Source of the DNA: an uncultured Archaeoglobaceae archaeon
GTDB lineage: Archaea > Halobacteriota > Archaeoglobi > Archaeoglobales > Archaeoglobaceae
Direction: 5' to 3'
DNA: 64,000 bases
NCBI GenBank assembly: GCA_965561205.1
Contig: CBEWZU010000001.1
Span: 9,857-73,856, forward strand
Shown here: positions 1-64,000 of the stretch, in pieces
Numbering within the stretch: position 1 is the stretch's first letter
Layout of the letters: the number at the start of each line of letters is the position of its first letter
Notes under the pieces: generated by a model
Databases searched by the model: none
Told to the model about the DNA's origin: nothing
Seen by the model: the letters and a program-made list of their open reading frames with translations, nothing else
Made by a program: the position numbers and the translations under genes

Positions 1-2
1 GG

Positions 3-1124
3 AAACTTCCGGACAAGGTTCGCAAACGAGTCGAAGAAATCTTGCAAAGTTGCGATGAGGTAAATGAAGCTGTAATCGAGCAGATAAAGAAAGCTGTGGA
101 GCAAGAAATGCAATTTCAAGCAGTTGTCGATGAGATAAATCGCTACACATGGTTATTCTGGCAGAGAGGTGCTGATTTCGCATCGAGACAGCTCAAAAGA
201 TATGGCATCGAAATCGTGATCCCACCGACATTAAGCGTTCTTGACGAGGAGACTGTTAATCAACTTGTAAATCTACAGCTTGATTTGATCAAGGGTTTGA
301 GCGAGGAAACGAAAAAGAAACTTGCCTTCCAGCTCAGGGATGGTTTACTTAAGGGAGAACCGATAAGAGAACTGACGAAGCGGGTTCAGGAGGTGACCGA
401 GAAAACGAAATACGAAGCCGAGAGGATTGCGAGGACTGAGGCGACAAGGGTGTTCAATAAAGCGGCAGAAGATAGATATAAAAAAGTTGGAATCAAAAAA
501 TATCGCATTGTTGAGGCGGCAGATGAAAGAACTTGTAGAACTTGTATGCTTTATCACAACAAAATTTTTAGATTTGACGATCCATCAGCTCCACGTCCAC
601 CACTCCATCCAAATTGTAGGGGGACCATAGTCCCTGTAGTTGTGGAGGATGCTAATGTGAAGAAGTCAATAGGAGAAGAATCAAAAGAGATTGCTTTCGA
701 GAAAGCTACGGAGATAATAAGTAAAATTGAACCCGGAAAATTTGTTCCAGATGATGAAAACATAATGAGGCTTAAAACCCTTCTAATACAGGATCGAAGA
801 TTTAAGGAATTGACGGGTAGTAAATCTAAAGAGATCGCTGAAAAGCTGGCGAAAGAGACGATAGAAACTTTCAAACGAGAATTTACGCATCATGCAATAA
901 TTCAGGCTTCTGAACGTGGGAAAAAAGAAGGATACAACTTAATAGACGTCCTCAATGTCAAAAAGAAGGGTAAAATCGTAAAAAAGCTGGAAAAAGAAGT
1001 TCACAAAGCTGGAAAATCTCGGGGAATATATTTATATGTCGTCGAATCAAAAAAAGATAGCAGAGTAATAACGCATTGGAAAATATCTGAAAATAAGTAT
1101 CGCAAATTGGTGAGGGAGAGATGA
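3..1124 (+). CDS. MuF/SPP1 gp7-like minor head protein with C-terminal extension (5'-partial)
   Basis: ERIARTEATRVFN...DERTCRTC...RPPLHPNCRGT signature; frame is open to the window edge, so the start is upstream; ~160 aa extra C-terminal domain. Confidence 0.9.
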   Translation, partial: KLPDKVRKRVEEILQSCDEVNEAVIEQIKKAVEQEMQFQAVVDEINRYTWLFWQRGADFASRQLKRYGIEIVIPPTLSVLDEETVNQLVNLQLDLIKGLSEETKKKLAFQLRDGLLKGEPIRELTKRVQEVTEKTKYEAERIARTEATRVFNKAAEDRYKKVGIKKYRIVEAADERTCRTCMLYHNKIFRFDDPSAPRPPLHPNCRGTIVPVVVEDANVKKSIGEESKEIAFEKATEIISKIEPGKFVPDDENIMRLKTLLIQDRRFKELTGSKSKEIAEKLAKETIETFKREFTHHAIIQASERGKKEGYNLIDVLNVKKKGKIVKKLEKEVHKAGKSRGIYLYVVESKKDSRVITHWKISENKYRKLVRER

Positions 1125-1375
1125 AATTTAAAATTAAGGATGTCTTCATTAAAGCCGCAAAATTGAAGGAAGGAGTATATTTTGCAAGAGAAGTTGAAGG
1201 TGTCAAACTTGAAATAGTTGGTAAAAGATCAGAAGATGGTTTAATTCCGATATTGGTCGAAAAAGAAAAGAGCCACTACATAATAGACATTCCAGATTCA
1301 ATTGTCGAAAAGATCAAGCATCGAGATGGATCTGAAATAGACTTGGTTCCCGATGGGAGTATTTACGTTCTCTAA
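1121..1375 (+). CDS. Small protein with AbrB/MazE-like C-terminal half; candidate immunity/antitoxin
   Basis: ATGA overlap with the MuF stop; IIDIPDSIVEKIKHRDGSEIDLVPDGSIYV resembles the AbrB pattern. Confidence 0.5.
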   Translation: MKFKIKDVFIKAAKLKEGVYFAREVEGVKLEIVGKRSEDGLIPILVEKEKSHYIIDIPDSIVEKIKHRDGSEIDLVPDGSIYVL

Positions 1376-1409
1376 TTGATTTTTAAAGTCTATTCTTTGC
1401 TACTTTTGT

Positions 1410-2780
1410 ATGAAACAACTGGTGATAAAATCTCTCAAAATAGAGGACAGTGATACTAATGAAGGAAAAAGTGTTTACGTGGAAGGATTTATCTCTGCAC
1501 CAATTAAAGACCTCGAAAACGAAGAGATTTCAGAAGATGCTTTGCAAAAGATAGTGAGAGAATTAACAAATCCACCATATAACAAAGTCTTCTTAGAACA
1601 CGCTCCATTCAAGCAAAACACGCCAGCAATAGAGAAAATTCCTATTGGGATTATTGAAGAGTCAGAATTTAAAAACGGAAAACCGTGGGTTAGAGTAAAA
1701 TTGAATAAGGCACATCCTCTTTATGAAACTGTCAAACAGTCACTTAAGGAGGGTTTTCTTGATGCATTTTCAATAAGCTTCAAACCACTTAAAACTAAAA
1801 AACAAGGTAGTAAGACTATCATAACGGATTTGCAAATTCTTGAAGTTTCGTTAGTTGGCTTACCAGCGAATCCAGAAGCTACAGTCGAAAGAGTTTATGA
1901 GAAACAGTTCACACCAGACAAGATCGAGTTTGAAGAATTCGAAGAAGATGTCGTTGATGAAAAGTGTAAATATCGTAGCTGGAGACATCATGTTGTTAAT
2001 CATTTAGCATGGAAATTAAGAAAAGCTGGTAAATTACGTGGCTTAAGAAGGAAGGGGCTTGAAGAAATCGATGGTTTAAAAGTAAAAACTGGGTCAGGCG
2101 AAGAAAAAAGAGACTGCAAACCTCCAGAAGAGACTGGCGGAGAAATGGTCGGTGAAACTTGCAGTGGATGGATCGACGAGAGAACAGGTAAAGAATTGAC
2201 GTGGGCTGAATTTAAAAGAAGGTTAGCTGTGGCATTAGGAATAAAGCCGACACAATACATCAGAAATATCTTTTACGCCGCTTACAAGCAGGGATTGCTA
2301 TCAAAAGAAGATATGAGAAAACTTGGCTACAATGTTAAAGATGATAAAGAGAAGAAGGAGCTTACTGGTTTAAAAAGTCTGAAATTCATCGCTAAGAACA
2401 TGGAGGAAGTAGAAGTTAGAATAAAAGAACTCGAAGCGACGAACAGCGAACTTCAGAACCAAATCAAAGAGCTTGAAGCGAAGCTCAAGGAACTCGAAGC
2501 GGAGAAGGCAAAACTCGAAGAGGCAAAGAAAGAACTTGAAACAAAGCTCAAAGAGATGGTCGAAGAGAAGAAAGCGGAGCTAATAGATGAAATCAAGACA
2601 ATTCAGCCGGATGCAAACGAAGAGGAGTTGAAGCAGAAGGATGTCTCCGAATTGAAAGACCTCGCTCTCAAAGCTTACAGAACTAAGGTTCTCAAGCTAA
2701 GCAACCTGCCTAACAAGCTCCCCGCTGGCTCGGATGTAGAAGGAGCGAATTGGGATAAAATATTTGGATTAAAGAGGTGA
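1410..2780 (+). CDS. HK97-family prohead maturation protease fused to a coiled-coil scaffold
   Basis: VEGFIS...FLEH...PIG...AFSISF...LEVSLVGLPANPEA protease motifs; C-terminal heptad-rich region; lies directly before the capsid gene. Confidence 0.9.
   Translation: MKQLVIKSLKIEDSDTNEGKSVYVEGFISAPIKDLENEEISEDALQKIVRELTNPPYNKVFLEHAPFKQNTPAIEKIPIGIIEESEFKNGKPWVRVKLNKAHPLYETVKQSLKEGFLDAFSISFKPLKTKKQGSKTIITDLQILEVSLVGLPANPEATVERVYEKQFTPDKIEFEEFEEDVVDEKCKYRSWRHHVVNHLAWKLRKAGKLRGLRRKGLEEIDGLKVKTGSGEEKRDCKPPEETGGEMVGETCSGWIDERTGKELTWAEFKRRLAVALGIKPTQYIRNIFYAAYKQGLLSKEDMRKLGYNVKDDKEKKELTGLKSLKFIAKNMEEVEVRIKELEATNSELQNQIKELEAKLKELEAEKAKLEEAKKELETKLKEMVEEKKAELIDEIKTIQPDANEEELKQKDVSELKDLALKAYRTKVLKLSNLPNKLPAGSDVEGANWDKIFGLKR
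2400..2780 (+). CDS. Putative internally initiated scaffolding protein (126 aa), in frame with the protease
   Basis: In-frame ATG (Met331) lies 19 nt after an internal copy of the promoter motif (2374-2380) and starts the coiled coil. Confidence 0.65.
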   Translation: MEEVEVRIKELEATNSELQNQIKELEAKLKELEAEKAKLEEAKKELETKLKEMVEEKKAELIDEIKTIQPDANEEELKQKDVSELKDLALKAYRTKVLKLSNLPNKLPAGSDVEGANWDKIFGLKR

Positions 2781-2786
2781 TGAAAA

Positions 2787-3683
2787 ATGGTGGATACATC
2801 AGTTTTGGATGGAGCGGTAACGCTGAATCAACAGGCACTCAAAGAATTCGTTCACAAGGCTGTAGAAGAGCAAGTTCTGCTAAAGCAGGTCAGAACCGAG
2901 ACAGTAACGGCTTCGATGGGTAAGATTCTGAAGTTCAACATCGGTTCGAGAGTTATCAGATCTCCTGCGGAAGGGTCGTCCGTTACGACAGACGTCGGCT
3001 TCAGCACCGCCGGAGTCGATTATCAAACTGTAAAAGTCATGCTCAACGTCCCGATCACGAGGGAGGCGATAGAAGATAACATCTACAGAGAACAGCTCGG
3101 CAACAGAATAATGCAGCTCGTTGCACAAGCTTTCGGAAGAGATCTGGAGGATTTGGGAATAAACGGTGATACCGCCACACCCGACACTGATCCCGATTAC
3201 GAGTTCCTAAAAATCGACGATGGCTGGATTAAGCTCGGTTCTTCCGCTCACACTTACGACCATCAAGGAGGCTCAATTGACAAGGACGTTTTCAGCAAGC
3301 TGATAAGAGCTTTGCCGCCGAAATACAGAGTTACAGGGCTAACATTCATCATGAGTCCGAACCAGCTCGAAGCATTCAAGGACTATCTGACAAATAGAGC
3401 AACCGCCGCTGGTGATATGGTTCTGATGCAGGGAGGAGAGGTCAAGCCGTTTGGCATTCCAGTCATCACCCCGCCGAAGTGGCCAGACGACGAAGTCTGG
3501 CTCACACATCCGAAGAACCTCGTGTTTATCGTGCAGAGGGATGTCACGATAAGGAAGACCACGCAGAGCGATGAAGTTCTTGACAACGATCTCTATGCAA
3601 AATACGTGATCACGGCAAGGATTGACTACGTTATCGAGGAGACTGACGCCATTGCAAGGGCGATCAACATAGCGGCTCCCTAA
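2787..3683 (+). CDS. Major capsid protein (HK97 fold)
   Basis: 298 aa, follows the protease/scaffold, strong SD GAGGTGA; DLEDLGINGDT and FIMSP...GIPV patterns typical of HK97-fold capsid proteins. Confidence 0.9.
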   Translation: MVDTSVLDGAVTLNQQALKEFVHKAVEEQVLLKQVRTETVTASMGKILKFNIGSRVIRSPAEGSSVTTDVGFSTAGVDYQTVKVMLNVPITREAIEDNIYREQLGNRIMQLVAQAFGRDLEDLGINGDTATPDTDPDYEFLKIDDGWIKLGSSAHTYDHQGGSIDKDVFSKLIRALPPKYRVTGLTFIMSPNQLEAFKDYLTNRATAAGDMVLMQGGEVKPFGIPVITPPKWPDDEVWLTHPKNLVFIVQRDVTIRKTTQSDEVLDNDLYAKYVITARIDYVIEETDAIARAINIAAP

Positions 3684-3700
3684 TTTTTTAGGTGATTGAA

Positions 3701-3910
3701 ATGGCGGTAATCAAGCAAAATTTCGGTGAAGGTGGAGCAAATCTAACTCCATCTGGGCAGGGGGAGCCATCTTTGGCTCAGGTGCTCAGAGACATCGCAG
3801 ATGATCTTGCTATGCTCAAAGCTGCGATTGATCAACTGATAGAGGATTATAATAATTCCACAAGCCCGACAACAGCGTCAACTACCGACTTGAAGACTCA
3901 GAAGGGGTGA
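3701..3910 (+). CDS. Small virion-associated protein (hypothetical)
   Basis: ORF with SD GGTGA directly after the capsid gene. Confidence 0.6.
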   Translation: MAVIKQNFGEGGANLTPSGQGEPSLAQVLRDIADDLAMLKAAIDQLIEDYNNSTSPTTASTTDLKTQKG

Positions 3911-3916
3911 TCGTGA

Positions 3917-4075
3917 ATGAAGCTCAAACTCACAAAGTTGGCATCTTATACGAACAAGGACGGATTGAAAGTCAAGCAGGGTGAAGTCGTCGAGGTCGAT
4001 GAAAAAACAGGTCAATACCTGCTAAAGACGGGATATTTCGAGGAGGTTAAAGAGGAAAAGAAAGCTAAGAAGTAG
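3917..4075 (+). CDS. Small hypothetical protein (52 aa), not in the ORF track
   Basis: ATG3917-TAG4075, MKLKLTKLASYT...GEVVEVDEKTGQYLLKTGYFEEV; fills the gap between neighbours. Confidence 0.7.
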   Translation: MKLKLTKLASYTNKDGLKVKQGEVVEVDEKTGQYLLKTGYFEEVKEEKKAKK

Positions 4076-4077
4076 TC

Positions 4078-4464
4078 ATGCCATTTCCAACAATCCAAGA
4101 CGTCAGAGATCGACTCGGAGACGCTTATTCGACTGACCCCGCAGACTCGATCATTCAATCTTTTTTGGATAGGCGAATCGCTCAGATCAAAGAGAAAACT
4201 GGCGAGGATTTCGATACCGTTCCAGAATCAATTTTCAAGTGGGTGCTTAATACTGTTTGTGCCGATGTGATTTTAAGGGATTTAACTGGCAAAGATGCCG
4301 CTGATGCATTAAACTATTCTCTCGGAGAATTAAAAGAGAATAAAGACCCTAACGTTCAGTTAAAGCTCAAACTCTACGAAATCTTCATGGATGAGGCAGA
4401 TAAAGCCTTAAAATCGTATTTTAGCAGGACGAGGCTTATCTCGTATGCAAGTTCTGAATCTTAG
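4078..4464 (+). CDS. Head-tail connector/adaptor-like protein
   Basis: Size and position after the capsid genes; N-terminal TIQDVRDRLG pattern. Confidence 0.6.
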   Translation: MPFPTIQDVRDRLGDAYSTDPADSIIQSFLDRRIAQIKEKTGEDFDTVPESIFKWVLNTVCADVILRDLTGKDAADALNYSLGELKENKDPNVQLKLKLYEIFMDEADKALKSYFSRTRLISYASSES

Positions 4465-4475
4465 GGGGGATTTAG

Positions 4476-4766
4476 ATGGACAGCAGAGATTGGCAGGAAC
4501 TCATGCAACAATTGCTTTTAGAGATCCAAAAGACAAATCAAGAACAACTGCAAATATTGGGGGAACTGAAAGCATGCGTCAATTCGATAAAAAAGAGACA
4601 AGATAAACACGAAGAAAGATTAGACGAACACGATCATGAGATCGCAACACTAAAAGACGTTCAGGCGAAACATAAAACGTATTTTCGATTGCTCGGAGCG
4701 GCGATATCTCTTATCGTGACGGCTCTTGCCGCATTGTCTCAATTGAGAGAATTTTTCACTCGTTGA
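4476..4766 (+). CDS. Coiled-coil protein with C-terminal transmembrane helix (XhlA/holin-like)
   Basis: Heptad repeats then LLGAAISLIVTALAAL. Confidence 0.5.
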   Translation: MDSRDWQELMQQLLLEIQKTNQEQLQILGELKACVNSIKKRQDKHEERLDEHDHEIATLKDVQAKHKTYFRLLGAAISLIVTALAALSQLREFFTR

Positions 4767-4807
4767 GCAAAACAGTTATGTTTTAATAATTATCAAATTT
4801 ACTTGAC

Positions 4808-4978
4808 ATGAGTGCGGATAGTAAGATACAAACGGCGAGGAAGTTATTAGTTCAACTAAGACATCTTGTCGAAAATGAATTTTCAGATGTAATCGAATGC
4901 GATTATTCGAGAGATATGCTTCTGCTTAAGGTGAAAGATCGTGGCGACTCAGGAGGAAGTTTTAGAGGCGATTATTGA
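4808..4978 (+). CDS. Possible small hypothetical protein (56 aa)
   Basis: ATG4808-TGA4978, overlaps the next start; not in the ORF track. Confidence 0.35.
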   Translation: MSADSKIQTARKLLVQLRHLVENEFSDVIECDYSRDMLLLKVKDRGDSGGSFRGDY

Positions 4979-5426
4979 AAATAATGGAGTAATAACTTTC
5001 AATAAGCTTAAAGAGAAATTTAACCTGCCGAAGTCTGGAAGTTCGTGGCTTCCACAACGTCTCAAATCTCTAAAAAGCAAGAAATTGATTTTCATTTTAA
5101 AGTTAGGCAATACATCGATCATCTTAGCTCATCCCGATCTGCTCGATTTCGATTTCAGAGGGAGACCTCGTGGATCGATTAGCATAAACTCAATCATGGA
5201 ACTAAAGCTCTTGAACTTCGTTAATGAGCGGAAGATTGTTTCTTGGCGACAGTTGAGGGATGGATTGAGATGGGATACGAAAACGCTTAACAAATACATT
5301 GATGCTTTATTGCGTAAGAACATGCTAATCGAATGGGACACCGGAACTCTTCTGCTATACATGACTCCCCAGTCGCTTGACAGAATTTTAAACGAGTATT
5401 ACAATAAACTCTACGAAAATTTTTGA
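4941..5426 (+). CDS. Tandem winged-helix DNA-binding protein
   Basis: Two wHTH-like halves (ITFNKLKEKF...RLKSLKSKKLI; VSWRQLRDGLRWDTKTLNKYIDALLRKNMLIE); GTG start with SD. Confidence 0.6.
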   Translation: MATQEEVLEAIIENNGVITFNKLKEKFNLPKSGSSWLPQRLKSLKSKKLIFILKLGNTSIILAHPDLLDFDFRGRPRGSISINSIMELKLLNFVNERKIVSWRQLRDGLRWDTKTLNKYIDALLRKNMLIEWDTGTLLLYMTPQSLDRILNEYYNKLYENF

Positions 5427-5516
5427 TACCCACTTGGGTATTAAATTGAGTCTTTTAATCAGTCAATACTTTCCGATATTTTTCAATACCCACTTGGGTA
5501 GCAAATTGAGTCTTTT
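5426..5516. repeat. 31-bp direct repeat x2 (period 60 bp) containing the palindrome TACCC-ACTT-GGGTA
   Basis: 5426-5456 vs 5486-5516, 29/31 identical. Confidence 0.9.
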
Positions 5517-5591
5517 GGTTGACCTAAAAGTAAACGATTTTATCATAATTTAATTTTGGCACTTTTAAAGTCTCAAAATTATCAAGCTTCG

Positions 5592-6416
5592 ATGGTTGAC
5601 GCTGAAGAGTGCGTGCTTTTGATAAGCGATGTCCATGTCGGCAGAACAACTCCATCCTACAATCTTAATGAGTTCGAAAGAAGATTGCTAAATCTTTATC
5701 ACAACGTTTTGAAAGTTAAGGAGATTATAAACAAGAGCTACAAGCTTCCAGTTCTTAACATCTTCTTTCTTGGAGACATTGTTGATGGAGAGAACCTGTA
5801 TCCCTCTCAGCCTTACAAGCAGGAAATGGACGCTGACGATCAGATGGATTTAGCCGTTAATCGTTTTTCTGAATTTATCTTAGATTTATTTGGCTCTGGA
5901 AGGCGGAAGAGGTTTGAAGAAATTAGAATTTGGACGGTTGAAGGAAATCATGGTAGAGTCGGGAGGAGAAACAGCGAGAAGACGAATTATGATCGCATTT
6001 TCTACAAACGGTTGCAAGATCGCTTAGCTTTTAACGATAGCATTGAATTTAATCTTTCAAAGAATTGGTATAATCATGCTGTGATCTTGGATCACGGCTA
6101 TCTGCTCTTTCATGGGGATAACATCTACTGCTACATGAGTATCCCATTTTATGGAATCATCCAACGCTCAATGAGGCTCAAAGTCGGAGGACTGCGGGAA
6201 GACTTCGATGTCGTCTGTTTGGGACACTTCCACACAGTCGGCTCGCTCTACTGGAACGATATCCGCATTTTAATGAACGGAACCTTCCTGACGGACGACG
6301 ATTTTGCTCAGAAGAGGTTGGGATTGAGGTCGGCAACGAAGTTCTGGTTTTTTGGAGTCTCGCATGAAAGACCGATAACGTGGAGTTATTTGATAGATGT
6401 TGATCGAAGGGGTTGA
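5592..6416 (+). CDS. Calcineurin-like metallophosphoesterase
   Basis: SDVH, GDIVDG, GNHG, FHGD and GHFH motifs; start moved to ATG5592, which lies 18 nt after the promoter motif. Confidence 0.9.
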   Translation: MVDAEECVLLISDVHVGRTTPSYNLNEFERRLLNLYHNVLKVKEIINKSYKLPVLNIFFLGDIVDGENLYPSQPYKQEMDADDQMDLAVNRFSEFILDLFGSGRRKRFEEIRIWTVEGNHGRVGRRNSEKTNYDRIFYKRLQDRLAFNDSIEFNLSKNWYNHAVILDHGYLLFHGDNIYCYMSIPFYGIIQRSMRLKVGGLREDFDVVCLGHFHTVGSLYWNDIRILMNGTFLTDDDFAQKRLGLRSATKFWFFGVSHERPITWSYLIDVDRRG

Positions 6417-6856
6417 TAAAAATGGAAATCGGTTACGAAACGATATATACGAAGAGATATAAAAAGAAGAAGTTTGCTGTTATCAAATTCAATCCGAGCA
6501 TAGTCCAGCGACGTTTCGGCAAAGTAATAAAATCCGGCGGATTTCAGTTAATTATTGCGGATGAAGATCTCCTTGATAAACTTATGAAGAAGGCTAAGGA
6601 GGATTTATCTAAAATCGTCGGCTCAGAAATGCTAAAAACTCTGCTTGAAGGGATTATCTACGATTTGCTTGCCGAAGCCCTCGTCGATGGGATAACTTTC
6701 GAGCTGACTGTTGAAGATGCACTCTACCTTGCAAACCTCTTTGTTCGCTTCGTGGATGAGGATTTTGAAACTCTGAGAGAGATAAGAAATCAAATCCTGC
6801 TGGAGGAACACTTCAAAGAGAAATCAGACAATTCCAACGACCCCTCGATTTGCTAA
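6413..6856 (+). CDS. Hypothetical protein
   Basis: ORF coupled to the phosphoesterase stop. Confidence 0.6.
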   Translation: MIKMEIGYETIYTKRYKKKKFAVIKFNPSIVQRRFGKVIKSGGFQLIIADEDLLDKLMKKAKEDLSKIVGSEMLKTLLEGIIYDLLAEALVDGITFELTVEDALYLANLFVRFVDEDFETLREIRNQILLEEHFKEKSDNSNDPSIC

Positions 6857-6886
6857 TTTTAAAAGTCTTAATTCAACGACATTATC

Positions 6887-7084
6887 ATGCAAGATCAAAA
6901 ATCAGATGAGAAAAAGCTGTTAGACAAAAACAGTCCATTATGGCTACCGCCCGGATCGGTAAGAGCTCTGATCGCATTGATAATTGTCATCGGCTATGTT
7001 GCGGTAAACGGAACTGTTGACAAAGAACTGATAATGCTTGTGCTCGGCTTCTATTTCGGTTCGAGGCTTGCAGGAGGTAAATAA
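6887..7084 (+). CDS. Small two-TM membrane protein, holin-like
   Basis: LPPGSVRALIALIIVIG...LVLGFYFGSR; own promoter motif. Confidence 0.55.
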   Translation: MQDQKSDEKKLLDKNSPLWLPPGSVRALIALIIVIGYVAVNGTVDKELIMLVLGFYFGSRLAGGK

Positions 7085-7086
7085 TC

Positions 7087-7308
7087 ATGCAAATCAACGT
7101 ATTCGATGACAAAAAGAGCTTGGGACACACGGCGGCTGGGGCGATCAGCTTAATTCTCCCGCTCGTATTCGTGATCTTTATTTTCTACGAAATCATCGAG
7201 CATCTACTCCTTGCAGGGAAGGAGAAGGAGGCTAATTTTCTCGGAGATATTGTTGAATATCTGTTTGGTTTGGGAGCCACAACGCTAATCTGGAGGATGA
7301 TAGCATGA
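7087..7308 (+). CDS. Small membrane protein
   Basis: Hydrophobic 73 aa ORF with SD GGAGGT. Confidence 0.6.
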   Translation: MQINVFDDKKSLGHTAAGAISLILPLVFVIFIFYEIIEHLLLAGKEKEANFLGDIVEYLFGLGATTLIWRMIA

Positions 7309-7616
7309 GCTTCGCTAAGATTTTAGAAAAGAAGGGAACGGATGTCAATTTGATAAAAATCCCCAAAACAAATAATGCAGGATATCTCGAAGAGAGCGAA
7401 GAAATAATCCAAACGAGAGCTGTGATCCTCCCGCTGAGTAAGGAGGAGAAGCTGTTCTGGAGCAACGCTGGAATAGTCAAGGCGGAGATGAAGGCTTACA
7501 CGGATCAGGATGTTAAAACGGGTTGGCAGGTCGAAATTAATGGAAAAAGATACAAGATCAGAGCCTACGAGAATTACGGCGAATATAAAAAGCTGATTTT
7601 AGAAGAAATTTCCTGA
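7305..7616 (+). CDS. Head-closure (SPP1 gp16-like) protein
   Basis: ~100 aa beta-rich, DVKTGWQVEINGKRYKI pattern; neck-module position. Confidence 0.6.
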   Translation: MSFAKILEKKGTDVNLIKIPKTNNAGYLEESEEIIQTRAVILPLSKEEKLFWSNAGIVKAEMKAYTDQDVKTGWQVEINGKRYKIRAYENYGEYKKLILEEIS

Positions 7617-7767
7617 TTATTTCTTTATTCGATTTACCGAATGAGTGAATATATCGTATTATTCGATTGAACGAATAGCCTTCTCTTCATTTTTGCATTA
7701 TTTTCCCGGGTTCCGAACCCAGCTTCGAAGGCCGATTTTAATTAAGTCTCTTCTTTCAGGGACCATC

Positions 7768-8196
7768 ATGATCAAAGACAAGAACAACATCCCAAAACTA
7801 CTCGAATCGCTTCCGCAGGAAAAAGAACAGATTTTGAGGGTAGCGGGTGCTTTTTTAGAAGGGAAAATCAAAGAAAAGATAACTCATGGTGATTCTTCAT
7901 GGCAACCCTTAAAACCTGAAACCATTAAGAGGAAGGGTAGTAGTAAGCCGTTAATCGATACCGGCAAACTAAGAGCTTCGATAACTCATAAAGTCGAAGG
8001 CGATGCGGCTCTTGTAGGTATCTTCGCCGAAGATGTCTGCGTTTACGCGGCAGTTCACGAATTCGGTTCTCCAAAGAAGAACATTCCACAGAGGTCATAT
8101 CTCCGCAAAACCTTCGACGAGCAGAAGGACGAGATCGAGAAGCTGATCGATACCGAGATTGAAAAAGTCTTAAAACGATTCACATTCCATGCTTGA
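7768..8196 (+). CDS. Virion morphogenesis / tail completion protein (Mu gpG/HK97 gp10-like)
   Basis: WQPLKPETIKRKGSSKPLIDTGKLRASI...YAAVHEFG...IPQRSYLR; start moved to ATG7768. Confidence 0.85.
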   Translation: MIKDKNNIPKLLESLPQEKEQILRVAGAFLEGKIKEKITHGDSSWQPLKPETIKRKGSSKPLIDTGKLRASITHKVEGDAALVGIFAEDVCVYAAVHEFGSPKKNIPQRSYLRKTFDEQKDEIEKLIDTEIEKVLKRFTFHA

Positions 8197-8713
8197 GTCA
8201 AGAATTCATTTGGAATTGTATGATAAACTGATTAATCACAGCTGGACTTATCAAGGTCAGCCAGTGGACGTTCAGGTCTGGAGAGCTAAGCAGAGCGTTG
8301 ATAAATTGCAGTTTCCGGTTATCTTCATCGATTACAGCGATGCAGTTCTTGATAAATCCAACACACCGCTCAATGAGATCTTAAGAGTGGATTTAGTGCA
8401 AGCTGATGACGGATTGCAAGATATCCGCTACGAGAAGGGAGTAATCGTCCAACAATCCATAAACCTTGATCTATACGATAACAACATCCGCAGAATTGCC
8501 GAATTGCAAGAACAGCTGTTTTTGCTGTGCAAGCAGATGAAGCTAACTGGTGTAACGATCTTCCAAGTCAATCCCCCTCGAATTTTAGATTTCACCGAAG
8601 AAGAATTCATCTACCGCAGGCTCGTTGAGGTAATCTGCAAGTTCGCCGTTTCGTGGGAGGAAATCGTTAAGACGATTGAGGATGTTGAAACTGCAGTTGA
8701 AGCTCAATCCTAA
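8189..8713 (+). CDS. Tail terminator-like protein
   Basis: Position between the neck genes and the sheath; FPVIFIDY motif. Confidence 0.55.
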   Translation: MLESRIHLELYDKLINHSWTYQGQPVDVQVWRAKQSVDKLQFPVIFIDYSDAVLDKSNTPLNEILRVDLVQADDGLQDIRYEKGVIVQQSINLDLYDNNIRRIAELQEQLFLLCKQMKLTGVTIFQVNPPRILDFTEEEFIYRRLVEVICKFAVSWEEIVKTIEDVETAVEAQS

Positions 8714-8748
8714 TTTCTTTTTTAAAGTCCACATATACCTTCGATTTT

Positions 8749-9528
8749 ATGCCAAAATCAGAGTGGGTAAAACGAGTCATAGTGATTACAATCGTTTTAG
8801 TTCTCAGTAGTCATATTGCATTAGCAACATTACAAGAATTCAACAAAGCGGCAATATGCGACTATGATTTAACTGACGATGAAAGAATAACTGTAGTTGA
8901 TCCGGCTATGTGGGTTGTGAATTATGTTTATTATGGCAAATGCGATATAAAGATGGATGTTGATAAGGATGGCGATTGCGATAGCTTTGATTTGTGGCAG
9001 TTTGTGACTGCGGCAAAAGAGTTTAAGGATAGCGACATGATCGATTTTGTTAGTTCACTGAACACGATTGATGCTGGTGGAATGGATATTGCAGTCATAG
9101 GAAACATTACGGCACTGAAACAGTGGTATAATTCTGCAGTAACTGTTAAACACCATGACGGATGGGTAGAAAAACCACAGGGAGGTTATTATCTCTGTTT
9201 GGATTACTCAGTGGATGCGATGAAAGTTGCAAGGAAACATACCGAGATGAATGTGTTACATATCGCAACGAGCAAAAGTCACGCTTTCAATGCGTTTTTA
9301 GTGTGCGATGACTGGAGAAACATCAGTTGCTGGAGATTCTTAGAGCCGCAAACTGGAGAAGTATATAACTGGTATTGCAAATTCGGATGTCCGGATGAAA
9401 TAGAAATAGTGAATTTTGATACTGGATCTGTCCAAAAATTCAAGATAGTGAACGGAACTCTAACCGAAACGTTCACAGGAACCGATGAGTTTGAGTATCT
9501 CATGAGCTTAGGCTATGAAACATACTGA
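8749..9528 (+). CDS. Secreted protein with EF-hand-like loop and transglutaminase/papain-like C-terminal domain
   Basis: N-terminal signal/anchor helix; DVDKDGDCDSFD loop; LCLDYS...SHAFN...LEPQT putative Cys-His-Glu triad. Confidence 0.5.
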   Translation: MPKSEWVKRVIVITIVLVLSSHIALATLQEFNKAAICDYDLTDDERITVVDPAMWVVNYVYYGKCDIKMDVDKDGDCDSFDLWQFVTAAKEFKDSDMIDFVSSLNTIDAGGMDIAVIGNITALKQWYNSAVTVKHHDGWVEKPQGGYYLCLDYSVDAMKVARKHTEMNVLHIATSKSHAFNAFLVCDDWRNISCWRFLEPQTGEVYNWYCKFGCPDEIEIVNFDTGSVQKFKIVNGTLTETFTGTDEFEYLMSLGYETY

Positions 9529-9606
9529 TTTCTCAGCATTAAGGCTTCGAGCTGTAGAATGGAAGACGACTTTCTTTTTTAAAGTCTTTTTTCTTAAGAA
9601 ACTTCG

Positions 9607-9834
9607 ATGTTCGACTTCCTGAAAAAAGCTGAGGACAAAGCGGATGTTGCGAAGACCTCAGCGAAACTACTTGACGTAGCAACGCATTTCCTTGTTGTTC
9701 CCTCTAAGAAGCGGATTTACGTCTGATGCAAAGATCAAGATGTCGAGAAAGTCAAAAAGATTATCAGTGAGCGAGAAGTCATTGAAGTCAAGGAGCTTAG
9801 AGGGAGGATGAGTTTAGTTGTTGGAACCTATTAA
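9607..9834 (+). pseudogene. 75-codon ORF interrupted by an in-frame TGA (9724-9726)
   Basis: Starts 19 nt after a promoter motif; frame stays open 35 codons past the TGA to TAA9834. Confidence 0.5.
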
Positions 9835-9925
9835 ATCACGATCCTCGTCGGCTTCGAGCCCGACGTGGTTTAGTTTGGCGATGAAGGTGCAGAGATGCCG
9901 GCTACCTGCACCAGAGCTATCCAAT

Positions 9926-10103
9926 AGCCCCGTGGTGTAGTGGCAATCATGCCGGGCTTTGGAGGGTGTCGGTAAGGTCGGATAGCAATTGCTATCCCCT
10001 CCGTCCGAAACGATGAGGCCTCCTTGAGGAGGGTGGGGATGGAGTAGGACGGGGCGACACCCGAAGAAACCCGGCGACCCCCGTTCGAATCGGGGCGGGG
10101 CTA
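9926..10103 (+). tRNA. trnQ: Provirus-encoded tRNA-Gln(UUG) with 106-nt intron (9963-10068) at position 37/38
   Basis: Exons 9926-9962 and 10069-10103 give a 72-nt cloverleaf: acceptor AGCCCCG/CGGGGCT (A1-U72), anticodon stem CCGGG/CCCGG, T arm CCCCG-TTCGAAT-CGGGG; canonical bulge-helix-bulge. Confidence 0.93.
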
Positions 10104-10114
10104 TTCTATTTTTT
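10104..10114 (+). terminator. Oligo-T terminator after the tRNA, merging into the next TATA box
   Basis: TTCTATTTTTT directly after the discriminator base. Confidence 0.45.
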
Positions 10115-10139
10115 AAAGTCTGATCCAATTTCCCATTTT

Positions 10140-10169
10140 ATGCCAGAAAGAATTAGAGGAGGTGATTAA
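10140..10169 (+). other. Leader mini-ORF MPERIRGGD*
   Basis: ATG exactly 18 nt after the motif at 10115; contains the SD GGAGGTGA of the sheath gene; stop 2 nt before the sheath ATG. Confidence 0.55.
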
Positions 10170-10171
10170 GA

Positions 10172-11248
10172 ATGCCGACAGCTGAGAGTGCCATAACCAT
10201 CAACCTGCAAGATGCGACAGCCGCCGCTCCCAGCGAAACATACGGAGAAGTCATCGTAATCGGCGAAGATCCGAATAAGCTCGACCTGTTCAACCAAGTA
10301 AAGACATACTACTCCCAGTCGGAGGTGGAAGAAGATTTTGGAGCAGACAGCCCCATCTCAAAAGCAACAGCCAAAGTCTTCGCTCAAGGAGTGCAGAGAG
10401 TTAAAGCTGTCAATGCGATGAAAGATGATGGGACTGGTAACGCTGTTGCGGACTACGACACGGTTCTCGCAGATCTGGAGGATAAGAAAATCGATTACGA
10501 CATAATGGTCGTAACAATCGAAGCAGACGATACAAATGCTCAGAAGCTTGTCGATCACGCTGGAGCTTATCACAAAGTCCTCGTTCTGCCGTTTGTAGGA
10601 GACAAGGATTCGGCAAAGACTGCCTTCTCAGCTCTGACAGCGAACGAGTTCGTTTTCGCCGTCGCTCACGACGATGTAACTCTCGAAGCTGGAGAGCTGA
10701 GCGGAGCTGTGGCGGGAGTAATAAGCAAACTCAAGCCTTGGGTTCCCTGCGAGTGGTATAACATTCAGGGGATCAATGCGGCGGGCTACAAAGCCTCGGA
10801 AGTTGACGAGCTTGAACAAGCAAACATCAACACGATTATCGAAATCGGAAAAGCTGTTATCAGCTCCGCTAAAAGCCTTGACGGCTCGTGGATTGACATT
10901 CCGAGGACTAAAGCATACTTGGCAACTGAGATTAGAAATGCTCTGATTAGTTTGAAGCTTAAACTTGCAAACATGGGTTCCAAGATCCCCTACACTCCCC
11001 AAGGACTTAACATGATTAAAGCCGCTATCGAGAAGGTCCTAAGGGTCGCTCAAACTCAGGGAGCTTTGAGAAAAGATTACGTGGATGCCGACGGTAATCT
11101 TGTCCGGGGTTACGAGGTTATAATGCCTGACTATGAATCAATCAGCGATTCCGACAAATCGGCAAGAATTCTCAGAAATGTCAGAGTTACAGCATACCTG
11201 AGCGGAGCGATCAGCAAGATCGTGCTTGATCTCGTAATAACGCTGTGA
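10172..11248 (+). CDS. Tail sheath protein (contractile tail)
   Basis: 358 aa; ELEQANINT...WIDIPR...KIPYTPQGLNMIKAAIEKVL...AGAI-like C-terminus typical of DUF3383-type sheaths. Confidence 0.85.
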   Translation: MPTAESAITINLQDATAAAPSETYGEVIVIGEDPNKLDLFNQVKTYYSQSEVEEDFGADSPISKATAKVFAQGVQRVKAVNAMKDDGTGNAVADYDTVLADLEDKKIDYDIMVVTIEADDTNAQKLVDHAGAYHKVLVLPFVGDKDSAKTAFSALTANEFVFAVAHDDVTLEAGELSGAVAGVISKLKPWVPCEWYNIQGINAAGYKASEVDELEQANINTIIEIGKAVISSAKSLDGSWIDIPRTKAYLATEIRNALISLKLKLANMGSKIPYTPQGLNMIKAAIEKVLRVAQTQGALRKDYVDADGNLVRGYEVIMPDYESISDSDKSARILRNVRVTAYLSGAISKIVLDLVITL

Positions 11249-11258
11249 GGTGGTGTGA

Positions 11259-11666
11259 ATGGCTGAGGGAGCTGTTGAAGTAAGAATCAAGGATGTTAGT
11301 ATATTTATCGACGGTAGCGAAATAGAGGGAGTCTTGGAGTTCGCATTCACCCCTAAAGATTCGGAGAACGTCAAACCAGTCAAGGACTGGACGAAGAGGA
11401 CCGTTGCAGTTTCGATCACAGAAGATTACGACTACGAAGGGGAGATAACATTACTCGCATCGAGCGGGAACAACTCCCAATTAATGGGTATTGCTTCAGC
11501 AAAGAAAGCTGTTCAAGTCGTAATCACATCGAAAGATCCAAAAGTGACGGGTTTCAACTCCATAACGCTCGATCAGACATACTTCTTCTTCCCTGAGGCG
11601 AAGCCTGAAGCAGAGGAGCCGAAGCTGACGTGGAAGTTCTGGGGAACTGGATACAAGATGGAATAA
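11259..11666 (+). CDS. Tail tube protein
   Basis: 135 aa beta-rich gene directly after the sheath. Confidence 0.75.
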   Translation: MAEGAVEVRIKDVSIFIDGSEIEGVLEFAFTPKDSENVKPVKDWTKRTVAVSITEDYDYEGEITLLASSGNNSQLMGIASAKKAVQVVITSKDPKVTGFNSITLDQTYFFFPEAKPEAEEPKLTWKFWGTGYKME

Positions 11667-11685
11667 TTTTTTTCTTTATTTTTGC
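11664..11685 (+). terminator. T-rich terminator between convergent genes
   Basis: TAATTTTTTCTTTATTTTTG-type tract after the tube stop. Confidence 0.45.
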
Positions 11686-11697
11686 AATGTAACAACT

Positions 11698-12234
11698 TCA
11701 ACCATACATTCCATCTGGTGGTGGTTTTTGTGTTTCTTCAATAATTCTCTGCTCAAGTTCTTTTACACCAATGATGATTGATAGAAATGTTAATCCCAGA
11801 ACACCAATACTAACGACTGCTTGAATGGACTCATCTAAATCCTTAATCGTGAAATTCTCATGAAACGGAAAAATTCTCTTTAAGATGCTAAATCCTATAA
11901 AATTACCATCTTGAGAATGATGGAGTCTATATGCTGTAGTTGGAGAACTTATCGCTGATTTTAAACTGAAGAAAAACTGTCCACCCTTCATTGGATCTTG
12001 TAGTATGTTCTTAATGATTGCTAAAACTTTCTCATCCTCAATTCTAAACGGGAATTCAACAACCATATATTTGGATCTTTTTGGATGAATTAAATTGACA
12101 ATATATGAACCATGCTTGATTGTTAAAATCCAATACTCTTCGTTTTCGATTTCACGCAGTATTTCTCTGTCAGTATCCACAATCATCTCTTTGATTTGAT
12201 TTCTAATTTCTCCAATATTCTCAGAAGAGGTCAA
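11698..12234 (-). CDS. Accessory protein, DUF2299-like
   Basis: AT-rich antisense moron; TTG start with SD GAGGTGG; family assignment from memory only. Confidence 0.5.
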   Translation of the reverse strand: MTSSENIGEIRNQIKEMIVDTDREILREIENEEYWILTIKHGSYIVNLIHPKRSKYMVVEFPFRIEDEKVLAIIKNILQDPMKGGQFFFSLKSAISSPTTAYRLHHSQDGNFIGFSILKRIFPFHENFTIKDLDESIQAVVSIGVLGLTFLSIIIGVKELEQRIIEETQKPPPDGMYG

Positions 12235-12252
12235 AAAACCACCTCTAAAAAA

Positions 12253-12384
12253 TTATTCCTTAAGAGTTACAACTACCTTCACGGCTAATTGTTTTATGTC
12301 TAATGGAAAGTCCGCTGTATCGAGTAGTTGAACATTTGGCGTTGGTTCGTGTCCTTCTTTCAGCCTAATCGAGTTTATCAGCAT
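12253..12384 (-). CDS. Small hypothetical protein (43 aa), not in the ORF track
   Basis: MLINSIRLKEGHEPTPNVQLLD...; SD GGGGGTGA upstream. Confidence 0.55.
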   Translation of the reverse strand: MLINSIRLKEGHEPTPNVQLLDTADFPLDIKQLAVKVVVTLKE

Positions 12385-12592
12385 ATTTTCACCCCCACTT
12401 ATCTCTTAAGTATACTTAGTTAGGGCAATTATAAGCTTTGCTGTTTTTTATCCCTCCGTCGTTTGCAAGCAACAATTGTTGCAAAAGTGTTGCAACCCTA
12501 TCTCCATTGTTTTTATTATTGCAACTTTAATTCTTTGAGATATTGCAAAAAGACTGGAAGTATCAGCTCCTTAGCCCTCCAAAGTGTCAAGA

Positions 12593-12802
12593 TCATTTCA
12601 AGACTTCCTGAAGCATCGACAATCTCTTTGCGATTACGTTGATGTTACAATCATTCTCCTGCTCGTTCCACCACATACATTCTTCTTCAATACATTCTAC
12701 GAGTTTCTTCCATCCAGTTATACCACTCTTTGATATACCGAGAGGACAGAGCTTTTTGTCAGACTTACCAGCTAAGAAATTTTGAGCTTTTTTTCCGAAC
12801 AT
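12593..12802 (-). CDS. Small Cys-rich protein
   Basis: LCP...EC.EEECMWW...DC pattern. Confidence 0.55.
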   Translation of the reverse strand: MFGKKAQNFLAGKSDKKLCPLGISKSGITGWKKLVECIEEECMWWNEQENDCNINVIAKRLSMLQEVLK

Positions 12803-12841
12803 ATCTTTCTTTATAAAGTCTGATAAAATTAAAACTTTTTG

Positions 12842-13519
12842 ATGAATGCACTCAGATCGCTGTATGTTATCATAGAACTGAAGGACAAACTCACTTCACA
12901 ACTCAATAATATAAACAAAACCATAGATCAAACCAAATCTAAGATTTCGAAGTTAACAGAGTTTGTAGAGGAGCACAAAGCTGCAATCGCTGGATTGGGT
13001 GCATCTATTTCGGCAATAGGATACGGAGGATTTAGGATTCTCGGTGGCTCTGCAAAAGACTTCGAGAGAGCAATCCTTGAAATGCAAGCGAGAACTGGAG
13101 CCACAAACAAAGAAATTAAAAAGATGGCTGAAATTGTAAAACAATTAGCGAGAGCAAACTCTGATGCATTTACAACGATTTCAGAGGTTGTAACAATAGT
13201 AAGAAATAGATTCGGAGATTTGGGTGATCAGACAAGAGAAGTCTCTCAGGCAATCTTGGATTTTGCCAAAATAACTGGAATAGATGCCGTAACGGCCGCC
13301 ACATCATTAAGCGTTGCCATGAAATCGTTTAATATCCCTGCAACAAAAATGTATGAAGTTACGGATACACTAATCACAGCACAGCAACGCTTTGGTGTTC
13401 AATCCGCCTACATCATTGAACTGCTTAAGAATAATGCCGCTCCGCTCAAGATGTTAAACCTATCTTTTAGTGAGGCAGTCGGTTTACTTTCGGCTTTGGA
13501 GGGCAATGGTATTATGTAA
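12842..13519 (+). pseudogene. Truncated second tape-measure protein (TP901-type N-terminal 225 aa)
   Basis: N-terminus MNALRSLYVIIELKD parallels MLGTALRAIYIAIKLND of the full TMP; core repeats; ends at the endonuclease gene. Confidence 0.8.
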
Positions 13520-14399
13520 ATTTATTTTTGATTACAGGATTAATCGTTTTAATGAATCTTCTAACCTCTTTTGTGCCGCCAAGTATTCGCAAGTAGAATA
13601 CCTCTTTTTTGCGGTATCTTGACGAACTTAACGAAGTTTTGAAACCTAAATTAGTTATTAACCTATTTATTAGCTCTATTAGCTTCTTATCTGTATTTGT
13701 AATTGATAGTGTCCAACAGTTTTTATATCGTTTGTCCCTATATAGGGATCCTTCAGATTCGTAAAAACCTCTAATAAATTCTTTTTGGAATTCTTTAGTT
13801 GTGAGAAAATCAGACTCAATTATTTTTAAATTTAATTTTTTATACCATTCAACAAAAATTTTGGAACGGGCATAAACACGGTATAGCTTTTTTCGTTTAT
13901 ATTGACTGTCTTTTGGATTGATTTCATCTTTAACTGGATTTAATCCAATAGATTTTAGGGTGGTCCAAAATTCATTTGCAAAAACTTTTGATGTTACACA
14001 TAAAGTGATACGATTGTTACGTTTGTCTACGTATCCATCGCCTAGTAATATCCCTAATAAATACGACAACTCTTTTGAAGGAGTTAAATTTGGGTTAATT
14101 CTCATCACGGGACCATATTTTGACACAGAAACTCTAGTAGCTTCTGAATGTGAGCGAATAGGTATACCATATTTTTTTAGATAATCAAGTATATGAGTAC
14201 TACTACAACCGAACATATTTGCAATCTGGACGCTAGATAACTCTAAATCCCAATATGCCGTGAATAAAATTTCATGTGATAATGGAGATTTATATCTACA
14301 TTCGCGAGAGCAGAATTTTCTTTTGATTCCCCTCTTGAGTTCAGATGGATACACTTCAAACTCTTTGCCACATCTCAAACATTTAACGACAACACCCAT
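13512..14399 (-). CDS. Free-standing LAGLIDADG homing endonuclease with N-terminal Zn finger/HTH
   Basis: LSYLLGILLGDG and FIRGFYESEG motifs; CLRC...FCSREC at the N-terminus. Confidence 0.85.
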   Translation of the reverse strand: MGVVVKCLRCGKEFEVYPSELKRGIKRKFCSRECRYKSPLSHEILFTAYWDLELSSVQIANMFGCSSTHILDYLKKYGIPIRSHSEATRVSVSKYGPVMRINPNLTPSKELSYLLGILLGDGYVDKRNNRITLCVTSKVFANEFWTTLKSIGLNPVKDEINPKDSQYKRKKLYRVYARSKIFVEWYKKLNLKIIESDFLTTKEFQKEFIRGFYESEGSLYRDKRYKNCWTLSITNTDKKLIELINRLITNLGFKTSLSSSRYRKKEVFYLRILGGTKEVRRFIKTINPVIKNKFT

Positions 14400-14432
14400 C
14401 TAAAAGCACCTCTCGTAAAATTGGGTAAAAAA

Positions 14433-14744
14433 TTACAGTTTAAACTTTTTCTTAAAATATTCGACTTTCAGCGGAGCGATTTGTTTTGCATTATCCAAGT
14501 CTCCTAAGATCAAAGTCTCAACGGCATCTATTATGTAATCCCTCATGAAATCGTTCATTTCCTCACTTGGATATCCTATCCATTCACCGTATTCCCTTAG
14601 AAACTCTAAAATCTTCTTTGGCATCGGTATCGACACCCTGATTAATTCCTCGCCTTCAATCTTAATCGTCTGTTCCTCACACATATCTAACACCTCATCA
14701 AAAAATTTAAGCGAAAGCTTCGAGCAAGGTTTGTCTGACCACAA
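14433..14744 (-). CDS. Hypothetical protein
   Basis: ORF in the minus-strand operon with the endonuclease; start uncertain. Confidence 0.55.
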   Translation of the reverse strand: MWSDKPCSKLSLKFFDEVLDMCEEQTIKIEGEELIRVSIPMPKKILEFLREYGEWIGYPSEEMNDFMRDYIIDAVETLILGDLDNAKQIAPLKVEYFKKKFKL

Positions 14745-14940
14745 CTCGTTCCATTCCTCCGCTTTTGAAAACTCTCCAGCCCTTCTTTACAACAAAGCTC
14801 TGAGAGTAATTTATCACTCTCATTTTTCCTCCACAAAGCGGACAAAGCCCGTTCGATCCCATTATCGCTCCACTTCCACCATACCCGCATCGATCACATC
14901 TTGTTATTTCGCTCATCTTCTCTTTCTTCAACACCAACAT
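14707..14940 (-). CDS. Small zinc-ribbon protein
   Basis: CDRCG...LCPLCG. Confidence 0.5.
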   Translation of the reverse strand: MLVLKKEKMSEITRCDRCGYGGSGAIMGSNGLCPLCGGKMRVINYSQSFVVKKGWRVFKSGGMERVVVRQTLLEAFA

Positions 14941-15033
14941 TCTTGATCACCTCTACTAAATTCTTCTTATAGTAGAAAATAGTAGAGTAAAGTATATAAT
15001 ACTTTCGGTAGAAATTAGAAGTAGGTGGTAGAA

Positions 15034-15189
15034 ATGAGTAAAGTTTTAGGTGTTAAAGTAGAGTTGGATGATGAACTCGAAAAAGAATTTGAGGAAATAA
15101 AACGATTTACAGGCATAAAGTCAAATGCAGAAATTTTCAGGATGTTAATTAGATATTATCACCGGCATGAAATCAAGAAGAATCATTAA
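15034..15189 (+). CDS. Ribbon-helix-helix (CopG-like) regulator, 51 aa, not in the ORF track
   Basis: VKVELDDELEKEFEEIKRFTGIKSNAEIFRMLIRYY; SD AGGTGG; divergent from the 14940 operon. Confidence 0.7.
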   Translation: MSKVLGVKVELDDELEKEFEEIKRFTGIKSNAEIFRMLIRYYHRHEIKKNH

Positions 15190-15258
15190 TGTTAAAAGCT
15201 TTTCCAGACCTTAATGGAAATTTGATACTTTTTAAAGTCTATTTTTCAAAGACGTAAT

Positions 15259-15561
15259 ATGGCTGACTGGAACAGATTTAAAGCGAAAGAAGGTGTCGAA
15301 ACAATAATTATCGCTGGAGAAGTTTTTAAAATTCGCAAAAGCCTAAAAGCAAGGAAATTAAGAGAAATCTTAAATAAACATACAAACGACGTGCAAGCCA
15401 TTCAAAAAGAGCTGATCAAAGCGATAGTCGTTGATCCGGTTCCTCCAGAAGATTTTGACGAACTTTGGGATGAAATGGACGCATCAATCCAAGCAGAGCT
15501 AATCGCAAAAGCGATGGAAATTAGTGGTCTAAACAAGTTGTTTCGACTCGCAATGGAGTAA
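15259..15561 (+). CDS. Tail assembly chaperone (gpG-like)
   Basis: 100 aa ORF before the tape measure with its own promoter motif. Confidence 0.7.
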   Translation: MADWNRFKAKEGVETIIIAGEVFKIRKSLKARKLREILNKHTNDVQAIQKELIKAIVVDPVPPEDFDELWDEMDASIQAELIAKAMEISGLNKLFRLAME

Positions 15562-15778
15562 ACAGCTTGAAGAAGAAGTTAGAAATGATTTTCACATCTT
15601 TTACATTGCACATCAGCTTGGCAAGGATGTGGATGAAATTCTCGACTGGGATCATGAAAAGCTATTAAAGTGGTCAATTTACTTCAAAATCCTCATAGAG
15701 GAGCAATCAAAAGCTATGAAGAACCAAAAAATCGGTCAACCATCGCAAGAGAAAAAATATTTGTTTGTTTTCCGCTAA
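15542..15778 (+). CDS. Frameshift extension of the tail chaperone (gpGT-like, +1 frame)
   Basis: +1 frame open 15533-15778 (FDSQWSKQLEEEVRNDFHIFYIAHQLGKDVDEILDWD...); TTT CGA at 15541-15546. Confidence 0.65.
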   Translation, partial: FDSQWSKQLEEEVRNDFHIFYIAHQLGKDVDEILDWDHEKLLKWSIYFKILIEEQSKAMKNQKIGQPSQEKKYLFVFR

Positions 15779-16215
15779 CTCCATGAAACATACAAATCCC
15801 CACCAGCAAAAGCACCAAAATAATCGTAACCTTCAACGGATGGTTTTGGTTCGGCATCAAACTTGAACCAAGTGATTCTGGCTATTTCTTTTTTCAAGAT
15901 TTTTGGATTGTCTCTCCATACCTCAGAGCCGATATTTAGCCAAACGACATCAGCATTGTAATCTTCTTTTAATCGTAGAATCTCTTTTTTAGCTATTAAC
16001 AATATCTGATCGTGGTCTGTTGTTTTCGTTAATATGTTCTCTGAGAATCTTTTCGCTGTTGGCTGGTGAGCAGACCAAAAATTAACAACAGTGTAAGGTT
16101 CTGTTTCCGCATTTTTAATTTCATTTTCTTGTTGGGATTCATATATCGCCCCTGCAAAGATTAACAGCACAAAAATCAAAACAAAACCGATCAGGAATTT
16201 GCTTAACAACTTCAT
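15775..16215 (-). CDS. Membrane-anchored accessory protein (moron)
   Basis: N-terminal hydrophobic helix; antisense to the tail operon. Confidence 0.65.
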   Translation of the reverse strand: MKLLSKFLIGFVLIFVLLIFAGAIYESQQENEIKNAETEPYTVVNFWSAHQPTAKRFSENILTKTTDHDQILLIAKKEILRLKEDYNADVVWLNIGSEVWRDNPKILKKEIARITWFKFDAEPKPSVEGYDYFGAFAGGDLYVSWS

Positions 16216-16252
16216 AATTTTTGTTTTAAAGTCTATCTAAAAATACTTTATC

Positions 16253-19216
16253 ATGCTTGGAACAGCTCTCAGAGCAATCTACATCGCAATCAAACTCAAT
16301 GATTCCGACTTCTATCGCAAACTATCGCAAGTAAATCAAGCGACAGACGAAGCTGTCAAGAAAATCAAACAAATGAATCAATCTCTCGAAGAATTGGGCA
16401 AATATATGGCTGGAGTTGGAGCAGTTGGACAAGCAGGTATAGGTTTAGCAGTTAAACAATTCGCAGACTTCGAGCAAGCTTTTGTTAATCTGAAGAAAGT
16501 AATGCCAAAAGATCGAGATTTCGAGAGAATCCAGAAATCAGCAGAGAACATGGCTAAGTATTATGGCAGATCGGTGGAAGATATCTTAGGAGTCATGGAA
16601 CTTTGGGCGAGGCAGGGGAAGAACACGGAAGATCAACTCGAAAAGCTGACAAACGCCACACTGTTATGGGCTACAGCTGAAAACCTCGACGCAAGGGAAG
16701 CAACAGAATATTTAACATACATCCTCAACGGTTTCAAGCTTGAAGCTAAGGATGCAACGCATGTCGTTGATGCTCTAAACGAAGTTTCAAACAATTTTGC
16801 AACGGATTCGGTAAAGCTCGCAAGGACTTTACAAGATGCGGCTGGTGTGGCTCATCAATACGGTGTTAGCTTAGAGCAATTAATAGGTTATGCGACAGCA
16901 CTCCACTCAGCAGGTTATGAAGCTGGCGAAGCTGGGACATTTTTAGCTTATATGTTCTCTAAACTATACGAGGACAATGTTGCAGAGCTACTTCAGCAAG
17001 TTGGAATTGCCGTGAAGGATTCAAGCGGTCATTTTAGATCTGCTTCCGATATCTTAGACGATCTTGCTAAGAAGTGGAACAAGCTTAACGATGAACAGAG
17101 ACACGCAATCGCAAATGAGATTACAATAGGTGGCAGAGTTTCAATGCTATACGGTTTGTTTAACAATTGGGGCATGGCTGTTGATGCAACAAATACCGCA
17201 TTGAATTCTCAAGGCTCGGCGGCACGGGAAGCTTCGAGAGCTTTGAAGACACTAAGCGTTGAATTGAAGAAAACATGGGAAAGCATCAAGATGGTAGGGG
17301 TGTATATTGGAAAATCAGTTGCTCCACTTGTAATTCCAGCTTTGAAGGTTATTCAGGGATTAGCAGATGCTTTTACAAGACTTCCAGAACCTGTGCAAAA
17401 AGTACTTGGACTGGGCTTAGCTTTCTCAACGATGTTGATGCTTGTCGGAGGAGGTGCTATACTGCTCAGAGCCAAGTTAATTGAGCTGATTGGACATTTG
17501 GTAACTTTAGGTCTTGTTGAGACAACAACAACAGTTGAAACTTTGAGTTTGGGAGGTGCTTTGAAGCTTTTAGCTGTGCAGGGCTTTAAATCAAGCATTG
17601 GTGCAATAATCGGCTTCGCAAGAGCTGTAATGACGGCTCAAGTAAGCTTAATGGGGCTTTCGATTCCATTACTCCCTCTAATAGCTGGAATCGGAGCCGT
17701 CATAACAGCAATTCTTCTCCTCCAAGACATCATGGTGAAGGGATGGGAGAAAAGCTATCTCGGACGATTTGTAAACTGGTTAATAGACCGATTCCCGATC
17801 CTAAAAGCCCTAACTACTGTTCTCAGCAAAGAAATCAAATATCTCAGAGAAGGCTTTGACTGGCTTGCTAAATCCATCGGCGGAGCTATCAGCTGGATTC
17901 AACAAGCTCTCGACAGGTTTAGTCCGCTAAGATACGTGCTACTCAGTCCCGTCGGATCGATTGTGTATTTGATTACACACATCGATAAATTGAGAACCGC
18001 CACGTCCTCAGCCTTAACAGCAATTAAATCCTTATGGGACAGAACGATCGGCGGGATTATTGCAAAGATCGACGAGTTCCTCGCAAAAGTCAGGGAAGCG
18101 TGGGATTTCATCGCTAAGAGTCCTGTCGGCAAGATCGCAGGGTTCATGGCGAGCGGAACCAAATCGATTATGGAATTCTTCACAAGGAAAACGACTGAAG
18201 AAAAGACAATACACCTCGTTGAAACTAAAAAGAAGGAAGAACTCCTCAGAAGGAATATAACTGAAGAAGAGATTAGAAAGAAAGCAATAGAGCAATACGA
18301 ATACATTAAATCGCTTAAGATACAAGGGATAACAAACAAAGATGAGATTAAGAGGAGGCTTGAAGCCGAATTCGGCGAGATAATCGTCAATCCGCAAATC
18401 ATCCCTTATGTTGGCAAGCCAGAATACGACAAAAAGTTCTACGAGGAGGGATCTATCAAGCTAAAGATCCAGAAGCCCGTTTTCAAGCCTGAAATTGAGA
18501 AGCCAGCTTTACCTAAGCTTAGTGTTCCAGAGCTAACTATTAAGCCTAAAGTTGAGATGTCTTGGATTGAACAGTTATATGCTAAAGTTCAGGATCTTCT
18601 TGGATCGATAAAACTGCCAAAGCCTGATTTGGTTGCGAGGGTTAGATACCTCTCCGAGAAGTTAACACTTCCAACGATTTCTCCGTTATCCGTCCCGATT
18701 AGGTTTTTGATGGATGCATTACCTAAAATGCCGAAGATTTCAGATTTAATAGCCAAAATCAAATTCATTGTATCAAAATTGCCAGAACTGCCAAAGTTGC
18801 CTGATTTAACTGCGAGAATAGGTTATGTTGTGGATAGGCTACCAAGATTGCCTGAGTTGCCTGATTTGGTGTCAATTCCCAAGATTCCAGAACTGATGAG
18901 CGTGATAAAATATACTCCAGATGTCGTTAAGCCTGAGATCAAGCCGCTTACAGCCAGTTTAACTTACATTCCAAAGCTGGTTAAGCCTGAAATAACCCAC
19001 GAGTTGACGAAGATGATGCCGACACCTTCACAGCTCATCAGCTCAACTCAAACTGTAATTCATCAACCTACAAACTACCAAATTAAGCACGAGCACAAAA
19101 CAATCCAAGTTCCAAAGATCGAGATCAAAATTGAGGGTGTCAAAGACCCAGATAAAGTTGCAGAGCTTGTTGAGAAGAGGATTCAGAGGCAGTTTAACGC
19201 GATAGGGATCTACTGA
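16253..19216 (+). CDS. Tape measure protein (TP901 family), 987 aa
   Basis: FADFEQAFVNLKKV...DALNEVSNNFATD...Ala/Gly-rich helical repeats; Pro-rich C-terminal part. Confidence 0.92.
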   Translation: MLGTALRAIYIAIKLNDSDFYRKLSQVNQATDEAVKKIKQMNQSLEELGKYMAGVGAVGQAGIGLAVKQFADFEQAFVNLKKVMPKDRDFERIQKSAENMAKYYGRSVEDILGVMELWARQGKNTEDQLEKLTNATLLWATAENLDAREATEYLTYILNGFKLEAKDATHVVDALNEVSNNFATDSVKLARTLQDAAGVAHQYGVSLEQLIGYATALHSAGYEAGEAGTFLAYMFSKLYEDNVAELLQQVGIAVKDSSGHFRSASDILDDLAKKWNKLNDEQRHAIANEITIGGRVSMLYGLFNNWGMAVDATNTALNSQGSAAREASRALKTLSVELKKTWESIKMVGVYIGKSVAPLVIPALKVIQGLADAFTRLPEPVQKVLGLGLAFSTMLMLVGGGAILLRAKLIELIGHLVTLGLVETTTTVETLSLGGALKLLAVQGFKSSIGAIIGFARAVMTAQVSLMGLSIPLLPLIAGIGAVITAILLLQDIMVKGWEKSYLGRFVNWLIDRFPILKALTTVLSKEIKYLREGFDWLAKSIGGAISWIQQALDRFSPLRYVLLSPVGSIVYLITHIDKLRTATSSALTAIKSLWDRTIGGIIAKIDEFLAKVREAWDFIAKSPVGKIAGFMASGTKSIMEFFTRKTTEEKTIHLVETKKKEELLRRNITEEEIRKKAIEQYEYIKSLKIQGITNKDEIKRRLEAEFGEIIVNPQIIPYVGKPEYDKKFYEEGSIKLKIQKPVFKPEIEKPALPKLSVPELTIKPKVEMSWIEQLYAKVQDLLGSIKLPKPDLVARVRYLSEKLTLPTISPLSVPIRFLMDALPKMPKISDLIAKIKFIVSKLPELPKLPDLTARIGYVVDRLPRLPELPDLVSIPKIPELMSVIKYTPDVVKPEIKPLTASLTYIPKLVKPEITHELTKMMPTPSQLISSTQTVIHQPTNYQIKHEHKTIQVPKIEIKIEGVKDPDKVAELVEKRIQRQFNAIGIY

Positions 19217-19251
19217 TGAAAGCATTATATTCTTCTACCACAATCAAAATC

Positions 19252-19800
19252 ATGCACGAGGTTAGATCCGCAATTCTCAAACTACTTTACGATTTAGAGC
19301 GGAAAAATCCGAGGGCTTGGACGAACGAGAAATCGATTGCTGAAGAGCTCGGATTGACTCTCGACGAGGTAATTTTCCACCTTGAATACCTCGAACAGAA
19401 GGGATTCATCAAGTATCAAAAAACCATCAACCACCACGGTGGAGGTCTCGTTAGAATTACAGCTCTTGGGATCGATGCGGTTGAGAATCCAGAACTCTTC
19501 GTCAATCAAGCTCCATTCCTTCAACAGCTGATAATTTACGGAGATGTTGTTAATTCTACTATCTTGCAAGCGGAATCAATCAAAATTCGCAATGGATTGA
19601 ATCGAATTATTGAACAGGTAGATGATGCTGAGATTAGAAAGCTGATTGAAGAGTTAATCGTGGAATCCTACCAAGAGAAACCAGATGGTAATAAGATCAA
19701 AACGGTATTCAATAAGATAAAGCAGAAAGCTCCTGAAATAGCCGAGAAAATTTCGCCTATCGTTTTAAAGTTGATTGAGCGATGGCTCAACACTTCTTAA
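19252..19800 (+). CDS. wHTH (YjcQ-like) accessory protein
   Basis: IAEELGLTLDEVIFHLEYLEQKGFI...ITALGID; start could be 19216 or 19252. Confidence 0.6.
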   Translation: MHEVRSAILKLLYDLERKNPRAWTNEKSIAEELGLTLDEVIFHLEYLEQKGFIKYQKTINHHGGGLVRITALGIDAVENPELFVNQAPFLQQLIIYGDVVNSTILQAESIKIRNGLNRIIEQVDDAEIRKLIEELIVESYQEKPDGNKIKTVFNKIKQKAPEIAEKISPIVLKLIERWLNTS

Positions 19801-19823
19801 AGTCTTTACCATTCTTTTAAAGC

Positions 19824-20366
19824 ATGGCTGAGGAGAAAATCCAGCTCGGCGGTCAAGAATTCACAGCCGTTGAGATTGTCGATATGACTGAGTCAGCAGT
19901 GGTTCCGGAACATCGTGTTGAAGATGGCTATCCTGTGGCGGATCATATCTTCTTTCAGCCTGCTGAGTTTCAGCTGACCTTGACCCTGCTCGAAAACGAA
20001 ATCGAGGCTTTAAAACAGCTTTATGAGGCAAAAGAACCGACAGAGCTCGTTTGCAAAGCTGGAGTTTTCGAGGATGTAGTGATCAAGGAGCTTACAATAA
20101 CCCAAGGCGGCTCGAAAAACACGCTCAGAGCCGTCGTGAGAGTCAAGCAAATCCTGAAAGCTAAAGCTAAGACTGCTAAGATTCCACTTCAACAGCTTCA
20201 GGTCACACCGAATGAAAACGATGATAAAATGAAGGGAGGGGACACGGCTACCGATCCTCCACAGAAAGAAGTCCCTCAAGCTCCCGAAGAACCTCAAAAC
20301 GGTCAAACTTGGATGGATAGCGTAATTTCGTTTTTGGGCGGGATATTCGGTTTCGGAGGTGGTTAA
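19824..20366 (+). CDS. Baseplate/tail-tube initiator protein
   Basis: VVPEHRVEDGYPVADHIFFQP motif typical of myovirus baseplate proteins after the TMP. Confidence 0.75.
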   Translation: MAEEKIQLGGQEFTAVEIVDMTESAVVPEHRVEDGYPVADHIFFQPAEFQLTLTLLENEIEALKQLYEAKEPTELVCKAGVFEDVVIKELTITQGGSKNTLRAVVRVKQILKAKAKTAKIPLQQLQVTPNENDDKMKGGDTATDPPQKEVPQAPEEPQNGQTWMDSVISFLGGIFGFGGG

Positions 20367-20654
20367 ATGCCGACTGTCAAAGTGCTTCCGTTCGATCCTA
20401 AATTGGGTTATCCACAAAAACAGCTTGTTAAGATTAATAACACTGCTTACCGCTTGTTCTGGCGGTGGAACTATCAAAGAAACTTCGCAGTTCTAAGAAT
20501 TCGCAGGCTCGAAGATGGTCAGATAGTTTTCGAGGGGAAGCTCACAGAGAAGAACCCGCTTGAGATCAAAGACCCGCAAACTTATGAAACTCTGTTCGTA
20601 ATCCTGCCTTGGAATGTAGACGAAAAGACTGCGGAGGTGTGGCTCTTTGTCTGA
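20367..20654 (+). CDS. Baseplate plug-like protein
   Basis: ~95 aa, YRLFWRWN pattern, conserved position. Confidence 0.6.
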   Translation: MPTVKVLPFDPKLGYPQKQLVKINNTAYRLFWRWNYQRNFAVLRIRRLEDGQIVFEGKLTEKNPLEIKDPQTYETLFVILPWNVDEKTAEVWLFV

Positions 20655-21516
20655 ATTCTGGGACCGTATGGTCGAATTACAAGTAGGCTCGACAGTTATC
20701 ACCCTTGACGATTTAGATATAGAATTTGTGATCGAGAACGATGATGAGAGTAAAGCTGGGAATGCCGAGATAGCAGTTTACAACCTCGGGCAATCGAAAT
20801 CAGCCTTCAAGAAAGATGAACTCGTCCAGCTTAAAGCTGGCTATAAGGACGATTATGGCATAATTTTCTATGGCAAGATCGATAAAGTTTGGGATGAGAA
20901 GGATGGAGCGGACGTTAAAACTGTGTTGCAGGCATCAGACATGACAAAGCAGCTTTTCATGGCAAAACCAATTTGCAAGAAATATCCTAAGGGGACGTCG
21001 GTCGCTGACATTGTCAAAGATATGTTTGCAGAAGCGGGGATTCCTGTCGGCAAGATAGAGGATCCGGGCATAGTGCTTGAGAAGGACATGGTTTTTGGAG
21101 GGACAACGACCTCAACACCTCATGTAATTCTCACTGAGCAGATTATGCCGCTTGTGAACGGATTTAATATCAAGGGTGTGCAATTAGATGGAGCTTTAGC
21201 GAGAATAAGCGAGATCTCAGATACTTATCGAGCTTATGTCGGTCAAGACGGGATGGGTTATTTTGTCAAAAGAAGTTACAATGCTGAAGCTATCGTTCTC
21301 GACTCTGAAAGTGGATTGATGGTAGTTCAGGATGTCAGCGAAGAAGGTAAAACAACTGCTTACAAAGTAAGATGTATCTTCAACTGGAAGATTCGGCAGG
21401 GAACTCTCGTTCAACTCAAGTCGATCAATGTTTCAGGGAACTTCAAGGTCACGAAATTCAAGCATGTCTGCAGAGGAGAGGAGTATTACACAGAAGCGGA
21501 GGTGGCTCCGCTATGA
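20647..21516 (+). CDS. Baseplate hub protein (Mu gp44-like)
   Basis: AEIAVYNL...LKAGYKDDYGIIFYG...VLDSESGL; TTG start with SD GGAGGTG. Confidence 0.8.
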   Translation: MSEFWDRMVELQVGSTVITLDDLDIEFVIENDDESKAGNAEIAVYNLGQSKSAFKKDELVQLKAGYKDDYGIIFYGKIDKVWDEKDGADVKTVLQASDMTKQLFMAKPICKKYPKGTSVADIVKDMFAEAGIPVGKIEDPGIVLEKDMVFGGTTTSTPHVILTEQIMPLVNGFNIKGVQLDGALARISEISDTYRAYVGQDGMGYFVKRSYNAEAIVLDSESGLMVVQDVSEEGKTTAYKVRCIFNWKIRQGTLVQLKSINVSGNFKVTKFKHVCRGEEYYTEAEVAPL

Positions 21517-22043
21517 TCGAGAAAATCAAGAAGCTGATCGACGTAAAGCTCGATAACATCAACACTGTCGCACTTGGTATAATTACGCAGGTCGATCTCA
21601 GCAAAATGAAGTGCAATGTAAAGCTGAAGCACAAGATTCAAGGCAACGAGATAGAGCTGTTCGACGTGCCGATAGCTTGTCTGAAGTCCTCCGCTGGAAC
21701 TATCATCATCCCTCCTGCTGAGGGAGATATCGTTTTGGTCCTCTTCTCGAAATACGAGCTTGAAGAACAGCTCAAAAATAAAGAAGCTGTTGATGTGAAT
21801 GAGCTTCTCAAGTTCAACCTGAACAACGCAATTGTTTTCGGCGGATTATTCACATTGGTGGATTCCATCCCTTCTCTACAACAGGATGAGCTCCTGATCG
21901 AGCACAAATCAGAGAATTATATCAAGTTCCAGCAGGATGGCAAGATCATAATCAAGGGGGATGTTTACGTGGATGGAAACCTCAACTTCAAGCAAATTAG
22001 AGGGGTGGATGCCGAGTCAGGCGAGTGGCACAAGCATTCTTGA
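21513..22043 (+). CDS. Baseplate spike (gpV/Gp138-like)
   Basis: LFDVPI...IPPAEGDIVLVLFS; terminal HKH metal-binding tip; start moved to ATG21513. Confidence 0.85.
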   Translation: MIEKIKKLIDVKLDNINTVALGIITQVDLSKMKCNVKLKHKIQGNEIELFDVPIACLKSSAGTIIIPPAEGDIVLVLFSKYELEEQLKNKEAVDVNELLKFNLNNAIVFGGLFTLVDSIPSLQQDELLIEHKSENYIKFQQDGKIIIKGDVYVDGNLNFKQIRGVDAESGEWHKHS

Positions 22044-22075
22044 TCGTTTTAAAGTCTGATTAATTTTAGTTCATT

Positions 22076-22432
22076 ATGCCGTGTGATTTCAAGTTCGATA
22101 CTACTGGCGATCTCGTTATTGACAGCTTGAAACGGGTTCCTTCCGTTGATGGGTCTGACAAGGTAAAGCAGGACATCGTCCACATCCTGAAATGCGTTAA
22201 GGGTAGCGATGCATTTCATCCAGATTTCGGTGTGGACTGGATTAAAATCAAGCAGAGCGGTTATAACAGAATGCTGATTGAACACGAAATCCGCAAAGCC
22301 CTCAGAAATTACGATAAGATTAAATCGATTGACAGAATTGAAATCTCACAGCCTGACGCAAACCGCAATGTGAGGATCAAGCTCTATCTTACGCTCGATT
22401 CTGAAAAAATCGATGTTGAGGTGGTTGTATGA
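22076..22432 (+). CDS. Baseplate wedge / sheath initiator (gp25/gp46-like)
   Basis: VKQDI...KGSDAFHPDFGVDW motif. Confidence 0.8.
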   Translation: MPCDFKFDTTGDLVIDSLKRVPSVDGSDKVKQDIVHILKCVKGSDAFHPDFGVDWIKIKQSGYNRMLIEHEIRKALRNYDKIKSIDRIEISQPDANRNVRIKLYLTLDSEKIDVEVVV

Positions 22433-23526
22433 CCGAATATGGCGTTACTACTTTGGGATTCATACCTAAGCCCTTCAGCGTTATTTTAGAAGAATTAAAG
22501 CAACTTGCAAAACAAGAGTTCGGAGAGGACATTGACTTATCGGAAAATTCTCGACTGCTCAGATTCCTTGAAATCGTAGCGAAGAGAGAAGATGAGCTGT
22601 GGCAGTTGGCTGAGGATGCTTACTATGCTGGGTTCATCGACTTCGCAACCGGCCAGAACTTGGATCGTCTCGTAGCCATTCTCGGAATCAGAAGAAAGCA
22701 GGCCACCAAAGCGACTGGAACGGTGACTTTCAGCCGCTCAACCCCTGCAACAAGCGACATCGTGATTCCAGTGGGCACAAGAGTATCAACGGCTGATGGA
22801 TCGGTTGTATTCCAGACGGTAGATGAAGCGATTTTACAGCAAGGTCAGACAAGCGTAGATGCAGCCATAGAGGCTGTTGAGCCAGGATCTCATGGCAATG
22901 TTGCAGCGAACACAATAACCAAATTGTTGGATCCGATAAGCGGAATCGAAAGCGTAAACAACGCATTCCCAACAAGTGGTGGCAGCGATGCGGAGTCGGA
23001 TGAAGAGTTGCGTTACAGAGCTATAACTTACGCTCCCTCAGCGAAGGCTACTGTCTATTCGATAAAATCAGCGTTACTTCAGATCGACGGAGTCACAGAT
23101 GTCAACATCTCGGAAGATTTCGGAGAGTGCAAGGTAATCATTACTGTTGCGGGAGGTGATGATGACGAAATAACCAACACGATTGAGGATGTCCGAGCGG
23201 CTGGAATTCAGGTGACATGGCAACGTCCCTCGATAAAAACTGTCACAGTGACTGTTTCAGTCACGAAAATAGCCTCCTACGATGCTGCAACAGTCCAAGC
23301 TAATGTTCAGACAGCAATCGACAACTACATCAACTCTCTGCAGATTGGCGAGGATGTCGTGTATTCGGATTTGGCCAAGGCAATTCTTGCAGCCGAAGGC
23401 GTTGACGACATAGTAAGCTTGGAGGCAACAGATGGGGTTACCACAATAAATGCATTCGGGCAAGCTCTGACAATAGATGCCAACGAGAAAGCTCAGGCTG
23501 GAACTCACACGATAACGGTGACTTGA
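22429..23526 (+). CDS. Baseplate J-like protein
   Basis: FATGQNLDRL...EAVEPGSHGNVAANTI...GGSDAESDEELRYR. Confidence 0.92.
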   Translation: MTEYGVTTLGFIPKPFSVILEELKQLAKQEFGEDIDLSENSRLLRFLEIVAKREDELWQLAEDAYYAGFIDFATGQNLDRLVAILGIRRKQATKATGTVTFSRSTPATSDIVIPVGTRVSTADGSVVFQTVDEAILQQGQTSVDAAIEAVEPGSHGNVAANTITKLLDPISGIESVNNAFPTSGGSDAESDEELRYRAITYAPSAKATVYSIKSALLQIDGVTDVNISEDFGECKVIITVAGGDDDEITNTIEDVRAAGIQVTWQRPSIKTVTVTVSVTKIASYDAATVQANVQTAIDNYINSLQIGEDVVYSDLAKAILAAEGVDDIVSLEATDGVTTINAFGQALTIDANEKAQAGTHTITVT

Positions 23527-23527
23527 T

Positions 23528-25141
23528 ATGTCAAGCAAAGCTAAAGAAATGGTCTCCTTGCTGTCAACAGCGTTCCGCAAGGATCCCGACTCGAATAACT
23601 ACAAGCTCCTGTCGATCATAGCAGAGAAGTTCGAAGAAATAGAGCAGGTAATCGAGCAGGTGAGAGATTCGAGGTTCGTTGAGATCGCATCTGGAAGATC
23701 CCTTGACTACATCGCAAAGCTGTTCAACCTGACGAGAAAAGCCGGAGAGAGCGATGAAGAATTCAGAGGAAGACTGCAAGTCGAACTGCAGAGATATCTG
23801 AGTAGCGGGACGCTAAACGATGTTCTCAGCGTGATCAAATACTTTACTGGGCTTGAGGATAAAGATATCAAAATCATCGAGGCTCCGGAGGCTATACTCG
23901 GATTTGGCGAGGGAGCATTCGGAAACAATGTATTCGCATCCCCAAAAGCTACATTCCGCATCGAGCTCCTTGAGGAGCCAGCTCTTCCGTTAAATCTTAA
24001 GGCTTTTTACAGCGCAATCAATGCTGTTAAGGCGGCTGGAGTGTATTTCCAGCAGGATGAAACGAGGATTGAGTTTGCACCGGTTCTCGCTTTTACGAGT
24101 GGGGAGTCCGAAACGGTGTGGATCATCACAACTCCTCTCGGCTTTGGCTACGGTAAGTTTGGAGAAGGGCCATACGGAGGATTCTTGCTCGTGATAAAAG
24201 CAGATGCAGAAACGAGTAACATTGATCTAACAGTTTTAGCTTTTCCTACTGTAGAAGCAGGAACAAAAAGCGGTCTCGGCTTTGGTCATGGCAGATTTGG
24301 AGAGCTGGGATTTGCTGAAAGATTAGATGTTGCAATTATAACCTTGACATTAACATTGCTCAATGCTGCATTGGCTCTATGTGAGAACACCGAAACAAAA
24401 TACCAAATCACCCCCCTGGGCTTCGGACAGAGTGGACTTGGGCTAATCCCATTCGGAGACCATTCACTTGTAGCAAAAGCAGACGCAGAGACTGATCTCA
24501 TAGATCTGACAATTTTGGCTTTTCCCGCATCTACGGCAGGAATCAAAAGTGGTATTGGCTTCGGTCATGGCTCGTTTGGTGAGCTGGGTTTCTCAGACAG
24601 ATATGACATGGCTGTAATAGAATGGATGCTTGAAACACTCGCAACAGCTCTCGCAATCGCAGCGCAACAAGCAATTGCCATCTCGATCCATACATACTTC
24701 GCTTTTGGCAAGGGGGGATTCGGATACTGGCAGTATGGTGGAGGGACCGTTTCTTCAGCATCTGAATCTGATTATGTGGAAAAGAAGCGCATAAACTATT
24801 CCAGCGCTACAAGCTTTACTAAAATGAAATTCAACCTTCGCCAGAATTTCGCTGCAACTGGCTGGATCAAGGTTGAATATCAAATAACAGCAAGTGATGG
24901 AACTGTTTTAGTTCCTTGGACAATGCTATGTGAAGTTAATGGAGGGACAAATGATAGCTTTGGAGAAATCTCAGGATACACGAGAACGAGCGATCCCGAA
25001 TGGGGCGTTATCTACGAAGTTACATTCGACCATTCAATCAGCTATGGAGACACAATAGAATACCGCTTGCTCATGAAAAATTCAGATGCTGAAGCTTGCT
25101 ATAACGATATATTCGATGTTTGGGGAGAACAATCTCCCTGA
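23528..25141 (+). CDS. Baseplate wedge (gpI/gp48-like) with GFGxGxFG-repeat extension
   Basis: SGRSLDYIAKLFNLTRKAGESDEEFRGRL; six GFGxxxFG motifs; internal 93-aa duplication. Confidence 0.75.
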   Translation: MSSKAKEMVSLLSTAFRKDPDSNNYKLLSIIAEKFEEIEQVIEQVRDSRFVEIASGRSLDYIAKLFNLTRKAGESDEEFRGRLQVELQRYLSSGTLNDVLSVIKYFTGLEDKDIKIIEAPEAILGFGEGAFGNNVFASPKATFRIELLEEPALPLNLKAFYSAINAVKAAGVYFQQDETRIEFAPVLAFTSGESETVWIITTPLGFGYGKFGEGPYGGFLLVIKADAETSNIDLTVLAFPTVEAGTKSGLGFGHGRFGELGFAERLDVAIITLTLTLLNAALALCENTETKYQITPLGFGQSGLGLIPFGDHSLVAKADAETDLIDLTILAFPASTAGIKSGIGFGHGSFGELGFSDRYDMAVIEWMLETLATALAIAAQQAIAISIHTYFAFGKGGFGYWQYGGGTVSSASESDYVEKKRINYSSATSFTKMKFNLRQNFAATGWIKVEYQITASDGTVLVPWTMLCEVNGGTNDSFGEISGYTRTSDPEWGVIYEVTFDHSISYGDTIEYRLLMKNSDAEACYNDIFDVWGEQSP

Positions 25142-25177
25142 CTTTGATTTTTAAAGTCTATTGTTTGGAGGTATGTT

Positions 25178-25267
25178 ATGGAAGTCAAAGTGGATGTAAA
25201 AACCGAAATAAAACTCTTCAGGAGGGAGCGAGATGACAGGAAAGATAATAACCGATGCCGGACTTAA
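25178..25267 (+). other. Leader mini-ORF (29 aa) overlapping the next gene
   Basis: ATG exactly 18 nt after the motif at 25153; contains the GGGAGGAG SD of the 25233 gene, which is in the +1 frame. Confidence 0.45.
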
Positions 25268-25598
25268 CGAGCTGGCAAAGCTTCTCGCCGGACAGGGCAC
25301 GGCTTTTGCTTACATAGCTTTGGGAACAGGAACCACGGATCCCACCACATCGGATACGGCCCTTGAGGCGGAAGTTATACGTAAGCCTGTTAGTAAAGTA
25401 ACGATAAACGGCAGCGAGGTTGAATTTGAAACAGTAATCAATCCCGGCGATATCGTGGATAAGAGCATCACGGAAATCGGGCTTTTCAACGCAGAAACGG
25501 GTGGAGTAATGTATTATAGAGAGGTCAGAAATGCGCTTTACTTCGACGCAACTGTTGGGGCTGTTATCAAAATAAGATGTTCGTTCTCGAGGAGTTGA
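25233..25598 (+). CDS. Tail-fibre base / baseplate-associated protein
   Basis: ITDAGLNELA...YIALGTG...ITEIGLFN pattern shared with fibre N-terminal domains. Confidence 0.7.
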   Translation: MTGKIITDAGLNELAKLLAGQGTAFAYIALGTGTTDPTTSDTALEAEVIRKPVSKVTINGSEVEFETVINPGDIVDKSITEIGLFNAETGGVMYYREVRNALYFDATVGAVIKIRCSFSRS

Positions 25599-25604
25599 TG
25601 AAAT

Positions 25605-25814
25605 ATGATAAGGCAGAAGTTTTTGGTTAATACGGTTGATGGAGAGAAGGAGATCGTAGCGGACAGATACATCATCGAGGGCGATGAGTACGTGTTTTTG
25701 AATGGCAACGAGGTCGTTGATCGCATCAAGATCGCCGATGTTGTCGAGACAGTTAATGAGGAAGGTAAGATGGAATCTGGAATAAGAACTGTTTTCTCGA
25801 GGAGCGTGATGTGA
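25605..25814 (+). CDS. Small hypothetical protein
   Basis: Tightly packed ORF in the fibre operon. Confidence 0.6.
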   Translation: MIRQKFLVNTVDGEKEIVADRYIIEGDEYVFLNGNEVVDRIKIADVVETVNEEGKMESGIRTVFSRSVM

Positions 25815-25815
25815 A

Positions 25816-27426
25816 ATGCCGACCTACACACCCAAGTTTAACTTGGAGAAACCAGATAGGGGCCAGCTCGACTGGGATCTGCCGATAAACGCAAACTTCG
25901 ACAAGCTGGATAAGGCAGTCTATCAGGCATTAAACGCTTACACAGGAGATAACGACTACGATGAGGAGCTGCCACTCCCAGACTTGCCAAACAGAGTGCT
26001 GTGGCTCTACGATTCAGCCAACAACATGTGGGTTGAGATCCATCAGGTTTACATCCCTTACTTCGTCAGCGAGGGATTCAGCCAGCCCGCCCTTAACGGA
26101 TTGCTGTTGGGAGGATTCTGGATCGACAAGTATCAGTGCTGTCACCCTCTCGCAACGAGATTCAGCAGAGGAACAAGTTCACCGAACGATCCTGGCACAG
26201 TGGCCGCTGCATCCAAGCCCCACGTTGTGCCCTGGACCGACATAAACTTCTGGAACGCAAAAAAAGCTGTCGAGAACAGGAACCTCATAACAGGAGAGAA
26301 AGCTACAGGATACGTTCTGACATACAAGACTCAAGAAATGAGCGTTACTGGCGAATCAGTAGGAACTGGCGATGGCTCGACAAAAGAATTCTTGCTGGAC
26401 TTCTATCCCGTGAAGTCTGGATCCTTAACAGTCTATGTTGATGGAGTCGCAAAAACAGAGGGGACAGACTACACTGTGGACTACAACACTGGCAAGATAA
26501 CATTCACGACAGCTCCAGCAGATGGAGCATCAATCACAGCAGATTACATCTACTACAAGGGCAGCAACTCAGAGTTCTACGTGCAATCAATCGAGCATCT
26601 TGTTGGCAGAATTGTCAGGATCGTGCAGAATGGAGTAACGTACCACAGAAGAGTCATCAAGCAAGGAATCGACACATCGTCTGATTCCCTCGGTGCGAGG
26701 TACATCAAAGTGTTCCCGCCCCTTCCAGCGGAGATTAGAGGAAGCGGAGAGAATACTGTCAGAACTGAATCGCAGAGCTACGAAATCGTTGGCCATCACC
26801 TCGTGACAGCGTACGAGTGGTTCAGCGTTGCAGCTTGGGCTGTCAAATACCGCTACCGCTTTGGCTTCGGCTTCCCCAAGGGTAACAACAATTGGGGCAA
26901 GGATTATAGGGATCCGAGAGAACAGAGATACGAAGGAATTCCAGATCCTGTCAGACCTGGCTACAATGGCAACGACATAGCAAGAGTTCTCACTGGCAGC
27001 GGGCCTCTCAGCTGGAGCTTGAATGGCAGAAGGAGTGGAGTATGGGACCTCAATGGCAATGTCTGGGAATGGGTTGACTTGCTCATAGGCAGCGAAACGG
27101 ACTTCGTAATATCGAAGGGTTATCCGGGAGAAGGACATCAGTTGCCAACAACTGGCACGACATCGGGAGCTTCGATGTGGGTTGCGGAGCTCGAGGATTC
27201 CTCGCAAGAACTTGCAGAGCTCGCAATTCCTAAAACGCTGAGTTCTACGCCCAATCCAGAGCTCGATGACGTGCGCTACTGGCTCGACGAGACTCGTACA
27301 GGAGAACGTGCGGCTCTCCGGGGTGGGTTTTGGGACGATGGCTCGCGCGCCGGTGTCTTCTCGCTGTCCCTCACCGACGCCCCCTCGATCACGTACAGCC
27401 ACGTGGGCTTCCGCGGCGCCTTCTGA
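25816..27426 (+). CDS. DGR target: tail fibre / receptor-binding protein with FGE-type C-type-lectin (CLec) fold
   Basis: N-terminal fibre attachment motif TPKFNLEKP...DWDLPINANFDKLD; FWIDKYQ, DLNGNVWEW, RGGxW...VGFR CLec motifs; VR at the C-terminus. Confidence 0.92.
   Translation: MPTYTPKFNLEKPDRGQLDWDLPINANFDKLDKAVYQALNAYTGDNDYDEELPLPDLPNRVLWLYDSANNMWVEIHQVYIPYFVSEGFSQPALNGLLLGGFWIDKYQCCHPLATRFSRGTSSPNDPGTVAAASKPHVVPWTDINFWNAKKAVENRNLITGEKATGYVLTYKTQEMSVTGESVGTGDGSTKEFLLDFYPVKSGSLTVYVDGVAKTEGTDYTVDYNTGKITFTTAPADGASITADYIYYKGSNSEFYVQSIEHLVGRIVRIVQNGVTYHRRVIKQGIDTSSDSLGARYIKVFPPLPAEIRGSGENTVRTESQSYEIVGHHLVTAYEWFSVAAWAVKYRYRFGFGFPKGNNNWGKDYRDPREQRYEGIPDPVRPGYNGNDIARVLTGSGPLSWSLNGRRSGVWDLNGNVWEWVDLLIGSETDFVISKGYPGEGHQLPTTGTTSGASMWVAELEDSSQELAELAIPKTLSSTPNPELDDVRYWLDETRTGERAALRGGFWDDGSRAGVFSLSLTDAPSITYSHVGFRGAF
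27307..27420 (+). repeat. DGR variable repeat (VR), 114 bp
   Basis: Aligns without gaps to 27879-27992; 16 mismatches, 12 opposite TR adenines. Confidence 0.96.
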
Positions 27427-27480
27427 AAATCTGGAGGTCGGGGAGGTCTGGTAAAAAGCTGGCTCTGGAGGTCTGGGAAT

Positions 27481-27831
27481 CTGGCGAGCGAAAAACACGA
27501 GAAACTCAAGATCTACAAGAAAGCCTACGACCTCACACTCTATCTTTTTCCTCTTTCAGAGAAGTTCCCGAAGCCTCAGCAGCATAACGGGCTTGCAAGC
27601 GAGTTGCGCAGAACATTGCTCGACATGCTGACAAAGATCGTCGAGGCGAATAACAGCAAGAGCGTTATTGCTCATGAGGAAATCGATATGGCAATTGAGA
27701 AGCTCAAGATCATCTTGAGACTCTCTAAGGATCTCAAGTATATCAGCATCAAGCAATACGAGCACGCCTCAAAGATGCTGATCGAGATAGGGAAAATGAA
27801 CGGTGGCTGGCTCAAAGCGAACACATCATGA
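27481..27831 (+). CDS. avd: DGR accessory variability determinant (four-helix bundle), 116 aa, probable CTG start
   Basis: LKIYKKAYDL...KFPK...LRLSKDLKYIS...EIGKMNGGWLK; no ATG/GTG/TTG before 27604; SD GGAGGT 8 nt before CTG27481. Confidence 0.88.
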   Translation: MASEKHEKLKIYKKAYDLTLYLFPLSEKFPKPQQHNGLASELRRTLLDMLTKIVEANNSKSVIAHEEIDMAIEKLKIILRLSKDLKYISIKQYEHASKMLIEIGKMNGGWLKANTS

Positions 27832-27878
27832 GTCATGGTCATCCGTGGCGGGATGATGCGGGCCGGGCTCGTTTATCC

Positions 27879-27992
27879 CGTGCGGCTTTCCGGGGTGGGA
27901 ATTGGGATTGTGGCTCGAACGCCGGTGTCTTCTCGCTGAACCTCAACAACGCCCCCTCGATCACGAACAACAACGTGGGCTTCCGCGGCGCA
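27879..27992 (+). repeat. DGR template repeat (TR), 114 bp
   Basis: Eight AAC/AAT codons at the positions that differ in VR; lies between avd and RT. Confidence 0.96.
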
Positions 27993-28160
27993 ATATCGTC
28001 GTGGATATAGGTGAGGTGACCACGGTTGCCTCACTGTCCAACGACGATACAGAGCCTGGTCCCCGCCGCTGTCTGGAAACGGGCAGCGAAAAACAAAACA
28101 GGCGGGGCGGAGTTAGTAGGTTCCCGAAAGCTCTGCCCCGTCAAGCCCCTCTTATGAGGG
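27993..28160 (+). ncRNA. Structured DGR spacer RNA between TR and RT
   Basis: Stems 27994-28005/28037-28049, 28011-28020/28025-28034, 28067-28075/28080-28088 (GAAA loop), 28104-28113/28130-28139, 28147-28151/28156-28160; several G-U pairs. Confidence 0.7.
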
Positions 28161-28166
28161 ACCCGC

Positions 28167-29204
28167 TTGAAAACGTATGACAATCTCTTCGAGATTGTTT
28201 GCTCTTTTGAACATCTTCTCCGATCATTTTACCTCTGCCGTAGAGGTAAAACCTACCGCATCTACGCTCTTGAGTTTGAGGCGAATCTCGAGGAGAACCT
28301 GTTCAGGCTCCAGGAAGAACTTCGTACTGGAACATGGGAGCCGCAGGGCTATACAACTTTCTACATTTATGATCCTAAAAAGCGTTTAATCAACGCCCCA
28401 ACCTTCCGTGACCGCATCGTTCACAGAGCTGTTCATGATGTTATCGAACCGATATGGGAGCCGATCTTCATCTACGATTCTTACGCATGCAGGAAGGGCA
28501 AGGGAACGCATAAGGGTGTGGACAGATTAACAAGATTTCTGAGGTCATATCCACCAAAACAGAAGGTTTACTGCTTTAAAGCCGACATAGAGAGCTATTT
28601 TGCAAGCGTAGATCACGAAGTTCTGTTCAAAATCCTCAAGAGAAAGATCGTGGATAAGGACTTGCTTTCTGTCATCTGGAAGATCATCGACAGCTACCAC
28701 GAGGAGGGAAAGCCAGGTGTCGGCATCCCTCTCGGCAATCTAACCTCTCAGCTCTTTGCCAACATCGTTCTCAACGAGCTCGATTACTTCATCAAGCACG
28801 AGTTGAGGGTTAAGCATTACATTCGCTACATGGATGACTTCGTGATGCTTCATCCAGACAAAAAGCAACTTTGGGCTTGGAGGGATGAGATAGCTCAATT
28901 CTTGAAGAAGCTCAAGCTAAGGTTGCATCCAAAGAAACAAATCGTTTTTCCAGCAAGCAAGGGAATTGATTTCTTGGGCTACATAGTTTTTAGAGACCAT
29001 CGAAGGGTTAGGAGAAGGAATGTCCATCGATTTTATCAGCGCCTCAAGAAAATAGCTAATGGAACCTTCGACAAAGATCCAGAGCAATCGATTATGTCCT
29101 GGATGGGCTACACTATCCACGCGGATGCGTACGGACTAAACAGGAGCATCGCTAAAAAATACCCGATTCTTGAAAGCGGGCTGAAAAAGTTTTATCCGGT
29201 TTAG
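28167..29204 (+). CDS. DGR reverse transcriptase
   Basis: PTFRDRIVHRA, YACRKGKGTH, KADIESYFASVDH, GIPLGNLTSQLFANIVL and YIRYMDDF motifs; 345 aa, no maturase or nuclease tail. Confidence 0.97.
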   Translation: MKTYDNLFEIVCSFEHLLRSFYLCRRGKTYRIYALEFEANLEENLFRLQEELRTGTWEPQGYTTFYIYDPKKRLINAPTFRDRIVHRAVHDVIEPIWEPIFIYDSYACRKGKGTHKGVDRLTRFLRSYPPKQKVYCFKADIESYFASVDHEVLFKILKRKIVDKDLLSVIWKIIDSYHEEGKPGVGIPLGNLTSQLFANIVLNELDYFIKHELRVKHYIRYMDDFVMLHPDKKQLWAWRDEIAQFLKKLKLRLHPKKQIVFPASKGIDFLGYIVFRDHRRVRRRNVHRFYQRLKKIANGTFDKDPEQSIMSWMGYTIHADAYGLNRSIAKKYPILESGLKKFYPV

Positions 29205-30019
29205 CCTAAAATCCTAAAATCTCTCCAATACTTGTCGTAAATTTTTTTCAGCTCTTCTTCATCTTGGAAGTCGTAATAGCTGAGATCGACGTCTCCTCTC
29301 AAGCCGTGACCCATCAGGATCTTCTTCACAGCTGTAGGCATCCCCAAACGGTCTGACTGCTGAGAGAAGAATTTTCGCATGTGTTTGATCCTTAAATTCG
29401 TGTTAAGCTTCTCAAAATGATAGAGAATTGACTTTTTCGAGAATAGGGGCGACTTCGGATTTGTGTGGAGATATTCGACGAGATAATCACAGGCTTCTTC
29501 AGAGAAGAATGTAACCCGATCCTCGTAGTCTTTGGCAATCTCTGCTCTGACATGGATAATTCTGTTCTCAACATCAATATCTTTCAAACGAAGCTTATAC
29601 AGTTCCTCCGCTCTTAAACCAGATGTTGCAGATAATAAAATTGCACCCCTTAATTTCGACTTGTAAGGTTCATCGAGTTTTTCATCAATTTCGTCAATCA
29701 ATTCTCGAATTCGAGCCGCTTTAATAATAGTCTCTCTCCGTTTTGGTATTCTTGGCAATTCGATTTTATCCGCTAACGGATGATTGATGAACTTAAGAAA
29801 AGCTCTGATGTAAATAATGAGGCGACGAGCATATCTTGGTGCGTATTTCTGTTTTAATTGGTTTATATAAATTATGACGTTTTTATCATCAAGATTGCTA
29901 TTTAAGTTTATTATAAAATCGTAAACGGTGTTTTTGTATCTTCGCTTTTCATCGTTAATGATGTCTTTTAGGTCAATTAGTTTACAGAACTCGTAATAAT
30001 AATCCAGAACCGAGTTACA
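29201..30019 (-). CDS. int: Tyrosine integrase, catalytic part; frame runs into the tRNA (probable intC fragment)
   Basis: SGLRAEE, AKD, HMRK, MGH and YY catalytic residues; no canonical start near the tRNA. Confidence 0.9.
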   Translation of the reverse strand, partial: CNSVLDYYYEFCKLIDLKDIINDEKRRYKNTVYDFIINLNSNLDDKNVIIYINQLKQKYAPRYARRLIIYIRAFLKFINHPLADKIELPRIPKRRETIIKAARIRELIDEIDEKLDEPYKSKLRGAILLSATSGLRAEELYKLRLKDIDVENRIIHVRAEIAKDYEDRVTFFSEEACDYLVEYLHTNPKSPLFSKKSILYHFEKLNTNLRIKHMRKFFSQQSDRLGMPTAVKKILMGHGLRGDVDLSYYDFQDEEELKKIYDKYWRDFRILG

Positions 30020-30103
30020 TGCGGGGGGAGGGATTTGAACCCTCGAACCCCTACGGGACGGGACCCTCAATCCCGCGCCTTTTCCTGACTCGGCAACCCC
30101 CGC
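30020..30103 (-). tRNA. trnL: Host tRNA-Leu(GAG), integration site (right attachment site)
   Basis: GCGGGGGTTGCCGAGTCAGGAAAAGGCGCGGGATTGAGGGTCCCGT...GGTTCAAATCCCTCCCCCCGCA; long variable arm; no encoded CCA. Confidence 0.96.
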
Positions 30104-30186
30104 TCTGAAAATTGTCAAAATCAAGATTTATTACATTTGCGGTTTCAATACCTAAATTTTTTAAACGATGTTCCAATAATCTTTTT

Positions 30187-30501
30187 ATGGGGGAACACAC
30201 GATACTTGCTATCGGTTTGATTATTGGTTTGCTTTTCGGAATGACAGGAATATCAACTTTGTTTAACTTCATGAACCAAGCTCTATCAGAGACCCAACAG
30301 CAACTAACGAAAATCGGTGCCGTCTCGACTTTAGTTTTGTTTGTAATAGCTTTGATTCTAATAATAAAAATTAGAATAATTTCGTCTCTGATAGTAGGAG
30401 CGATAATCGGGGCGATTATCAACACAATACTTGAAATGAATGGAATACATATAACAAACATAATATTTTCTGTGATTCTGAAAAATCTTGGACTGGCATA
30501 A
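30187..30501 (+). CDS. Small membrane protein
   Basis: Three hydrophobic helices; start moved to ATG30187. Confidence 0.65.
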   Translation: MGEHTILAIGLIIGLLFGMTGISTLFNFMNQALSETQQQLTKIGAVSTLVLFVIALILIIKIRIISSLIVGAIIGAIINTILEMNGIHITNIIFSVILKNLGLA

Positions 30502-30532
30502 ATTTTTTAATTTTTAATGCATTTCTCGATCT

Positions 30533-31525
30533 ATGAAAGCGATAATAATGGCAGGTGGCTATGCTACAAGGTTATGGCCTATCACCAGAACAAAAGCTAA
30601 ACCCCTTCTGCCTCTTGGAAAGAAAAAGATAATCGATCATATATATGAAAAAATCAAACATTTCGGTTTTGAGATCGTAGTTTCAACAAATCTCAGATTT
30701 AAGGATGATTTCGAAAAATGGGCTGAGGATAAGGATGTCGAACTCGTTATAGAAAATACTACAAAAGAGGAGGAGAAGTTGGGAGCTGTAAGAGCTTTAT
30801 ATGAAGTCTCAAAGGACATTGATGACGATATCCTTGTGCTAGCTGGAGACAATGTCTTCTCTTTTGGTCTTGAAAAGTTTATTGAAAAATTCAAAGAGAA
30901 AAAGCCGCTGATAGCACTATACGATGTAGGTGACTTCGATCTTGCGAGGAGATACGGAATTGCCCAGCTTAACGGTGACAAAATCGTATCCTTTGAGGAA
31001 AAACCCGAAAAACCGAAATCTACGTTAGCAGGTATCGGTATCTACGCCTTGGACTACGATACGAAAGAAATGCTTGGTGATTACGTTAGGGGAGAGAAGA
31101 AGGATAATCTTGGTGATTTCATCAGTTGGCTGATTAGTAGGAAAAACGTTTACGGATTTGTTTTTGAAGGAAACTGGCACGATGTTGGAAATCCCGACAG
31201 TTACCTTGAGGCGTTTAAGATCTACCTGTCCAATTACATAAGCGACGATGTGAGGATTGACAAAACTTCAAAGATTATCGAGCCCGTCGTCATCGAGAAT
31301 AACGTCGAGATAAGGAAAAGGAGCATAATCGGTCCATACGCATACATCGGGAAGGATTGCGTAATCGAGTCCTCGGACATAAGCGACTCGGTAATATTCG
31401 ATTCGGTTATTCTGAAAAAAGTTAAGCTGTGGAGAAGTATTGTGGACGAAAAATGCGAGATAAGAAATCTTGAGCTAAGCAGCTCGATAATAGGAGGTCA
31501 CGCCAAAATCCAAAGGGGAGAATGA
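30533..31525 (+). CDS. Sugar-phosphate nucleotidyltransferase (NDP-sugar synthase)
   Basis: MAGGYATRLWP...KPLLP, EEKP, WHDVG; C-terminal hexapeptide repeats. Confidence 0.92.
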   Translation: MKAIIMAGGYATRLWPITRTKAKPLLPLGKKKIIDHIYEKIKHFGFEIVVSTNLRFKDDFEKWAEDKDVELVIENTTKEEEKLGAVRALYEVSKDIDDDILVLAGDNVFSFGLEKFIEKFKEKKPLIALYDVGDFDLARRYGIAQLNGDKIVSFEEKPEKPKSTLAGIGIYALDYDTKEMLGDYVRGEKKDNLGDFISWLISRKNVYGFVFEGNWHDVGNPDSYLEAFKIYLSNYISDDVRIDKTSKIIEPVVIENNVEIRKRSIIGPYAYIGKDCVIESSDISDSVIFDSVILKKVKLWRSIVDEKCEIRNLELSSSIIGGHAKIQRGE

Positions 31526-33108
31526 TTGCGATCCTCGATGGATACGTTGACGAACCCTCTTGTTTGGGTGTTCCTCCCTATATAGCACCCTATCCGAGAT
31601 ATATAGCGGGAATGCTCGAAGATCTTAAAATCAAATGGATATACGTCACGGCGGATGAATTCAGAAAGAACCCCAAGATCCTACAAAAAGCCGATAAAAT
31701 TATCGTTATCGCCGGGATAGCCGTTCCGGGGAAGTATCTTGGAGGGAAACCGCTCTCGCTTAAAGAGTTAAAAGAGATTTACCCAGAAAAAGAGAAAATT
31801 CTCGTAGGGCCGATTACCCTTGAGATAGGGGATCTCCCAAATTACGAGGTAATTAAGTTCCCCTTTGAACACGAACTTTACGAAAGATTGGGTGGCTTTG
31901 TAAGAGACAGAACGAGGAATTTCGTTAACAGATTCTCAGTCCTCGGTGCCAAAGTCGTTAAGCAGCACCCGGATTATCCCTACGTTATCTGTGAGATCGA
32001 AACCTACAAGGGATGCTACTGGGGGAGATGCTCATTCTGCATAGAGAGAATACACAAAATCTCAATGCGGGATCCCAATGCCGTGATAAGGGAGATTAAG
32101 GCTCTTTACGATCAGGGAGTTAGATATTTCAGATTAGGGAATCAAACAGACTTTTTCACTTACATGGCTGATTTCCGTTACGAAATCCCGAAGCCCAACC
32201 CGGAATTTATGAAAAATTTCCATAAAGCGATTTGGAAGAACTGTCCCAAGATAAAAACGCTCCATTTGGATAACGTAAATCCAAAAACGATTGCCGAACA
32301 CCCCGAAGAGTGTAAGGAGATTATAAAAACGATCGTGATCTATCAGAGCCCCGGGAATATTGCAGCCTTCGGTCTTGAGAGTGCCGATGAGAGAGTGGTC
32401 AGAAAAAACAGTTTACTGGCGACACCGGATGAGGTCATGTTTGCGATCGAACTGATGAATAGATACGGAAGATACGTCGGACACAACGGTCTGCCGTGTT
32501 TCCTTCCCGGAATAAATTTCGTTTTCGGACTTAAGGGTGAGACCAAAGAGACCTTCGAGAAAAACTACGAATTTCTGCTAAATCTTATCAAAAGGGATCT
32601 GCTTGTGAGAAGGGTGAACCTACGGCAGGTAAAGGTTTTTCCATTCACGCCGATGGCTGAGATTGGAGATAAACTCGTTAGAAAGCATAAAAGATATTTC
32701 AAGAAATTCAAAGAAATGATAAGACAGAATTTCGACAGGATTATGCTTGAAAAAGTTGTTCCGAGAGGAAGACTCCTAAGAGATTTGTGGGTCGAGATAA
32801 AGGGAAAAATAAGCTTTGGAAGACAGCTCGCCACGTATCCCCTGCTCGTTGGAATCTACGGAGAGTTTGAAAGAAACACATTCGTAGATGCGAGGGTAGT
32901 TGATTACGGAATGAGAAGCGTCTCGGCAGTTCCGAGGATAGATATAAACAAGGCAAAGATCTATCAAATTGAAGCCGTTCCGGGAATCGGAAAGAAAACC
33001 GCCGGAATGATCTTGGCGTCCAAGCCCATCAATTACGAAAAATTGAAAAAAATTGTTGGGAAGAAGAAGGCAGAGATTTTAAAGGATTTCTTCATAGTTC
33101 CAACATGA
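31522..33108 (+). CDS. Radical SAM protein with C-terminal helix-hairpin-helix
   Basis: GCYWGRCSFC; AVPGIGKKTA. Confidence 0.88.
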   Translation: MIAILDGYVDEPSCLGVPPYIAPYPRYIAGMLEDLKIKWIYVTADEFRKNPKILQKADKIIVIAGIAVPGKYLGGKPLSLKELKEIYPEKEKILVGPITLEIGDLPNYEVIKFPFEHELYERLGGFVRDRTRNFVNRFSVLGAKVVKQHPDYPYVICEIETYKGCYWGRCSFCIERIHKISMRDPNAVIREIKALYDQGVRYFRLGNQTDFFTYMADFRYEIPKPNPEFMKNFHKAIWKNCPKIKTLHLDNVNPKTIAEHPEECKEIIKTIVIYQSPGNIAAFGLESADERVVRKNSLLATPDEVMFAIELMNRYGRYVGHNGLPCFLPGINFVFGLKGETKETFEKNYEFLLNLIKRDLLVRRVNLRQVKVFPFTPMAEIGDKLVRKHKRYFKKFKEMIRQNFDRIMLEKVVPRGRLLRDLWVEIKGKISFGRQLATYPLLVGIYGEFERNTFVDARVVDYGMRSVSAVPRIDINKAKIYQIEAVPGIGKKTAGMILASKPINYEKLKKIVGKKKAEILKDFFIVPT

Positions 33109-33407
33109 ACGTGAGGGAGTTTCAAAAACTTGCATCCTATATCGTCAGAGAAATTGATGAAAAGTTGGGCGTGAATAGGGATGCCCACTTATCCATCTCT
33201 CAATTACTTGAAGAACTCGGAGAACTCGCACGTGCTGTCAATTCGGAGAGGCTAAGAAACAAAGTCCCAAAAAAGAAAGAGTTAGAGGAAGAGTTCGCAG
33301 ACGTATTTCTACAGCTATCGGCTTTGGCGGATATATTCGGTGTTGATTTAGAAAAAGCGGTTTTAGACAAGATCGATGTTCTCAAGAAAAGACATGGACT
33401 AAAATAA
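33105..33407 (+). CDS. MazG-like nucleotide pyrophosphohydrolase
   Basis: LLEELGELA...EEEFADV. Confidence 0.9.
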   Translation: MNVREFQKLASYIVREIDEKLGVNRDAHLSISQLLEELGELARAVNSERLRNKVPKKKELEEEFADVFLQLSALADIFGVDLEKAVLDKIDVLKKRHGLK

Positions 33408-33426
33408 AAGGTTGTGCTGAGAGGTA

Positions 33427-34254
33427 TTAATTTACTCCAACTTTCTTTTTAAATTCTTCAAGCTTCTGTAAAAATTCTTCTAAAGTTTTAACTTTTATAA
33501 CTTCGAAACCCCTATCATTCTGCTTACGCCACATTATAGGCACCTCGACTTCAAGACCCATACTTAAGTAGCTTGCTACTTGTCTAATCAAAACCTCTAA
33601 GTTAAAGCCGGGAGCGGCAGGATAGTTTAGATAAGGTTCTAATTCTCTCATAGCTCTAGAAACTGTCCTATAAGCTTGTTCGTAACCTACTTGTCTAAGT
33701 AGATTTTTGGCTTTCAGTTCCTCTACTATGTCTTTTACGACTTCTGCAGAGTATTTTTCCAGTACTTTTACCATTTCACCCGCGATTTTAAAGAACAACT
33801 CCTCCTCAGGATCTCGTATAGTGGGAACACCCTTGCTATGCATTTTTTCATACATTTTCATATATCCCATGTCTACTATCTTATTTGGTGTAAGCTTATT
33901 AAGCCCATCAATTCCCAAATCTTCTCGAATTACATCAGCAATACCATCTAAAATCAAATGGAGTGCCACACGTTCGTGAATTTCCATAGGCAGGAATGCA
34001 CCGTAATGCTCTCTTAATTCCTCAAAAATAGAGCGTAGGCCACTTACCACGACACTATATCTTTCTGCAAATCTCTTAGGTAAATCTTTTATGAATGGCC
34101 AATAGGGGGTATATGGATTGATTGTCTTGATCCCTCTAGCATCATGATGAGTAGGATTATCCACAATCCTGTGCAATTTTCTATCTGAAGGCAATCCCAG
34201 CTTTTTCTCCCATTTTATATGTAATTTATGGCTAGGCATGCTAAAATACCTCAT
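33427..34254 (-). CDS. Hypothetical protein, possible metal-binding N-terminus
   Basis: MPSHKLH...HRIVD...HHD...LHLILD; antisense insertion between conserved genes. Confidence 0.6.
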   Translation of the reverse strand: MRYFSMPSHKLHIKWEKKLGLPSDRKLHRIVDNPTHHDARGIKTINPYTPYWPFIKDLPKRFAERYSVVVSGLRSIFEELREHYGAFLPMEIHERVALHLILDGIADVIREDLGIDGLNKLTPNKIVDMGYMKMYEKMHSKGVPTIRDPEEELFFKIAGEMVKVLEKYSAEVVKDIVEELKAKNLLRQVGYEQAYRTVSRAMRELEPYLNYPAAPGFNLEVLIRQVASYLSMGLEVEVPIMWRKQNDRGFEVIKVKTLEEFLQKLEEFKKKVGVN

Positions 34255-34407
34255 GCTATTTTTTTTTCACTGACATGCCAACTTAGTGCAAAAGACATTA
34301 TCTTATCAACATTTTAAAAATTGTGCACTTTAAGTTTACGTGTCTTCAAGCTGAAATAAAAAAAGTAGTGGTAAAAGTTAAAATATCCTTTCAAACAACT
34401 CTCTTTA

Positions 34408-35208
34408 ATGAGCGAAAAACTTGTGATAAAACGTTCAGGATACCCATCAAAAGGTGAAATCGTAATCGGAACTGTAACAAGGGTAATGGATTTTGGAGCG
34501 TTTGTATCATTGGACGAATACGAAAATAAAGAGGGACTCGTCCATATAAGCGAAGTGGCACCGGGATGGATTAAAGACATCAGGGATCATGTGAAAAGGG
34601 GGCAGAAGGTCGTCTGTAAAGTCCTCGATGTAAATCCGAAAAGGGGTCACATCGATCTGAGCATCAAGGACGTCAACGAAAGACAGAGGAGGGAAAAGCT
34701 TCAAGAATGGAAGAGCGAGCAGAGGGCGTTCAAATGGCTTGAGATAGCTGGAGAGAAAGCGGGAGTTGATAGAAGGGAGCTTGAAAAAATCGGGAAGAAA
34801 TTGCTGAAAAAGTTCGACAGCATCTATTCAGCTTTTGAGGAAGCCGCATACGAAGGTTACGAAGTCTTGGTTAAGATAACGGGCGAAAAACTCGCAAAAG
34901 AGATTGCGAAACTCGCGAGAGAGCACATAAAACCCCCGAGGGTCAAGGTAAGGGGATACTTCGAGCTGAAATCTTTTGCCGGAGACGGGATAGAGAAGAT
35001 AAAGAAAGCCCTGTCAGAGGTAAAGAAGTTTGCGAAAGACGAGGTGGAGATAAGGGTGGAATACGTCGGGGCACCGAAATACAGGGTGGTTGTCGAGAGT
35101 GATGACTACAAAACAGCCGAGAGCGTTCTGAAAAAGGTTGTTGATGCGGTTACGAAAACGATGAGAAAGCTTGGAGGAGAAGCCAACTTCATAAGGGAAG
35201 CCGTATGA
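34408..35208 (+). CDS. eif2a: Translation initiation factor aIF-2 alpha
   Basis: S1 domain GLVHISEVAPGWIKDIRD...GHIDLS; YVGAPKYR. Confidence 0.97.
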   Translation: MSEKLVIKRSGYPSKGEIVIGTVTRVMDFGAFVSLDEYENKEGLVHISEVAPGWIKDIRDHVKRGQKVVCKVLDVNPKRGHIDLSIKDVNERQRREKLQEWKSEQRAFKWLEIAGEKAGVDRRELEKIGKKLLKKFDSIYSAFEEAAYEGYEVLVKITGEKLAKEIAKLAREHIKPPRVKVRGYFELKSFAGDGIEKIKKALSEVKKFAKDEVEIRVEYVGAPKYRVVVESDDYKTAESVLKKVVDAVTKTMRKLGGEANFIREAV

Positions 35209-35402
35209 AATCTCTGATAAGGAAGTGTTGCGAATGTGGTAGATACACTTTAAAAGAGATCTGTCCTGTTTGCGGTGGTAAAACCTACATGCCAATTCCA
35301 CCGAGATTCTCCCCCGAAGATCCCTACGGGAAGTATAGGAGAATGCTCAGAAAGCAAAAGGGTTTCTGGATAAGGAGGTGCGAAAATGTTGGAAAGAGTT
35401 GA
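35205..35402 (+). CDS. nop10: H/ACA RNP protein Nop10
   Basis: IRKCCECGRYTLKEICPVCG...PPRFSPEDPYGKYRR. Confidence 0.97.
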   Translation: MKSLIRKCCECGRYTLKEICPVCGGKTYMPIPPRFSPEDPYGKYRRMLRKQKGFWIRRCENVGKS

Positions 35403-36165
35403 TATAAGGTATTTGAAAAAGCCTGAGGAGGTCAATCTAAGAGATCCCGTGATGATAGAGGGACTGCCCGGAATAGGTCATGTGGGTAAACTCGTTGCGG
35501 ATCACCTTGTCAAGGTTCTCGACGTTGTTAAGGTTGTCGAGATATATTCCCATCACTTTCCTCCTCAGGTAATGGTTGAAAAAGACGGGATAATTAGGAT
35601 GCCAAAAAACGAGATCTACGCATATAAAAGTGATGGAACTTCACCGGATCTGCTAATTCTTGTTGGAGATTACCAGAGCATAAGTAATGAAGGACATTTC
35701 GAACTCGCAAATGCCTACCTGAAGATTGCGAAAGAGTTTGGTGTCAAAAGGATATACACCCTTGGAGGATACGGGGTCGGAAAGCTTGTTGAACACCCTT
35801 ACGTTATCGGTGCCGTCAACAGTGAAAGCTTGATAGAACCCCTTAAAGAGGCTGGAGTTAAATTCGAAGACGGCGAGCCTGCCGGGGGGATCATAGGTGC
35901 CGCTGGTCTGATAATAGGTTTGGCCATGCTCGAGGGGATAGAGGCGGCATGTCTCATGGGAACGACATCGGGATACATGGTGGATCCGAGAAGTGCGAAG
36001 GCGGTTCTCGAAGTCCTAATGAAGCTTTTGAACCTGAAAATCAGCGTTGAGGATTTAGACGAGAGGGCTAAGGAGATGGAGAGGCTAATAGCTCAGATAA
36101 AGGAGATGCAGGAAGCTCAGGCAATGCAGTGGAGGAGCGAGGAGGATTTAGGATACTTCAGATGA
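35386..36165 (+). CDS. PAC2-family proteasome assembly chaperone
   Basis: EGLPGIGHVGKL...HFPPQV...IYTLGG; conserved eif2a-nop10-PAC2 synteny. Confidence 0.93.
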   Translation: MLERVDIRYLKKPEEVNLRDPVMIEGLPGIGHVGKLVADHLVKVLDVVKVVEIYSHHFPPQVMVEKDGIIRMPKNEIYAYKSDGTSPDLLILVGDYQSISNEGHFELANAYLKIAKEFGVKRIYTLGGYGVGKLVEHPYVIGAVNSESLIEPLKEAGVKFEDGEPAGGIIGAAGLIIGLAMLEGIEAACLMGTTSGYMVDPRSAKAVLEVLMKLLNLKISVEDLDERAKEMERLIAQIKEMQEAQAMQWRSEEDLGYFR

Positions 36166-36934
36166 ATTTTTCTAAGAATTCTCTTTCTTTTTTAAGCTCT
36201 TCGATCTTATCTTCATAGGTCATCTCTCCGTAACTCAGATCGTCAAGTTCTATCGTTATCAAACCTTCATAGCCGGTGTCCCTGATTTCCCAGAGGAATT
36301 TTTTAACCCTCTCATCATTTCTTGCGGTCGTGTGTCTTCCTTTTTCATCATAACTACTTACGTGCAAATTCTTTATCAATTCCACGGACTCTAAATACTT
36401 CCACAGATCTCCGTTTTTCATAGCGTGATTGACGTCCAATGTTATCCCGAATCCGAATTTTTTTGCGTATCCGATGACTTCCTCGTAATCCTTGCAAAGG
36501 TAATTGATATGGGGTTCGCTGTTCTCCAAAAGTATTGTGGCGTTTTTTATCTCACCATACTTTTTCAAAATTCTGAAATATCTCTGTAGAGCTTCGTGGT
36601 CTTCTTCCACGGGCTCCCTTAATGCACTTCTCTTTCCCGCATGGATTGTGAGAACACGATCCAATTTCGAAGCGATATTTACAGCAAAGAGATTTTCTTT
36701 CACCGTGGCTTCAACAACGTGTTGGTTAACGCTACACGGGTTTAGATCGAAAATAGCACCATGAATCGCACCTATATATTCTTTTATTTCGTAAAGCCTC
36801 TCTATTCGCCTATCTATCCAGAAATCTGGTGTTTCCACCCAGAATTCGAGACCATCGCATCCGCTGAGTTCCACCGCTTTTACGATCCTATCAAGGGGAT
36901 ATTCGTATAGGAACATCGTGGAGAACAAAATCAT
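36158..36934 (-). CDS. Sugar phosphate isomerase/epimerase (AP endonuclease 2 TIM barrel)
   Basis: LEFW, TIHAG, LLEN, TLDVNHA, LHVS and TIE motifs. Confidence 0.85.
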   Translation of the reverse strand: MILFSTMFLYEYPLDRIVKAVELSGCDGLEFWVETPDFWIDRRIERLYEIKEYIGAIHGAIFDLNPCSVNQHVVEATVKENLFAVNIASKLDRVLTIHAGKRSALREPVEEDHEALQRYFRILKKYGEIKNATILLENSEPHINYLCKDYEEVIGYAKKFGFGITLDVNHAMKNGDLWKYLESVELIKNLHVSSYDEKGRHTTARNDERVKKFLWEIRDTGYEGLITIELDDLSYGEMTYEDKIEELKKEREFLEKFI

Positions 36935-37947
36935 AGCAATCTCAGAGCTAAATCCTTCCTCGAAAGAAGCTTCCTCATCACTTCGTCCTCACTTTTCCCG
37001 CTTGCTAGAACGCTGATTAAGGGATCATCCTTTGAATAGTGGTCACCCCTTTTGGGAATGTCTGCAAAAAACGGATTTCCCACGGGAGATTTTCTGATTA
37101 TCTTATCTCTATCTGTGAACAAGATAGCCCTACCGGCAAATCTTTTCTGTTTTACTTCGTGTAATCTCCCGTTTATCGCCTCCAAGTGAAGTTTGAAAAG
37201 GTTGCAATCACTGCTCCATTCTATTGAATCGAGGGATCCCTGAAATCTTGGATTTATCTCAAGAACATACGGCTTATCGGCGAGGACGAAGTCAACACCG
37301 ATATTTCCGACAAGCTCGAAAATCACAGCTAATTCCTCCCCAATCCTTTTCAATTTCTCCGCCCACTCTGTTTTGAAGGGTGTGATATTGCCGCAGTATC
37401 TGAATCCAGAGGCGTTAAATCTTTCATCCCCTATCAGCATTTTGTTCACCGCAATAGCCTTAGCTCTGTTACCGTCGCTCAGAACGGAAACGGAGCATGG
37501 GATCCCGTTAATAAACCTTTGGAGGATGTATCCCTCTTTGATCTTGTTGCCAAATTCTATGCTTTCACCGCCACCGCCAACTTCGGGCTTTAATATACCC
37601 CACTCTCCGTCTTTTAATAATTCGGGAAAATCGAATCCTAAGTTCTCCAATTTTTTGTAGAATTTTCTCTTATTGATAATCTCATCAAGCTTTTTGTTAA
37701 AGAGGTTTTCGTATCCAGAAGTCGTCACGATCTCGGCATTAATGCTTTCGGCAATCTCCAAAGCTCTTTTTTTAACGTTTTCTTTTTTTTCCTTCTCTTT
37801 TTCTTTCTCTTTGATGAGATATACTTCTTTTGCGTATAGTCTCAGATCTGCATCGTCATGCTCGGTTAATGCGAACACTTCGAATCCCGCTTTTCTTGCA
37901 GATTCAGCGACGTTCCGAACGTTGCTTCCTACAATCAGAAACCTCAT
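36931..37947 (-). CDS. ATP-grasp domain protein
   Basis: LKPEVGGGG, LQRFING, GVDFV, LEINPRFQGS. Confidence 0.88.
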   Translation of the reverse strand: MRFLIVGSNVRNVAESARKAGFEVFALTEHDDADLRLYAKEVYLIKEKEKEKEKKENVKKRALEIAESINAEIVTTSGYENLFNKKLDEIINKRKFYKKLENLGFDFPELLKDGEWGILKPEVGGGGESIEFGNKIKEGYILQRFINGIPCSVSVLSDGNRAKAIAVNKMLIGDERFNASGFRYCGNITPFKTEWAEKLKRIGEELAVIFELVGNIGVDFVLADKPYVLEINPRFQGSLDSIEWSSDCNLFKLHLEAINGRLHEVKQKRFAGRAILFTDRDKIIRKSPVGNPFFADIPKRGDHYSKDDPLISVLASGKSEDEVMRKLLSRKDLALRLL

Positions 37948-38680
37948 TTATGATCTTCCTTATCACGTCCTCTTCTTCGGTTCTGTAGATCTCATCCATA
38001 CTCCCGTTCCCGCTCAGATCAAGTCCCCTGAAAACAACGGCGGGAATTCCGTCGTCGGCTTCACCCATCACAAGATTTGCAAACGCCGCCACCTCGTCAG
38101 CAACGCACTCCACAGTCACTTCGAGCTCGTTTCCGTAGAGATCTTTTTTACCCCTCCAGTCCCTCATAGCCTGAATGCCGGAAACGCCGATCGAGAAACC
38201 CACGACACCCCTCCTAAAGCACCTTCCATTGGTATCCGTGATGATAACGCCCACGTTCTTTCCCGTTATCTCTTTTATTTTCTCTCTTAAGATCTTTGCT
38301 GATCTGTCTGGATCCTTCGGAGGAAGAAGCAAATAACCTTTTTTGACGTTGCTGTTATCTATCCCAGCGTTTATGCATATATTCCCGAATCTTGCTTTTG
38401 TCAGAAGTATCGGGTGCTCGATCAAAATCTCTTCGCTCTCATTGATGACGGCTTGAATAAATCTTGGATCCTTTCCGTGTTTTTCCGCAAGCCTTATAGC
38501 TTTTTCAGAAGGCTTTATTTCATCAATCTTTAGTAGTCTTCCCTCGGATTTGGAGATGACAGTGGAACAGACTGCAAGGATATCGCCATCCTCAAAGTTA
38601 AAAAGATTTGTAAAGATTCTGGCGAGATCGTCTCCTTCTTTTATTTCGGGAACTCCTCTTATGGGAAAAACTCTGATCAT
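37904..38680 (-). CDS. cofE: Coenzyme F420:L-glutamate ligase
   Basis: PEIKEGDDL, VISKSEG, NAGIDNSN, IITDTNGRCFRRG. Confidence 0.95.
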   Translation of the reverse strand: MIRVFPIRGVPEIKEGDDLARIFTNLFNFEDGDILAVCSTVISKSEGRLLKIDEIKPSEKAIRLAEKHGKDPRFIQAVINESEEILIEHPILLTKARFGNICINAGIDNSNVKKGYLLLPPKDPDRSAKILREKIKEITGKNVGVIITDTNGRCFRRGVVGFSIGVSGIQAMRDWRGKKDLYGNELEVTVECVADEVAAFANLVMGEADDGIPAVVFRGLDLSGNGSMDEIYRTEEEDVIRKIINEVSDCRKQRSERR

Positions 38681-41388
38681 AACCTTTCCCTTAGATAAGT
38701 GAAGATTTCCGCAATCACATCGTCCTTAGTTGGCATTATCTGCCCGGCACCCTGTGCGAGGTCGCATCTTCCGCCACCTCCTCCCTTGATCATTCTTCCG
38801 ATGATTTTCATTAGATCACGGGCGTCCACCCTTTCATCTCCACTAAAGGTTGTGATTTTCACACCGTCATAGCCTGACAGCAACGCTCCAACGTATCCCT
38901 TCTCGGCGAGTTTGATTCCAATCTTTGCTAACATCTTCGGATCTTCTTTGATAATCTCCACGATAATTTTCAAATCTTCGAATTCCTCCGCATCCCTCTC
39001 AAGAATTTCCGCCTTTATTTTAGCGATCTCGTCTTGAAGCTTCTCTATTGTTTTTCTCTGTTCCTTCCACTCCTCGAAAAATCTGTTAACGGTTTTTGGT
39101 AAAATCTCCGGCTGGACCCTGAGGATGATGCTTGCCTCTTTCAGTATGGCTTCGTTCTTTGCAATATGCTCTAAAGCGGCTTCTCCCGCGGCGAACTCAA
39201 ATCTCAGAACACCGTCTTGGATGGACTCAACCCTTATTATTTTGAAGACTCCGATCTCACCCGTTTTCTCGCAATGGGTTCCACCGCACGCCTGAACGTC
39301 GTCTCCAACTCTGACGATTCGGATTTCCCTTCCCGGTGGGACTCCTCCTTGATAAAGTCTGAAGCCGTAAATCTGCTCAGCCTTGATCCTATCCATAAAC
39401 TCCCAAGAGATATCTTTGTTGGCCATGATTTCCCGATTGACTTCGAGTTCAATTTCCCTGATCTCATCCTCGCTCGGTCTCTTGTAGTGCGTGACATCCA
39501 ATCTCGCCTTCTGCCATTCTTTTCTTGCTCCAGCCTGCCATACATGCTTTCCCAACTTATTTTGCAAAACGTAGAGCAACAGATGAGTTGCCGAATGATG
39601 TCTCATGTGTCTTAATCTTCTGTCCCTATCTATGAAGCCTTTAACTTTATCACCCACGCTGAGCTTTCCGTTAATCTTGTGAAGGATTACGCCGTCTTCT
39701 TCGAGGACGTCAATAACATCGATTTTCCTTCCGTTCACCATCAGATATCCCGTATCGTTATCCTGTCCACCACTTTCCGGATAGAAGGCTGTTCTGTTAA
39801 GGATTGCGTAATCCCCTTCAATCCCGATAACTTCGGCTTCGAATTCGAGCAGTTTTGAGTTATAATAAAGCTTTTCGGTTGGAGGATAATCCTTTTCAAG
39901 AAGCTTTACCCTTTCTCTCCTTTCAGCTTTAGAGTGTCTTGAGGCAAGCTCGGCATAGAAGTCTTCGGGCATTTCCACTTCTATTCCCCTTTTCTTAGCG
40001 AGATCTATAGCAATTTCCGGGGGTATTCCATGGGAATCGTAGAACTCGATAAGGTCGTCTTTTTCGATCTTTTTCTTCTTTTCAATAGTCCTTTCGACTA
40101 AGGAAATACCCTTGCTCATGGTTTCTCGGAATCTCTTTTCTTCAAGCTCTAAAATCTCTTGGATCGTTTCGAGGGGAACGTCAAATTCGAATTCTTTTAG
40201 GATTTTCCTGTGAAGGCTGACCAGATCGAAGAGTTTCAGGCTTAGTCCGATCTCATCCGACATTCTTAATGCCCTTCGAATCATCAATCTAACGAGGTAT
40301 CCCGATCCGGCATTCGAGGGGACGAGGGCATCTCCGAGCATGAATAAAATGCATCTCGTATGATCTGCGAGGGCGTATACCTTTTCAAGGGGATTGACAA
40401 TCCTTTCGAGTTGATCAACGGTAATCCCAAATTTATTGGCTATACTCTTTCTCAATTCGTATAGCTTTTCACCCCTCAGGCTACCGAGGACTCCCGCGAG
40501 TTTAGAGCTTTCTGCTATTATCTCCTGAATGCGGTCGTCATCTCTTGAGAATCTGACGTTACTGTTCTCCAATATCGCGTCGATGACCTCTGGAAATATC
40601 GCATCGTAGACTGTGGGGGTTCCCTGAGATGCCCAAACAAATCTTTCCAGCCCGTATCCCGTATCAACGATGTAGTTATCCATCTTCCTGTATCTAACAC
40701 CCTTTATCTCGATATCTCCTTCGGGGTGCTCCTTAAGGTTCATAAAAACTAGGGTTGCGAGCTCCAATCCGCCGACTATGGCTTCCAAGCAAGGGCCCGC
40801 GTTTCCTCCTCCAGCCCAAGGCTCCTCTTTGTAGACCATATCCTCCTTCTTGACGCCAAGTTCGTTCAGAAGTTCGGTGCAATACATCACCGTCTCGTTT
40901 TTCCAGTAGATTTCTTTACCGGGATAGTTAAAAGCGTGGTGAGCCATCATTTCGAAGAGAGTCAGATGTCTCCCCGTTCTTCCCACTGAGTCAAGATCGT
41001 CCATCCTTATGCACGGTTGGGAGATCGTCAGGGGGTTTGCAGGCGGTGGAACAACTCCAGACGTGACGAAAGGCTGAAAATCAGCTATGCTTGCGATCGT
41101 CAGGTAGATGTCATCTCTCCATCTTGCGACAACAGGATAACGGTTGATTCTTTTGTGATCTCTTTTTTCGAAGAAAGACAGGTAATACTCTCTCATCTCA
41201 TCGAGCTTGAACTTTTTCTTGAAAAGGGGGTTATTTATGAAAGTGTAGGTTCCACATGGAGGATCTCCACAAATCTCTCTGCTTTCATCGGCAGTCCAGA
41301 AGTGTTTTCCGCACTTTGGACACTTTTTTCTTGTAAATCCGTTTTCTTCCAAGAAAGTTATATCCAGATACTCACTCTCAAGACTCAT
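38677..41388 (-). CDS. alaS: Alanine--tRNA ligase (archaeal type)
   Basis: TIASIADFQP, DTGYGLER, editing HHSATH and ACGGTH, DHHA1 GGGGG. Confidence 0.98.
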   Translation of the reverse strand: MSLESEYLDITFLEENGFTRKKCPKCGKHFWTADESREICGDPPCGTYTFINNPLFKKKFKLDEMREYYLSFFEKRDHKRINRYPVVARWRDDIYLTIASIADFQPFVTSGVVPPPANPLTISQPCIRMDDLDSVGRTGRHLTLFEMMAHHAFNYPGKEIYWKNETVMYCTELLNELGVKKEDMVYKEEPWAGGGNAGPCLEAIVGGLELATLVFMNLKEHPEGDIEIKGVRYRKMDNYIVDTGYGLERFVWASQGTPTVYDAIFPEVIDAILENSNVRFSRDDDRIQEIIAESSKLAGVLGSLRGEKLYELRKSIANKFGITVDQLERIVNPLEKVYALADHTRCILFMLGDALVPSNAGSGYLVRLMIRRALRMSDEIGLSLKLFDLVSLHRKILKEFEFDVPLETIQEILELEEKRFRETMSKGISLVERTIEKKKKIEKDDLIEFYDSHGIPPEIAIDLAKKRGIEVEMPEDFYAELASRHSKAERRERVKLLEKDYPPTEKLYYNSKLLEFEAEVIGIEGDYAILNRTAFYPESGGQDNDTGYLMVNGRKIDVIDVLEEDGVILHKINGKLSVGDKVKGFIDRDRRLRHMRHHSATHLLLYVLQNKLGKHVWQAGARKEWQKARLDVTHYKRPSEDEIREIELEVNREIMANKDISWEFMDRIKAEQIYGFRLYQGGVPPGREIRIVRVGDDVQACGGTHCEKTGEIGVFKIIRVESIQDGVLRFEFAAGEAALEHIAKNEAILKEASIILRVQPEILPKTVNRFFEEWKEQRKTIEKLQDEIAKIKAEILERDAEEFEDLKIIVEIIKEDPKMLAKIGIKLAEKGYVGALLSGYDGVKITTFSGDERVDARDLMKIIGRMIKGGGGGRCDLAQGAGQIMPTKDDVIAEIFTYLRERL

Positions 41389-41515
41389 TACGAGTAAGAT
41401 GCACGGTAAAATTATAATATTTATGCTTATTTATGCTTTAATGATTCACCTTCAATAAAGGCTATCAAACTGCTCAATATCCAGTGAAGTTTAAGACATA
41501 AAAGGTGAAGGGACA

Positions 41516-43579
41516 ATGAAAAATAATAAAAAAGCTCCCGGTATGATTTACATACTCATTTCCTTTCTTCCTTGGGTTGTTTACGGGATATTGAGTGGTA
41601 TAGGAAATAAGTTAGGAATAAATAAGTTAGGAATACTAGTTTCATTGGTTATCTGTTTGCTGCTTATACTACCTCAAGTCCACAAAAGGGATTTTAATCT
41701 AATGGATATTGTCTCCCTTCTCTACTTCAGCACAGCTACAGCGTTCACATTCATTTTCAACCTGAACATATTTGTCGAGAAAAGCGGTTTTCTTGGCTAC
41801 TCTGTTTTGTTTCTGATGGCATTGTTTTCCCTAATCATCAAACAACCCTACACACTTCAGATTTCGAAAAGAGACTATCCAGAAATTTACTGGAAGGAGA
41901 GATTATTTCTGGCCATTAACAACATAATCACTGGAGTCTGGGCGGTAATCTTCATAGCAAACGCAACCATATTTTTACTTCTAAATGCAACTTCCGCCGT
42001 AATCCTCTCGAACACCTTGATCGCTCTTGGTATAACATTTTCAATTGTTTTCCCTTTAAAAGCACCAGCTTATTTCGCTACAAAGGAATTCAGGAAATAC
42101 GATTGGAGTGTTGATGTAACTCAAAAGCCAAAAGGGGAAAAAGAATACGATGTTATCATCGTCGGTTCTGGTATTGCAGGGCTAACTTGCGGTGCATTAC
42201 TCTCAAAAAGAGGTTATAGGATTTTAGTTTTGGAGCAACATCATAAGGTTGGGGGTTACTGCTCTTCTTTTGAGAGGAAAGATTTTGTCTTTAATACGGG
42301 AGTTGAAAACGTAAGCGGACTGTGGGAAAAAGGACCGGTAACCTATCTTCTTAAGGAACTTGGCTTTGAAAAGGATGAACTTTTCACAAAGAATAGAATG
42401 AGATACATCTTTAAAGGTAAAGAGATCGATGCCAGCAACCTGGAAGAGTTCATAAAAGCTCTCTCAGAGATGTTCCCAGAAGAGAAAGAGAACATTCACG
42501 CCTTCTTTGATGAGGCTAAAAAAGCCTACGAAGAATGTTACAAAGACTTGGTTTATGGTGTTCCCTTGCCAGCTGAACTGATAGTTAAGGTTTTTGGAGC
42601 TAAGAAGCTCTTGGATTATCCTAAGGAACATCCTCATTTCTTTGACTGGATGAACAGAACATACAAGCAAAAACTTGATGAGTTTTTCACTAATGAGGAT
42701 TTGAAAACTTTACTCTGTGCTTTGCTGGGTTATTTAGGAACAAAGCCAGAAGAAACGAGAGCAAGCAGTGCGCTTACCGCTGTAGTTTCATATTACCTAC
42801 ATGGCGGATATTTCCCTAAAAGAGGTGCACAGAGATTTGCAGATAGATTAAAGGAATTTATAGAATGCAATGGCGGTAAAGTCCTTACGAGGCATAGAGT
42901 GGATAAAATAATTGTTGAGAAAGGAGAAGTTAGGGGAGTAAGGGTTGGGAATAAAATTTTTAAGAGTCCTATTGTTGTTGCCAATGCAAATGCAAAAACA
43001 ACTTTTCTGGAGCTTGTTGGAGAGGAGAATTTGGATAGAGATTTCGTTGAATACATAAAGAAGTTGAAGATGTCCCCTTCATGTTTCATGGTGTTTTTGG
43101 GAGTAGACATGGATTTATCTGGCTATCCAACAATTATTGAGAACTTAGATGAAGGCTACAGCATCGCTATAAATTCCAATGATTCAGGTTTAGCTCCTAA
43201 AGGAAAAGCATGCATTACAATATTGACTGGAGCGAACTACCGCGATTTTCCAGAAAGGGGAACAAAAGAGTATTTAGAAAAGAAGAGAGAGTTTGCGGAG
43301 TTTCTAATCAAGAAAGCTGAGAAAATTATTCCCAACTTAAGCAAACACATAGTCGTTCAAGATGCGGCAACGCCAAAAACATTAGAGAGATACACATCCA
43401 TGCCGGAAGGAGCAATTTATGCTTTCGATCAATCGATTAATACCAAGAGACCTTATTTTAAAACGCCAATAAAAGGCTTGTATTTGGCAAGTGCTTCAAC
43501 ATTTCCCGGAGGAGGAATTGAAGCTGTTGTGATCTCGGGAATAATTTGTGCAAACGATATATGTAATTGGGAGAATTAA
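41516..43579 (+). CDS. Phytoene-desaturase-like FAD oxidoreductase with N-terminal multi-TM domain
   Basis: IVGSGIAGLTCG...LEQHHKVGG; C-terminal GLYLASASTFPGGGIE; ~185 aa hydrophobic N-terminus. Confidence 0.85.
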   Translation: MKNNKKAPGMIYILISFLPWVVYGILSGIGNKLGINKLGILVSLVICLLLILPQVHKRDFNLMDIVSLLYFSTATAFTFIFNLNIFVEKSGFLGYSVLFLMALFSLIIKQPYTLQISKRDYPEIYWKERLFLAINNIITGVWAVIFIANATIFLLLNATSAVILSNTLIALGITFSIVFPLKAPAYFATKEFRKYDWSVDVTQKPKGEKEYDVIIVGSGIAGLTCGALLSKRGYRILVLEQHHKVGGYCSSFERKDFVFNTGVENVSGLWEKGPVTYLLKELGFEKDELFTKNRMRYIFKGKEIDASNLEEFIKALSEMFPEEKENIHAFFDEAKKAYEECYKDLVYGVPLPAELIVKVFGAKKLLDYPKEHPHFFDWMNRTYKQKLDEFFTNEDLKTLLCALLGYLGTKPEETRASSALTAVVSYYLHGGYFPKRGAQRFADRLKEFIECNGGKVLTRHRVDKIIVEKGEVRGVRVGNKIFKSPIVVANANAKTTFLELVGEENLDRDFVEYIKKLKMSPSCFMVFLGVDMDLSGYPTIIENLDEGYSIAINSNDSGLAPKGKACITILTGANYRDFPERGTKEYLEKKREFAEFLIKKAEKIIPNLSKHIVVQDAATPKTLERYTSMPEGAIYAFDQSINTKRPYFKTPIKGLYLASASTFPGGGIEAVVISGIICANDICNWEN

Positions 43580-43739
43580 AACGTAGAGCTCCACAGTTTA
43601 TGTAAGAGACAGCGATCAAAGGATAGGTTTATATAGATGATTTATCATAGAAAAATCTATGAAATGTTATCACGATCCTGCAATTGAGTGTAAGTTTAAC
43701 GGTGAATGTCACAAATGCCCGATAATCGAGGCGATTATG

Positions 43740-43990
43740 TCAGATTATCCTCATTAACTCCTCCAAGTCCTCATCTACAGACCTTCCAAATCTTACGGGT
43801 CTGTTGTCGTGCTTATACCGGGGAACCGCGTGAATGTGGGCGGTGTATTATTTCCTGCCCCGCCAATCTTCCGATGTTGCTGACGATGTTGAATCCATCC
43901 GGATTGAATACCTTCAATCTTTGGAATCACTAATGTGTGACCCTTGCTTAGGGGATTTATGTCCAAGAACGCTATCGCCTTTTTGTTTTC
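43740..43990 (-). pseudogene. HIT-family hydrolase remnant
   Basis: AFLDINPLSKGHTLVIPK, then a deletion, NPDGFNIVSNIGRLAGQEIIH, a frameshift, AHIHAVPR; no start codon. Confidence 0.85.
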
Positions 43991-43991
43991 G

Positions 43992-44603
43992 TTACGCTCT
44001 GAACATATATCTCAGCGGAATCCTTTTGCAGCAGACCTTCGTTTTGCCCTTCGCTATTCCCTTCAAAACATCGTTGTAGAATATCAGTGTCATACCGTAT
44101 CCCACCGTTTCGATACGGTGAGCGTCGCTTCCCGCTATCATCGGCTTATTGAATTTTTTAGAAATTTTCCACGATAAAAAGTTACAAAAACCCGTAAGAA
44201 ACTTGGCGTTAAAAACCTCAATCGCATCTACGTATCTAAAAAGCTCCAATCTTCTCACACCGTGCCTATCTATCTGAAAGGGATGGGGGATGGCAGTCAA
44301 GCCGTTTTGTTTTTTCACTTCCCAAACGCTTTCCTTTAAACTCATCCCTCTGTCGATATCCCTGCTCACCCCGTAGGCTAAGAGATGCCCGTCTGAGGTC
44401 GTTATCTCAACTCCGGGAATTATTTCGATATCAAGGTGTTCGTCTCTGACAAATTCGGCCGCCTCAAGACTTCCGTTCAGAGTGTCGTGATCTGTTACCG
44501 ATAAGGCGTTTAAACCGAGCTCCAAAGCTCTTAAAACTATCCTTTTCACGTTATCTCGACCGTCGCTGTGATTTGAGTGAACATGGAGTTCAGATCTGAA
44601 CAT
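43992..44603 (-). CDS. PHP-domain phosphoesterase
   Basis: LHVHSNHSDG, TDHD, GHLL, GSDAH. Confidence 0.92.
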   Translation of the reverse strand: MFRSELHVHSNHSDGRDNVKRIVLRALELGLNALSVTDHDTLNGSLEAAEFVRDEHLDIEIIPGVEITTSDGHLLAYGVSRDIDRGMSLKESVWEVKKQNGLTAIPHPFQIDRHGVRRLELFRYVDAIEVFNAKFLTGFCNFLSWKISKKFNKPMIAGSDAHRIETVGYGMTLIFYNDVLKGIAKGKTKVCCKRIPLRYMFRA

Positions 44604-44638
44604 CAGAAGGTTTTTGAAAGGGCGGAAAATTAAAGCTT

Positions 44639-46054
44639 ATGAAAGTCCTGCTCGTCACCGGGAGATTGGCCAAGAAAATGGTCAAGCAGAATTCGGGAGG
44701 CGCCGACGTCCTCGTTCTTGATATCGATGTAGCGGCTTTTATCACGGACAGGCATCTCGAAGACATTGACCTATCGGGATACGACCTTGTTCTTGTCCCG
44801 GGACTCGCAAAGGGTAACTGGAGAAGATTGGAAAAGAAAAAGGGAGTTATGATCAGACTGGGTCCTGTTCACGCTTACGATATTCCTAAAGTGATAGAGA
44901 TGATTGAAAAGATAGAGCTTTCACATGAAATTCCAGCAGACAGGTTGTTGAATTTGAACAGAGAGGAGGAGCTGTTTAAACTCGTTGGCGGTTTAGATGT
45001 GGGAGTGTTTGATATAAACGGAATTCAGATAGGTGGGAACAGCAGGATGAAGATAGTCGCCGAGATTGTTGACGCCACCGAGCTTGAGAGGGACGAACTA
45101 ATTCAAAGAATCGAATACTACTTGGAGAGAGGTGCGGACATAATTGATTTGGGAATTCCCATATCCTACGATCTCTCAGATGTAAAAAGAGCTGCGAAAA
45201 CTGCGAGGGATTGCTGTGACGCTTTAAGCATCGACACTTTTTCGAAAAAGGCGATTGAGGTTGGTATTGCGGCTGGTGTGGACATGATTATGAGCGTTTC
45301 CTTAAAAAATTTAGAGGTTTTAGAATTAATCGAGGATCAAGTGGTTGTCGTTGTTGAGAAAAACGTTGATAAGCTGAAGCATATGGTCGAGCTTGTAAAG
45401 ACAAAAACGGATAGAGTTATAGCGGATCCTGTTCTCGAAATCTTCGGGGTTTTTGAAAGTCTCTCAAGATACAAAAAGTTCAGAGAAATCGATCCTATCA
45501 CGCCGATGCTATTTGGTGTGGGGAATGTAACGGAGCTTTTTGATGCAGATTCCCATGGGATCAACGCGATTATGGCTTATATCGCCGAAGAAATAGGAGC
45601 AAATCTTTTATTCACAACAGAGGCAAGTCCGAAGACAGTAAACTCGGTTAGAGAGCTAAAAATAGCGAGTTATATGAGTAAGGGATCGAAAATCAAAAAA
45701 ACTCCTCCAAAAGACCTCGGATTAAGCTTGCTCATAATCAAAGAGAAAGTGAGATATCCAGAAGCTGAATTGCCAGATTGTTTGAAAGCGAGGGAGAAAA
45801 AAGAATTTATCAGAGATCCGAAGGGAGATTTCAGAATATGGCTATCTAAGGGATGGATCGTCTGCAGTCATGAAAAGGCTTGTGTTGTAGGGAGGGATGC
45901 AAAGAGCATAATAGATACCGTTTTAGATTTAGATCTTATCAGTAGACTCGATCACGCCGCTTATCTCGGAAGGGAACTGAAGAAAGCTGAAATAGCACTT
46001 AGATTGAAGAAAAATTACATCCAAGATCAGGAGTTGAATTTTGGGATATATTGA
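44639..46054 (+). CDS. Dihydropteroate synthase-like protein with DUF4346 C-terminus
   Basis: IVAEIVDA, GADIIDLG, SIDT, GNVTELFDADSHG, RLDHAAYLGREL. Confidence 0.88.
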   Translation: MKVLLVTGRLAKKMVKQNSGGADVLVLDIDVAAFITDRHLEDIDLSGYDLVLVPGLAKGNWRRLEKKKGVMIRLGPVHAYDIPKVIEMIEKIELSHEIPADRLLNLNREEELFKLVGGLDVGVFDINGIQIGGNSRMKIVAEIVDATELERDELIQRIEYYLERGADIIDLGIPISYDLSDVKRAAKTARDCCDALSIDTFSKKAIEVGIAAGVDMIMSVSLKNLEVLELIEDQVVVVVEKNVDKLKHMVELVKTKTDRVIADPVLEIFGVFESLSRYKKFREIDPITPMLFGVGNVTELFDADSHGINAIMAYIAEEIGANLLFTTEASPKTVNSVRELKIASYMSKGSKIKKTPPKDLGLSLLIIKEKVRYPEAELPDCLKAREKKEFIRDPKGDFRIWLSKGWIVCSHEKACVVGRDAKSIIDTVLDLDLISRLDHAAYLGRELKKAEIALRLKKNYIQDQELNFGIY

Positions 46055-46060
46055 ACCGAT

Positions 46061-46507
46061 TTATGAAAACTTATCCATATAATGGCGATCCCACTGTCGT
46101 TCCTTTAATTCTTTCAGTCTTTCATACAATTCTTTGTTATCAGACGCCCTTATCCCTATTTTATAGTGAAAACGAGCGAATAGATATATGGTTCTCTCAC
46201 CGTTCTCAGATTGATATTTTATTCTTAACGGTTTGTTCCACGGCCATGCTCTCTCTTCTCTTCCTTTGAAAACTTCATCGAAGCCGTAATGGACATCTGT
46301 TATATTCCTCAAGGGTATTTTTAGTTGGAATTTCTTATTCTCTTTTACATCTCTCCCATCGAAAATTAACTCCTCATTGCTAAGCTCTATAATACCTTCA
46401 CATCTGTGTAAAGGTTTAAAGCCAGAAGTATGTGCCTTTAACCAGTCTAGCCAGCTTCTGTTCTTTATATCCTCCTCAAATGCCATTAATGAATTTTCCC
46501 ACTTCAT
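46061..46507 (-). CDS. Hypothetical protein
   Basis: Start moved to ATG46507 (SD GGGGGTGG). Confidence 0.6.
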   Translation of the reverse strand: MKWENSLMAFEEDIKNRSWLDWLKAHTSGFKPLHRCEGIIELSNEELIFDGRDVKENKKFQLKIPLRNITDVHYGFDEVFKGREERAWPWNKPLRIKYQSENGERTIYLFARFHYKIGIRASDNKELYERLKELKERQWDRHYMDKFS

Positions 46508-46703
46508 TTTGCCACCCCCTTTTTGATTAATGAATTTAAACTTAAAATTTTTGTTTTGTAGGTTCGCAATTTCGGACAATGCTACGGGGGTATGTGAAGT
46601 TTGTGATAGCAAATTTTGAATTTGAAAAGAGCCTCTCTGCTTATTAGACTTTGCCCGATAGAGCGACAAACTTCGAAGAGGTGAGGAGAGTTTTTGCGAT
46701 GGC

Positions 46704-47177
46704 CTAAGCAAAAGTTGCTATCCACTCTCCAATATGATAAGTTACAACAATAACTATGATGGCAATAATTGAATGTTCTAAGATTGTTTTGTAAGGTTTT
46801 ACGTTTTGCTGCTTAGCAATATAGTAACTAAATACTGCTATTAAACTCAGCCCCCATATAACACAGACGATAATTGCAGTAGAAAGTTGTAAAAACAGAA
46901 CTGGGATAATGAAGGTCAATGCAAACACAAATTTAGACGAAAAAGTAGAAATTGTTGATTCCCATATCTCTTTTGTAGAATGTTTACACTCAGATTCTTC
47001 AGATATGTGGATTCCTAAGGCATCTGACATGGCATCAGCTATTGCTATTGAAAGTATACCTCCTATAACACTAAGGTCTGAATGAGTGCTGGAATGCAAA
47101 CCCACAATTAAACCTAATGTTGTGATAACTCCCGATGTCAAACCAAAACTAAAACCTTTTCTTATCGAGAGTCTCAT
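46704..47177 (-). CDS. VIT1/CCC1-like membrane protein
   Basis: FGLTSGVITTLGL...IADAMSDALGIHISEESE. Confidence 0.8.
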   Translation of the reverse strand: MRLSIRKGFSFGLTSGVITTLGLIVGLHSSTHSDLSVIGGILSIAIADAMSDALGIHISEESECKHSTKEIWESTISTFSSKFVFALTFIIPVLFLQLSTAIIVCVIWGLSLIAVFSYYIAKQQNVKPYKTILEHSIIAIIVIVVTYHIGEWIATFA

Positions 47178-47366
47178 ACATTACTCAAAATTAATCCATT
47201 TAAATAACTTTTTGGGTGTTTGAGCAAAAATATTACTTGACCGACACGGTTCTTGTTGTTATTGTTCTTCTGTCTCGGAAAGCCATTTTTAGCACGATCT
47301 CAGAAAAGATTTAAGCTTTACAACTACTCCAATCCTAAGCCAGCATAATCATCAAAATCGGCCTGT

Positions 47367-47873
47367 TTAAAAAACGAACACCGCAGCGGCAACAACCGTT
47401 GTGTATTCCTTGACCTCAGCTATTTTTGTGATATTGAAAGTCTTAGCTGGCTTTATTCCGAAAGCTGTTTCAAGCATATAGGCGGCGTTTTCTTCCGCTT
47501 TTTTTCCGACATCTTCTCCGTTCCATTCACCGTGATATTCAGTTAGATACCCGTGCAGAGCTGGATCCGATGGGATGGCGGCACCTATACTTGCGAAGAT
47601 CTTTTTTCCCTCTTTGTTGCTCGTCTCCCTCGCCATAACACAGAAGACGATTTGACCGGGATGAAGCTCCCTCATTCCCTCCTCTACATCTATGATTTCG
47701 CATTGGGGAGGGAAGATGCTGCTTACAGGAACGAGATTGAATCTCTCTATCCCAGCATCTCTCAGGGCAAGCTCAAAGCTTACCAATGCATCTTCATGTC
47801 TACCAATACCGCTAACAAAGAATACTTTTTTGGGAACAAGTAACTTGTTCTGATTGAGAACTACCGATCCCAC
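47367..47873 (-). CDS. pdaD: Pyruvoyl-dependent arginine decarboxylase
   Basis: VPKKVFFVSG...SFELALRDAGI...NLVPVSSIFPP self-cleavage site; start moved to GTG47873. Confidence 0.92.
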   Translation of the reverse strand: MGSVVLNQNKLLVPKKVFFVSGIGRHEDALVSFELALRDAGIERFNLVPVSSIFPPQCEIIDVEEGMRELHPGQIVFCVMARETSNKEGKKIFASIGAAIPSDPALHGYLTEYHGEWNGEDVGKKAEENAAYMLETAFGIKPAKTFNITKIAEVKEYTTVVAAAVFVF

Positions 47874-48056
47874 TCCGTGAAATCCGTTTACTCTGTTTTC
47901 TGTGTTCACGTTTAAAGCTATTGGGAAGGTTATATAAGTTTTGCCAGACAAAGAAATCACATTATAAATTGTGAACAATCGATAGATTTTTAAACAATTA
48001 ATACTGAATAATATTTGTGCAAAAATTTAATATCAGATAATATTTGGGTGATTGCA

Positions 48057-49367
48057 ATGAAAAGTTGGATGGTTTACTGGGAGGATGATTGCAGCAGACT
48101 GATCAAGGAGCCAGTTGAAATCGGATCTTTCAGGTATAAGATTTCCCCGATGGCAGCATGGCAACCCATAATCGCAGATGAAGACAAGACTGTCGAAAGG
48201 GGTAAACTCGAGATTGTTAAGATAAAAAAGATAGCTCTACCTGAGAACACAATGGTATCCAATTTAAAACTTCTCAGAAATGAGCTCGGTGTTCTCATCA
48301 CGCTATGCAGATTTGGAAAACCCTTTTTGGTTGAGGAGAAGAAGGAATTTAATAAAGCCGTTTTCCTTCCAATTCATGATGGAGATATTCGAAAAGGAGA
48401 TTTACTGGGAGTTTTGAAAGTTTATTTCGTTGAAATTGATGGTAGAAAACCTACGGAAAAAATTCCCGAAGGTGAGAGGAGAGCAAATCTCGTTTACTTT
48501 AGAGATGGTAAAGTTATTAGAGAAGAGGTGGAAATTAAAAATTACAAGTATATCCAGACTTTTGTTTACGAATACGTTCCAATAATAGCCGCAACAGAAT
48601 TGGAAGTCAAGAAAGGAAGCATATACACCATAGACGTTGAAGAGATAAAAATACCGAGTAACACCATACTCGATTCGCTTTACATTATGAGAAACGCCCT
48701 TGGGGATGTTTTGGATGTTAAGTTGCGGGAAGGTTTCAGAAAAGTTGAAGATCCAAAAACGATTTCGAAAGCGATTTTTGTTGCTGTCAGAGATGGTAGA
48801 ATAGAGGAAGGCGACCTGTTAGGCGTTGCTTCAATCCACCATGTCGCTCTTAAGAGGTTTGCTCCAGAACTATTGAAGAAAGAAGTGAAAGCGAAAATTG
48901 TCTACACAGACAACGGTAACATTTACCGAGAGACTATCAACATCGCTCCTTACGGTCATGAGGGAACACCGAATGGGAAGTGGGAACTCTTAATAGCTGA
49001 CGAAAATAAAACCGTCAAAAGGGGAGAGTTCACACTGATAAAGGTGGAAGATATCACCCTTGACCCAAAAACGGTTGTTTCACCCCTGTTCGTTATGAGA
49101 CACGGACTCGGTGCCGTGATGGATGTTTACGGAACTGGAAAACCAAAAAGGATAGAGGATCCTCAAAAGATTACATATGCATTATTCTTCCCGATCTTTG
49201 ACGGTGTTATAAAGAGAGGCGAGATGATAGGTGTTCTAAAAATCCACAGTGTTGAAGTGAAAACGAGTGAGAAGCTTGTTGAGACTTTAAAGAAGCTTGC
49301 CAGCACTCTATCTCTGAATATGGACAAGGTTGTTGAGCATCCGGATTGGCCTTTCCTATGGCGTTAG
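48057..49367 (+). CDS. DUF22 protein with three tandem domains
   Basis: Three ~145-aa repeats (IIA...RNxLG...DGxIxxGxxxGV). Confidence 0.75.
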   Translation: MKSWMVYWEDDCSRLIKEPVEIGSFRYKISPMAAWQPIIADEDKTVERGKLEIVKIKKIALPENTMVSNLKLLRNELGVLITLCRFGKPFLVEEKKEFNKAVFLPIHDGDIRKGDLLGVLKVYFVEIDGRKPTEKIPEGERRANLVYFRDGKVIREEVEIKNYKYIQTFVYEYVPIIAATELEVKKGSIYTIDVEEIKIPSNTILDSLYIMRNALGDVLDVKLREGFRKVEDPKTISKAIFVAVRDGRIEEGDLLGVASIHHVALKRFAPELLKKEVKAKIVYTDNGNIYRETINIAPYGHEGTPNGKWELLIADENKTVKRGEFTLIKVEDITLDPKTVVSPLFVMRHGLGAVMDVYGTGKPKRIEDPQKITYALFFPIFDGVIKRGEMIGVLKIHSVEVKTSEKLVETLKKLASTLSLNMDKVVEHPDWPFLWR

Positions 49368-50279
49368 CGGTGCATCCGTGATCAGCTCCCCCTTCAAACA
49401 TAACTTCCAAATTTTTTTACATTCGCACTCTGTTTTGAAAACCCCCTTATCTTGGGTTAAAGAGAACTCTTTTATCTCCTTCGCAACCTGATTATCGCAC
49501 TTAAAGCAGTTGTGGGGGCCTCTAATCTTTCCAGCGGCTACGGGATCACAAATAATCTCCACATTAGCCTTCTTTAAAATCTCGACAGCACTCCAAAGCC
49601 ATGGGGGTCTGTAAGCTCCCAGCTTCCACAATCTTTCAACCAAAGTTCTTTTATGGATTGTCATAAGGTTAAGAGATATTATATCGGAATGGGGTTGAAC
49701 ATCTTCTATTGATTTGAGAACGTCATCAATAGCCTCCTTTTCTGAAAGCAGGGGAGGCTTAAGCAGAAGATAAACCTTCACTCTCCCCACTTCTCTGAGT
49801 ATTTTTGAGGCTTCAACAAAATCGTTAAAAGTGAATCCTTTATTTATGAGCTTTTCTCTGTAATAATCGTTGCTCGTTTCGACTCCAATCCCCACTTCCA
49901 CTTCAATTCCCGCCTCTTGAATCTCCCTTGCTGTGTCTTCGCTAATGAATTCGGGTCTGCTCTCGACTATCAGCTTTTTGAAACCCTTTCTCCTTAATTT
50001 ATCGTAAATTCTTTTTCTCAAGTCTTTATTCAGTTCATTATCATCAAAAAAGCTACCCGAAGTAAATATCTTAATTAAATCAGCTTTCTTCTTTTCTAAT
50101 AATCTGTCAAGCTCCGTTTCGATATACTTTGGAGTTGCGTCTCTTTTTGCTTCCAGATAGTAGCTACACATGTAGCACTTTCCCCAAGAACAACCTCTCG
50201 TTGGTAAGATCAATGTCAGACAATCCACAATTTGTCCGTTATATCTCTCCTTTTCTATCCATGCTTTCAGTAGAGCCAC
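49356..50279 (-). CDS. raSEA: Archaeosine biosynthesis radical SAM protein RaSEA
   Basis: LPTRGCSWGKCYMC, KIFTSGSFFD, ESRPEF, YRPPWLWS, GPHNC. Confidence 0.9.
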   Translation of the reverse strand: MALLKAWIEKERYNGQIVDCLTLILPTRGCSWGKCYMCSYYLEAKRDATPKYIETELDRLLEKKKADLIKIFTSGSFFDDNELNKDLRKRIYDKLRRKGFKKLIVESRPEFISEDTAREIQEAGIEVEVGIGVETSNDYYREKLINKGFTFNDFVEASKILREVGRVKVYLLLKPPLLSEKEAIDDVLKSIEDVQPHSDIISLNLMTIHKRTLVERLWKLGAYRPPWLWSAVEILKKANVEIICDPVAAGKIRGPHNCFKCDNQVAKEIKEFSLTQDKGVFKTECECKKIWKLCLKGELITDAPLTP

Positions 50280-51031
50280 CTCCTTCTTTTTATTTTACTT
50301 CCATAATACAATCCGAATGCAAGTCCACCGAGATGAGCGACGTAGGCAACCCCCGTGAAGATGGAGAAGGGTGTCATCAGCAAATTGTATACGGCAAACA
50401 ACACTATGGCTGTTCTTATGTCAACCGGGACGACAAAAAACAAAAGAACCCTTATTTCCGGAGCTATCACGGCAAGAGTTCCCATAACACCGTATATTGC
50501 CCCAGAAGCTCCAACTGCTGGAGCTAAATTGTTAGTTGCGTATGCGAAAAGGATGTAGCAGAGGTTTCCGACAATCCCCGAGAGCAGAAATATTTTCAGG
50601 TAATCTTTCCCGCCAACCCTCCTTTCAAGCTCCGTTCCGAAGAAAAACAGAACGATCGCATTCACGATATAGTGGTCAAAGGAACCGTGCATGAATAAGC
50701 TCGTTATTAGCTGCCATGGCATGTAGTAGAATCTTGTAGGATACAGTGCAAAAAGTCTAAAGAAAGTATCCGAAATTATTGAAAGGACAAAAAATACTGT
50801 AATTATCCCAAGTATAACGTTGTTGTATCCATAAATTTCGAAAATACCTCTCTTCGGTTTGATTGTTTCAACCCTCTGCGGAATATCTCTCTTCACACGG
50901 ACGGGTATATCATAAAGACCATCACATCCGTGTTTTTCGGGTAGTCTATGGTCGGAGCAGAACGTCCCTCCGCAATATGGACATTTGTAAGGTAAATCCT
51001 CTTCCCTACCACATACATCGCATTTTGCCAC
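50267..51031 (-). CDS. Rhomboid intramembrane protease with AN1 zinc finger
   Basis: CDVC...CPYC...FCSDHRLPEKHGC; GASGA; AHLGG; start moved to GTG51031. Confidence 0.93.
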   Translation of the reverse strand: MAKCDVCGREEDLPYKCPYCGGTFCSDHRLPEKHGCDGLYDIPVRVKRDIPQRVETIKPKRGIFEIYGYNNVILGIITVFFVLSIISDTFFRLFALYPTRFYYMPWQLITSLFMHGSFDHYIVNAIVLFFFGTELERRVGGKDYLKIFLLSGIVGNLCYILFAYATNNLAPAVGASGAIYGVMGTLAVIAPEIRVLLFFVVPVDIRTAIVLFAVYNLLMTPFSIFTGVAYVAHLGGLAFGLYYGSKIKRRRWLY

Positions 51032-51227
51032 TCTCTTTCGTTTATTTTTAGCTATTTTAATTTTTCTCAAAAAACATATACAGAGCAAGGTCACCTATCA
51101 AAATCAGCTAAAATTTATAGCTGATCAGATCTACCTTTCCTTTGCGAATAATTTTTGGAAAAATCATGAGGATGAAAGTATCAAGTAGGCTATGACCTAA
51201 AGAAAAATTTATTAAGTATTTCATAAT

Positions 51228-51917
51228 ATGAAATTCATGAACCGTGTAGTCCATGTAATTGCGGTCGGAATGAACAAGGAGAGAATAATGGAAAGCATAA
51301 AAATGAGCGGATATCCAATACAGAAAGCCTATTTGGCTTTACCAAAAGAGGAGGAGTATCAAGAGATTGCAGAGAATATTGAAAAGGCTCTGAGCGTCTT
51401 AATAGAGATAGATAAGATCTACATAGATGAATACGATGTCTACGGATCGGCAATCGAGATACTGAAAGCTGTGAAAAAGGAAAAGGAGGAGGGTTCTGAG
51501 ATCTACATAAATGCAAGCGATGCCCCAAGAACTCTAACAATATCTTGCTACATTGTGGCTCAGTTACTCAACGGCAAACTTTACATTGCATTACCGAAGT
51601 ATGAGAATGGGAAGGAGGTGGGAATAACAAAAGTCGTAGAGATACAGGTTCCACCGCTAAAGAAAATGAGCGAAGACAAGCTTAAGATCCTGAAAGTAAT
51701 CGATGAGAACGGTGGAGAAGTCGAATCAATAAACAGCCTGATAAAGCTCATAGAGGGCAAGTTGGAGAAGCATAAAGCGTATATGGCTCAGAGAGCTAAG
51801 ATGAGTTACCATCTTAAGGGACTTGAAAAGGATGGTCTGGTTGAAACGAAAAGGGAAGGCAAGAACGTCAGGATAAAACTTACTCCCCTCGGAAAAGCGT
51901 TCTGCATTATTTACTGA
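51228..51917 (+). CDS. CARF-like + wHTH transcriptional regulator (DUF6293/Csa3-like)
   Basis: Rossmann-like N-terminus (IYINAS), C-terminal MSYHLKGLEKDGLV...LTPLG. Confidence 0.7.
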   Translation: MKFMNRVVHVIAVGMNKERIMESIKMSGYPIQKAYLALPKEEEYQEIAENIEKALSVLIEIDKIYIDEYDVYGSAIEILKAVKKEKEEGSEIYINASDAPRTLTISCYIVAQLLNGKLYIALPKYENGKEVGITKVVEIQVPPLKKMSEDKLKILKVIDENGGEVESINSLIKLIEGKLEKHKAYMAQRAKMSYHLKGLEKDGLVETKREGKNVRIKLTPLGKAFCIIY

Positions 51918-52509
51918 AAAAGTCAAAGAGCGTTACCTTTTTCTTTTTTGTTTTTTTGAGGAGATCTTTTATTTTCCTGAAATCCTCCTCAATAACCTTT
52001 TTTAGGGGAGGTTTGTAAAGTCCCGCCGCCGGATGGTATGTTGCTATCAAGTATTTTCCGTTCTTTTCTCTGATTTTTCCTCTCTCTTTACTGATTGTCG
52101 TGAAGGGTATTCTGAAGTGATCAAACACCGTTTTCGCAGCAAACCTTCCCAAGCAGACTATCACCTTCGGATTTATCTCTTCAATCTGTTTTAAAAGGTA
52201 AGGAAAGCAAGCTCTTATCTCTTCCTCCGTTGGATCCCGATTGTTTGGAGGTCTGCACTTCAGAACATTCGTTATGAATATGTCCTCCCTTCTAAGCTGT
52301 AATGTGTTCTCAATCAAATCTGTCAGCAGTTTTCCAGCGTTTCCGACAAAAGGTCTTCCCTTTTCATCCTCATCTCTTCCGGGAGCTTCACCGATGAACA
52401 TGATCTCCGCATTCTCTTTACCCTCACCGGGAACGTAATTTTTCTTTGATTTCCAGAGGGGGCATTTTCTGCACGATCTGATCTCTTTTTCGATTCCTTC
52501 GAGACTCAT
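51907..52509 (-). CDS. udg: Family-4 uracil-DNA glycosylase
   Basis: [29 protein letters not shown]. Confidence 0.95.
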
Positions 52510-52543
52510 TTATCGGACTAAATTTTTGAAAAGAAAAAATTTA

Positions 52544-53854
52544 CTAAAACCTTAGGACTCTTGCGGTAACGGTCACGGGATCCCATATCGGAGTGAATGG
52601 CGGAGCGTAAACGAGGTCTGAGAAGAAAACATCCCTTGTTGTAAAGCTGGCTTGAATGGCGAGGGCGAAAACGTTGATCCTCATCGCAACGTCTTCGTAT
52701 CCGACAATTTGGGCACCCAGCATCCTGTTGGTATCCGCATCCTTAACGGCTTTTATGTAGATTTTCTTTGAGCCGGGATAGTAGGGGACTTTCGTGTGGG
52801 CTTCGATAAAAGTGGATTTCACGTTAAATCCCTCGGCTTTTGCTTCCCGTTCCGTTAGTCCTGTTTTTCCGATTTCCAAATCGTAAAATTTTGTTATCTG
52901 GGATCCTACAATTCCGGGGAATTCAAGCCTCTGACCGCTTATATTTACGCCAGCCACGTATCCCATTTTATTTGCCGTTGGAGCTAACGGAATCCATACG
53001 TTCTTTCCCGTCAAGAGATGTTTTGCTTCAGCACAGTCCCCAGCCGCATAAACGTTTTCGACTGAGGTCTCCATGAACTCGTTTGTCTTTATGGCTCCGC
53101 TTTCACCCAACTCAACTCCGATCTCTTTGGCAAGCTTGACGTTCGGCTTAACACCGGTAGCTAAGATTACGAGATCCGCTCTATATTCGTTTTTGTCGGT
53201 GATTACCTTTTCAGCTTTATCCTTTCCCTCAATGGCTACAACATTTTCGGCTTTGTAATCTACTTTTTTCTCAACTTCCCTTTTTATTATCTCACCGATC
53301 TCTCTATCAAACCTCGGCAGAGGATAATCGTATTTCCCAATAAGAGTTACCCTCTTTCCAATCGTTGTGAGAGCTTCAGCCATCTCTATGCCGATGTATC
53401 CAGCCCCCACGATCACAACGTTTTCCGCATTAGCTGCGGCTCTTTTGATTTTATCCACAATTGGGGGTAAATCAATCGTAAAAACATTATTCAAATCAAC
53501 TCCATCTATCGGAGGTATTCTCGGAGATGCTCCAGTAGCGATTAGAATCTTATCCCATTCGTATTCTTTTTCTTTGCCCTCTTCGTTGACGATTATGGAA
53601 CCTCTTTTGGCTCTTACGACCTTGGCATTTAGATGAACATCTATCCCCCTCTTTTTCACAAAGAACTCGGGCTTGTAATACATAAGTCTCTCGCTCGAAA
53701 AATCGAACTCAATTGCGTAGGGAATTCCGCAGGGTGCATGACTGACAAAGGAAGACGCCTCGAAGACTTTGACATTCCAATCTGGCTTTAATGCTTTAAT
53801 TCTTGATGCTGCTGTCATTCCAGCCGCTCCACCACCTACAATTACCACTTCCAT
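52544..53854 (-). CDS. CoA-disulfide reductase / NADH oxidase family flavoprotein
   Basis: GGGAAG, SHAPCGIPY, GAGYIG, YAAGD, YAPP. Confidence 0.9.
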   Translation of the reverse strand: MEVVIVGGGAAGMTAASRIKALKPDWNVKVFEASSFVSHAPCGIPYAIEFDFSSERLMYYKPEFFVKKRGIDVHLNAKVVRAKRGSIIVNEEGKEKEYEWDKILIATGASPRIPPIDGVDLNNVFTIDLPPIVDKIKRAAANAENVVIVGAGYIGIEMAEALTTIGKRVTLIGKYDYPLPRFDREIGEIIKREVEKKVDYKAENVVAIEGKDKAEKVITDKNEYRADLVILATGVKPNVKLAKEIGVELGESGAIKTNEFMETSVENVYAAGDCAEAKHLLTGKNVWIPLAPTANKMGYVAGVNISGQRLEFPGIVGSQITKFYDLEIGKTGLTEREAKAEGFNVKSTFIEAHTKVPYYPGSKKIYIKAVKDADTNRMLGAQIVGYEDVAMRINVFALAIQASFTTRDVFFSDLVYAPPFTPIWDPVTVTARVLRF

Positions 53855-53885
53855 AATATTGGATTGTGGTTAAAAATTATAATTA

Positions 53886-54845
53886 TTATGTTGTTTCTTT
53901 CACCTCCTTGTCTTGTTCATCGGCTCTTTTCGATACGAATTCATAAACGATTCCGTCAGCTTTCACTTGAAATACATCGCCTTTCACCGTTTTTGTGTGA
54001 ATAACCGGTTTATCTGTGAGCATGAAAATCTTTTTCAAATCTTCAAAACTCTTTAGCTTAACTTTGTTACCTTCAACATATCCATCTACAACGAATGGAA
54101 ACCTCTTTTTTCGATTTATCTTAGCTTTTAAGTTACGGTAATTCATCGGCAGAATTACCGAAAGAATACCAAATGTGATCAGAGGAAATGCAATCCGTGA
54201 AGCGTTTACACTCAGTTTACCTCCAATTATTTTGTTTTCAACGATACTTGAATTCGAATAAGTCTTTCTATCAACCTTTTCAACATTCGTGAAATAAGTT
54301 AAATCATAATCGTTCGCTAATCCGATATCGTGTTTGAAGCTTGTTTTTTCGGTCTTCGCGTTGAAAACTATGCTCAAATCTCTTGACAGTCTGTTAACTT
54401 TAAGTTCACTCTTGATTTCTCCAAATCTTGAGTTCAGTTTTGATAGATTTATAATAAAGCTCTCCTCAACTCTTCCCCTGAACTTCCCGGAGGCTTCGTT
54501 AAGTTTTTCACTCCATAGAATGATTTTATCATTTCCTTTCTTGACGAAATAGACACAGTTCAAAAATAGAGTGTAATTTCCGGAGAGATTATCGTTAATG
54601 CTGTAAGTGTATACACCATGTATTTCTCTGATGAGATTGCTTGGATAGTATTTCAATTCCGTCTTGTCCCCGTAAATACTGTTATTCTTAAGCAAAGCGT
54701 AATTTTTGAATACCCCTTTTTGAATTAGTGTAGTTCTCCCCGTAACTATTTCTCTTTCCGACGGAGTAGTATAAGCCATTACCGAAACCGTTATCGATAT
54801 AGCCATTAAAACCAGTAGAACCAGATTTACAATTTTTTTCTTCAT
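53886..54845 (-). CDS. DUF5305-like membrane-anchored protein
   Basis: N- and C-terminal TM helices; position in the SPase/DUF1102 cluster. Confidence 0.6.
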   Translation of the reverse strand: MKKKIVNLVLLVLMAISITVSVMAYTTPSEREIVTGRTTLIQKGVFKNYALLKNNSIYGDKTELKYYPSNLIREIHGVYTYSINDNLSGNYTLFLNCVYFVKKGNDKIILWSEKLNEASGKFRGRVEESFIINLSKLNSRFGEIKSELKVNRLSRDLSIVFNAKTEKTSFKHDIGLANDYDLTYFTNVEKVDRKTYSNSSIVENKIIGGKLSVNASRIAFPLITFGILSVILPMNYRNLKAKINRKKRFPFVVDGYVEGNKVKLKSFEDLKKIFMLTDKPVIHTKTVKGDVFQVKADGIVYEFVSKRADEQDKEVKETT

Positions 54846-55660
54846 CAGCCATCACCCATTGCCCTTACATATATCGGGTTACTCTTAATCCCTAGCTCGA
54901 TTATTTCAGCACCGTCGTTCAAACTGTAATATCCTTCTGATGTGAACTCCTGTTTTCCAGCGGGATTCTTAGTTGTGTAGATAGTGACGTCTAAATATTC
55001 CTCGTCGGTAACCTTCACATACCACATTACATGCTTAGCTTTTCCAGTTTGAGTTATCAAATAGTTGCCTGATGACGCAGAGATAGAGGCAATTTCAAAC
55101 TCTCCGGGTATTGTATCCTTTATCGTGTAGTTCTTGGCGTCTCCATAAGACTTCACAAGTATTCTGAAAGTCCAAAACTCTTTAGTTTTTAAAGGAACCG
55201 TAGTATTCCCTTTGAGAAGTATTTTCTCTATTTCAGCTTTCGAGCATACAACATGAACACTGCAGGTTCTGAGAGTGGCTGATCCACCATCCCATACGGC
55301 GTAGACATTTATTGGTATTTCGTGGTCTCCTTGATCACCATTGTAAGTTGCCGTTATCATTTCAGAGTCTCCATCTGAAATATACGTCGGATTGGAAAAC
55401 GTGAGCATATCCTGTGGGGAGGATAAGTAGAATTCAGCGTCTTTTCCCAAATTGTTTGTTATCATCATAGAATAAAAACTATCACCTTTATTCAAATAAT
55501 GAACAGTATCTTGACACGTAAATGCAATGTAAGAGCTGTTATTATCAGCTATGTTGACTATAATGTTTCTTCCTCCATAAAACTCTTTAATATGTCCACT
55601 CGATCCCAGAAGTGTTATCAGACATAATGCAAAGATCAAAATGTGCTTGTATTTTACCAT
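54845..55660 (-). CDS. Secreted Ig-like protein (DUF1102/DUF11-like)
   Basis: Signal peptide, RNIIVNIADNNSSYIA, TIKDTIPGEF. Confidence 0.6.
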   Translation of the reverse strand: MVKYKHILIFALCLITLLGSSGHIKEFYGGRNIIVNIADNNSSYIAFTCQDTVHYLNKGDSFYSMMITNNLGKDAEFYLSSPQDMLTFSNPTYISDGDSEMITATYNGDQGDHEIPINVYAVWDGGSATLRTCSVHVVCSKAEIEKILLKGNTTVPLKTKEFWTFRILVKSYGDAKNYTIKDTIPGEFEIASISASSGNYLITQTGKAKHVMWYVKVTDEEYLDVTIYTTKNPAGKQEFTSEGYYSLNDGAEIIELGIKSNPIYVRAMGDG

Positions 55661-56697
55661 ATGAATCTCCTCTTAATTTTTATTCTTACAAAATCTTCCT
55701 CATCGGATCCCGTAAGTAAATATACCCCGGCTAAAATCGCCGCAATTTCCAAAGTTAAGGCTGTTAGGGGGAGATATTTGCTTACCTTCCACATACTTTT
55801 TATAACATCGGGTGGGAGTATTGAGGGATAAGCGTAAACGTCAATTAACTCGTAATAAACCCTCGTATCTGAGGGAACTTTTACATGAACATTAACGTAG
55901 CGTTCTTCTCTACCTTGAAGAGTAAAGCTTGAACTATCTAAGGTTATCCTATCACTTTTTGGAGAGAGAATAAATGTTGTTGGATAGAATCCCCTATTCT
56001 TTATCGTAATCTTCCTTACAAATTCCAAATTTGGAAGATACCAACCCTCCTGCTGATTTCCGGCTTTTGTCGATACGTAGTTAAAGCTTACAGTTCCCCA
56101 AGTCGCAACAACGGAAATTACGAACATGGTGATGAGCACCGCTGATACGACAGAGTAGATAGTTTTATACTTAACTAATATAACTTTCTTCTTCTTTTTA
56201 TTCGTTTTCCCACTACTATCTCTTGTCATAAGAATGCATCCCAAAGATATTACAGCTACCGCTACAAACACATTTGAAGCCTGTTTCGATATTTCTTGGA
56301 GGTAGATCCCTACCATCGGAATTTTCAGGGGTTTATCGAATATTGTTACGACAACTCCCGCGATATCTTCTTTCTTAATAGGTTTCCCGTTATCCTGCTG
56401 ATCCGTAGCTATGTTGTTATCACCTTTGGTTATGTATCCATCCTCTGTTTCAGCGTAAATTCTGTGAACTGTCCAACGATCTCTCAATTTGAAAACAACT
56501 ATATCCCCGACTTTACCCTTTGCCAGCGGGTTTATTATAAAAAGATCACCTTTTTCAAGCGTCGGAGACATGCTTTCGGAGGTTACGTAGGATAGTAGGA
56601 CGGGTCTATCGAGCAGGTAACCGGCTATCGAGGTTAGCATAAATATCAGCATTGCCAAGGTCAGAATGTTGCTCAGGATGTTGCCGATCATTTGCAT
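55654..56697 (-). CDS. Signal peptidase I (S26, SipW/Sec11-type) with C-terminal extension
   Basis: SESMSPTL, VHRI, ITKGDNN. Confidence 0.92.
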   Translation of the reverse strand: MQMIGNILSNILTLAMLIFMLTSIAGYLLDRPVLLSYVTSESMSPTLEKGDLFIINPLAKGKVGDIVVFKLRDRWTVHRIYAETEDGYITKGDNNIATDQQDNGKPIKKEDIAGVVVTIFDKPLKIPMVGIYLQEISKQASNVFVAVAVISLGCILMTRDSSGKTNKKKKKVILVKYKTIYSVVSAVLITMFVISVVATWGTVSFNYVSTKAGNQQEGWYLPNLEFVRKITIKNRGFYPTTFILSPKSDRITLDSSSFTLQGREERYVNVHVKVPSDTRVYYELIDVYAYPSILPPDVIKSMWKVSKYLPLTALTLEIAAILAGVYLLTGSDEEDFVRIKIKRRFIW

Positions 56698-57158
56698 TCA
56701 CCTTCGTAGACAAAAACACTGTAAGGAATCTCTTCGACTCCGAGTTCGCTCAAAGATGTATTTATTACAATTCCAACGGATCTGCTTTCGTTATCATGCA
56801 ATGTGATGTTTACGGTTCTGGAAACTGTGCCTCCTTTCAAATAAAAGCTTAATTTATCACTTTTCGAAACCAAGCTCACGCAAACTGTATCTAATCCAGT
56901 TTTGGAGGCATTATTCTTGACTGTTATAGCGTCGTCAAAAGAATACACTGTTTCCAAACTAACTCCATCTCCGTATCCCGGATAATTTGGATTGTTCGTG
57001 CTTATATCTATCTTTAGATCTGTTGCATAAGGCGGTTCCAAGCTTAGATCTATCGCAACATCTGATACAGCGGAAATAACGGGAGTTTTTATACTAACTA
57101 ATACGAATAACAATACAACAAAAAAAACCATGAAGATCTTAGAATTTCTCATTTTCAA
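56688..57158 (-). CDS. DUF1102-family secreted protein (paralog 3)
   Basis: Signal peptide; ISTNNPNYPGYGDGVS motif. Confidence 0.7.
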   Translation of the reverse strand: MKMRNSKIFMVFFVVLLFVLVSIKTPVISAVSDVAIDLSLEPPYATDLKIDISTNNPNYPGYGDGVSLETVYSFDDAITVKNNASKTGLDTVCVSLVSKSDKLSFYLKGGTVSRTVNITLHDNESRSVGIVINTSLSELGVEEIPYSVFVYEGECK

Positions 57159-57191
57159 CCCTTAAAAAAATATATTTAGGGATGCTTGCCG

Positions 57192-57725
57192 TTATGAGCA
57201 AGCACCCGCTTGGGCTGAAATACTCATTGTAGCTTGGTGCCCGCCTAAGCTTTCGCATGTGTTGTCGAACACGAATCCTATCGGAACGGGACTATCGTGA
57301 TAGACTGTGAATTGTATGGATGTATCCGGTCCCGCTGTAGGACTGTCGTAATCACCTGCAAATATTTTGAGTCCACCGCTGTTCTGAATAGCTATGTGGA
57401 CACATATTGGGAAGTCGGTTTCGTTATTCTCCCAAAGGTCGTTGCTTACGTTGAACATCTCCTCAAAGACGTATGTCGTGTTATGGCTCATTCCGTCTCC
57501 GTATCCCGGATAATTCGGATTGTTTGGACTGATCTCGATTGTAAGTTTACCGTTGTTCAGATACGCATAAGGCTGGATAGGATCGAGGTCTATGAGCTCG
57601 CTATCATCACTCGTTATGTTAACCGTCACAGTTCTGTCCGCTTCGTAGTATCTGAACGTTGCTCCAGCTCCCATTGCGAGAACGATTCCCGCAAGCAAGA
57701 GCAAAACTCCCAACAACTTTTTCAT
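57192..57725 (-). CDS. DUF1102-family secreted protein (paralog 2)
   Basis: GATF...ADRTVTVNITSDD; ISPNNPNYPGYGDGMS. Confidence 0.8.
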   Translation of the reverse strand: MKKLLGVLLLLAGIVLAMGAGATFRYYEADRTVTVNITSDDSELIDLDPIQPYAYLNNGKLTIEISPNNPNYPGYGDGMSHNTTYVFEEMFNVSNDLWENNETDFPICVHIAIQNSGGLKIFAGDYDSPTAGPDTSIQFTVYHDSPVPIGFVFDNTCESLGGHQATMSISAQAGACS

Positions 57726-57737
57726 ACTATATCACCT

Positions 57738-58322
57738 CTATTGACCGCAATTACTCAATTCCGATGGCTCAGTTCCGAGTCTGTAAGCTTTCACAGTCAT
57801 TTTTGCGTTCCAGACGTCTCCAGGACTGTCACCGTCAGCACTTAGATCGATTCCTATGCTCTTCTTTTCTCCCGGATGTAGTGTAAAGCAGACGTCATCT
57901 CTTGCACTATCCGATGCCGTTGCCAGTGCTCCACCATCAACCGCATACACTCCGCCCTGATGGCTGTAGAACTCTACATTGGTTTCACTTGACGTAATTC
58001 TTACAACTATGGTAACGTTTTCCCAAAGGTCGTTGCTTACATTAAAGACCTCGTTGAAATTGTATTCGCTTGCTGGGCTAATTCCGTCTCCGTATCCCGG
58101 ATAGTTCGGATTGTTCGGCGAGAAGTCTACAACGAGTTCCCCGTTGCTTGCTATGTATGCGTAGGGCTGGACTGGTTCGAGATCGATTAGTTCGGCGTCG
58201 TCGGTTGTTATGTTCCAGTGGACGCTCCTACTTGCATTGTAGTCACTGAACGTTGCTCCCACTCCGAGGATTATGGCTAAGGTAGCCAAAATCCCTACAA
58301 TTCCAAATTTCAAATTTCCCAT
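57738..58322 (-). CDS. DUF1102-family secreted protein (paralog 1)
   Basis: GATF...ASRSVHWNITTDD; FSPNNPNYPGYGDGIS. Confidence 0.8.
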   Translation of the reverse strand: MGNLKFGIVGILATLAIILGVGATFSDYNASRSVHWNITTDDAELIDLEPVQPYAYIASNGELVVDFSPNNPNYPGYGDGISPASEYNFNEVFNVSNDLWENVTIVVRITSSETNVEFYSHQGGVYAVDGGALATASDSARDDVCFTLHPGEKKSIGIDLSADGDSPGDVWNAKMTVKAYRLGTEPSELSNCGQ

Positions 58323-58394
58323 TTCTTTTCAACTCCTTACACCTTTTTCTGGATAAATTCTTGAAATTTAAGATATTAAGTTAATTTGTTATTA

Positions 58395-58700
58395 TCATCT
58401 TTTCATGAAACTACTGTTAAAACTCTCTAAAAACTTAAGCAAATCCTCAAAAAGCTTTGAATGGACGATCATAACGAGATCCCTTTCGAGTTCGATGAAA
58501 CCTTCTCTCCTAAGCTTTGGTATATGAGTCTGAATTAAACTGATGTAAACGCTCTTTCTGTGCTTTGACGTCGTATCTTTCTCTTGAATGCATATGTACT
58601 CGGCTATTTCACCTACGTAGGCTTTCCCACCGTTCCTCAGTAGAAATATAATCATTAATGTTCTTCTTTCATTTCCCAATATTTGAGATAAATTTGACAT
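58395..58700 (-). CDS. wHTH regulator (DUF7344-like)
   Basis: ILGNERR...VYISLIQTHIPKL. Confidence 0.75.
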   Translation of the reverse strand: MSNLSQILGNERRTLMIIFLLRNGGKAYVGEIAEYICIQEKDTTSKHRKSVYISLIQTHIPKLRREGFIELERDLVMIVHSKLFEDLLKFLESFNSSFMKR

Positions 58701-58815
58701 TAACTATATAGTTAGTCTCATACTATTTAGTTAATTCGTTTGTCTAAAAATACTATTGTTATTCTAATCATCATAATTGTTTTTAATCTTAATTTTTGAA
58801 ATTTCTTTGTCGAAA

Positions 58816-59403
58816 TCATATTTCGGAAAGTGTGCGCACCGCCAATTCCCCATTACTTTCGAGATCTATCGAGTAGTTATCCCAAAAGACACACGTTCCA
58901 AAAACGACGATCTTACCACCGCTAATTTCCTCTTCAGATGAGAAAACACCTTTATCACTTTTTATTATCGGATTTCCTCCAAGAACTCTTGAAGAACATG
59001 GCATTACAACGTTTTTGTTGTTCCATTTCGCAATCGGATAGTATATGTCTCCGATATTGTTTTTCTCGTCGGTTATCACATCCTTCGCCAATTTGATTTG
59101 AGAATTCAGCCTCTTCAAAACGACATTGATAACCTCTGAAACATTATCGAAGTTATTGTAGTATGATGTGAACACGACCTTTTTCCCTTTTTTGAGCCAA
59201 CTTTTTATTCTATTTATCTCCCTAATTTTAAATCTCACTTCAGGATAATTAAAAACGATAATATCGTATTCCTGCAATTTGTAAAAGGAGCTGACACAAT
59301 CCACCCTTATCCCATTCTCTAAACAGAGCTTCTTAAGTCTACTGAAATAGTAATAATCATCTATTAAAAACTCGCTGTGACTCGCACTCCACCCCACTTT
59401 CAT
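58816..59403 (-). CDS. Hypothetical protein, class I GATase-like fold possible
   Basis: ORF only; weak pattern. Confidence 0.5.
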   Translation of the reverse strand: MKVGWSASHSEFLIDDYYYFSRLKKLCLENGIRVDCVSSFYKLQEYDIIVFNYPEVRFKIREINRIKSWLKKGKKVVFTSYYNNFDNVSEVINVVLKRLNSQIKLAKDVITDEKNNIGDIYYPIAKWNNKNVVMPCSSRVLGGNPIIKSDKGVFSSEEEISGGKIVVFGTCVFWDNYSIDLESNGELAVRTLSEI

Positions 59404-59435
59404 GAAAGGGGTGAGAAGAGGAATATTAAAAAATT

Positions 59436-60509
59436 TTATGACAAGATCTTTCTCGCAATTAATAATTTCATAATCTCGGTGGCACCTTCGGCAATGTCGA
59501 GGATCTTGGCATCTCTGTATGCCATCTCGACTGGATTCCCGATTAAGAGTCCATGACCTCCGTAAATCTCGACAGCGACATCAGCGGCTCTTTTTGCGAC
59601 TTCCGCCGCTTTTAGCTTGCAAACCGCTCCGGAATAGTTGGCGTCCTCCAGATCTTTTACGCAACCGTATATTAACCTCCTCAGAGCTTCAATATCCGCT
59701 GCGATCTCAGCGAGCATAAACTGGACTGCCTGAAGATCCGCCAAAACACCTCCAAAGGCTTTTCTTGTCTTTGCCCTTTCGATAGCTAAATTCAGACATC
59801 TTTCGGCGATACCGAGACCCATTGCTGCAAACGGGATTCTGTTGGGTGCTAACGTTCCGAGGGCGACTCTTAATCCCTTGCCCTCACCCACGAGAACGTT
59901 ATCAGCCGGCACCTCAACATCCTTGAAGTTAATGGAAGCCAAGCCACTACCGCGCATTCCAGAAATTTCTATCTTTCGAGTTTCAATTCCATCGCACTTT
60001 TCCACAATAAACGCTGTTAAGCCTTTAGCACCTTCTCCAGTCCTTCCAATTACGACAAAGTAATCCGAATACATACCGTTTGTTATGAGCATTTTACTAC
60101 CGTTTAGGATGTATCCATCCTTGGTTTTTTCGGCTTTGAGGCTAATAGCTCCTGTAACATCGCTGCCCCCAGCTCCCTCTGTTATAGCAATTGTGGCAAA
60201 AGATTCGGTCAATTTAGGTAAAAATCTCTTCTTCTGTTCTTCATTTCCGAACATTCTTATGCTGTCGACAGCCATGTTATGAACAACTATGCTGTGGGCA
60301 ACTCCCGCAGAAATCTTTCCAAGCTCTTCGGCAACTAAACAAGCCTCGTAGTAATCTTTACCCAAGCCACCAAATTCTTCCGGGATTATTAGCCCAAGAA
60401 TCTTGGATTTTTTTATCTCATCCAACAGCTCACCCATATCGTTATTCTTATCGATTTTCCAAGCTTCTTTTGAAACCTTTTCTTTCAGACTTTCAAGAAT
60501 CTCCATCAT
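59436..60509 (-). CDS. Acyl-CoA dehydrogenase
   Basis: AITEGAGGSD, LNGSKMLITNG, GMRGS, IYGGHG, EGATEI; start moved to ATG60509. Confidence 0.95.
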   Translation of the reverse strand: MMEILESLKEKVSKEAWKIDKNNDMGELLDEIKKSKILGLIIPEEFGGLGKDYYEACLVAEELGKISAGVAHSIVVHNMAVDSIRMFGNEEQKKRFLPKLTESFATIAITEGAGGSDVTGAISLKAEKTKDGYILNGSKMLITNGMYSDYFVVIGRTGEGAKGLTAFIVEKCDGIETRKIEISGMRGSGLASINFKDVEVPADNVLVGEGKGLRVALGTLAPNRIPFAAMGLGIAERCLNLAIERAKTRKAFGGVLADLQAVQFMLAEIAADIEALRRLIYGCVKDLEDANYSGAVCKLKAAEVAKRAADVAVEIYGGHGLLIGNPVEMAYRDAKILDIAEGATEIMKLLIARKILS

Positions 60510-60618
60510 AGCACTAATTAACTTATCGAAATTATAAATATTGTTCTGCTGGGCTAAAAATGACAAAAAATGACAAAAATAGAAAAGATTATTAATGGTG
60601 ATATTTATATTATTTACC

Positions 60619-60945
60619 ATGAACGCAATCGTTTCCAAGAAGGATGAAGGCGAGGTTATCCTGAAGGATGGTGTTAAATACACTGTCAAAGCAAAAACTG
60701 ACAAGTTACTTGTTATCCTCGCCGAATTGGATGTTGGTGCCGAAACCGCTGTTCACAAGCATGCTGGTGAGGAATTTAGATTTGTTTTAGACGGAAAAAT
60801 AGAATGTGACATAGGTGGAACCGTCTACCGACTTGAAGCGGGCGAGTCCATATTGCATCCCTCTGATGTTCCCCATAAAATAAGAAATGTTGGAAACGAA
60901 AAGGCTGTCTATCTAACAGTGGGAACTCCTCCAACGTTTGTCTAA
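60619..60945 (+). CDS. Cupin domain protein
   Basis: HKHAGEE...HPSDVPH; start moved to ATG60619. Confidence 0.9.
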   Translation: MNAIVSKKDEGEVILKDGVKYTVKAKTDKLLVILAELDVGAETAVHKHAGEEFRFVLDGKIECDIGGTVYRLEAGESILHPSDVPHKIRNVGNEKAVYLTVGTPPTFV

Positions 60946-60992
60946 GCAAAAAAATTAAATAGGAGATATATATTTTATCTGCCAGAAACAGT

Positions 60993-61130
60993 ATGAGGGG
61001 CAGATCCAACTTGAAGGGCAAAAGGGTATACGATGGGCTTGATGATTTGAAACCTGTAAGTGATAAGGAATTGGAAGAGCTTCTGAATACCCCTCGAAAA
61101 AAGTATAGAAAACCAAAGATCAGGTATTAA
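60993..61130 (+). CDS. Possible small protein (45 aa), not in the ORF track
   Basis: ATG60993-TAA61130 fills the intergenic gap. Confidence 0.4.
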   Translation: MRGRSNLKGKRVYDGLDDLKPVSDKELEELLNTPRKKYRKPKIRY

Positions 61131-61167
61131 CAGCAACTTTTTTATTTTATTTTATTTCTTTCACTTC

Positions 61168-61881
61168 ATGTTCAGGATAATTCCTGCAGTTGACATCAAA
61201 AACGGTAGATGCATTCAGCTTCAACAGGGCGATGAGAGAAAAAAGATCGTTGAAATAGATGATGTAATTGGAATTGCAAGGAAATGGGTTGAAACTGGAG
61301 CAAAGATGCTTCATATAATCGATCTTGATGGGACTTTTAAAGGAAGATTAACTCACGAAGATATAATTTTAAAGATAGCTAAATTCGCGAAAGTTCAGGT
61401 GGGTGGAGGGATTAGATCCCCAGAAATCGCCGAAAATCTGCTAAAAAAAGGTGTTAACAAAATCATCATCGGAACTTTAGCTGTGAAAGATCCTGAAAGC
61501 GTTAGAGAACTCACGGAAAAAAATCCTAAAAGAATCATAATCGCAATAGATTCAAAGGGTGGAGAAGTTGTTGTGAAGGGCTGGAAGGAGGGGACTGGAA
61601 TGAATCCGATAAATCTCGCAAAGTTGTATGAGGACTGTGAGGTTGAATTCCTCTATACAAACGTCGACGTTGAAGGATTAATGAGAGGAATAGATTACGA
61701 TACTGTCAAAGCCGTTGTAAAGAGCGTGAAAAAACCCGTTATCGTAGCGGGAGGAATAACAACAATCGACGATGTTGTAAAAATAAAGGATGCCGGTGCC
61801 GCCGGTGTCGTCATCGGTAGTTCCCTTTACACCGGTAAGTTAAGACTTGAAGATCTATTAAAGCTGGAGGATGAATCATGA
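61168..61881 (+). CDS. hisA: ProFAR isomerase
   Basis: IIPAVDIKNG, LHIIDLDG, QVGGGIR, YTNVDVEG, VAGG. Confidence 0.96.
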   Translation: MFRIIPAVDIKNGRCIQLQQGDERKKIVEIDDVIGIARKWVETGAKMLHIIDLDGTFKGRLTHEDIILKIAKFAKVQVGGGIRSPEIAENLLKKGVNKIIIGTLAVKDPESVRELTEKNPKRIIIAIDSKGGEVVVKGWKEGTGMNPINLAKLYEDCEVEFLYTNVDVEGLMRGIDYDTVKAVVKSVKKPVIVAGGITTIDDVVKIKDAGAAGVVIGSSLYTGKLRLEDLLKLEDES

Positions 61882-62438
61882 AGGGAAAATGCATTAGAAA
61901 AACAAAAGAAGTTTTTGTAGAAGTTGAAGTAAATCTAAGAGAAAGAGAGATTGAAATAGATACGGGAATTGGATTTCTCGATCACATGCTTGAAACCTTT
62001 GCCATCCACAGCGGAATCGGGCTGAAAATCAAAGCGGAGGGAGATCTAAAAGTCGATGAGCATCACACAATTGAGGATGTTGCAATAGCCTTGGGAAGAG
62101 CCTTTAATGAAGCTGTTGAAAAGAAGGGCATAAACAGATTCGGTGATGCGATCGTTCCAATGGACGAAAGCGTTGCGATATGCGGCGTGGACCTGAGCGG
62201 CAGAGGTGTCTTCACGTTCGAAGGAGAGTTCGGTGACACAACCGTAAAGGGCGAGAATATCTTCCATTTCTTCGATTCTTTTTGCAGAAACTCCGGAATA
62301 AACGTTTACTTAAACGTTAAGGGATTTAATTCACATCACAAAATTGAAGCATCTTTTAAAGCCCTTGCAAAAGCTTTGAGAGAAGCTTTACAGAAAGTAG
62401 ACGACGATGTGAGGAGTGCGAAGGGTTTGCTCGAATAA
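61878..62438 (+). CDS. hisB: Imidazoleglycerol-phosphate dehydratase
   Basis: RKTKE, GFLDHML, DEHHTIED, PMDES, NSHHKIEA. Confidence 0.96.
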   Translation: MKGKCIRKTKEVFVEVEVNLREREIEIDTGIGFLDHMLETFAIHSGIGLKIKAEGDLKVDEHHTIEDVAIALGRAFNEAVEKKGINRFGDAIVPMDESVAICGVDLSGRGVFTFEGEFGDTTVKGENIFHFFDSFCRNSGINVYLNVKGFNSHHKIEASFKALAKALREALQKVDDDVRSAKGLLE

Positions 62439-62449
62439 AAGATAAGAAA

Positions 62450-62863
62450 TCACTCAATTTTTATAACCTTTCTTTCTTTGGCCGCTGTCTTTGGCAGTTC
62501 TATCTCAAGAACACCGTTATTGTATCTTGCTTTGATTTTTTCAATATCAACCTCGACTGGCAGTGTTACCCTTCTGTATACCTCTCCGAATCTCCTCTCC
62601 TGTCTTATGTAGTTTCTGCCTTTCTCCTCAACTTCCTCTTTTCTCTGAGCTCTTATAACAAGGTCTCCGTCTTCGATAAAGATCTCGATATCCTCCTTGT
62701 TAAAGCCCGGGAGATCCGCAACGACCCTGATTTTATCGTCCTCGTCGATGATATCGATCGGAACGGTTATCTCGGTTGTCGTTAATCTGTCGAACTCCTC
62801 AAGCAATCTAGCCATTCTTTCCTGCATTTTTCTTAACTCTTCGAACGGATCGAACAGTCTCAT
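62450..62863 (-). CDS. Small heat-shock protein Hsp20
   Basis: DLPGFNKEDI, ERRFG, ARYNNGVLEI. Confidence 0.95.
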   Translation of the reverse strand: MRLFDPFEELRKMQERMARLLEEFDRLTTTEITVPIDIIDEDDKIRVVADLPGFNKEDIEIFIEDGDLVIRAQRKEEVEEKGRNYIRQERRFGEVYRRVTLPVEVDIEKIKARYNNGVLEIELPKTAAKERKVIKIE

Positions 62864-63128
62864 TTACATCACCCCCCTAACTTCTTCTTCTTAACAAATT
62901 GTTAGTGAAAATGATATATAAAATTTTCGCATCCTTTCAATACCTAACCCTCTTAGATGACTGAAAAATATGAGAGAAATACCGAGTCTAAAAGACGAGA
63001 ACCTCGCTATAATCATAGCTGGAGTGACTGGTTTAAGATTCCCTACGAACTCATCAGATATTGAAATTAGCTAATAACGCTAAAACTATGCGAAATTCAA
63101 TAAAAGATACTTGAAGATGTAATGAAGA

Positions 63129-63320
63129 GTGAAATGTATGGGAAAAGTTATAGAAGTCGTATATGAGAACGGAGTTTTCAAACCTCTTGAAAAGGTAGAT
63201 TTAAAAGAGGGGGAAAGAGTAAAGGTGGAAATCAAAGAGAGTTTGGTAGATAAACTTAAAAAGTATAAGATAAAAGTGGACACCGATGTCCTGAAAGAAT
63301 TTGTAGAGGAGAGAAGATAA
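63129..63320 (+). CDS. AF2212/DUF104-family antitoxin
   Basis: [21 protein letters not shown]. Confidence 0.92.
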
Positions 63321-63727
63321 ATGTTTGTTGTGGACACATCAGTCTTCATAGATTCTATACTTGATACGATAAATCCAAAACGAAGATTGCAGAAAACTTG
63401 CTCGAAGTAATTCAAAACGCATCACTTGAAATATTAAATCCATTTTTATTTAAAGTGGAGTTAGCTGGTGTTCTTTCGAGGAAATTGCCAAAGAATCGAG
63501 TGAAGTCAATAGTTAAAGACATTTTAGAGGACGTAAGACTGATATCCAATCCAGACGATCTGGCGTTTGAAGTGGCAATAAAAACTGGTTCAAGAGCTGC
63601 TGACGCTTACTTCATAGCAACAGCAAAGCTGACGGATTCAATTTTAATTACGAATGACAAGATAATGGAGAGCAATGCCAAGAAAGCAGGTATTGAAGCC
63701 TATTACCTGATTGAAGAGTTTGATTGA
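63321..63727 (+). pseudogene. vapC: PIN-domain (VapC) toxin with a 1-nt deletion
   Basis: MFVVDTSVFIDSIL, frame break at 63363-63364, then YDKSKTKIAENLLE...RAADAYF...ITND. Confidence 0.85.
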
Positions 63728-63813
63728 GTTTTAAAAAGGATTGAAGAGATTAATAGATAGATGGTAGGATGTATGCTGTGGAGAAATGATATGAATATGT
63801 AGTGTAAAAAATT

Positions 63814-63999
63814 TTAGAACTCAATTGATTCTCCGATCCCTAAAATTCTACATCTTATACCTTCTTTTTCGAGGATTTCTTTGAGACCTTCGGCATTTGC
63901 CCTTTTTTCCAGTTTGTAGTGGATTGGTATTACAAGCTCCGGGTTCAATCTCTTCATCTCCATCAAATAATCATTGTAGTAGTCGGGGAAGCATGCAGT
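63814..63999 (-). CDS. Metallo-beta-lactamase-fold hydrolase, C-terminal end (partial)
   Basis: NPELVIPIHY...ILGIGESIEF*; runs off the window. Confidence 0.6.
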   Translation of the reverse strand, partial: TACFPDYYNDYLMEMKRLNPELVIPIHYKLEKRANAEGLKEILEKEGIRCRILGIGESIEF

Positions 64000-64000
64000 C

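Follow-up and report, generated by a model that had tools for sequence, protein, structure and literature searches.

Polymorphic toxins carried on MuF minor head proteins are established in bacteria, where Jamet et al. (2017) reported them for temperate phages only (PMC5576092). Zhang et al. (2012) listed MuF, as "MuF phage-capsid-like", among the delivery routes of the toxin domain Ntox49, and their phyletic lists for both include Euryarchaeota (PMC3482391), and Iyer et al. (2017) described fusions of PBECR domains to MuF and found that archaea hold few such proteins (PMC5512222). [quoted passage not shown] Effectors delivered by virions have been studied extensively in bacteriophages but scarcely in the viruses of archaea. 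Our reading of the literature on archaeal MuF toxins turned up no archaeal case described in detail; it yielded no more than the table entries of 2012 and one haloarchaeal virus whose MuF is of the "longer type". Here we analyse a locus in an archaeal provirus that probably encodes, in a temperate tailed virus, a polymorphic toxin (effector)-immunity cassette of the MuF type, combining capsid delivery, RNase action and neutralisation by a neighbouring gene product. An earlier sequence-only reading of this DNA implied that an archaeal MuF RNase toxin would be novel. That implication was too strong, because MuF-delivered Ntox49 with Euryarchaeota had been tabulated in 2012; the kind of toxin was therefore already known, and its candidate immunity partner is new. 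Three elements we regard as new: a candidate immunity protein of the AbrB-like type, direct evidence that archaeal proviruses swap such cassettes, and host chromosomal islands that may hold orphan immunity genes.

The gene of interest lies at the left edge of the window, the term used here for the whole 64,000-nucleotide stretch of DNA that was analysed. Its reading frame is open at the 5' end of the window, the gene start lying 55 nt upstream; the full-length gene (G000:C1:9802-10980) encodes 392 residues, of which codons 20-392 fall at window positions 3..1124 of the plus strand. The identity of the product as a MuF/SPP1 gp7 minor head protein is certified both by family cut-offs (PF04233, E 2.8e-18, 67.1 bits against a cut-off of 29.6; TIGR01641, E 9.5e-28, 96.7 bits against 39.65) and by its place in a head module with the order TerL-portal-MuF-small ORF-protease-MCP, in which MuF comes just after the portal gene (Table 1); the phrog_115 profile, "minor head protein", also matches (E 1.8e-34). 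The earlier view that a MuF core ends at HPNCRGT and is followed by some 160 extra residues holds, the number being 165. The element is an integrated temperate tailed provirus, with a tyrosine integrase on a tRNA-Leu gene and cellular genes thereafter, and its temperate nature counts toward a MuF toxin, as with the MuF toxins of bacterial phages (PMC5576092). Its host is an Archaeoglobales archaeon, Geoglobus-like. The archaeal setting is real because relatives of the provirus sit in Geoglobus and other Archaeoglobales assemblies, several of the relatives compared being MAG contigs.

Table 1. Features of the MuF locus and of the provirus around it. Positions are those of the window unless preceded by L002.
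Feature	Position	Strand	Basis or remark
TerL	L002:7182-8543		PF03237/PF17289
Portal	L002:8573-9805		PF04860
MuF (minor head protein)	L002:9802-10980		directly 3' of portal gene
MuF (SPP1 gp7/Mu F): N-terminal region, then core as far as HPNCRGT	3..629	+	PF04233, TIGR01641, phrog_115
Three-helix linker ("pre-toxin" region) from MuF core to RNase-like domain	630..869	+	AF2 model m693eb2ad294d
DUF4258/Ntox49-like predicted RNase toxin domain (colicin-like BECR fold)	870..1124	+	residues 309-392 of the full protein; His316, Arg324, Thr376
Shine-Dalgarno-like GGTGAGGGAGAG, upstream of the small-ORF ATG and within the last codons of MuF	1109..1120	+	read from sequence
84-aa single-chain AbrB-like (swapped-hairpin/MraZ-like) barrel; candidate immunity protein	1121..1375	+	ATGA overlap, AF2 model, fold, profile
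Prohead protease/scaffold fusion	1410..2780		Peptidase_S78
Major capsid protein, HK97-type	2787..3683
Tyrosine integrase	29201-30124	minus	overlaps tRNA-Leu
tRNA-Leu	30020-30103		overlapped by integrase; cellular genes beyond

The end of the MuF protein contains the string FTHHAIIQASERG...DVLNV...IYLYVVE...VITHW, as had been claimed for its last ~80 residues, and on this string had rested the guess of a DUF4258/RelE-like RNase of the BECR fold. Sequence searches did not reveal this relationship. The Pfam model of DUF4258 (PF14076) gave no match at E values up to 10 in the MuF protein or in eight relatives, and a PF14076 scan of the same genome at E 1e-5 did not hit the MuF locus; hmmscan returned no PBECR1-5 (PF18809-PF18814 group) or DUF6883 match for the extension, which was likewise unmatched in sequence searches of Pfam, NCBIfam, PADLOC and PDB, PBECR3 being a weak, below-threshold lead in Atlas (0.76). 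The four proteins recovered by phmmer from 1.84 billion representatives and the five found by a word-indexed search are without exception MuF proteins of this one family, and tblastn with the extension found no match in 50,697 deposited phage genomes.

Structure was more informative. An AlphaFold model of the extension, with nine sequences as input (pLDDT 90.6, pTM 0.84), begins with three long helices and continues into a compact domain, in which one strand and a pair of helices precede four strands and a closing helix; this agrees with the N-terminal helices and four-stranded antiparallel sheet of BECR RNase toxins. The three long helices (positions 8-31, 41-54 and 56-84 of the model; pLDDT 85-96) form a linker for which the fold matches are generic helical bundles only, and which diverges in step with the toxin domain, at 38% identity against 71% for the core in comparison with L003/L052. 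Foldseek, one of the checks suggested for the fold assignment, gave no PDB match at E 0.001 or better for this model or for that of the downstream protein, and its only geometrically tight rows for the extension were BrnT (prob 0.85) and CdiA-CT toxins. In the VIA fold search, which is independent of Foldseek, the best match was 7vd7_A, a Salmonella toxin-antitoxin toxin chain (Z 7.9, rmsd 2.8, 78 residues), ahead of 5znm_B and 6cp9_A (both 5.8) and 9g12_B and 3u97_A (both 5.5), Z values of 5.5-7.9 that are middling and of a size that, the tool warns, may reflect just a common arrangement. All of the VIA matches on model residues 82-164 were BECR toxins (CdiA-CTs, the colicin D tRNase, Mycobacterium tuberculosis RelE1 and BrnT) or archaeal hypothetical proteins.

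Given these middling values, homology was tested by profile-profile comparison. Twenty stand-alone PF14076 genes were collected from Archaeoglobi genomes and aligned, and hhalign of ten MuF C-terminal domains against them gave a probability of 95.4% (E 1.6e-8, 70 columns), with reversed, column-shuffled and unrelated alignments at 0.5% or less. The similarity spans the whole C-terminal domain, and in the joint alignment His316, Arg324 and Thr376 occupy the DUF4258 His, Arg and Thr columns, the C-terminal helix also being common to both. A His in a helix together with a Ser/Thr on strand 4 makes up the site of colicin-D-like and PBECR domains (PMC5512222), and the signature of Ntox49 is "H, [KR]" (PMC3482391); the residue pattern of the MuF domain agrees with both. 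On the strength of the hhalign homology, the confident model and the BECR toxins among its fold matches, together with the residue pattern, we take the original fold guess to have been correct: the last ~80 residues of the MuF protein are almost certainly homologous to DUF4258/Ntox49, and the domain is predicted to be a BECR-fold RNase of the RelE, colicin D, BrnT and CdiA-CT kind.

Some members of the family may be inactive, since the "ER" Arg is missing in the clade of L003, L004 and L005, where the Arg four residues after the His is kept, and since the His is displaced by one position in one variant (the upstream gene of L006). The Arg loss would also suit a rather improbable alternative, in which the extension is a catalytically inactive BECR module whose sole task is nucleic-acid binding (for example for DNA-end protection or piloting, or as a packaging aid) and the 84-residue protein is a DNA-binding regulator or assembly helper. 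[quoted passage not shown] Against it, the His and Thr are retained even in very divergent variants of the domain.

The gene downstream was described from the start as overlapping the MuF stop codon and encoding 84 residues, and both points are confirmed: its ATG (1121-1123) and the MuF TGA (1122-1124) together read ATGA. With the strong Shine-Dalgarno-like GGTGAGGGAGAG just ahead, this arrangement suggests that translation of the small ORF is coupled to that of MuF. In the AF2 model (pLDDT 95.6), all 84 residues are accommodated in one barrel without a tail, with an N-terminal half of strand-helix-strand-strand and a C-terminal half of strand-strand-helix-strand-strand. Among 48,161 chains the sole match to this model at Z of 5 or above was MraZ (1n0e_A; Z 5.4, 76 of the 84 residues), below which ranked plant B3 pseudobarrels/domains and PhS018. 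MraZ is a tandem AbrB-like barrel in a single chain. Profiles point in the same direction: the C-terminal half of the small protein can be aligned along the entire AbrB domain with 28 archaeal members of PF04014 (Prob 85%, E 6e-6 over 40 columns, against at most 0.9% for controls), and the N-terminal half aligns with them weakly (15%). The reading of the protein as two halves rests on the topology of the model and the MraZ match, an internal duplication not being detected at the sequence level (0.4%).

Direct searches with the small protein gave little. Pfam, NCBIfam, PADLOC and PDB sequence searches returned nothing useful, Atlas only sub-threshold leads, and a word-indexed search ten proteins; a single member of the family of twelve matched the PF04014 model (E 0.084), below its gathering score, and the small-ORF locus was not one of the 13 PF04014 matches in its own genome. 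As for the usual partners of DUF4258, a DUF2283 or zinc-ribbon (MqsA-like) antitoxin was considered and rejected (hhalign 0.2% or less). An antitoxin of the MazE, VapB or PrlF type was rejected as well, the protein being one complete barrel with its AbrB unit C-terminal and without an extended toxin-binding tail. The AbrB/MazE-like motif first noted is therefore real, on the strength of the profile of the C-terminal half and the MraZ fold; however, a complete single-chain barrel without the antitoxin tail is not a classical MazE/VapB-type antitoxin. We consider it a candidate cognate immunity protein for the BECR domain.

The pairing of extension and small ORF is consistent. Both are retained in every relative found (33-93% identity), and in profile searches of 96 Archaeoglobi genomes the small ORF lay directly downstream in all six strong matches to the extension, with two additional divergent pairs also adjacent, an association far in excess of expectation for chance ORFs. 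The toxin idea had been tied to variation of the C-terminus among related viruses. In the nearest relatives there is no such variation, the extension being conserved, which suits a dead structural module; at wider range the locus is polymorphic, and MuF C-termini of four kinds occur across 61 Archaeoglobi genomes. In the first, a BECR domain is followed by an AbrB-like ORF; in the second, an extension of ~275 residues with an HExxH motif (HEYGHHL[ED]H) is followed by an ORF of 107-110 residues; in the third, a ~225-residue extension with a JAB motif (YHTHP...S..D) is followed by an ORF of 54-62 residues; and in the fourth, MuF is short and both extension and small ORF are absent. The HExxH and JAB labels are motif-level only, nothing significant having been found for either extension in Pfam. 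All four kinds sit on a common backbone (TerL 78-88%, portal 35-69%, MuF core 45-72% and protease 34-67% identity), on which the C-terminus and the downstream gene vary as one unit.

The history of the cassette is decoupled from that of the MuF core. In L008 the core is 65% and the BECR domain 82% identical to ours, and in L052 the core is 72% identical and the BECR domain too diverged for a tblastn match. The clearest case is that of two Geoglobus contigs, L006 and L007, which are near-identical in DNA and differ only in one segment, which begins immediately behind "...KALDEI" of a MuF gene and extends to where the small ORF closes: one has a BECR domain and a 90-residue AbrB-like ORF, the other a JAB-motif domain and a 62-residue ORF. 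This clean replacement is direct evidence of cassette exchange between archaeal proviruses. A structural module that the particle needs should be neither dispensable nor exchangeable, yet unrelated HExxH- and JAB-motif domains take the place of the BECR domain on the same backbone, which argues further against the dead, nucleic-acid-binding module.

DUF4258 genes also occur outside MuF. Stand-alone copies are present in 22 of the 61 Archaeoglobi genomes, and at 19 of 20 loci a partner gene lies downstream and overlaps, just as in the MuF pair. The commonness and gene order of these chromosomal pairs, and the existence of AbrB-fold antitoxins of BECR toxins such as PrlF-YhaV (PMC11980606), raise the alternative that the provirus simply carries an ordinary type II toxin-antitoxin module for addiction or abortive infection, fused to MuF by chance and with virion delivery irrelevant. 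We think this very unlikely. Since the toxin forms one polypeptide with a late structural protein of the head operon, it would not be expressed in the lysogen; the 84-residue protein is folded throughout and lacks the disordered toxin-binding tail of such antitoxins; and the profile searches of the 96 Archaeoglobi genomes found no free-standing copy of the MuF BECR variant. One 113-residue "stand-alone" match (G072:C121) was rejected as a free cassette because its ORF runs off the end of the contig.

The small gene, in turn, is also found without MuF. Orphan tandem copies lie in host chromosomal islands with no MuF or other viral genes nearby, in one case (L084) beside HicAB, Fic/Doc and lone DUF2283 genes and in another (L085) beside GyrA and an aminotransferase. 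These copies could be remnants of decayed proviruses. Their presence in toxin-antitoxin islands of the host is far easier to reconcile with an antidote than with a factor for capsid assembly, and is a further point against a dead module with an assembly helper. It bears as well on a third alternative, in which the domain is an active RNase that does not inhibit growth, serving as a narrow early effector, for example against specific host or rival-virus transcripts or CRISPR RNAs, with the small protein acting mainly as a chaperone for packaging competence. Iyer et al. argued that phage BECR domains may spare host tRNA and rRNA and target mRNAs or CRISPR RNAs (PMC5512222), and the coupling and co-variation of the pair are as compatible with a chaperone as with an immunity protein. 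The relatives of the domain are nonetheless toxin-antitoxin and polymorphic toxins, and the orphan genes suit protection better than chaperoning, so that we regard this alternative, too, as unlikely. Cassette swapping and orphan copies give strong comparative support to the reading as a putative toxin paired with a putative immunity protein.

How might such a cassette work? Loading into the capsid at the portal and exit with the DNA are established for SPP1 gp7 and Mu F. By analogy, the MuF core would bring the protein, in a few copies, to the portal inside the capsid, from where it would leave with the DNA at infection. The three-helix linker would join this core to the DUF4258/Ntox49 BECR domain, a predicted metal-independent endoRNase with His316 on its first helix, Thr376 on its last strand and Arg324 as probable active-site residues, and the domain would then cut RNA (mRNA or tRNA) in the newly entered cell, a step that could help in taking over the host, in countering its defences or in competing with viruses already resident or superinfecting. 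In the producing cell, the 84-residue barrel would be made together with the MuF protein through translational coupling. It is predicted to inhibit the RNase as immunity proteins do, by docking onto it as a folded globule rather than by wrapping it in a tail. One attractive possibility, which we put forward tentatively and would not yet call probable, is that tailed viruses of hyperthermophilic-lineage archaea run a complete MuF polymorphic effector system, in which capsid-delivered RNase, metallopeptidase-like and JAB-like heads are swapped with their antidotes through recombination just after the MuF core, and that host "polyimmunity" islands gather orphan antidotes (the AbrB-like barrel and lone DUF2283) against DUF4258-type RNases.

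The locus offers a concrete Archaeoglobales example of a virion-delivered effector, comprising a small RNase-type domain, a likely antidote, natural swap variants and possible orphan immunity genes in the host. It would extend the logic of polymorphic toxins to archaeal virus-host and virus-virus conflict without introducing a new principle, and if the wider system exists as outlined, the AbrB-like single-chain barrel would found a family of BECR-toxin immunity proteins not described before. Two unannotated protein families now receive a fold and a probable function, and together they offer a predicted thermostable toxin/immunity pair.

Among known systems, the locus resembles the MuF polymorphic toxins of temperate bacteriophages (PMC5576092, PMC3482391), with which it shares a MuF core bearing a variable C-terminal effector, a small ORF immediately downstream, a temperate element and cassette exchange. 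It differs from them in its archaeal host, from the hyperthermophilic lineage Archaeoglobales, the survey of Jamet et al. having covered bacterial phages and genomes only, and in a downstream protein that is an AbrB-like single-chain barrel and not a listed immunity family. With Ntox49/DUF4258 (PF14076) it has in common homology over the whole domain, the order of secondary-structure elements, the His/Arg/Thr columns, a similar C-terminal helix and an overlapping downstream partner; unlike these proteins, the MuF domain is below Pfam detection, has an insert of 3-4 residues after "ERG" and is fused to MuF, and none of DUF2283, the MqsA-type zinc ribbon and Imm22 serves as its partner. The small protein is like the MraZ/AbrB/MazE barrels (PF04014) in that its C-terminal half aligns to a whole AbrB domain and its best fold match is MraZ, and unlike them in that it is not detected by PF04014, has a degenerate copy as its N-terminal half and lacks the antitoxin tail. 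Finally, the PBECR domains on MuF or portal proteins (PMC5512222) and DUF6883/BECR-Tox3 with DUF4926 (10.64898/2026.08.28.747851) provide parallels for a BECR domain at the C-terminus of MuF, for its predicted co-injection with DNA and for the type of active site, with a His in a helix and a Thr/Ser on the last strand, whereas our domain gave no Pfam match to PBECR1-5 or DUF6883, has DUF4258 as its nearest sequence family and is accompanied by a dedicated downstream partner gene.

MuF proteins in related Archaeoglobi carry two further kinds of C-terminal extension. The longer contains a zincin-type HExxH motif, is followed by an ORF of 107-110 aa, and belongs to MuF genes on the head-module backbone common to the window's provirus; Pfam returned nothing above threshold for it, the sole hint being a sub-threshold Peptidase_M78 match (E 0.07). 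The shorter bears a motif that resembles that of JAB/MPN metalloenzymes, with no Pfam match to the extension, and the small ORFs 3' of these genes (54-62 aa) are unrelated.

Because a TATA-box-like element lies just 3' of the cassette in the window, the sequence suggests that the protease/scaffold gene has a leaderless transcript start at 1410 and that the MuF-small ORF pair ends the preceding transcription unit. Between cassette and protease gene, three related loci have an insertion on the opposite strand, a gene whose product is predicted to be a membrane protein; it looks moron-like and has no counterpart in the window. Immediately 5' of the type-A MuF gene, two Geoglobus contigs carry a second, different MuF gene complete with its own cassette, together with an ORF of 135 aa and a fragment of the portal C-terminus; this head module is either rearranged or in tandem. 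Intein-like insertions with LAGLIDADG-type endonuclease blocks each split a conserved motif. The integrase gene overlaps tRNA-Leu(GAG), with cellular genes (NTP transferase, radical SAM) beyond, and this site is likely the provirus's right end.

Coordinates of features in the window and in related Archaeoglobi loci (L-handles; L002, upstream region of the window's own genome)
Feature	Location	Strand	Remark
MuF, ~275-aa C-terminal extension	L045:6299-7804; likewise L049, L050, L051/L029		HEYGHHL[ED]H
MuF, ~225-aa extension	L007:147-1223; L033/L046 (G002:C10)		YHTHPxxxSPxSxxD
TATA-box-like TTTTTAAAG	window 1380-1388		~26 nt 5' of protease/scaffold ATG (1410)
Membrane protein gene	L004:2399-2752; L045:8157-8534; L047:7127-7921	-	
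Second MuF, unlike type-A, own cassette; 135-aa ORF; portal fragment	L006:3-2216; L007:147-2446		Geoglobus
Intein-like insertion	L043:1-1502 (G043:C42)		within MuF ...N|CRC motif
Intein-like insertion	L008:17-1639		within large terminase
Intein-like insertion	L085:28-3048		within host GyrA
Tyrosine integrase gene	window 29201-30124	-	
tRNA-Leu(GAG)	window 30020-30103	-	
PCNA + Cas4-like nuclease	L002:2959-4369		upstream replication module
Tandem orphan 84-aa-ORF homologues	L084:1251-2030; L085:4738-5703		host chromosomal islands

Orphan homologues of the 84-aa ORF occur in two host islands that contain no DUF4258 or MuF gene. They neighbour HicAB and Fic/Doc in L084, and one L085 copy is interrupted by TGA. 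Both islands may be polyimmunity loci; in each, the homologues adjoin a lone DUF2283-like gene, DUF2283 being the usual partner of stand-alone DUF4258.

Follow-up and report, generated by a model that had tools for sequence, protein, structure and literature searches.

A TATA-GTCT motif as a probable virus-private core promoter of virion genes in tailed proviruses of Archaeoglobaceae

The one virus-private core-promoter element described for archaea to our knowledge is the GTC of the rudiviruses SIRV1 and SIRV2, for which we know of no reader since 2004. Promoters of these viruses carry the virus-specific GTC downstream of the TATA box (Kessler et al. 2004, summarised in PMC5569661), and a host activator, Sta1, takes part in the same system (PMC1635249). 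Among SIRV2 upstream regions the GTC lies 18-22 nt before the start codon in leaderless cases, about 18 of 39. Here we describe a 12-base candidate promoter signal, a TATA box fused to GTCT, which heads blocks of virion genes in a tailed (myovirus-like) provirus integrated in an Archaeoglobaceae genome and finds its nearest precedent in the rudivirus element. In both systems the GTC adjoins an A/T-rich TATA box, host promoters lack it, and the proposed role is that of a cis element private to the virus. However, an A-rich BRE is retained in the SIRV promoters, whose sequence is ..AAAAATGTCAT.., whereas the motif described here, TTTTTAAAGTCY, lacks a BRE and adds a fourth conserved base and a near-invariant N18 spacing. 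Rod-shaped crenarchaeal viruses are set against tailed euryarchaeal proviruses in this comparison, viruses and hosts being unrelated, and the experimentally mapped starts of SIRV against starts predicted from sequence. We consider it probable (approximately 0.8) that the motif is the core promoter of virion-gene transcription units in tailed, myovirus-like proviruses of Archaeoglobaceae, and it is best read as one that lacks a BRE, is private to the virus and would yield leaderless mRNAs of virion genes.

The window, that is the whole stretch of DNA analysed (64,000 nucleotides), contains 15 co-oriented copies of the motif, defined as (T)4-5AAAGTCY followed by 18, 19 or 20 bases and an ATG. 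A prior sequence-only reading had reported the same number, and our recount arrives at it when two one-mismatch copies are included, TAAGTCT at 7743 and AAAGTCC at 8724. The spacings given there were also reproduced exactly: N18 in 12 copies (1385, 5567, 6862, 7743, 8164, 8724, 10115, 15234, 16228, 19799, 22051 and 25153), N19 in two (2374 and 9581) and N20 in one (12815). The copies, and the gene of a candidate reader protein, are as follows.

1380..1412, plus strand: TTTTTAAAGTCT-N18-ATG, before the prohead protease/scaffold gene 1410-2780, with the MCP operon next
2369..2402, plus strand: in-frame copy TTTAAAAAGTCT-N19-ATG within the protease gene, opening a predicted nested coiled-coil scaffold gene, 2400-2780 (126 aa)
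4941..5426, plus strand: tandem winged-helix protein with an RGRPRG (AT-hook-like) linker, candidate motif reader
5562..5594, plus strand: N18 copy before the 274-aa gene 5592-6416, whose product has no Pfam match and carries DxHxG/GDxxDG motifs that look phosphoesterase-like
6857..6889, plus strand: TTTTAAAAGTCT, N18, before small membrane-protein genes 6887-7616; also in 5 of 7 relatives with a homologue (G017, G018, G029, G039 and L001)
7736..7770, plus strand: degenerate copy TTTTAATTAAGTCT-N18-ATG, before a gp10-like/Phage_tail_S gene with its true start at 7768
8159..8191, plus strand: TTGAAAAAGTCT, N18, a weaker site without T-run in the end of the preceding gene, before 8189-8713; of 6 relatives, only G011 and G040 have a copy at this junction
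8719..8751, plus strand: variant copy TTTTTTAAAGTCC-N18-ATG, before 8749-9528
9576..9609, plus strand: N19 copy with the conserved palindromic spacer TTCTTAAGAA, before a conserved gene of about 74 aa, 9607-9834
10110..10142, plus strand: N18 copy whose ATG opens a predicted 9-codon leaderless mini-ORF before the sheath-like gene 10172-11248, itself followed by a putative tube gene, 11259-11666
12810..12844, plus strand: TTTATAAAGTCT-N20-ATG, before a truncated tape-measure fragment, 12842-13519
15229..15261, plus strand: N18 copy before the 100-aa gene 15259-15561, just upstream of TMP (the tail-chaperone position)
16223..16255, plus strand: N18 copy before the tape-measure gene 16253-19216
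19794..19826, plus strand: CTTAAAGTCT-N18-ATG, before the Dit-like baseplate gene 19824-20366 and the genes after it
22046..22078, plus strand: N18 copy before the gp25-like gene 22076-22432, Baseplate_J and a 537-aa gene
25148..25180, plus strand: last copy, N18, whose ATG opens a 29-codon out-of-frame ORF

Between 1385 and 25159 the heptamer AAAGTCT occurs 16 times on the plus strand and not at all on the minus strand (binomial p 3e-5), and AAAGTCT-N17-21-ATG was observed 13 times in the window, where 1.3 would be expected; 0 of 100 shuffles reached 13. Heptamers at 1584, 10373 and 14512 were rejected as copies, as they lie within coding sequence and have neither a T-run nor a properly spaced ATG. 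The same contig has two further copies ahead of the window, one preceding the small terminase and the other the portal gene, such that all 17 copies of the provirus span the region from small terminase to the fibre/DGR block; the provirus's 6.7 kb of replication genes contain none. Scanning the genome for provirus versus host occurrences, a check that the sequence-only reading had proposed, returned 13 strict-pattern matches in the 40-kb provirus (the strict pattern leaving out the variants at 7743 and 12815) versus 11 in the remaining 2.1 Mb (Poisson P 2e-19). At least two of these 11 precede homologues of proviral genes and are therefore regarded as viral remnants, and two or three more lie on short accessory-like contigs.

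Key to interpreting the motif is the promoter architecture of the host, which belongs to the same GTDB genus as Geoglobus acetivorans. Leaderless promoters are common there, the TATA box occupying -30..-22 and an A-rich BRE preceding it at -36..-31. The TATA hexamer peaks at -31..-26 from the ATG in 282-290 host genes, accompanied by the A-rich BRE and a pyrimidine at -1, and the TTTTTAAA of the viral motif falls exactly on this position, in keeping with the proposal that its T/A part occupies the archaeal TATA site. With the A of the ATG as +1, the viral TATA box is YTTTTAAA at -30..-23, a T-run/AAA with the geometry of an archaeal core promoter, centred about 26-27 nt upstream of the start codon; it is followed by an invariant GTCY at -22..-19, a weak RTTYT, and an A/T-rich, G-poor spacer ending in C at -1. 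The viral sites thus share the TATA position and the pyrimidine/purine at -1/+1 of canonical archaeal BRE/TATA/Inr promoters, as found in about 280 host genes, and differ from them in lacking the purine-rich BRE and in carrying GTCY after the TATA box. The host matrix assigns 5.4 to the viral TATA versus 4.2 to that of host promoters, while the BRE directly upstream of the viral TATA is absent (score -2.3 versus +1.2 for the host), its place at -36..-31 being taken by a pyrimidine-rich stretch (20% A and 41% T, versus 46-62% A at -35..-31 in the host). Scored by the host's BRE/TATA rules, 67 of 71 viral sites read better in reverse, compared with 74 of 281 host promoters. The 71 sites, drawn from 9 proviruses, yield YTTTTAAAGTCY, with N18 in 55, C at -1 in 45, and the GTC right after the TATA box invariant in all 71 of these selected sites. 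That GTCT lies outside the general consensus was likewise upheld for this host, AAAGTC(Y) occupying the motif position in only 3 of 282 host leaderless-type promoters.

Gene starts and translation signals give further insight into the transcripts. A Shine-Dalgarno was found at none of 10 screened among the 13 motif-served gene starts and is present at 17 of 21 operon-internal genes, which use GGAGGTGA. An ATG at N17-20 accompanies 69 of 74 plus-strand copies, about 7% being expected, and only 5 copies occur on the minus strand. The starts that the motif had been used to correct (5592, 7768 and 12842) agree with homologues, and the start it had revealed at 2400 is strongly supported, as all 9 proviruses have an internal copy in frame. 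The start at 9607 opens a conserved gene that is interrupted here by an in-frame TGA at codon 40, with an intron-bearing tRNA-Gln downstream. Those suggested at 10140 and 25178 proved to open only 9- and 29-codon ORFs; the true genes begin at 10172 and 25233, each with a Shine-Dalgarno and a short leader. The 9-codon mini-ORF contains the Shine-Dalgarno of the sheath-like gene, a layout repeated in G018, G040 and G029. The leaderless interpretation may hold for motif-served genes without a Shine-Dalgarno but is not valid for every unit, because the copies at 10115 and 25153 lead to Shine-Dalgarno-led genes.

The motif is common to more than fifteen related viruses and proviruses. Among 94 genomes of the order, 9 further genomes carry 5-9 co-oriented copies clustered in single regions, which are homologous proviruses, while a reversed-pattern control gave 0-3 per genome. 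Overall the motif occurs about 10-17 times per genome in proviruses of at least eight GTDB genera, including those of the named strains Archaeoglobus sulfaticallidus PM70-1 and Geoglobus acetivorans; it is also carried by a metagenome virus and by six IMG/VR contigs, five with 3-4 copies and one (L024) with a single copy plus a variant. Position is conserved as well: in the 9 aligned proviruses the motif precedes the portal and the protease gene in every case, and never TerL, MuF, MCP or Baseplate_J. The internal protease copy is found in all 9 in the same frame, at N19 and with identical codons TTA AAA AGT CTN, and may give rise to a nested scaffold protein. Such an arrangement resembles lambda C/Nu3, in which an in-frame internal start in the protease gene lets the C-terminal coiled-coil scaffold domain be made as a protein of its own, except that an internal promoter and a presumably leaderless mRNA would here replace the internal ribosome-binding site. 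Expression of the motif-headed genes may be late, though not strictly so, since in relative G040 three small ORFs that lie elsewhere than in the structural block are also preceded by copies.

Together these features suggest that host TBP would bind the YTTTTAAA box and that RNA polymerase would start at or beside the A of the ATG, producing leaderless mRNAs of the kind from which the host translates first genes. The role of the missing BRE in polarity and TFB recruitment would most likely be taken by the asymmetric GTCY beside the TATA box. Its reader might be a dedicated protein that brings in or orients TFB, or else TFB itself, through its first cyclin repeat at the BREd position; such reading would make these promoters exclusive to the virus. 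In P2 Ogr, Mu C and T4 late promoters, too, one short motif recurs in many copies at the head of morphogenesis operons, and absence of the upstream recognition element similarly implies dependence on an extra factor. As a further point of resemblance the provirus encodes a PCNA clamp, although the transcription machinery here is archaeal and the activator at most a candidate.

Several other explanations have to be weighed against this promoter reading. We know of no archaeal BREd defined so far; the eukaryotic BREd consensus is RTDKKKK, and GTCY-R-T-T (G-T-x-T-R-T-T) agrees with it at 5-6 of 7 positions, its third base, C, being one that D does not allow. GTCY resembles this element in lying directly downstream of the TATA box, where cyclin repeat 1 of TFB/TFIIB touches the DNA (PMC4581349), and the host's own basal machinery might read it, either with cyclin repeat 1 of TFB in a BREd-like contact or through a composite of TBP and TFB. 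Such a promoter would be very strong, BRE-independent and constitutive, with no virus-specific factor and with lysogenic silence achieved elsewhere. A pan-archaeal contact of this kind would account for GTC after the TATA box, at an equal start-codon distance, in the unrelated crenarchaeal SIRV2 (PMC5569661), and would suit the single TFB gene found per genome, with none within the provirus. It would also make it easiest to see why the motif travels with the structural module and not with early genes, as no early activator would be needed. On the other hand, host promoters do not show the element beyond the 3 exceptions in 282, which is odd if host TFB likes it, and fifteen strong, unrepressed virion promoters are hard to square with stable lysogeny; we regard this explanation as possible, if rather improbable.

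It is unlikely, in our view, that the motif is instead an operator, at which a proviral protein (e.g. the product of 4941-5426) binds TTTAAAGTCY and blocks TBP at all virion-gene promoters, keeping these genes silent in the lysogen or shutting them off late. The winged-helix protein is encoded in every motif-bearing genome (11 of 94, the same set), its two winged helices and RGRP linker could fill the TATA minor groove in competition with TBP, and the archaeal viral regulators known are mostly repressors (PMC5569661). In this provirus and in G018 its own operon has a TATA-type promoter without GTCY (here a host-type TATA at 4772-4800, before a small ORF at 4808; host-matrix score 8.3, scored in this provirus only), while in three relatives the gene lies within a motif-driven operon, which would mean negative autoregulation. 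However, linkage in one module would by itself produce the co-occurrence, Foldseek returned only generic tandem winged-helix matches, and a structural or packaging role would equally fit a gene situated among head-tail joining genes. Fixed ATG spacing and a perfect TATA position are, moreover, features of promoters and not of operators, and an operator would therefore explain only the invariance of GTCY. An action in the RNA of long polycistronic transcripts, as a processing site or translation-initiation element with no promoter involved, is very improbable: a fixed motif-ATG distance and served genes without Shine-Dalgarno would fit, but the conserved part matches, to the base, the TATA position of leaderless host genes, and the spacer of the 71 sites shows neither sequence conservation nor shared structure. 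Furthermore, T-runs act as archaeal transcription termination signals, and the run upstream of the motif, T5 or longer at 37 of 71 sites, would terminate transcription rather than allow read-through.

Under the preferred promoter reading, the motif represents a second and much sharper case of a virus-private archaeal promoter element, being a 12-base invariant motif without a BRE, and it makes testable the questions of how polarity is set without a BRE, whether an archaeal BREd exists and whether a viral specificity factor is involved. As to the last, it is a doubtful proposal that the winged-helix/RGRP protein reads TTTAAA plus GTCY, replaces the BRE-TFB contact, sets polarity and recruits TFB and RNA polymerase. 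If true, this would define a private promoter class, with the protein as the equivalent in archaea of the late sigma factors or activators of phages, and the rudivirus GTC would be a convergent solution. The RHH protein at 15034, also suggested as a reader, has no homologue in eight relatives and thus cannot be the common one. For annotation, the motif contributes true gene starts, a nested scaffold gene and an operon map, as well as a simple sequence signature for detecting this virus family. Downstream of the last copy lie the Shine-Dalgarno-led fibre gene, the DGR target, avd, TR and RT and, because no host-type promoter scores on the plus strand between 20425 and 29234, it is plausible that the copy at 25153 drives the whole fibre-DGR block.

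The AAAGTCT motif, (T)4-5AAAGTCY-N18-20-ATG in its general form, is real and strongly conserved. The most likely explanation is that it serves as a BRE-less core promoter, private to the virus, for predicted leaderless mRNAs of virion genes. The genome that carries it (G000; 2.16 Mb, 40.6% GC, 99% complete) is archaeal, with members of the Archaeoglobaceae as its nearest named relatives; aIF2-alpha and PAC2 are among the host genes, and McrA was not found in the genome. The motif heads gene blocks of a tailed, myovirus-like provirus made up of window positions 1-30100 and about 9.8 kb of the contig ahead of the window; its features are as follows.

Provirus features (window coordinates unless stated)
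Upstream of the window, contig C1: PCNA, Cas4-like nuclease, small and large terminase and portal genes
Window, in order: Mu-F; prohead protease/scaffold; HK97-type MCP; neck genes; sheath-like gene and putative tube gene; split tape measure with LAGLIDADG insert; baseplate; fibre and DGR; integrase; tRNA-Leu
2400-2780, + strand: ORF nested within the prohead protease gene, 126 aa, coiled coil
4941-5426: winged-helix protein
9607-9834, + strand: conserved gene of about 74 aa
9926-10107, + strand: virus-encoded tRNA-Gln(UUG)
12842-19216: tape-measure gene, present twice
13512-14399, - strand: LAGLIDADG endonuclease

All 16 occurrences of AAAGTCT between 1385 and 25159 are on the + strand (p 3e-5), and AAAGTCT-N17-21-ATG was observed 13 times in the window against 1.3 expected. 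Two one-mismatch copies, at 7743 (TAAGTCT) and 8724 (AAAGTCC), bring the window total to the 15 that a sequence-only reading had counted, with its spacings also exact on recount (N18 in 12 copies, N19 in two and N20 in one); two further copies lie directly upstream of the window, before the small terminase and portal genes. The motif is not equally common in provirus and host, the comparison which that reading had proposed: of the matches to a strict pattern, which leaves out the variants at 7743 and 12815, 13 fall within the 40 kb of the provirus and 11 in the rest of the genome, 2.1 Mb (Poisson 2e-19).

Comparison with host promoters clarifies what the motif is made of. Ahead of the 1713 host ORFs that encode 150 aa or more, TATA-like hexamers peak at -31..-26 from the ATG, and the 290 genes within this peak have an A-rich BRE at -36..-31 (A 46-62% at -35..-31) and a TATA box TTTTWWAAA at -30..-22, with A at position -10 and a pyrimidine just before the start codon (-1); this indicates that the host itself makes many leaderless mRNAs. 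Aligned over 71 sites from nine proviruses, the viral motif consists of YTTTTAAA at -30..-23, GTCY at -22..-19, a weak RTTYT and a G-poor spacer, with N18 in 55 of the sites and C at -1 in 45, so that its T/A part does occupy the archaeal TATA position, as had been proposed. Scored with the host matrix, the viral TATA box lies above the host average (5.4 vs 4.2), whereas the viral BRE score (-2.3) falls below that of random sequence (-1.2; host +1.2). Under host BRE/TATA rules 67 of the 71 viral sites score better backwards, compared with 74 of 281 host promoters, and AAAGTC stands at the motif position in only 3 of 282 host promoters, which bears out the earlier remark that GTCT is foreign to the general promoter consensus. 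These properties describe a TATA box without the host polarity signal, joined to a private, asymmetric GTCY. None of the ten motif-preceded gene starts of the provirus that were screened has a Shine-Dalgarno sequence, whereas GGAGGTGA-like sequences are found at 17 of 21 operon-internal starts. We regard the motif as a variant of the rudiviral TATA+GTC element, carried here by tailed proviruses of Archaeoglobaceae whose family is uncharacterised.

To place the motif among relatives, 94 genomes of the order were searched with TTTAAAGTCY-N17-19-ATG, for which a reversed-pattern control gave 0-3 matches per genome. Clusters of 5-9 co-oriented copies were found in single 20-30-kb regions of seven genomes (G003, G011, G017, G018, G029, G040 and G060), with fewer copies in G027 and G039; G039 and G040 are of the same GTDB genus as G000. 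Homologous, mosaic proviruses occupy these regions, with identities of 78-88% for TerL, 35-69% for portal and 33-67% for protease. The motif precedes portal and protease in 9/9 proviruses and the small terminase in 5/8, as well as the tape-measure, Dit-like and gp25-like genes in most relatives possessing them; in the proviruses compared it is always absent ahead of TerL, Mu-F, MCP and Baseplate_J, all of them internal to operons. Its 12 bases are fixed while the spacers vary freely. The nine proviruses together hold 74 copies on the + strand, 69 of them followed by an ATG at N17-20 (against an expectation of about 7%), and only five on the - strand. Beyond the proviruses, five IMG/VR contigs with close TerL (L025, L028, L029, L032 and L033) carry 3-4 copies each, another (L024) carries one copy and an AAAGTCA variant, and the metagenomic virus L062 also has the motif. 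The core AAGTCY-N18-ATG is present in 3-4 copies in G092/L064, a more distant virus from a different family of the order. No motif cluster was found in L002-L006, distant IMG/VR relatives by MCP (30% identity). The top TerL match among deposited phage and virus genomes is 32% identical, none being close, so there is no annotated relative for comparison; we found no earlier description in the literature of the motif or of Archaeoglobus tailed proviruses.

Conservation also informs the gene starts implied by the motif. About two thirds into the protease gene lies an in-frame TTTAAAAAGTCY-N19-ATG whose codons TTA AAA AGT CTN are identical in 9/9 proviruses, upholding the hidden start proposed at 2400, and the ORF that it opens probably encodes a nested scaffold protein, translated from a predicted leaderless transcript of its own, an archaeal counterpart of lambda C/Nu3. 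The hidden start at 9607 likewise opens a conserved gene, intact in G011 and G029; in this provirus an in-frame TGA at codon 40 replaces a conserved Trp codon, and the gene is either a pseudogene or read through. The spacer ahead of 9607 is itself conserved and contains the palindrome TTCTTAAGAA. Two other proposed starts, 10140 and 25178, proved not to be those of genes. At the sheath promoter the N18 ATG opens a mini-ORF of 9-14 codons that encloses the sheath gene's Shine-Dalgarno sequence, a layout repeated in G018, G040 and G029, and at copy 25153 the ATG opens a 29-codon out-of-frame ORF ahead of a Shine-Dalgarno-led fibre gene; an ATG is thus kept at the predicted start site even where it is not a gene start. 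Corrected starts at 5592, 7768 and 12842 agree with the homologues. No host-type promoter scores with the host matrix on the + strand from 20425 to 29234, and expression of the fibre-DGR block could well rely on copy 25153.

What reads GTCY can be narrowed by a group of relatives that carry a different motif. Three IMG/VR contigs, L026, L027 and L030, have a TerL 86% identical and early genes in common with the provirus, but their head module differs, and ahead of their portal and protease genes and of a gene for a 262-aa protein stands another motif, CTGACTTTTC-TTTATATTTT (in L027 at 11546-11590, 14489-14533 and 18201-18245). Its fuller form is CTGACTTT(T/G)C-TTTATATT(T/A)T-CC, about 20 nt ahead of the ATG, and the small-terminase promoter of these relatives retains the near-copy TTTTTAAAGTTC. 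The motif therefore travels and changes with the structural module, which argues against an activator among the shared early genes; GTCY is more likely to be read by a factor that the module itself encodes, or else directly by the basal machinery. We put at about 55% the probability that a dedicated sequence-specific factor, whether activator or repressor, reads GTCY. Direct reading by TFB/TBP is possible, at clearly longer odds: in SIRV2, for which the element is described in PMC5569661, a GTC likewise abuts the TATA box and lies equally far from leaderless starts, and DNA at the place of GTCY is contacted by TFB repeat 1 (PMC4581349), but host promoters avoid GTCY. An alternative or viral TFB paralogue was rejected, since each of nine genomes has a single TFB gene and none lies in the provirus; so was the RHH protein at 15034, which has no homologue in eight relatives. 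Any other explanation is given a lower probability than direct reading by TFB/TBP.

As the dedicated factor, the 4941-5426 protein is a tentative candidate in either role. It is present in all relatives and, among the 94 genomes, only in the 11 motif carriers apart from one weak partial match in G013; however, such co-occurrence would be expected from linkage alone, and in G011, G039 and G040 its gene lies within a motif-driven operon. No protein of this type was found in the L026, L027 and L030 contig sequence searched. Its predicted structure (pLDDT 81) has two winged-helix domains joined by a disordered, AT-hook-like RGRPRG linker, and a monomer of this kind, with two distinct DNA-reading domains and a hook for the minor groove, would be well matched to the 12-bp non-palindromic A/T+GTCY site. 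Foldseek returned generic tandem winged-helix matches only (ESCRT-II, TFIIIC tauB, RPC34/RPC6, ScpB and PSV gp04), a sequence search of the PDB had no match with E below 0.26, and Pfam assigned no family. That it acts specifically as an activator, as had been suggested for a viral protein, is doubtful; it could equally be a repressor, since an AT-hook in the minor groove of the TATA box would compete with TBP.

The provirus PCNA homologue (contig C1:2959-3696, upstream of the window) adjoins the Cas4-like nuclease and is kept in 5/8 relatives; by analogy, a T4-like, clamp-coupled scheme of late transcription is conceivable. Within the tail module, the tape-measure gene occurs both as an N-terminal fragment of 225 aa and as a complete copy of 987 aa. 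A separate motif copy belongs to each, and the roughly 2.7 kb between them hold the endonuclease, the RHH gene and small ORFs. The tRNA-Gln(UUG), overlooked by ARAGORN, has an intron of roughly 106 nt at the canonical position, wholly within which lies an Rfam DUF3800-X match (9966-10060, 57 bits). Two tRNAs occupy the homologous place in G029, and the DUF3800-X match of G011 (67 bits) lies elsewhere in the tail module on the opposite strand.

Beyond the provirus, the full motif is found at C58:3883, C62:2687, C102:157 and 2690, C116:2888 and C97:3054, and these sites resemble remains of related elements more than host genes. At least two of the 11 non-proviral matches sit ahead of homologues of proviral genes, that on C58 preceding a lone small-terminase-like gene (149 aa) and that on C62 a 55-aa homologue of the 15259 protein, while C102 and C116 represent a repeated element with about 40 nt of identical upstream sequence. 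A host-side TTTAAAGTCC-N18-ATG (AAAGTCC) at C35:5796 has an A-rich BRE, is followed by a 5-codon ORF only and has no Rfam match; it recurs with a nearly identical spacer at G047:C57:39069 and G056:C26:3261, in three genera altogether, and could drive expression of a small RNA or peptide that has escaped annotation. In G030, TTTAAAGTCTAAAAATAAACCTGAGAGATG occurs five times, identically, on five contigs (C3, C35, C117, C122 and C177), probably as part of an insertion sequence or other multicopy element whose promoter resembles the viral motif.
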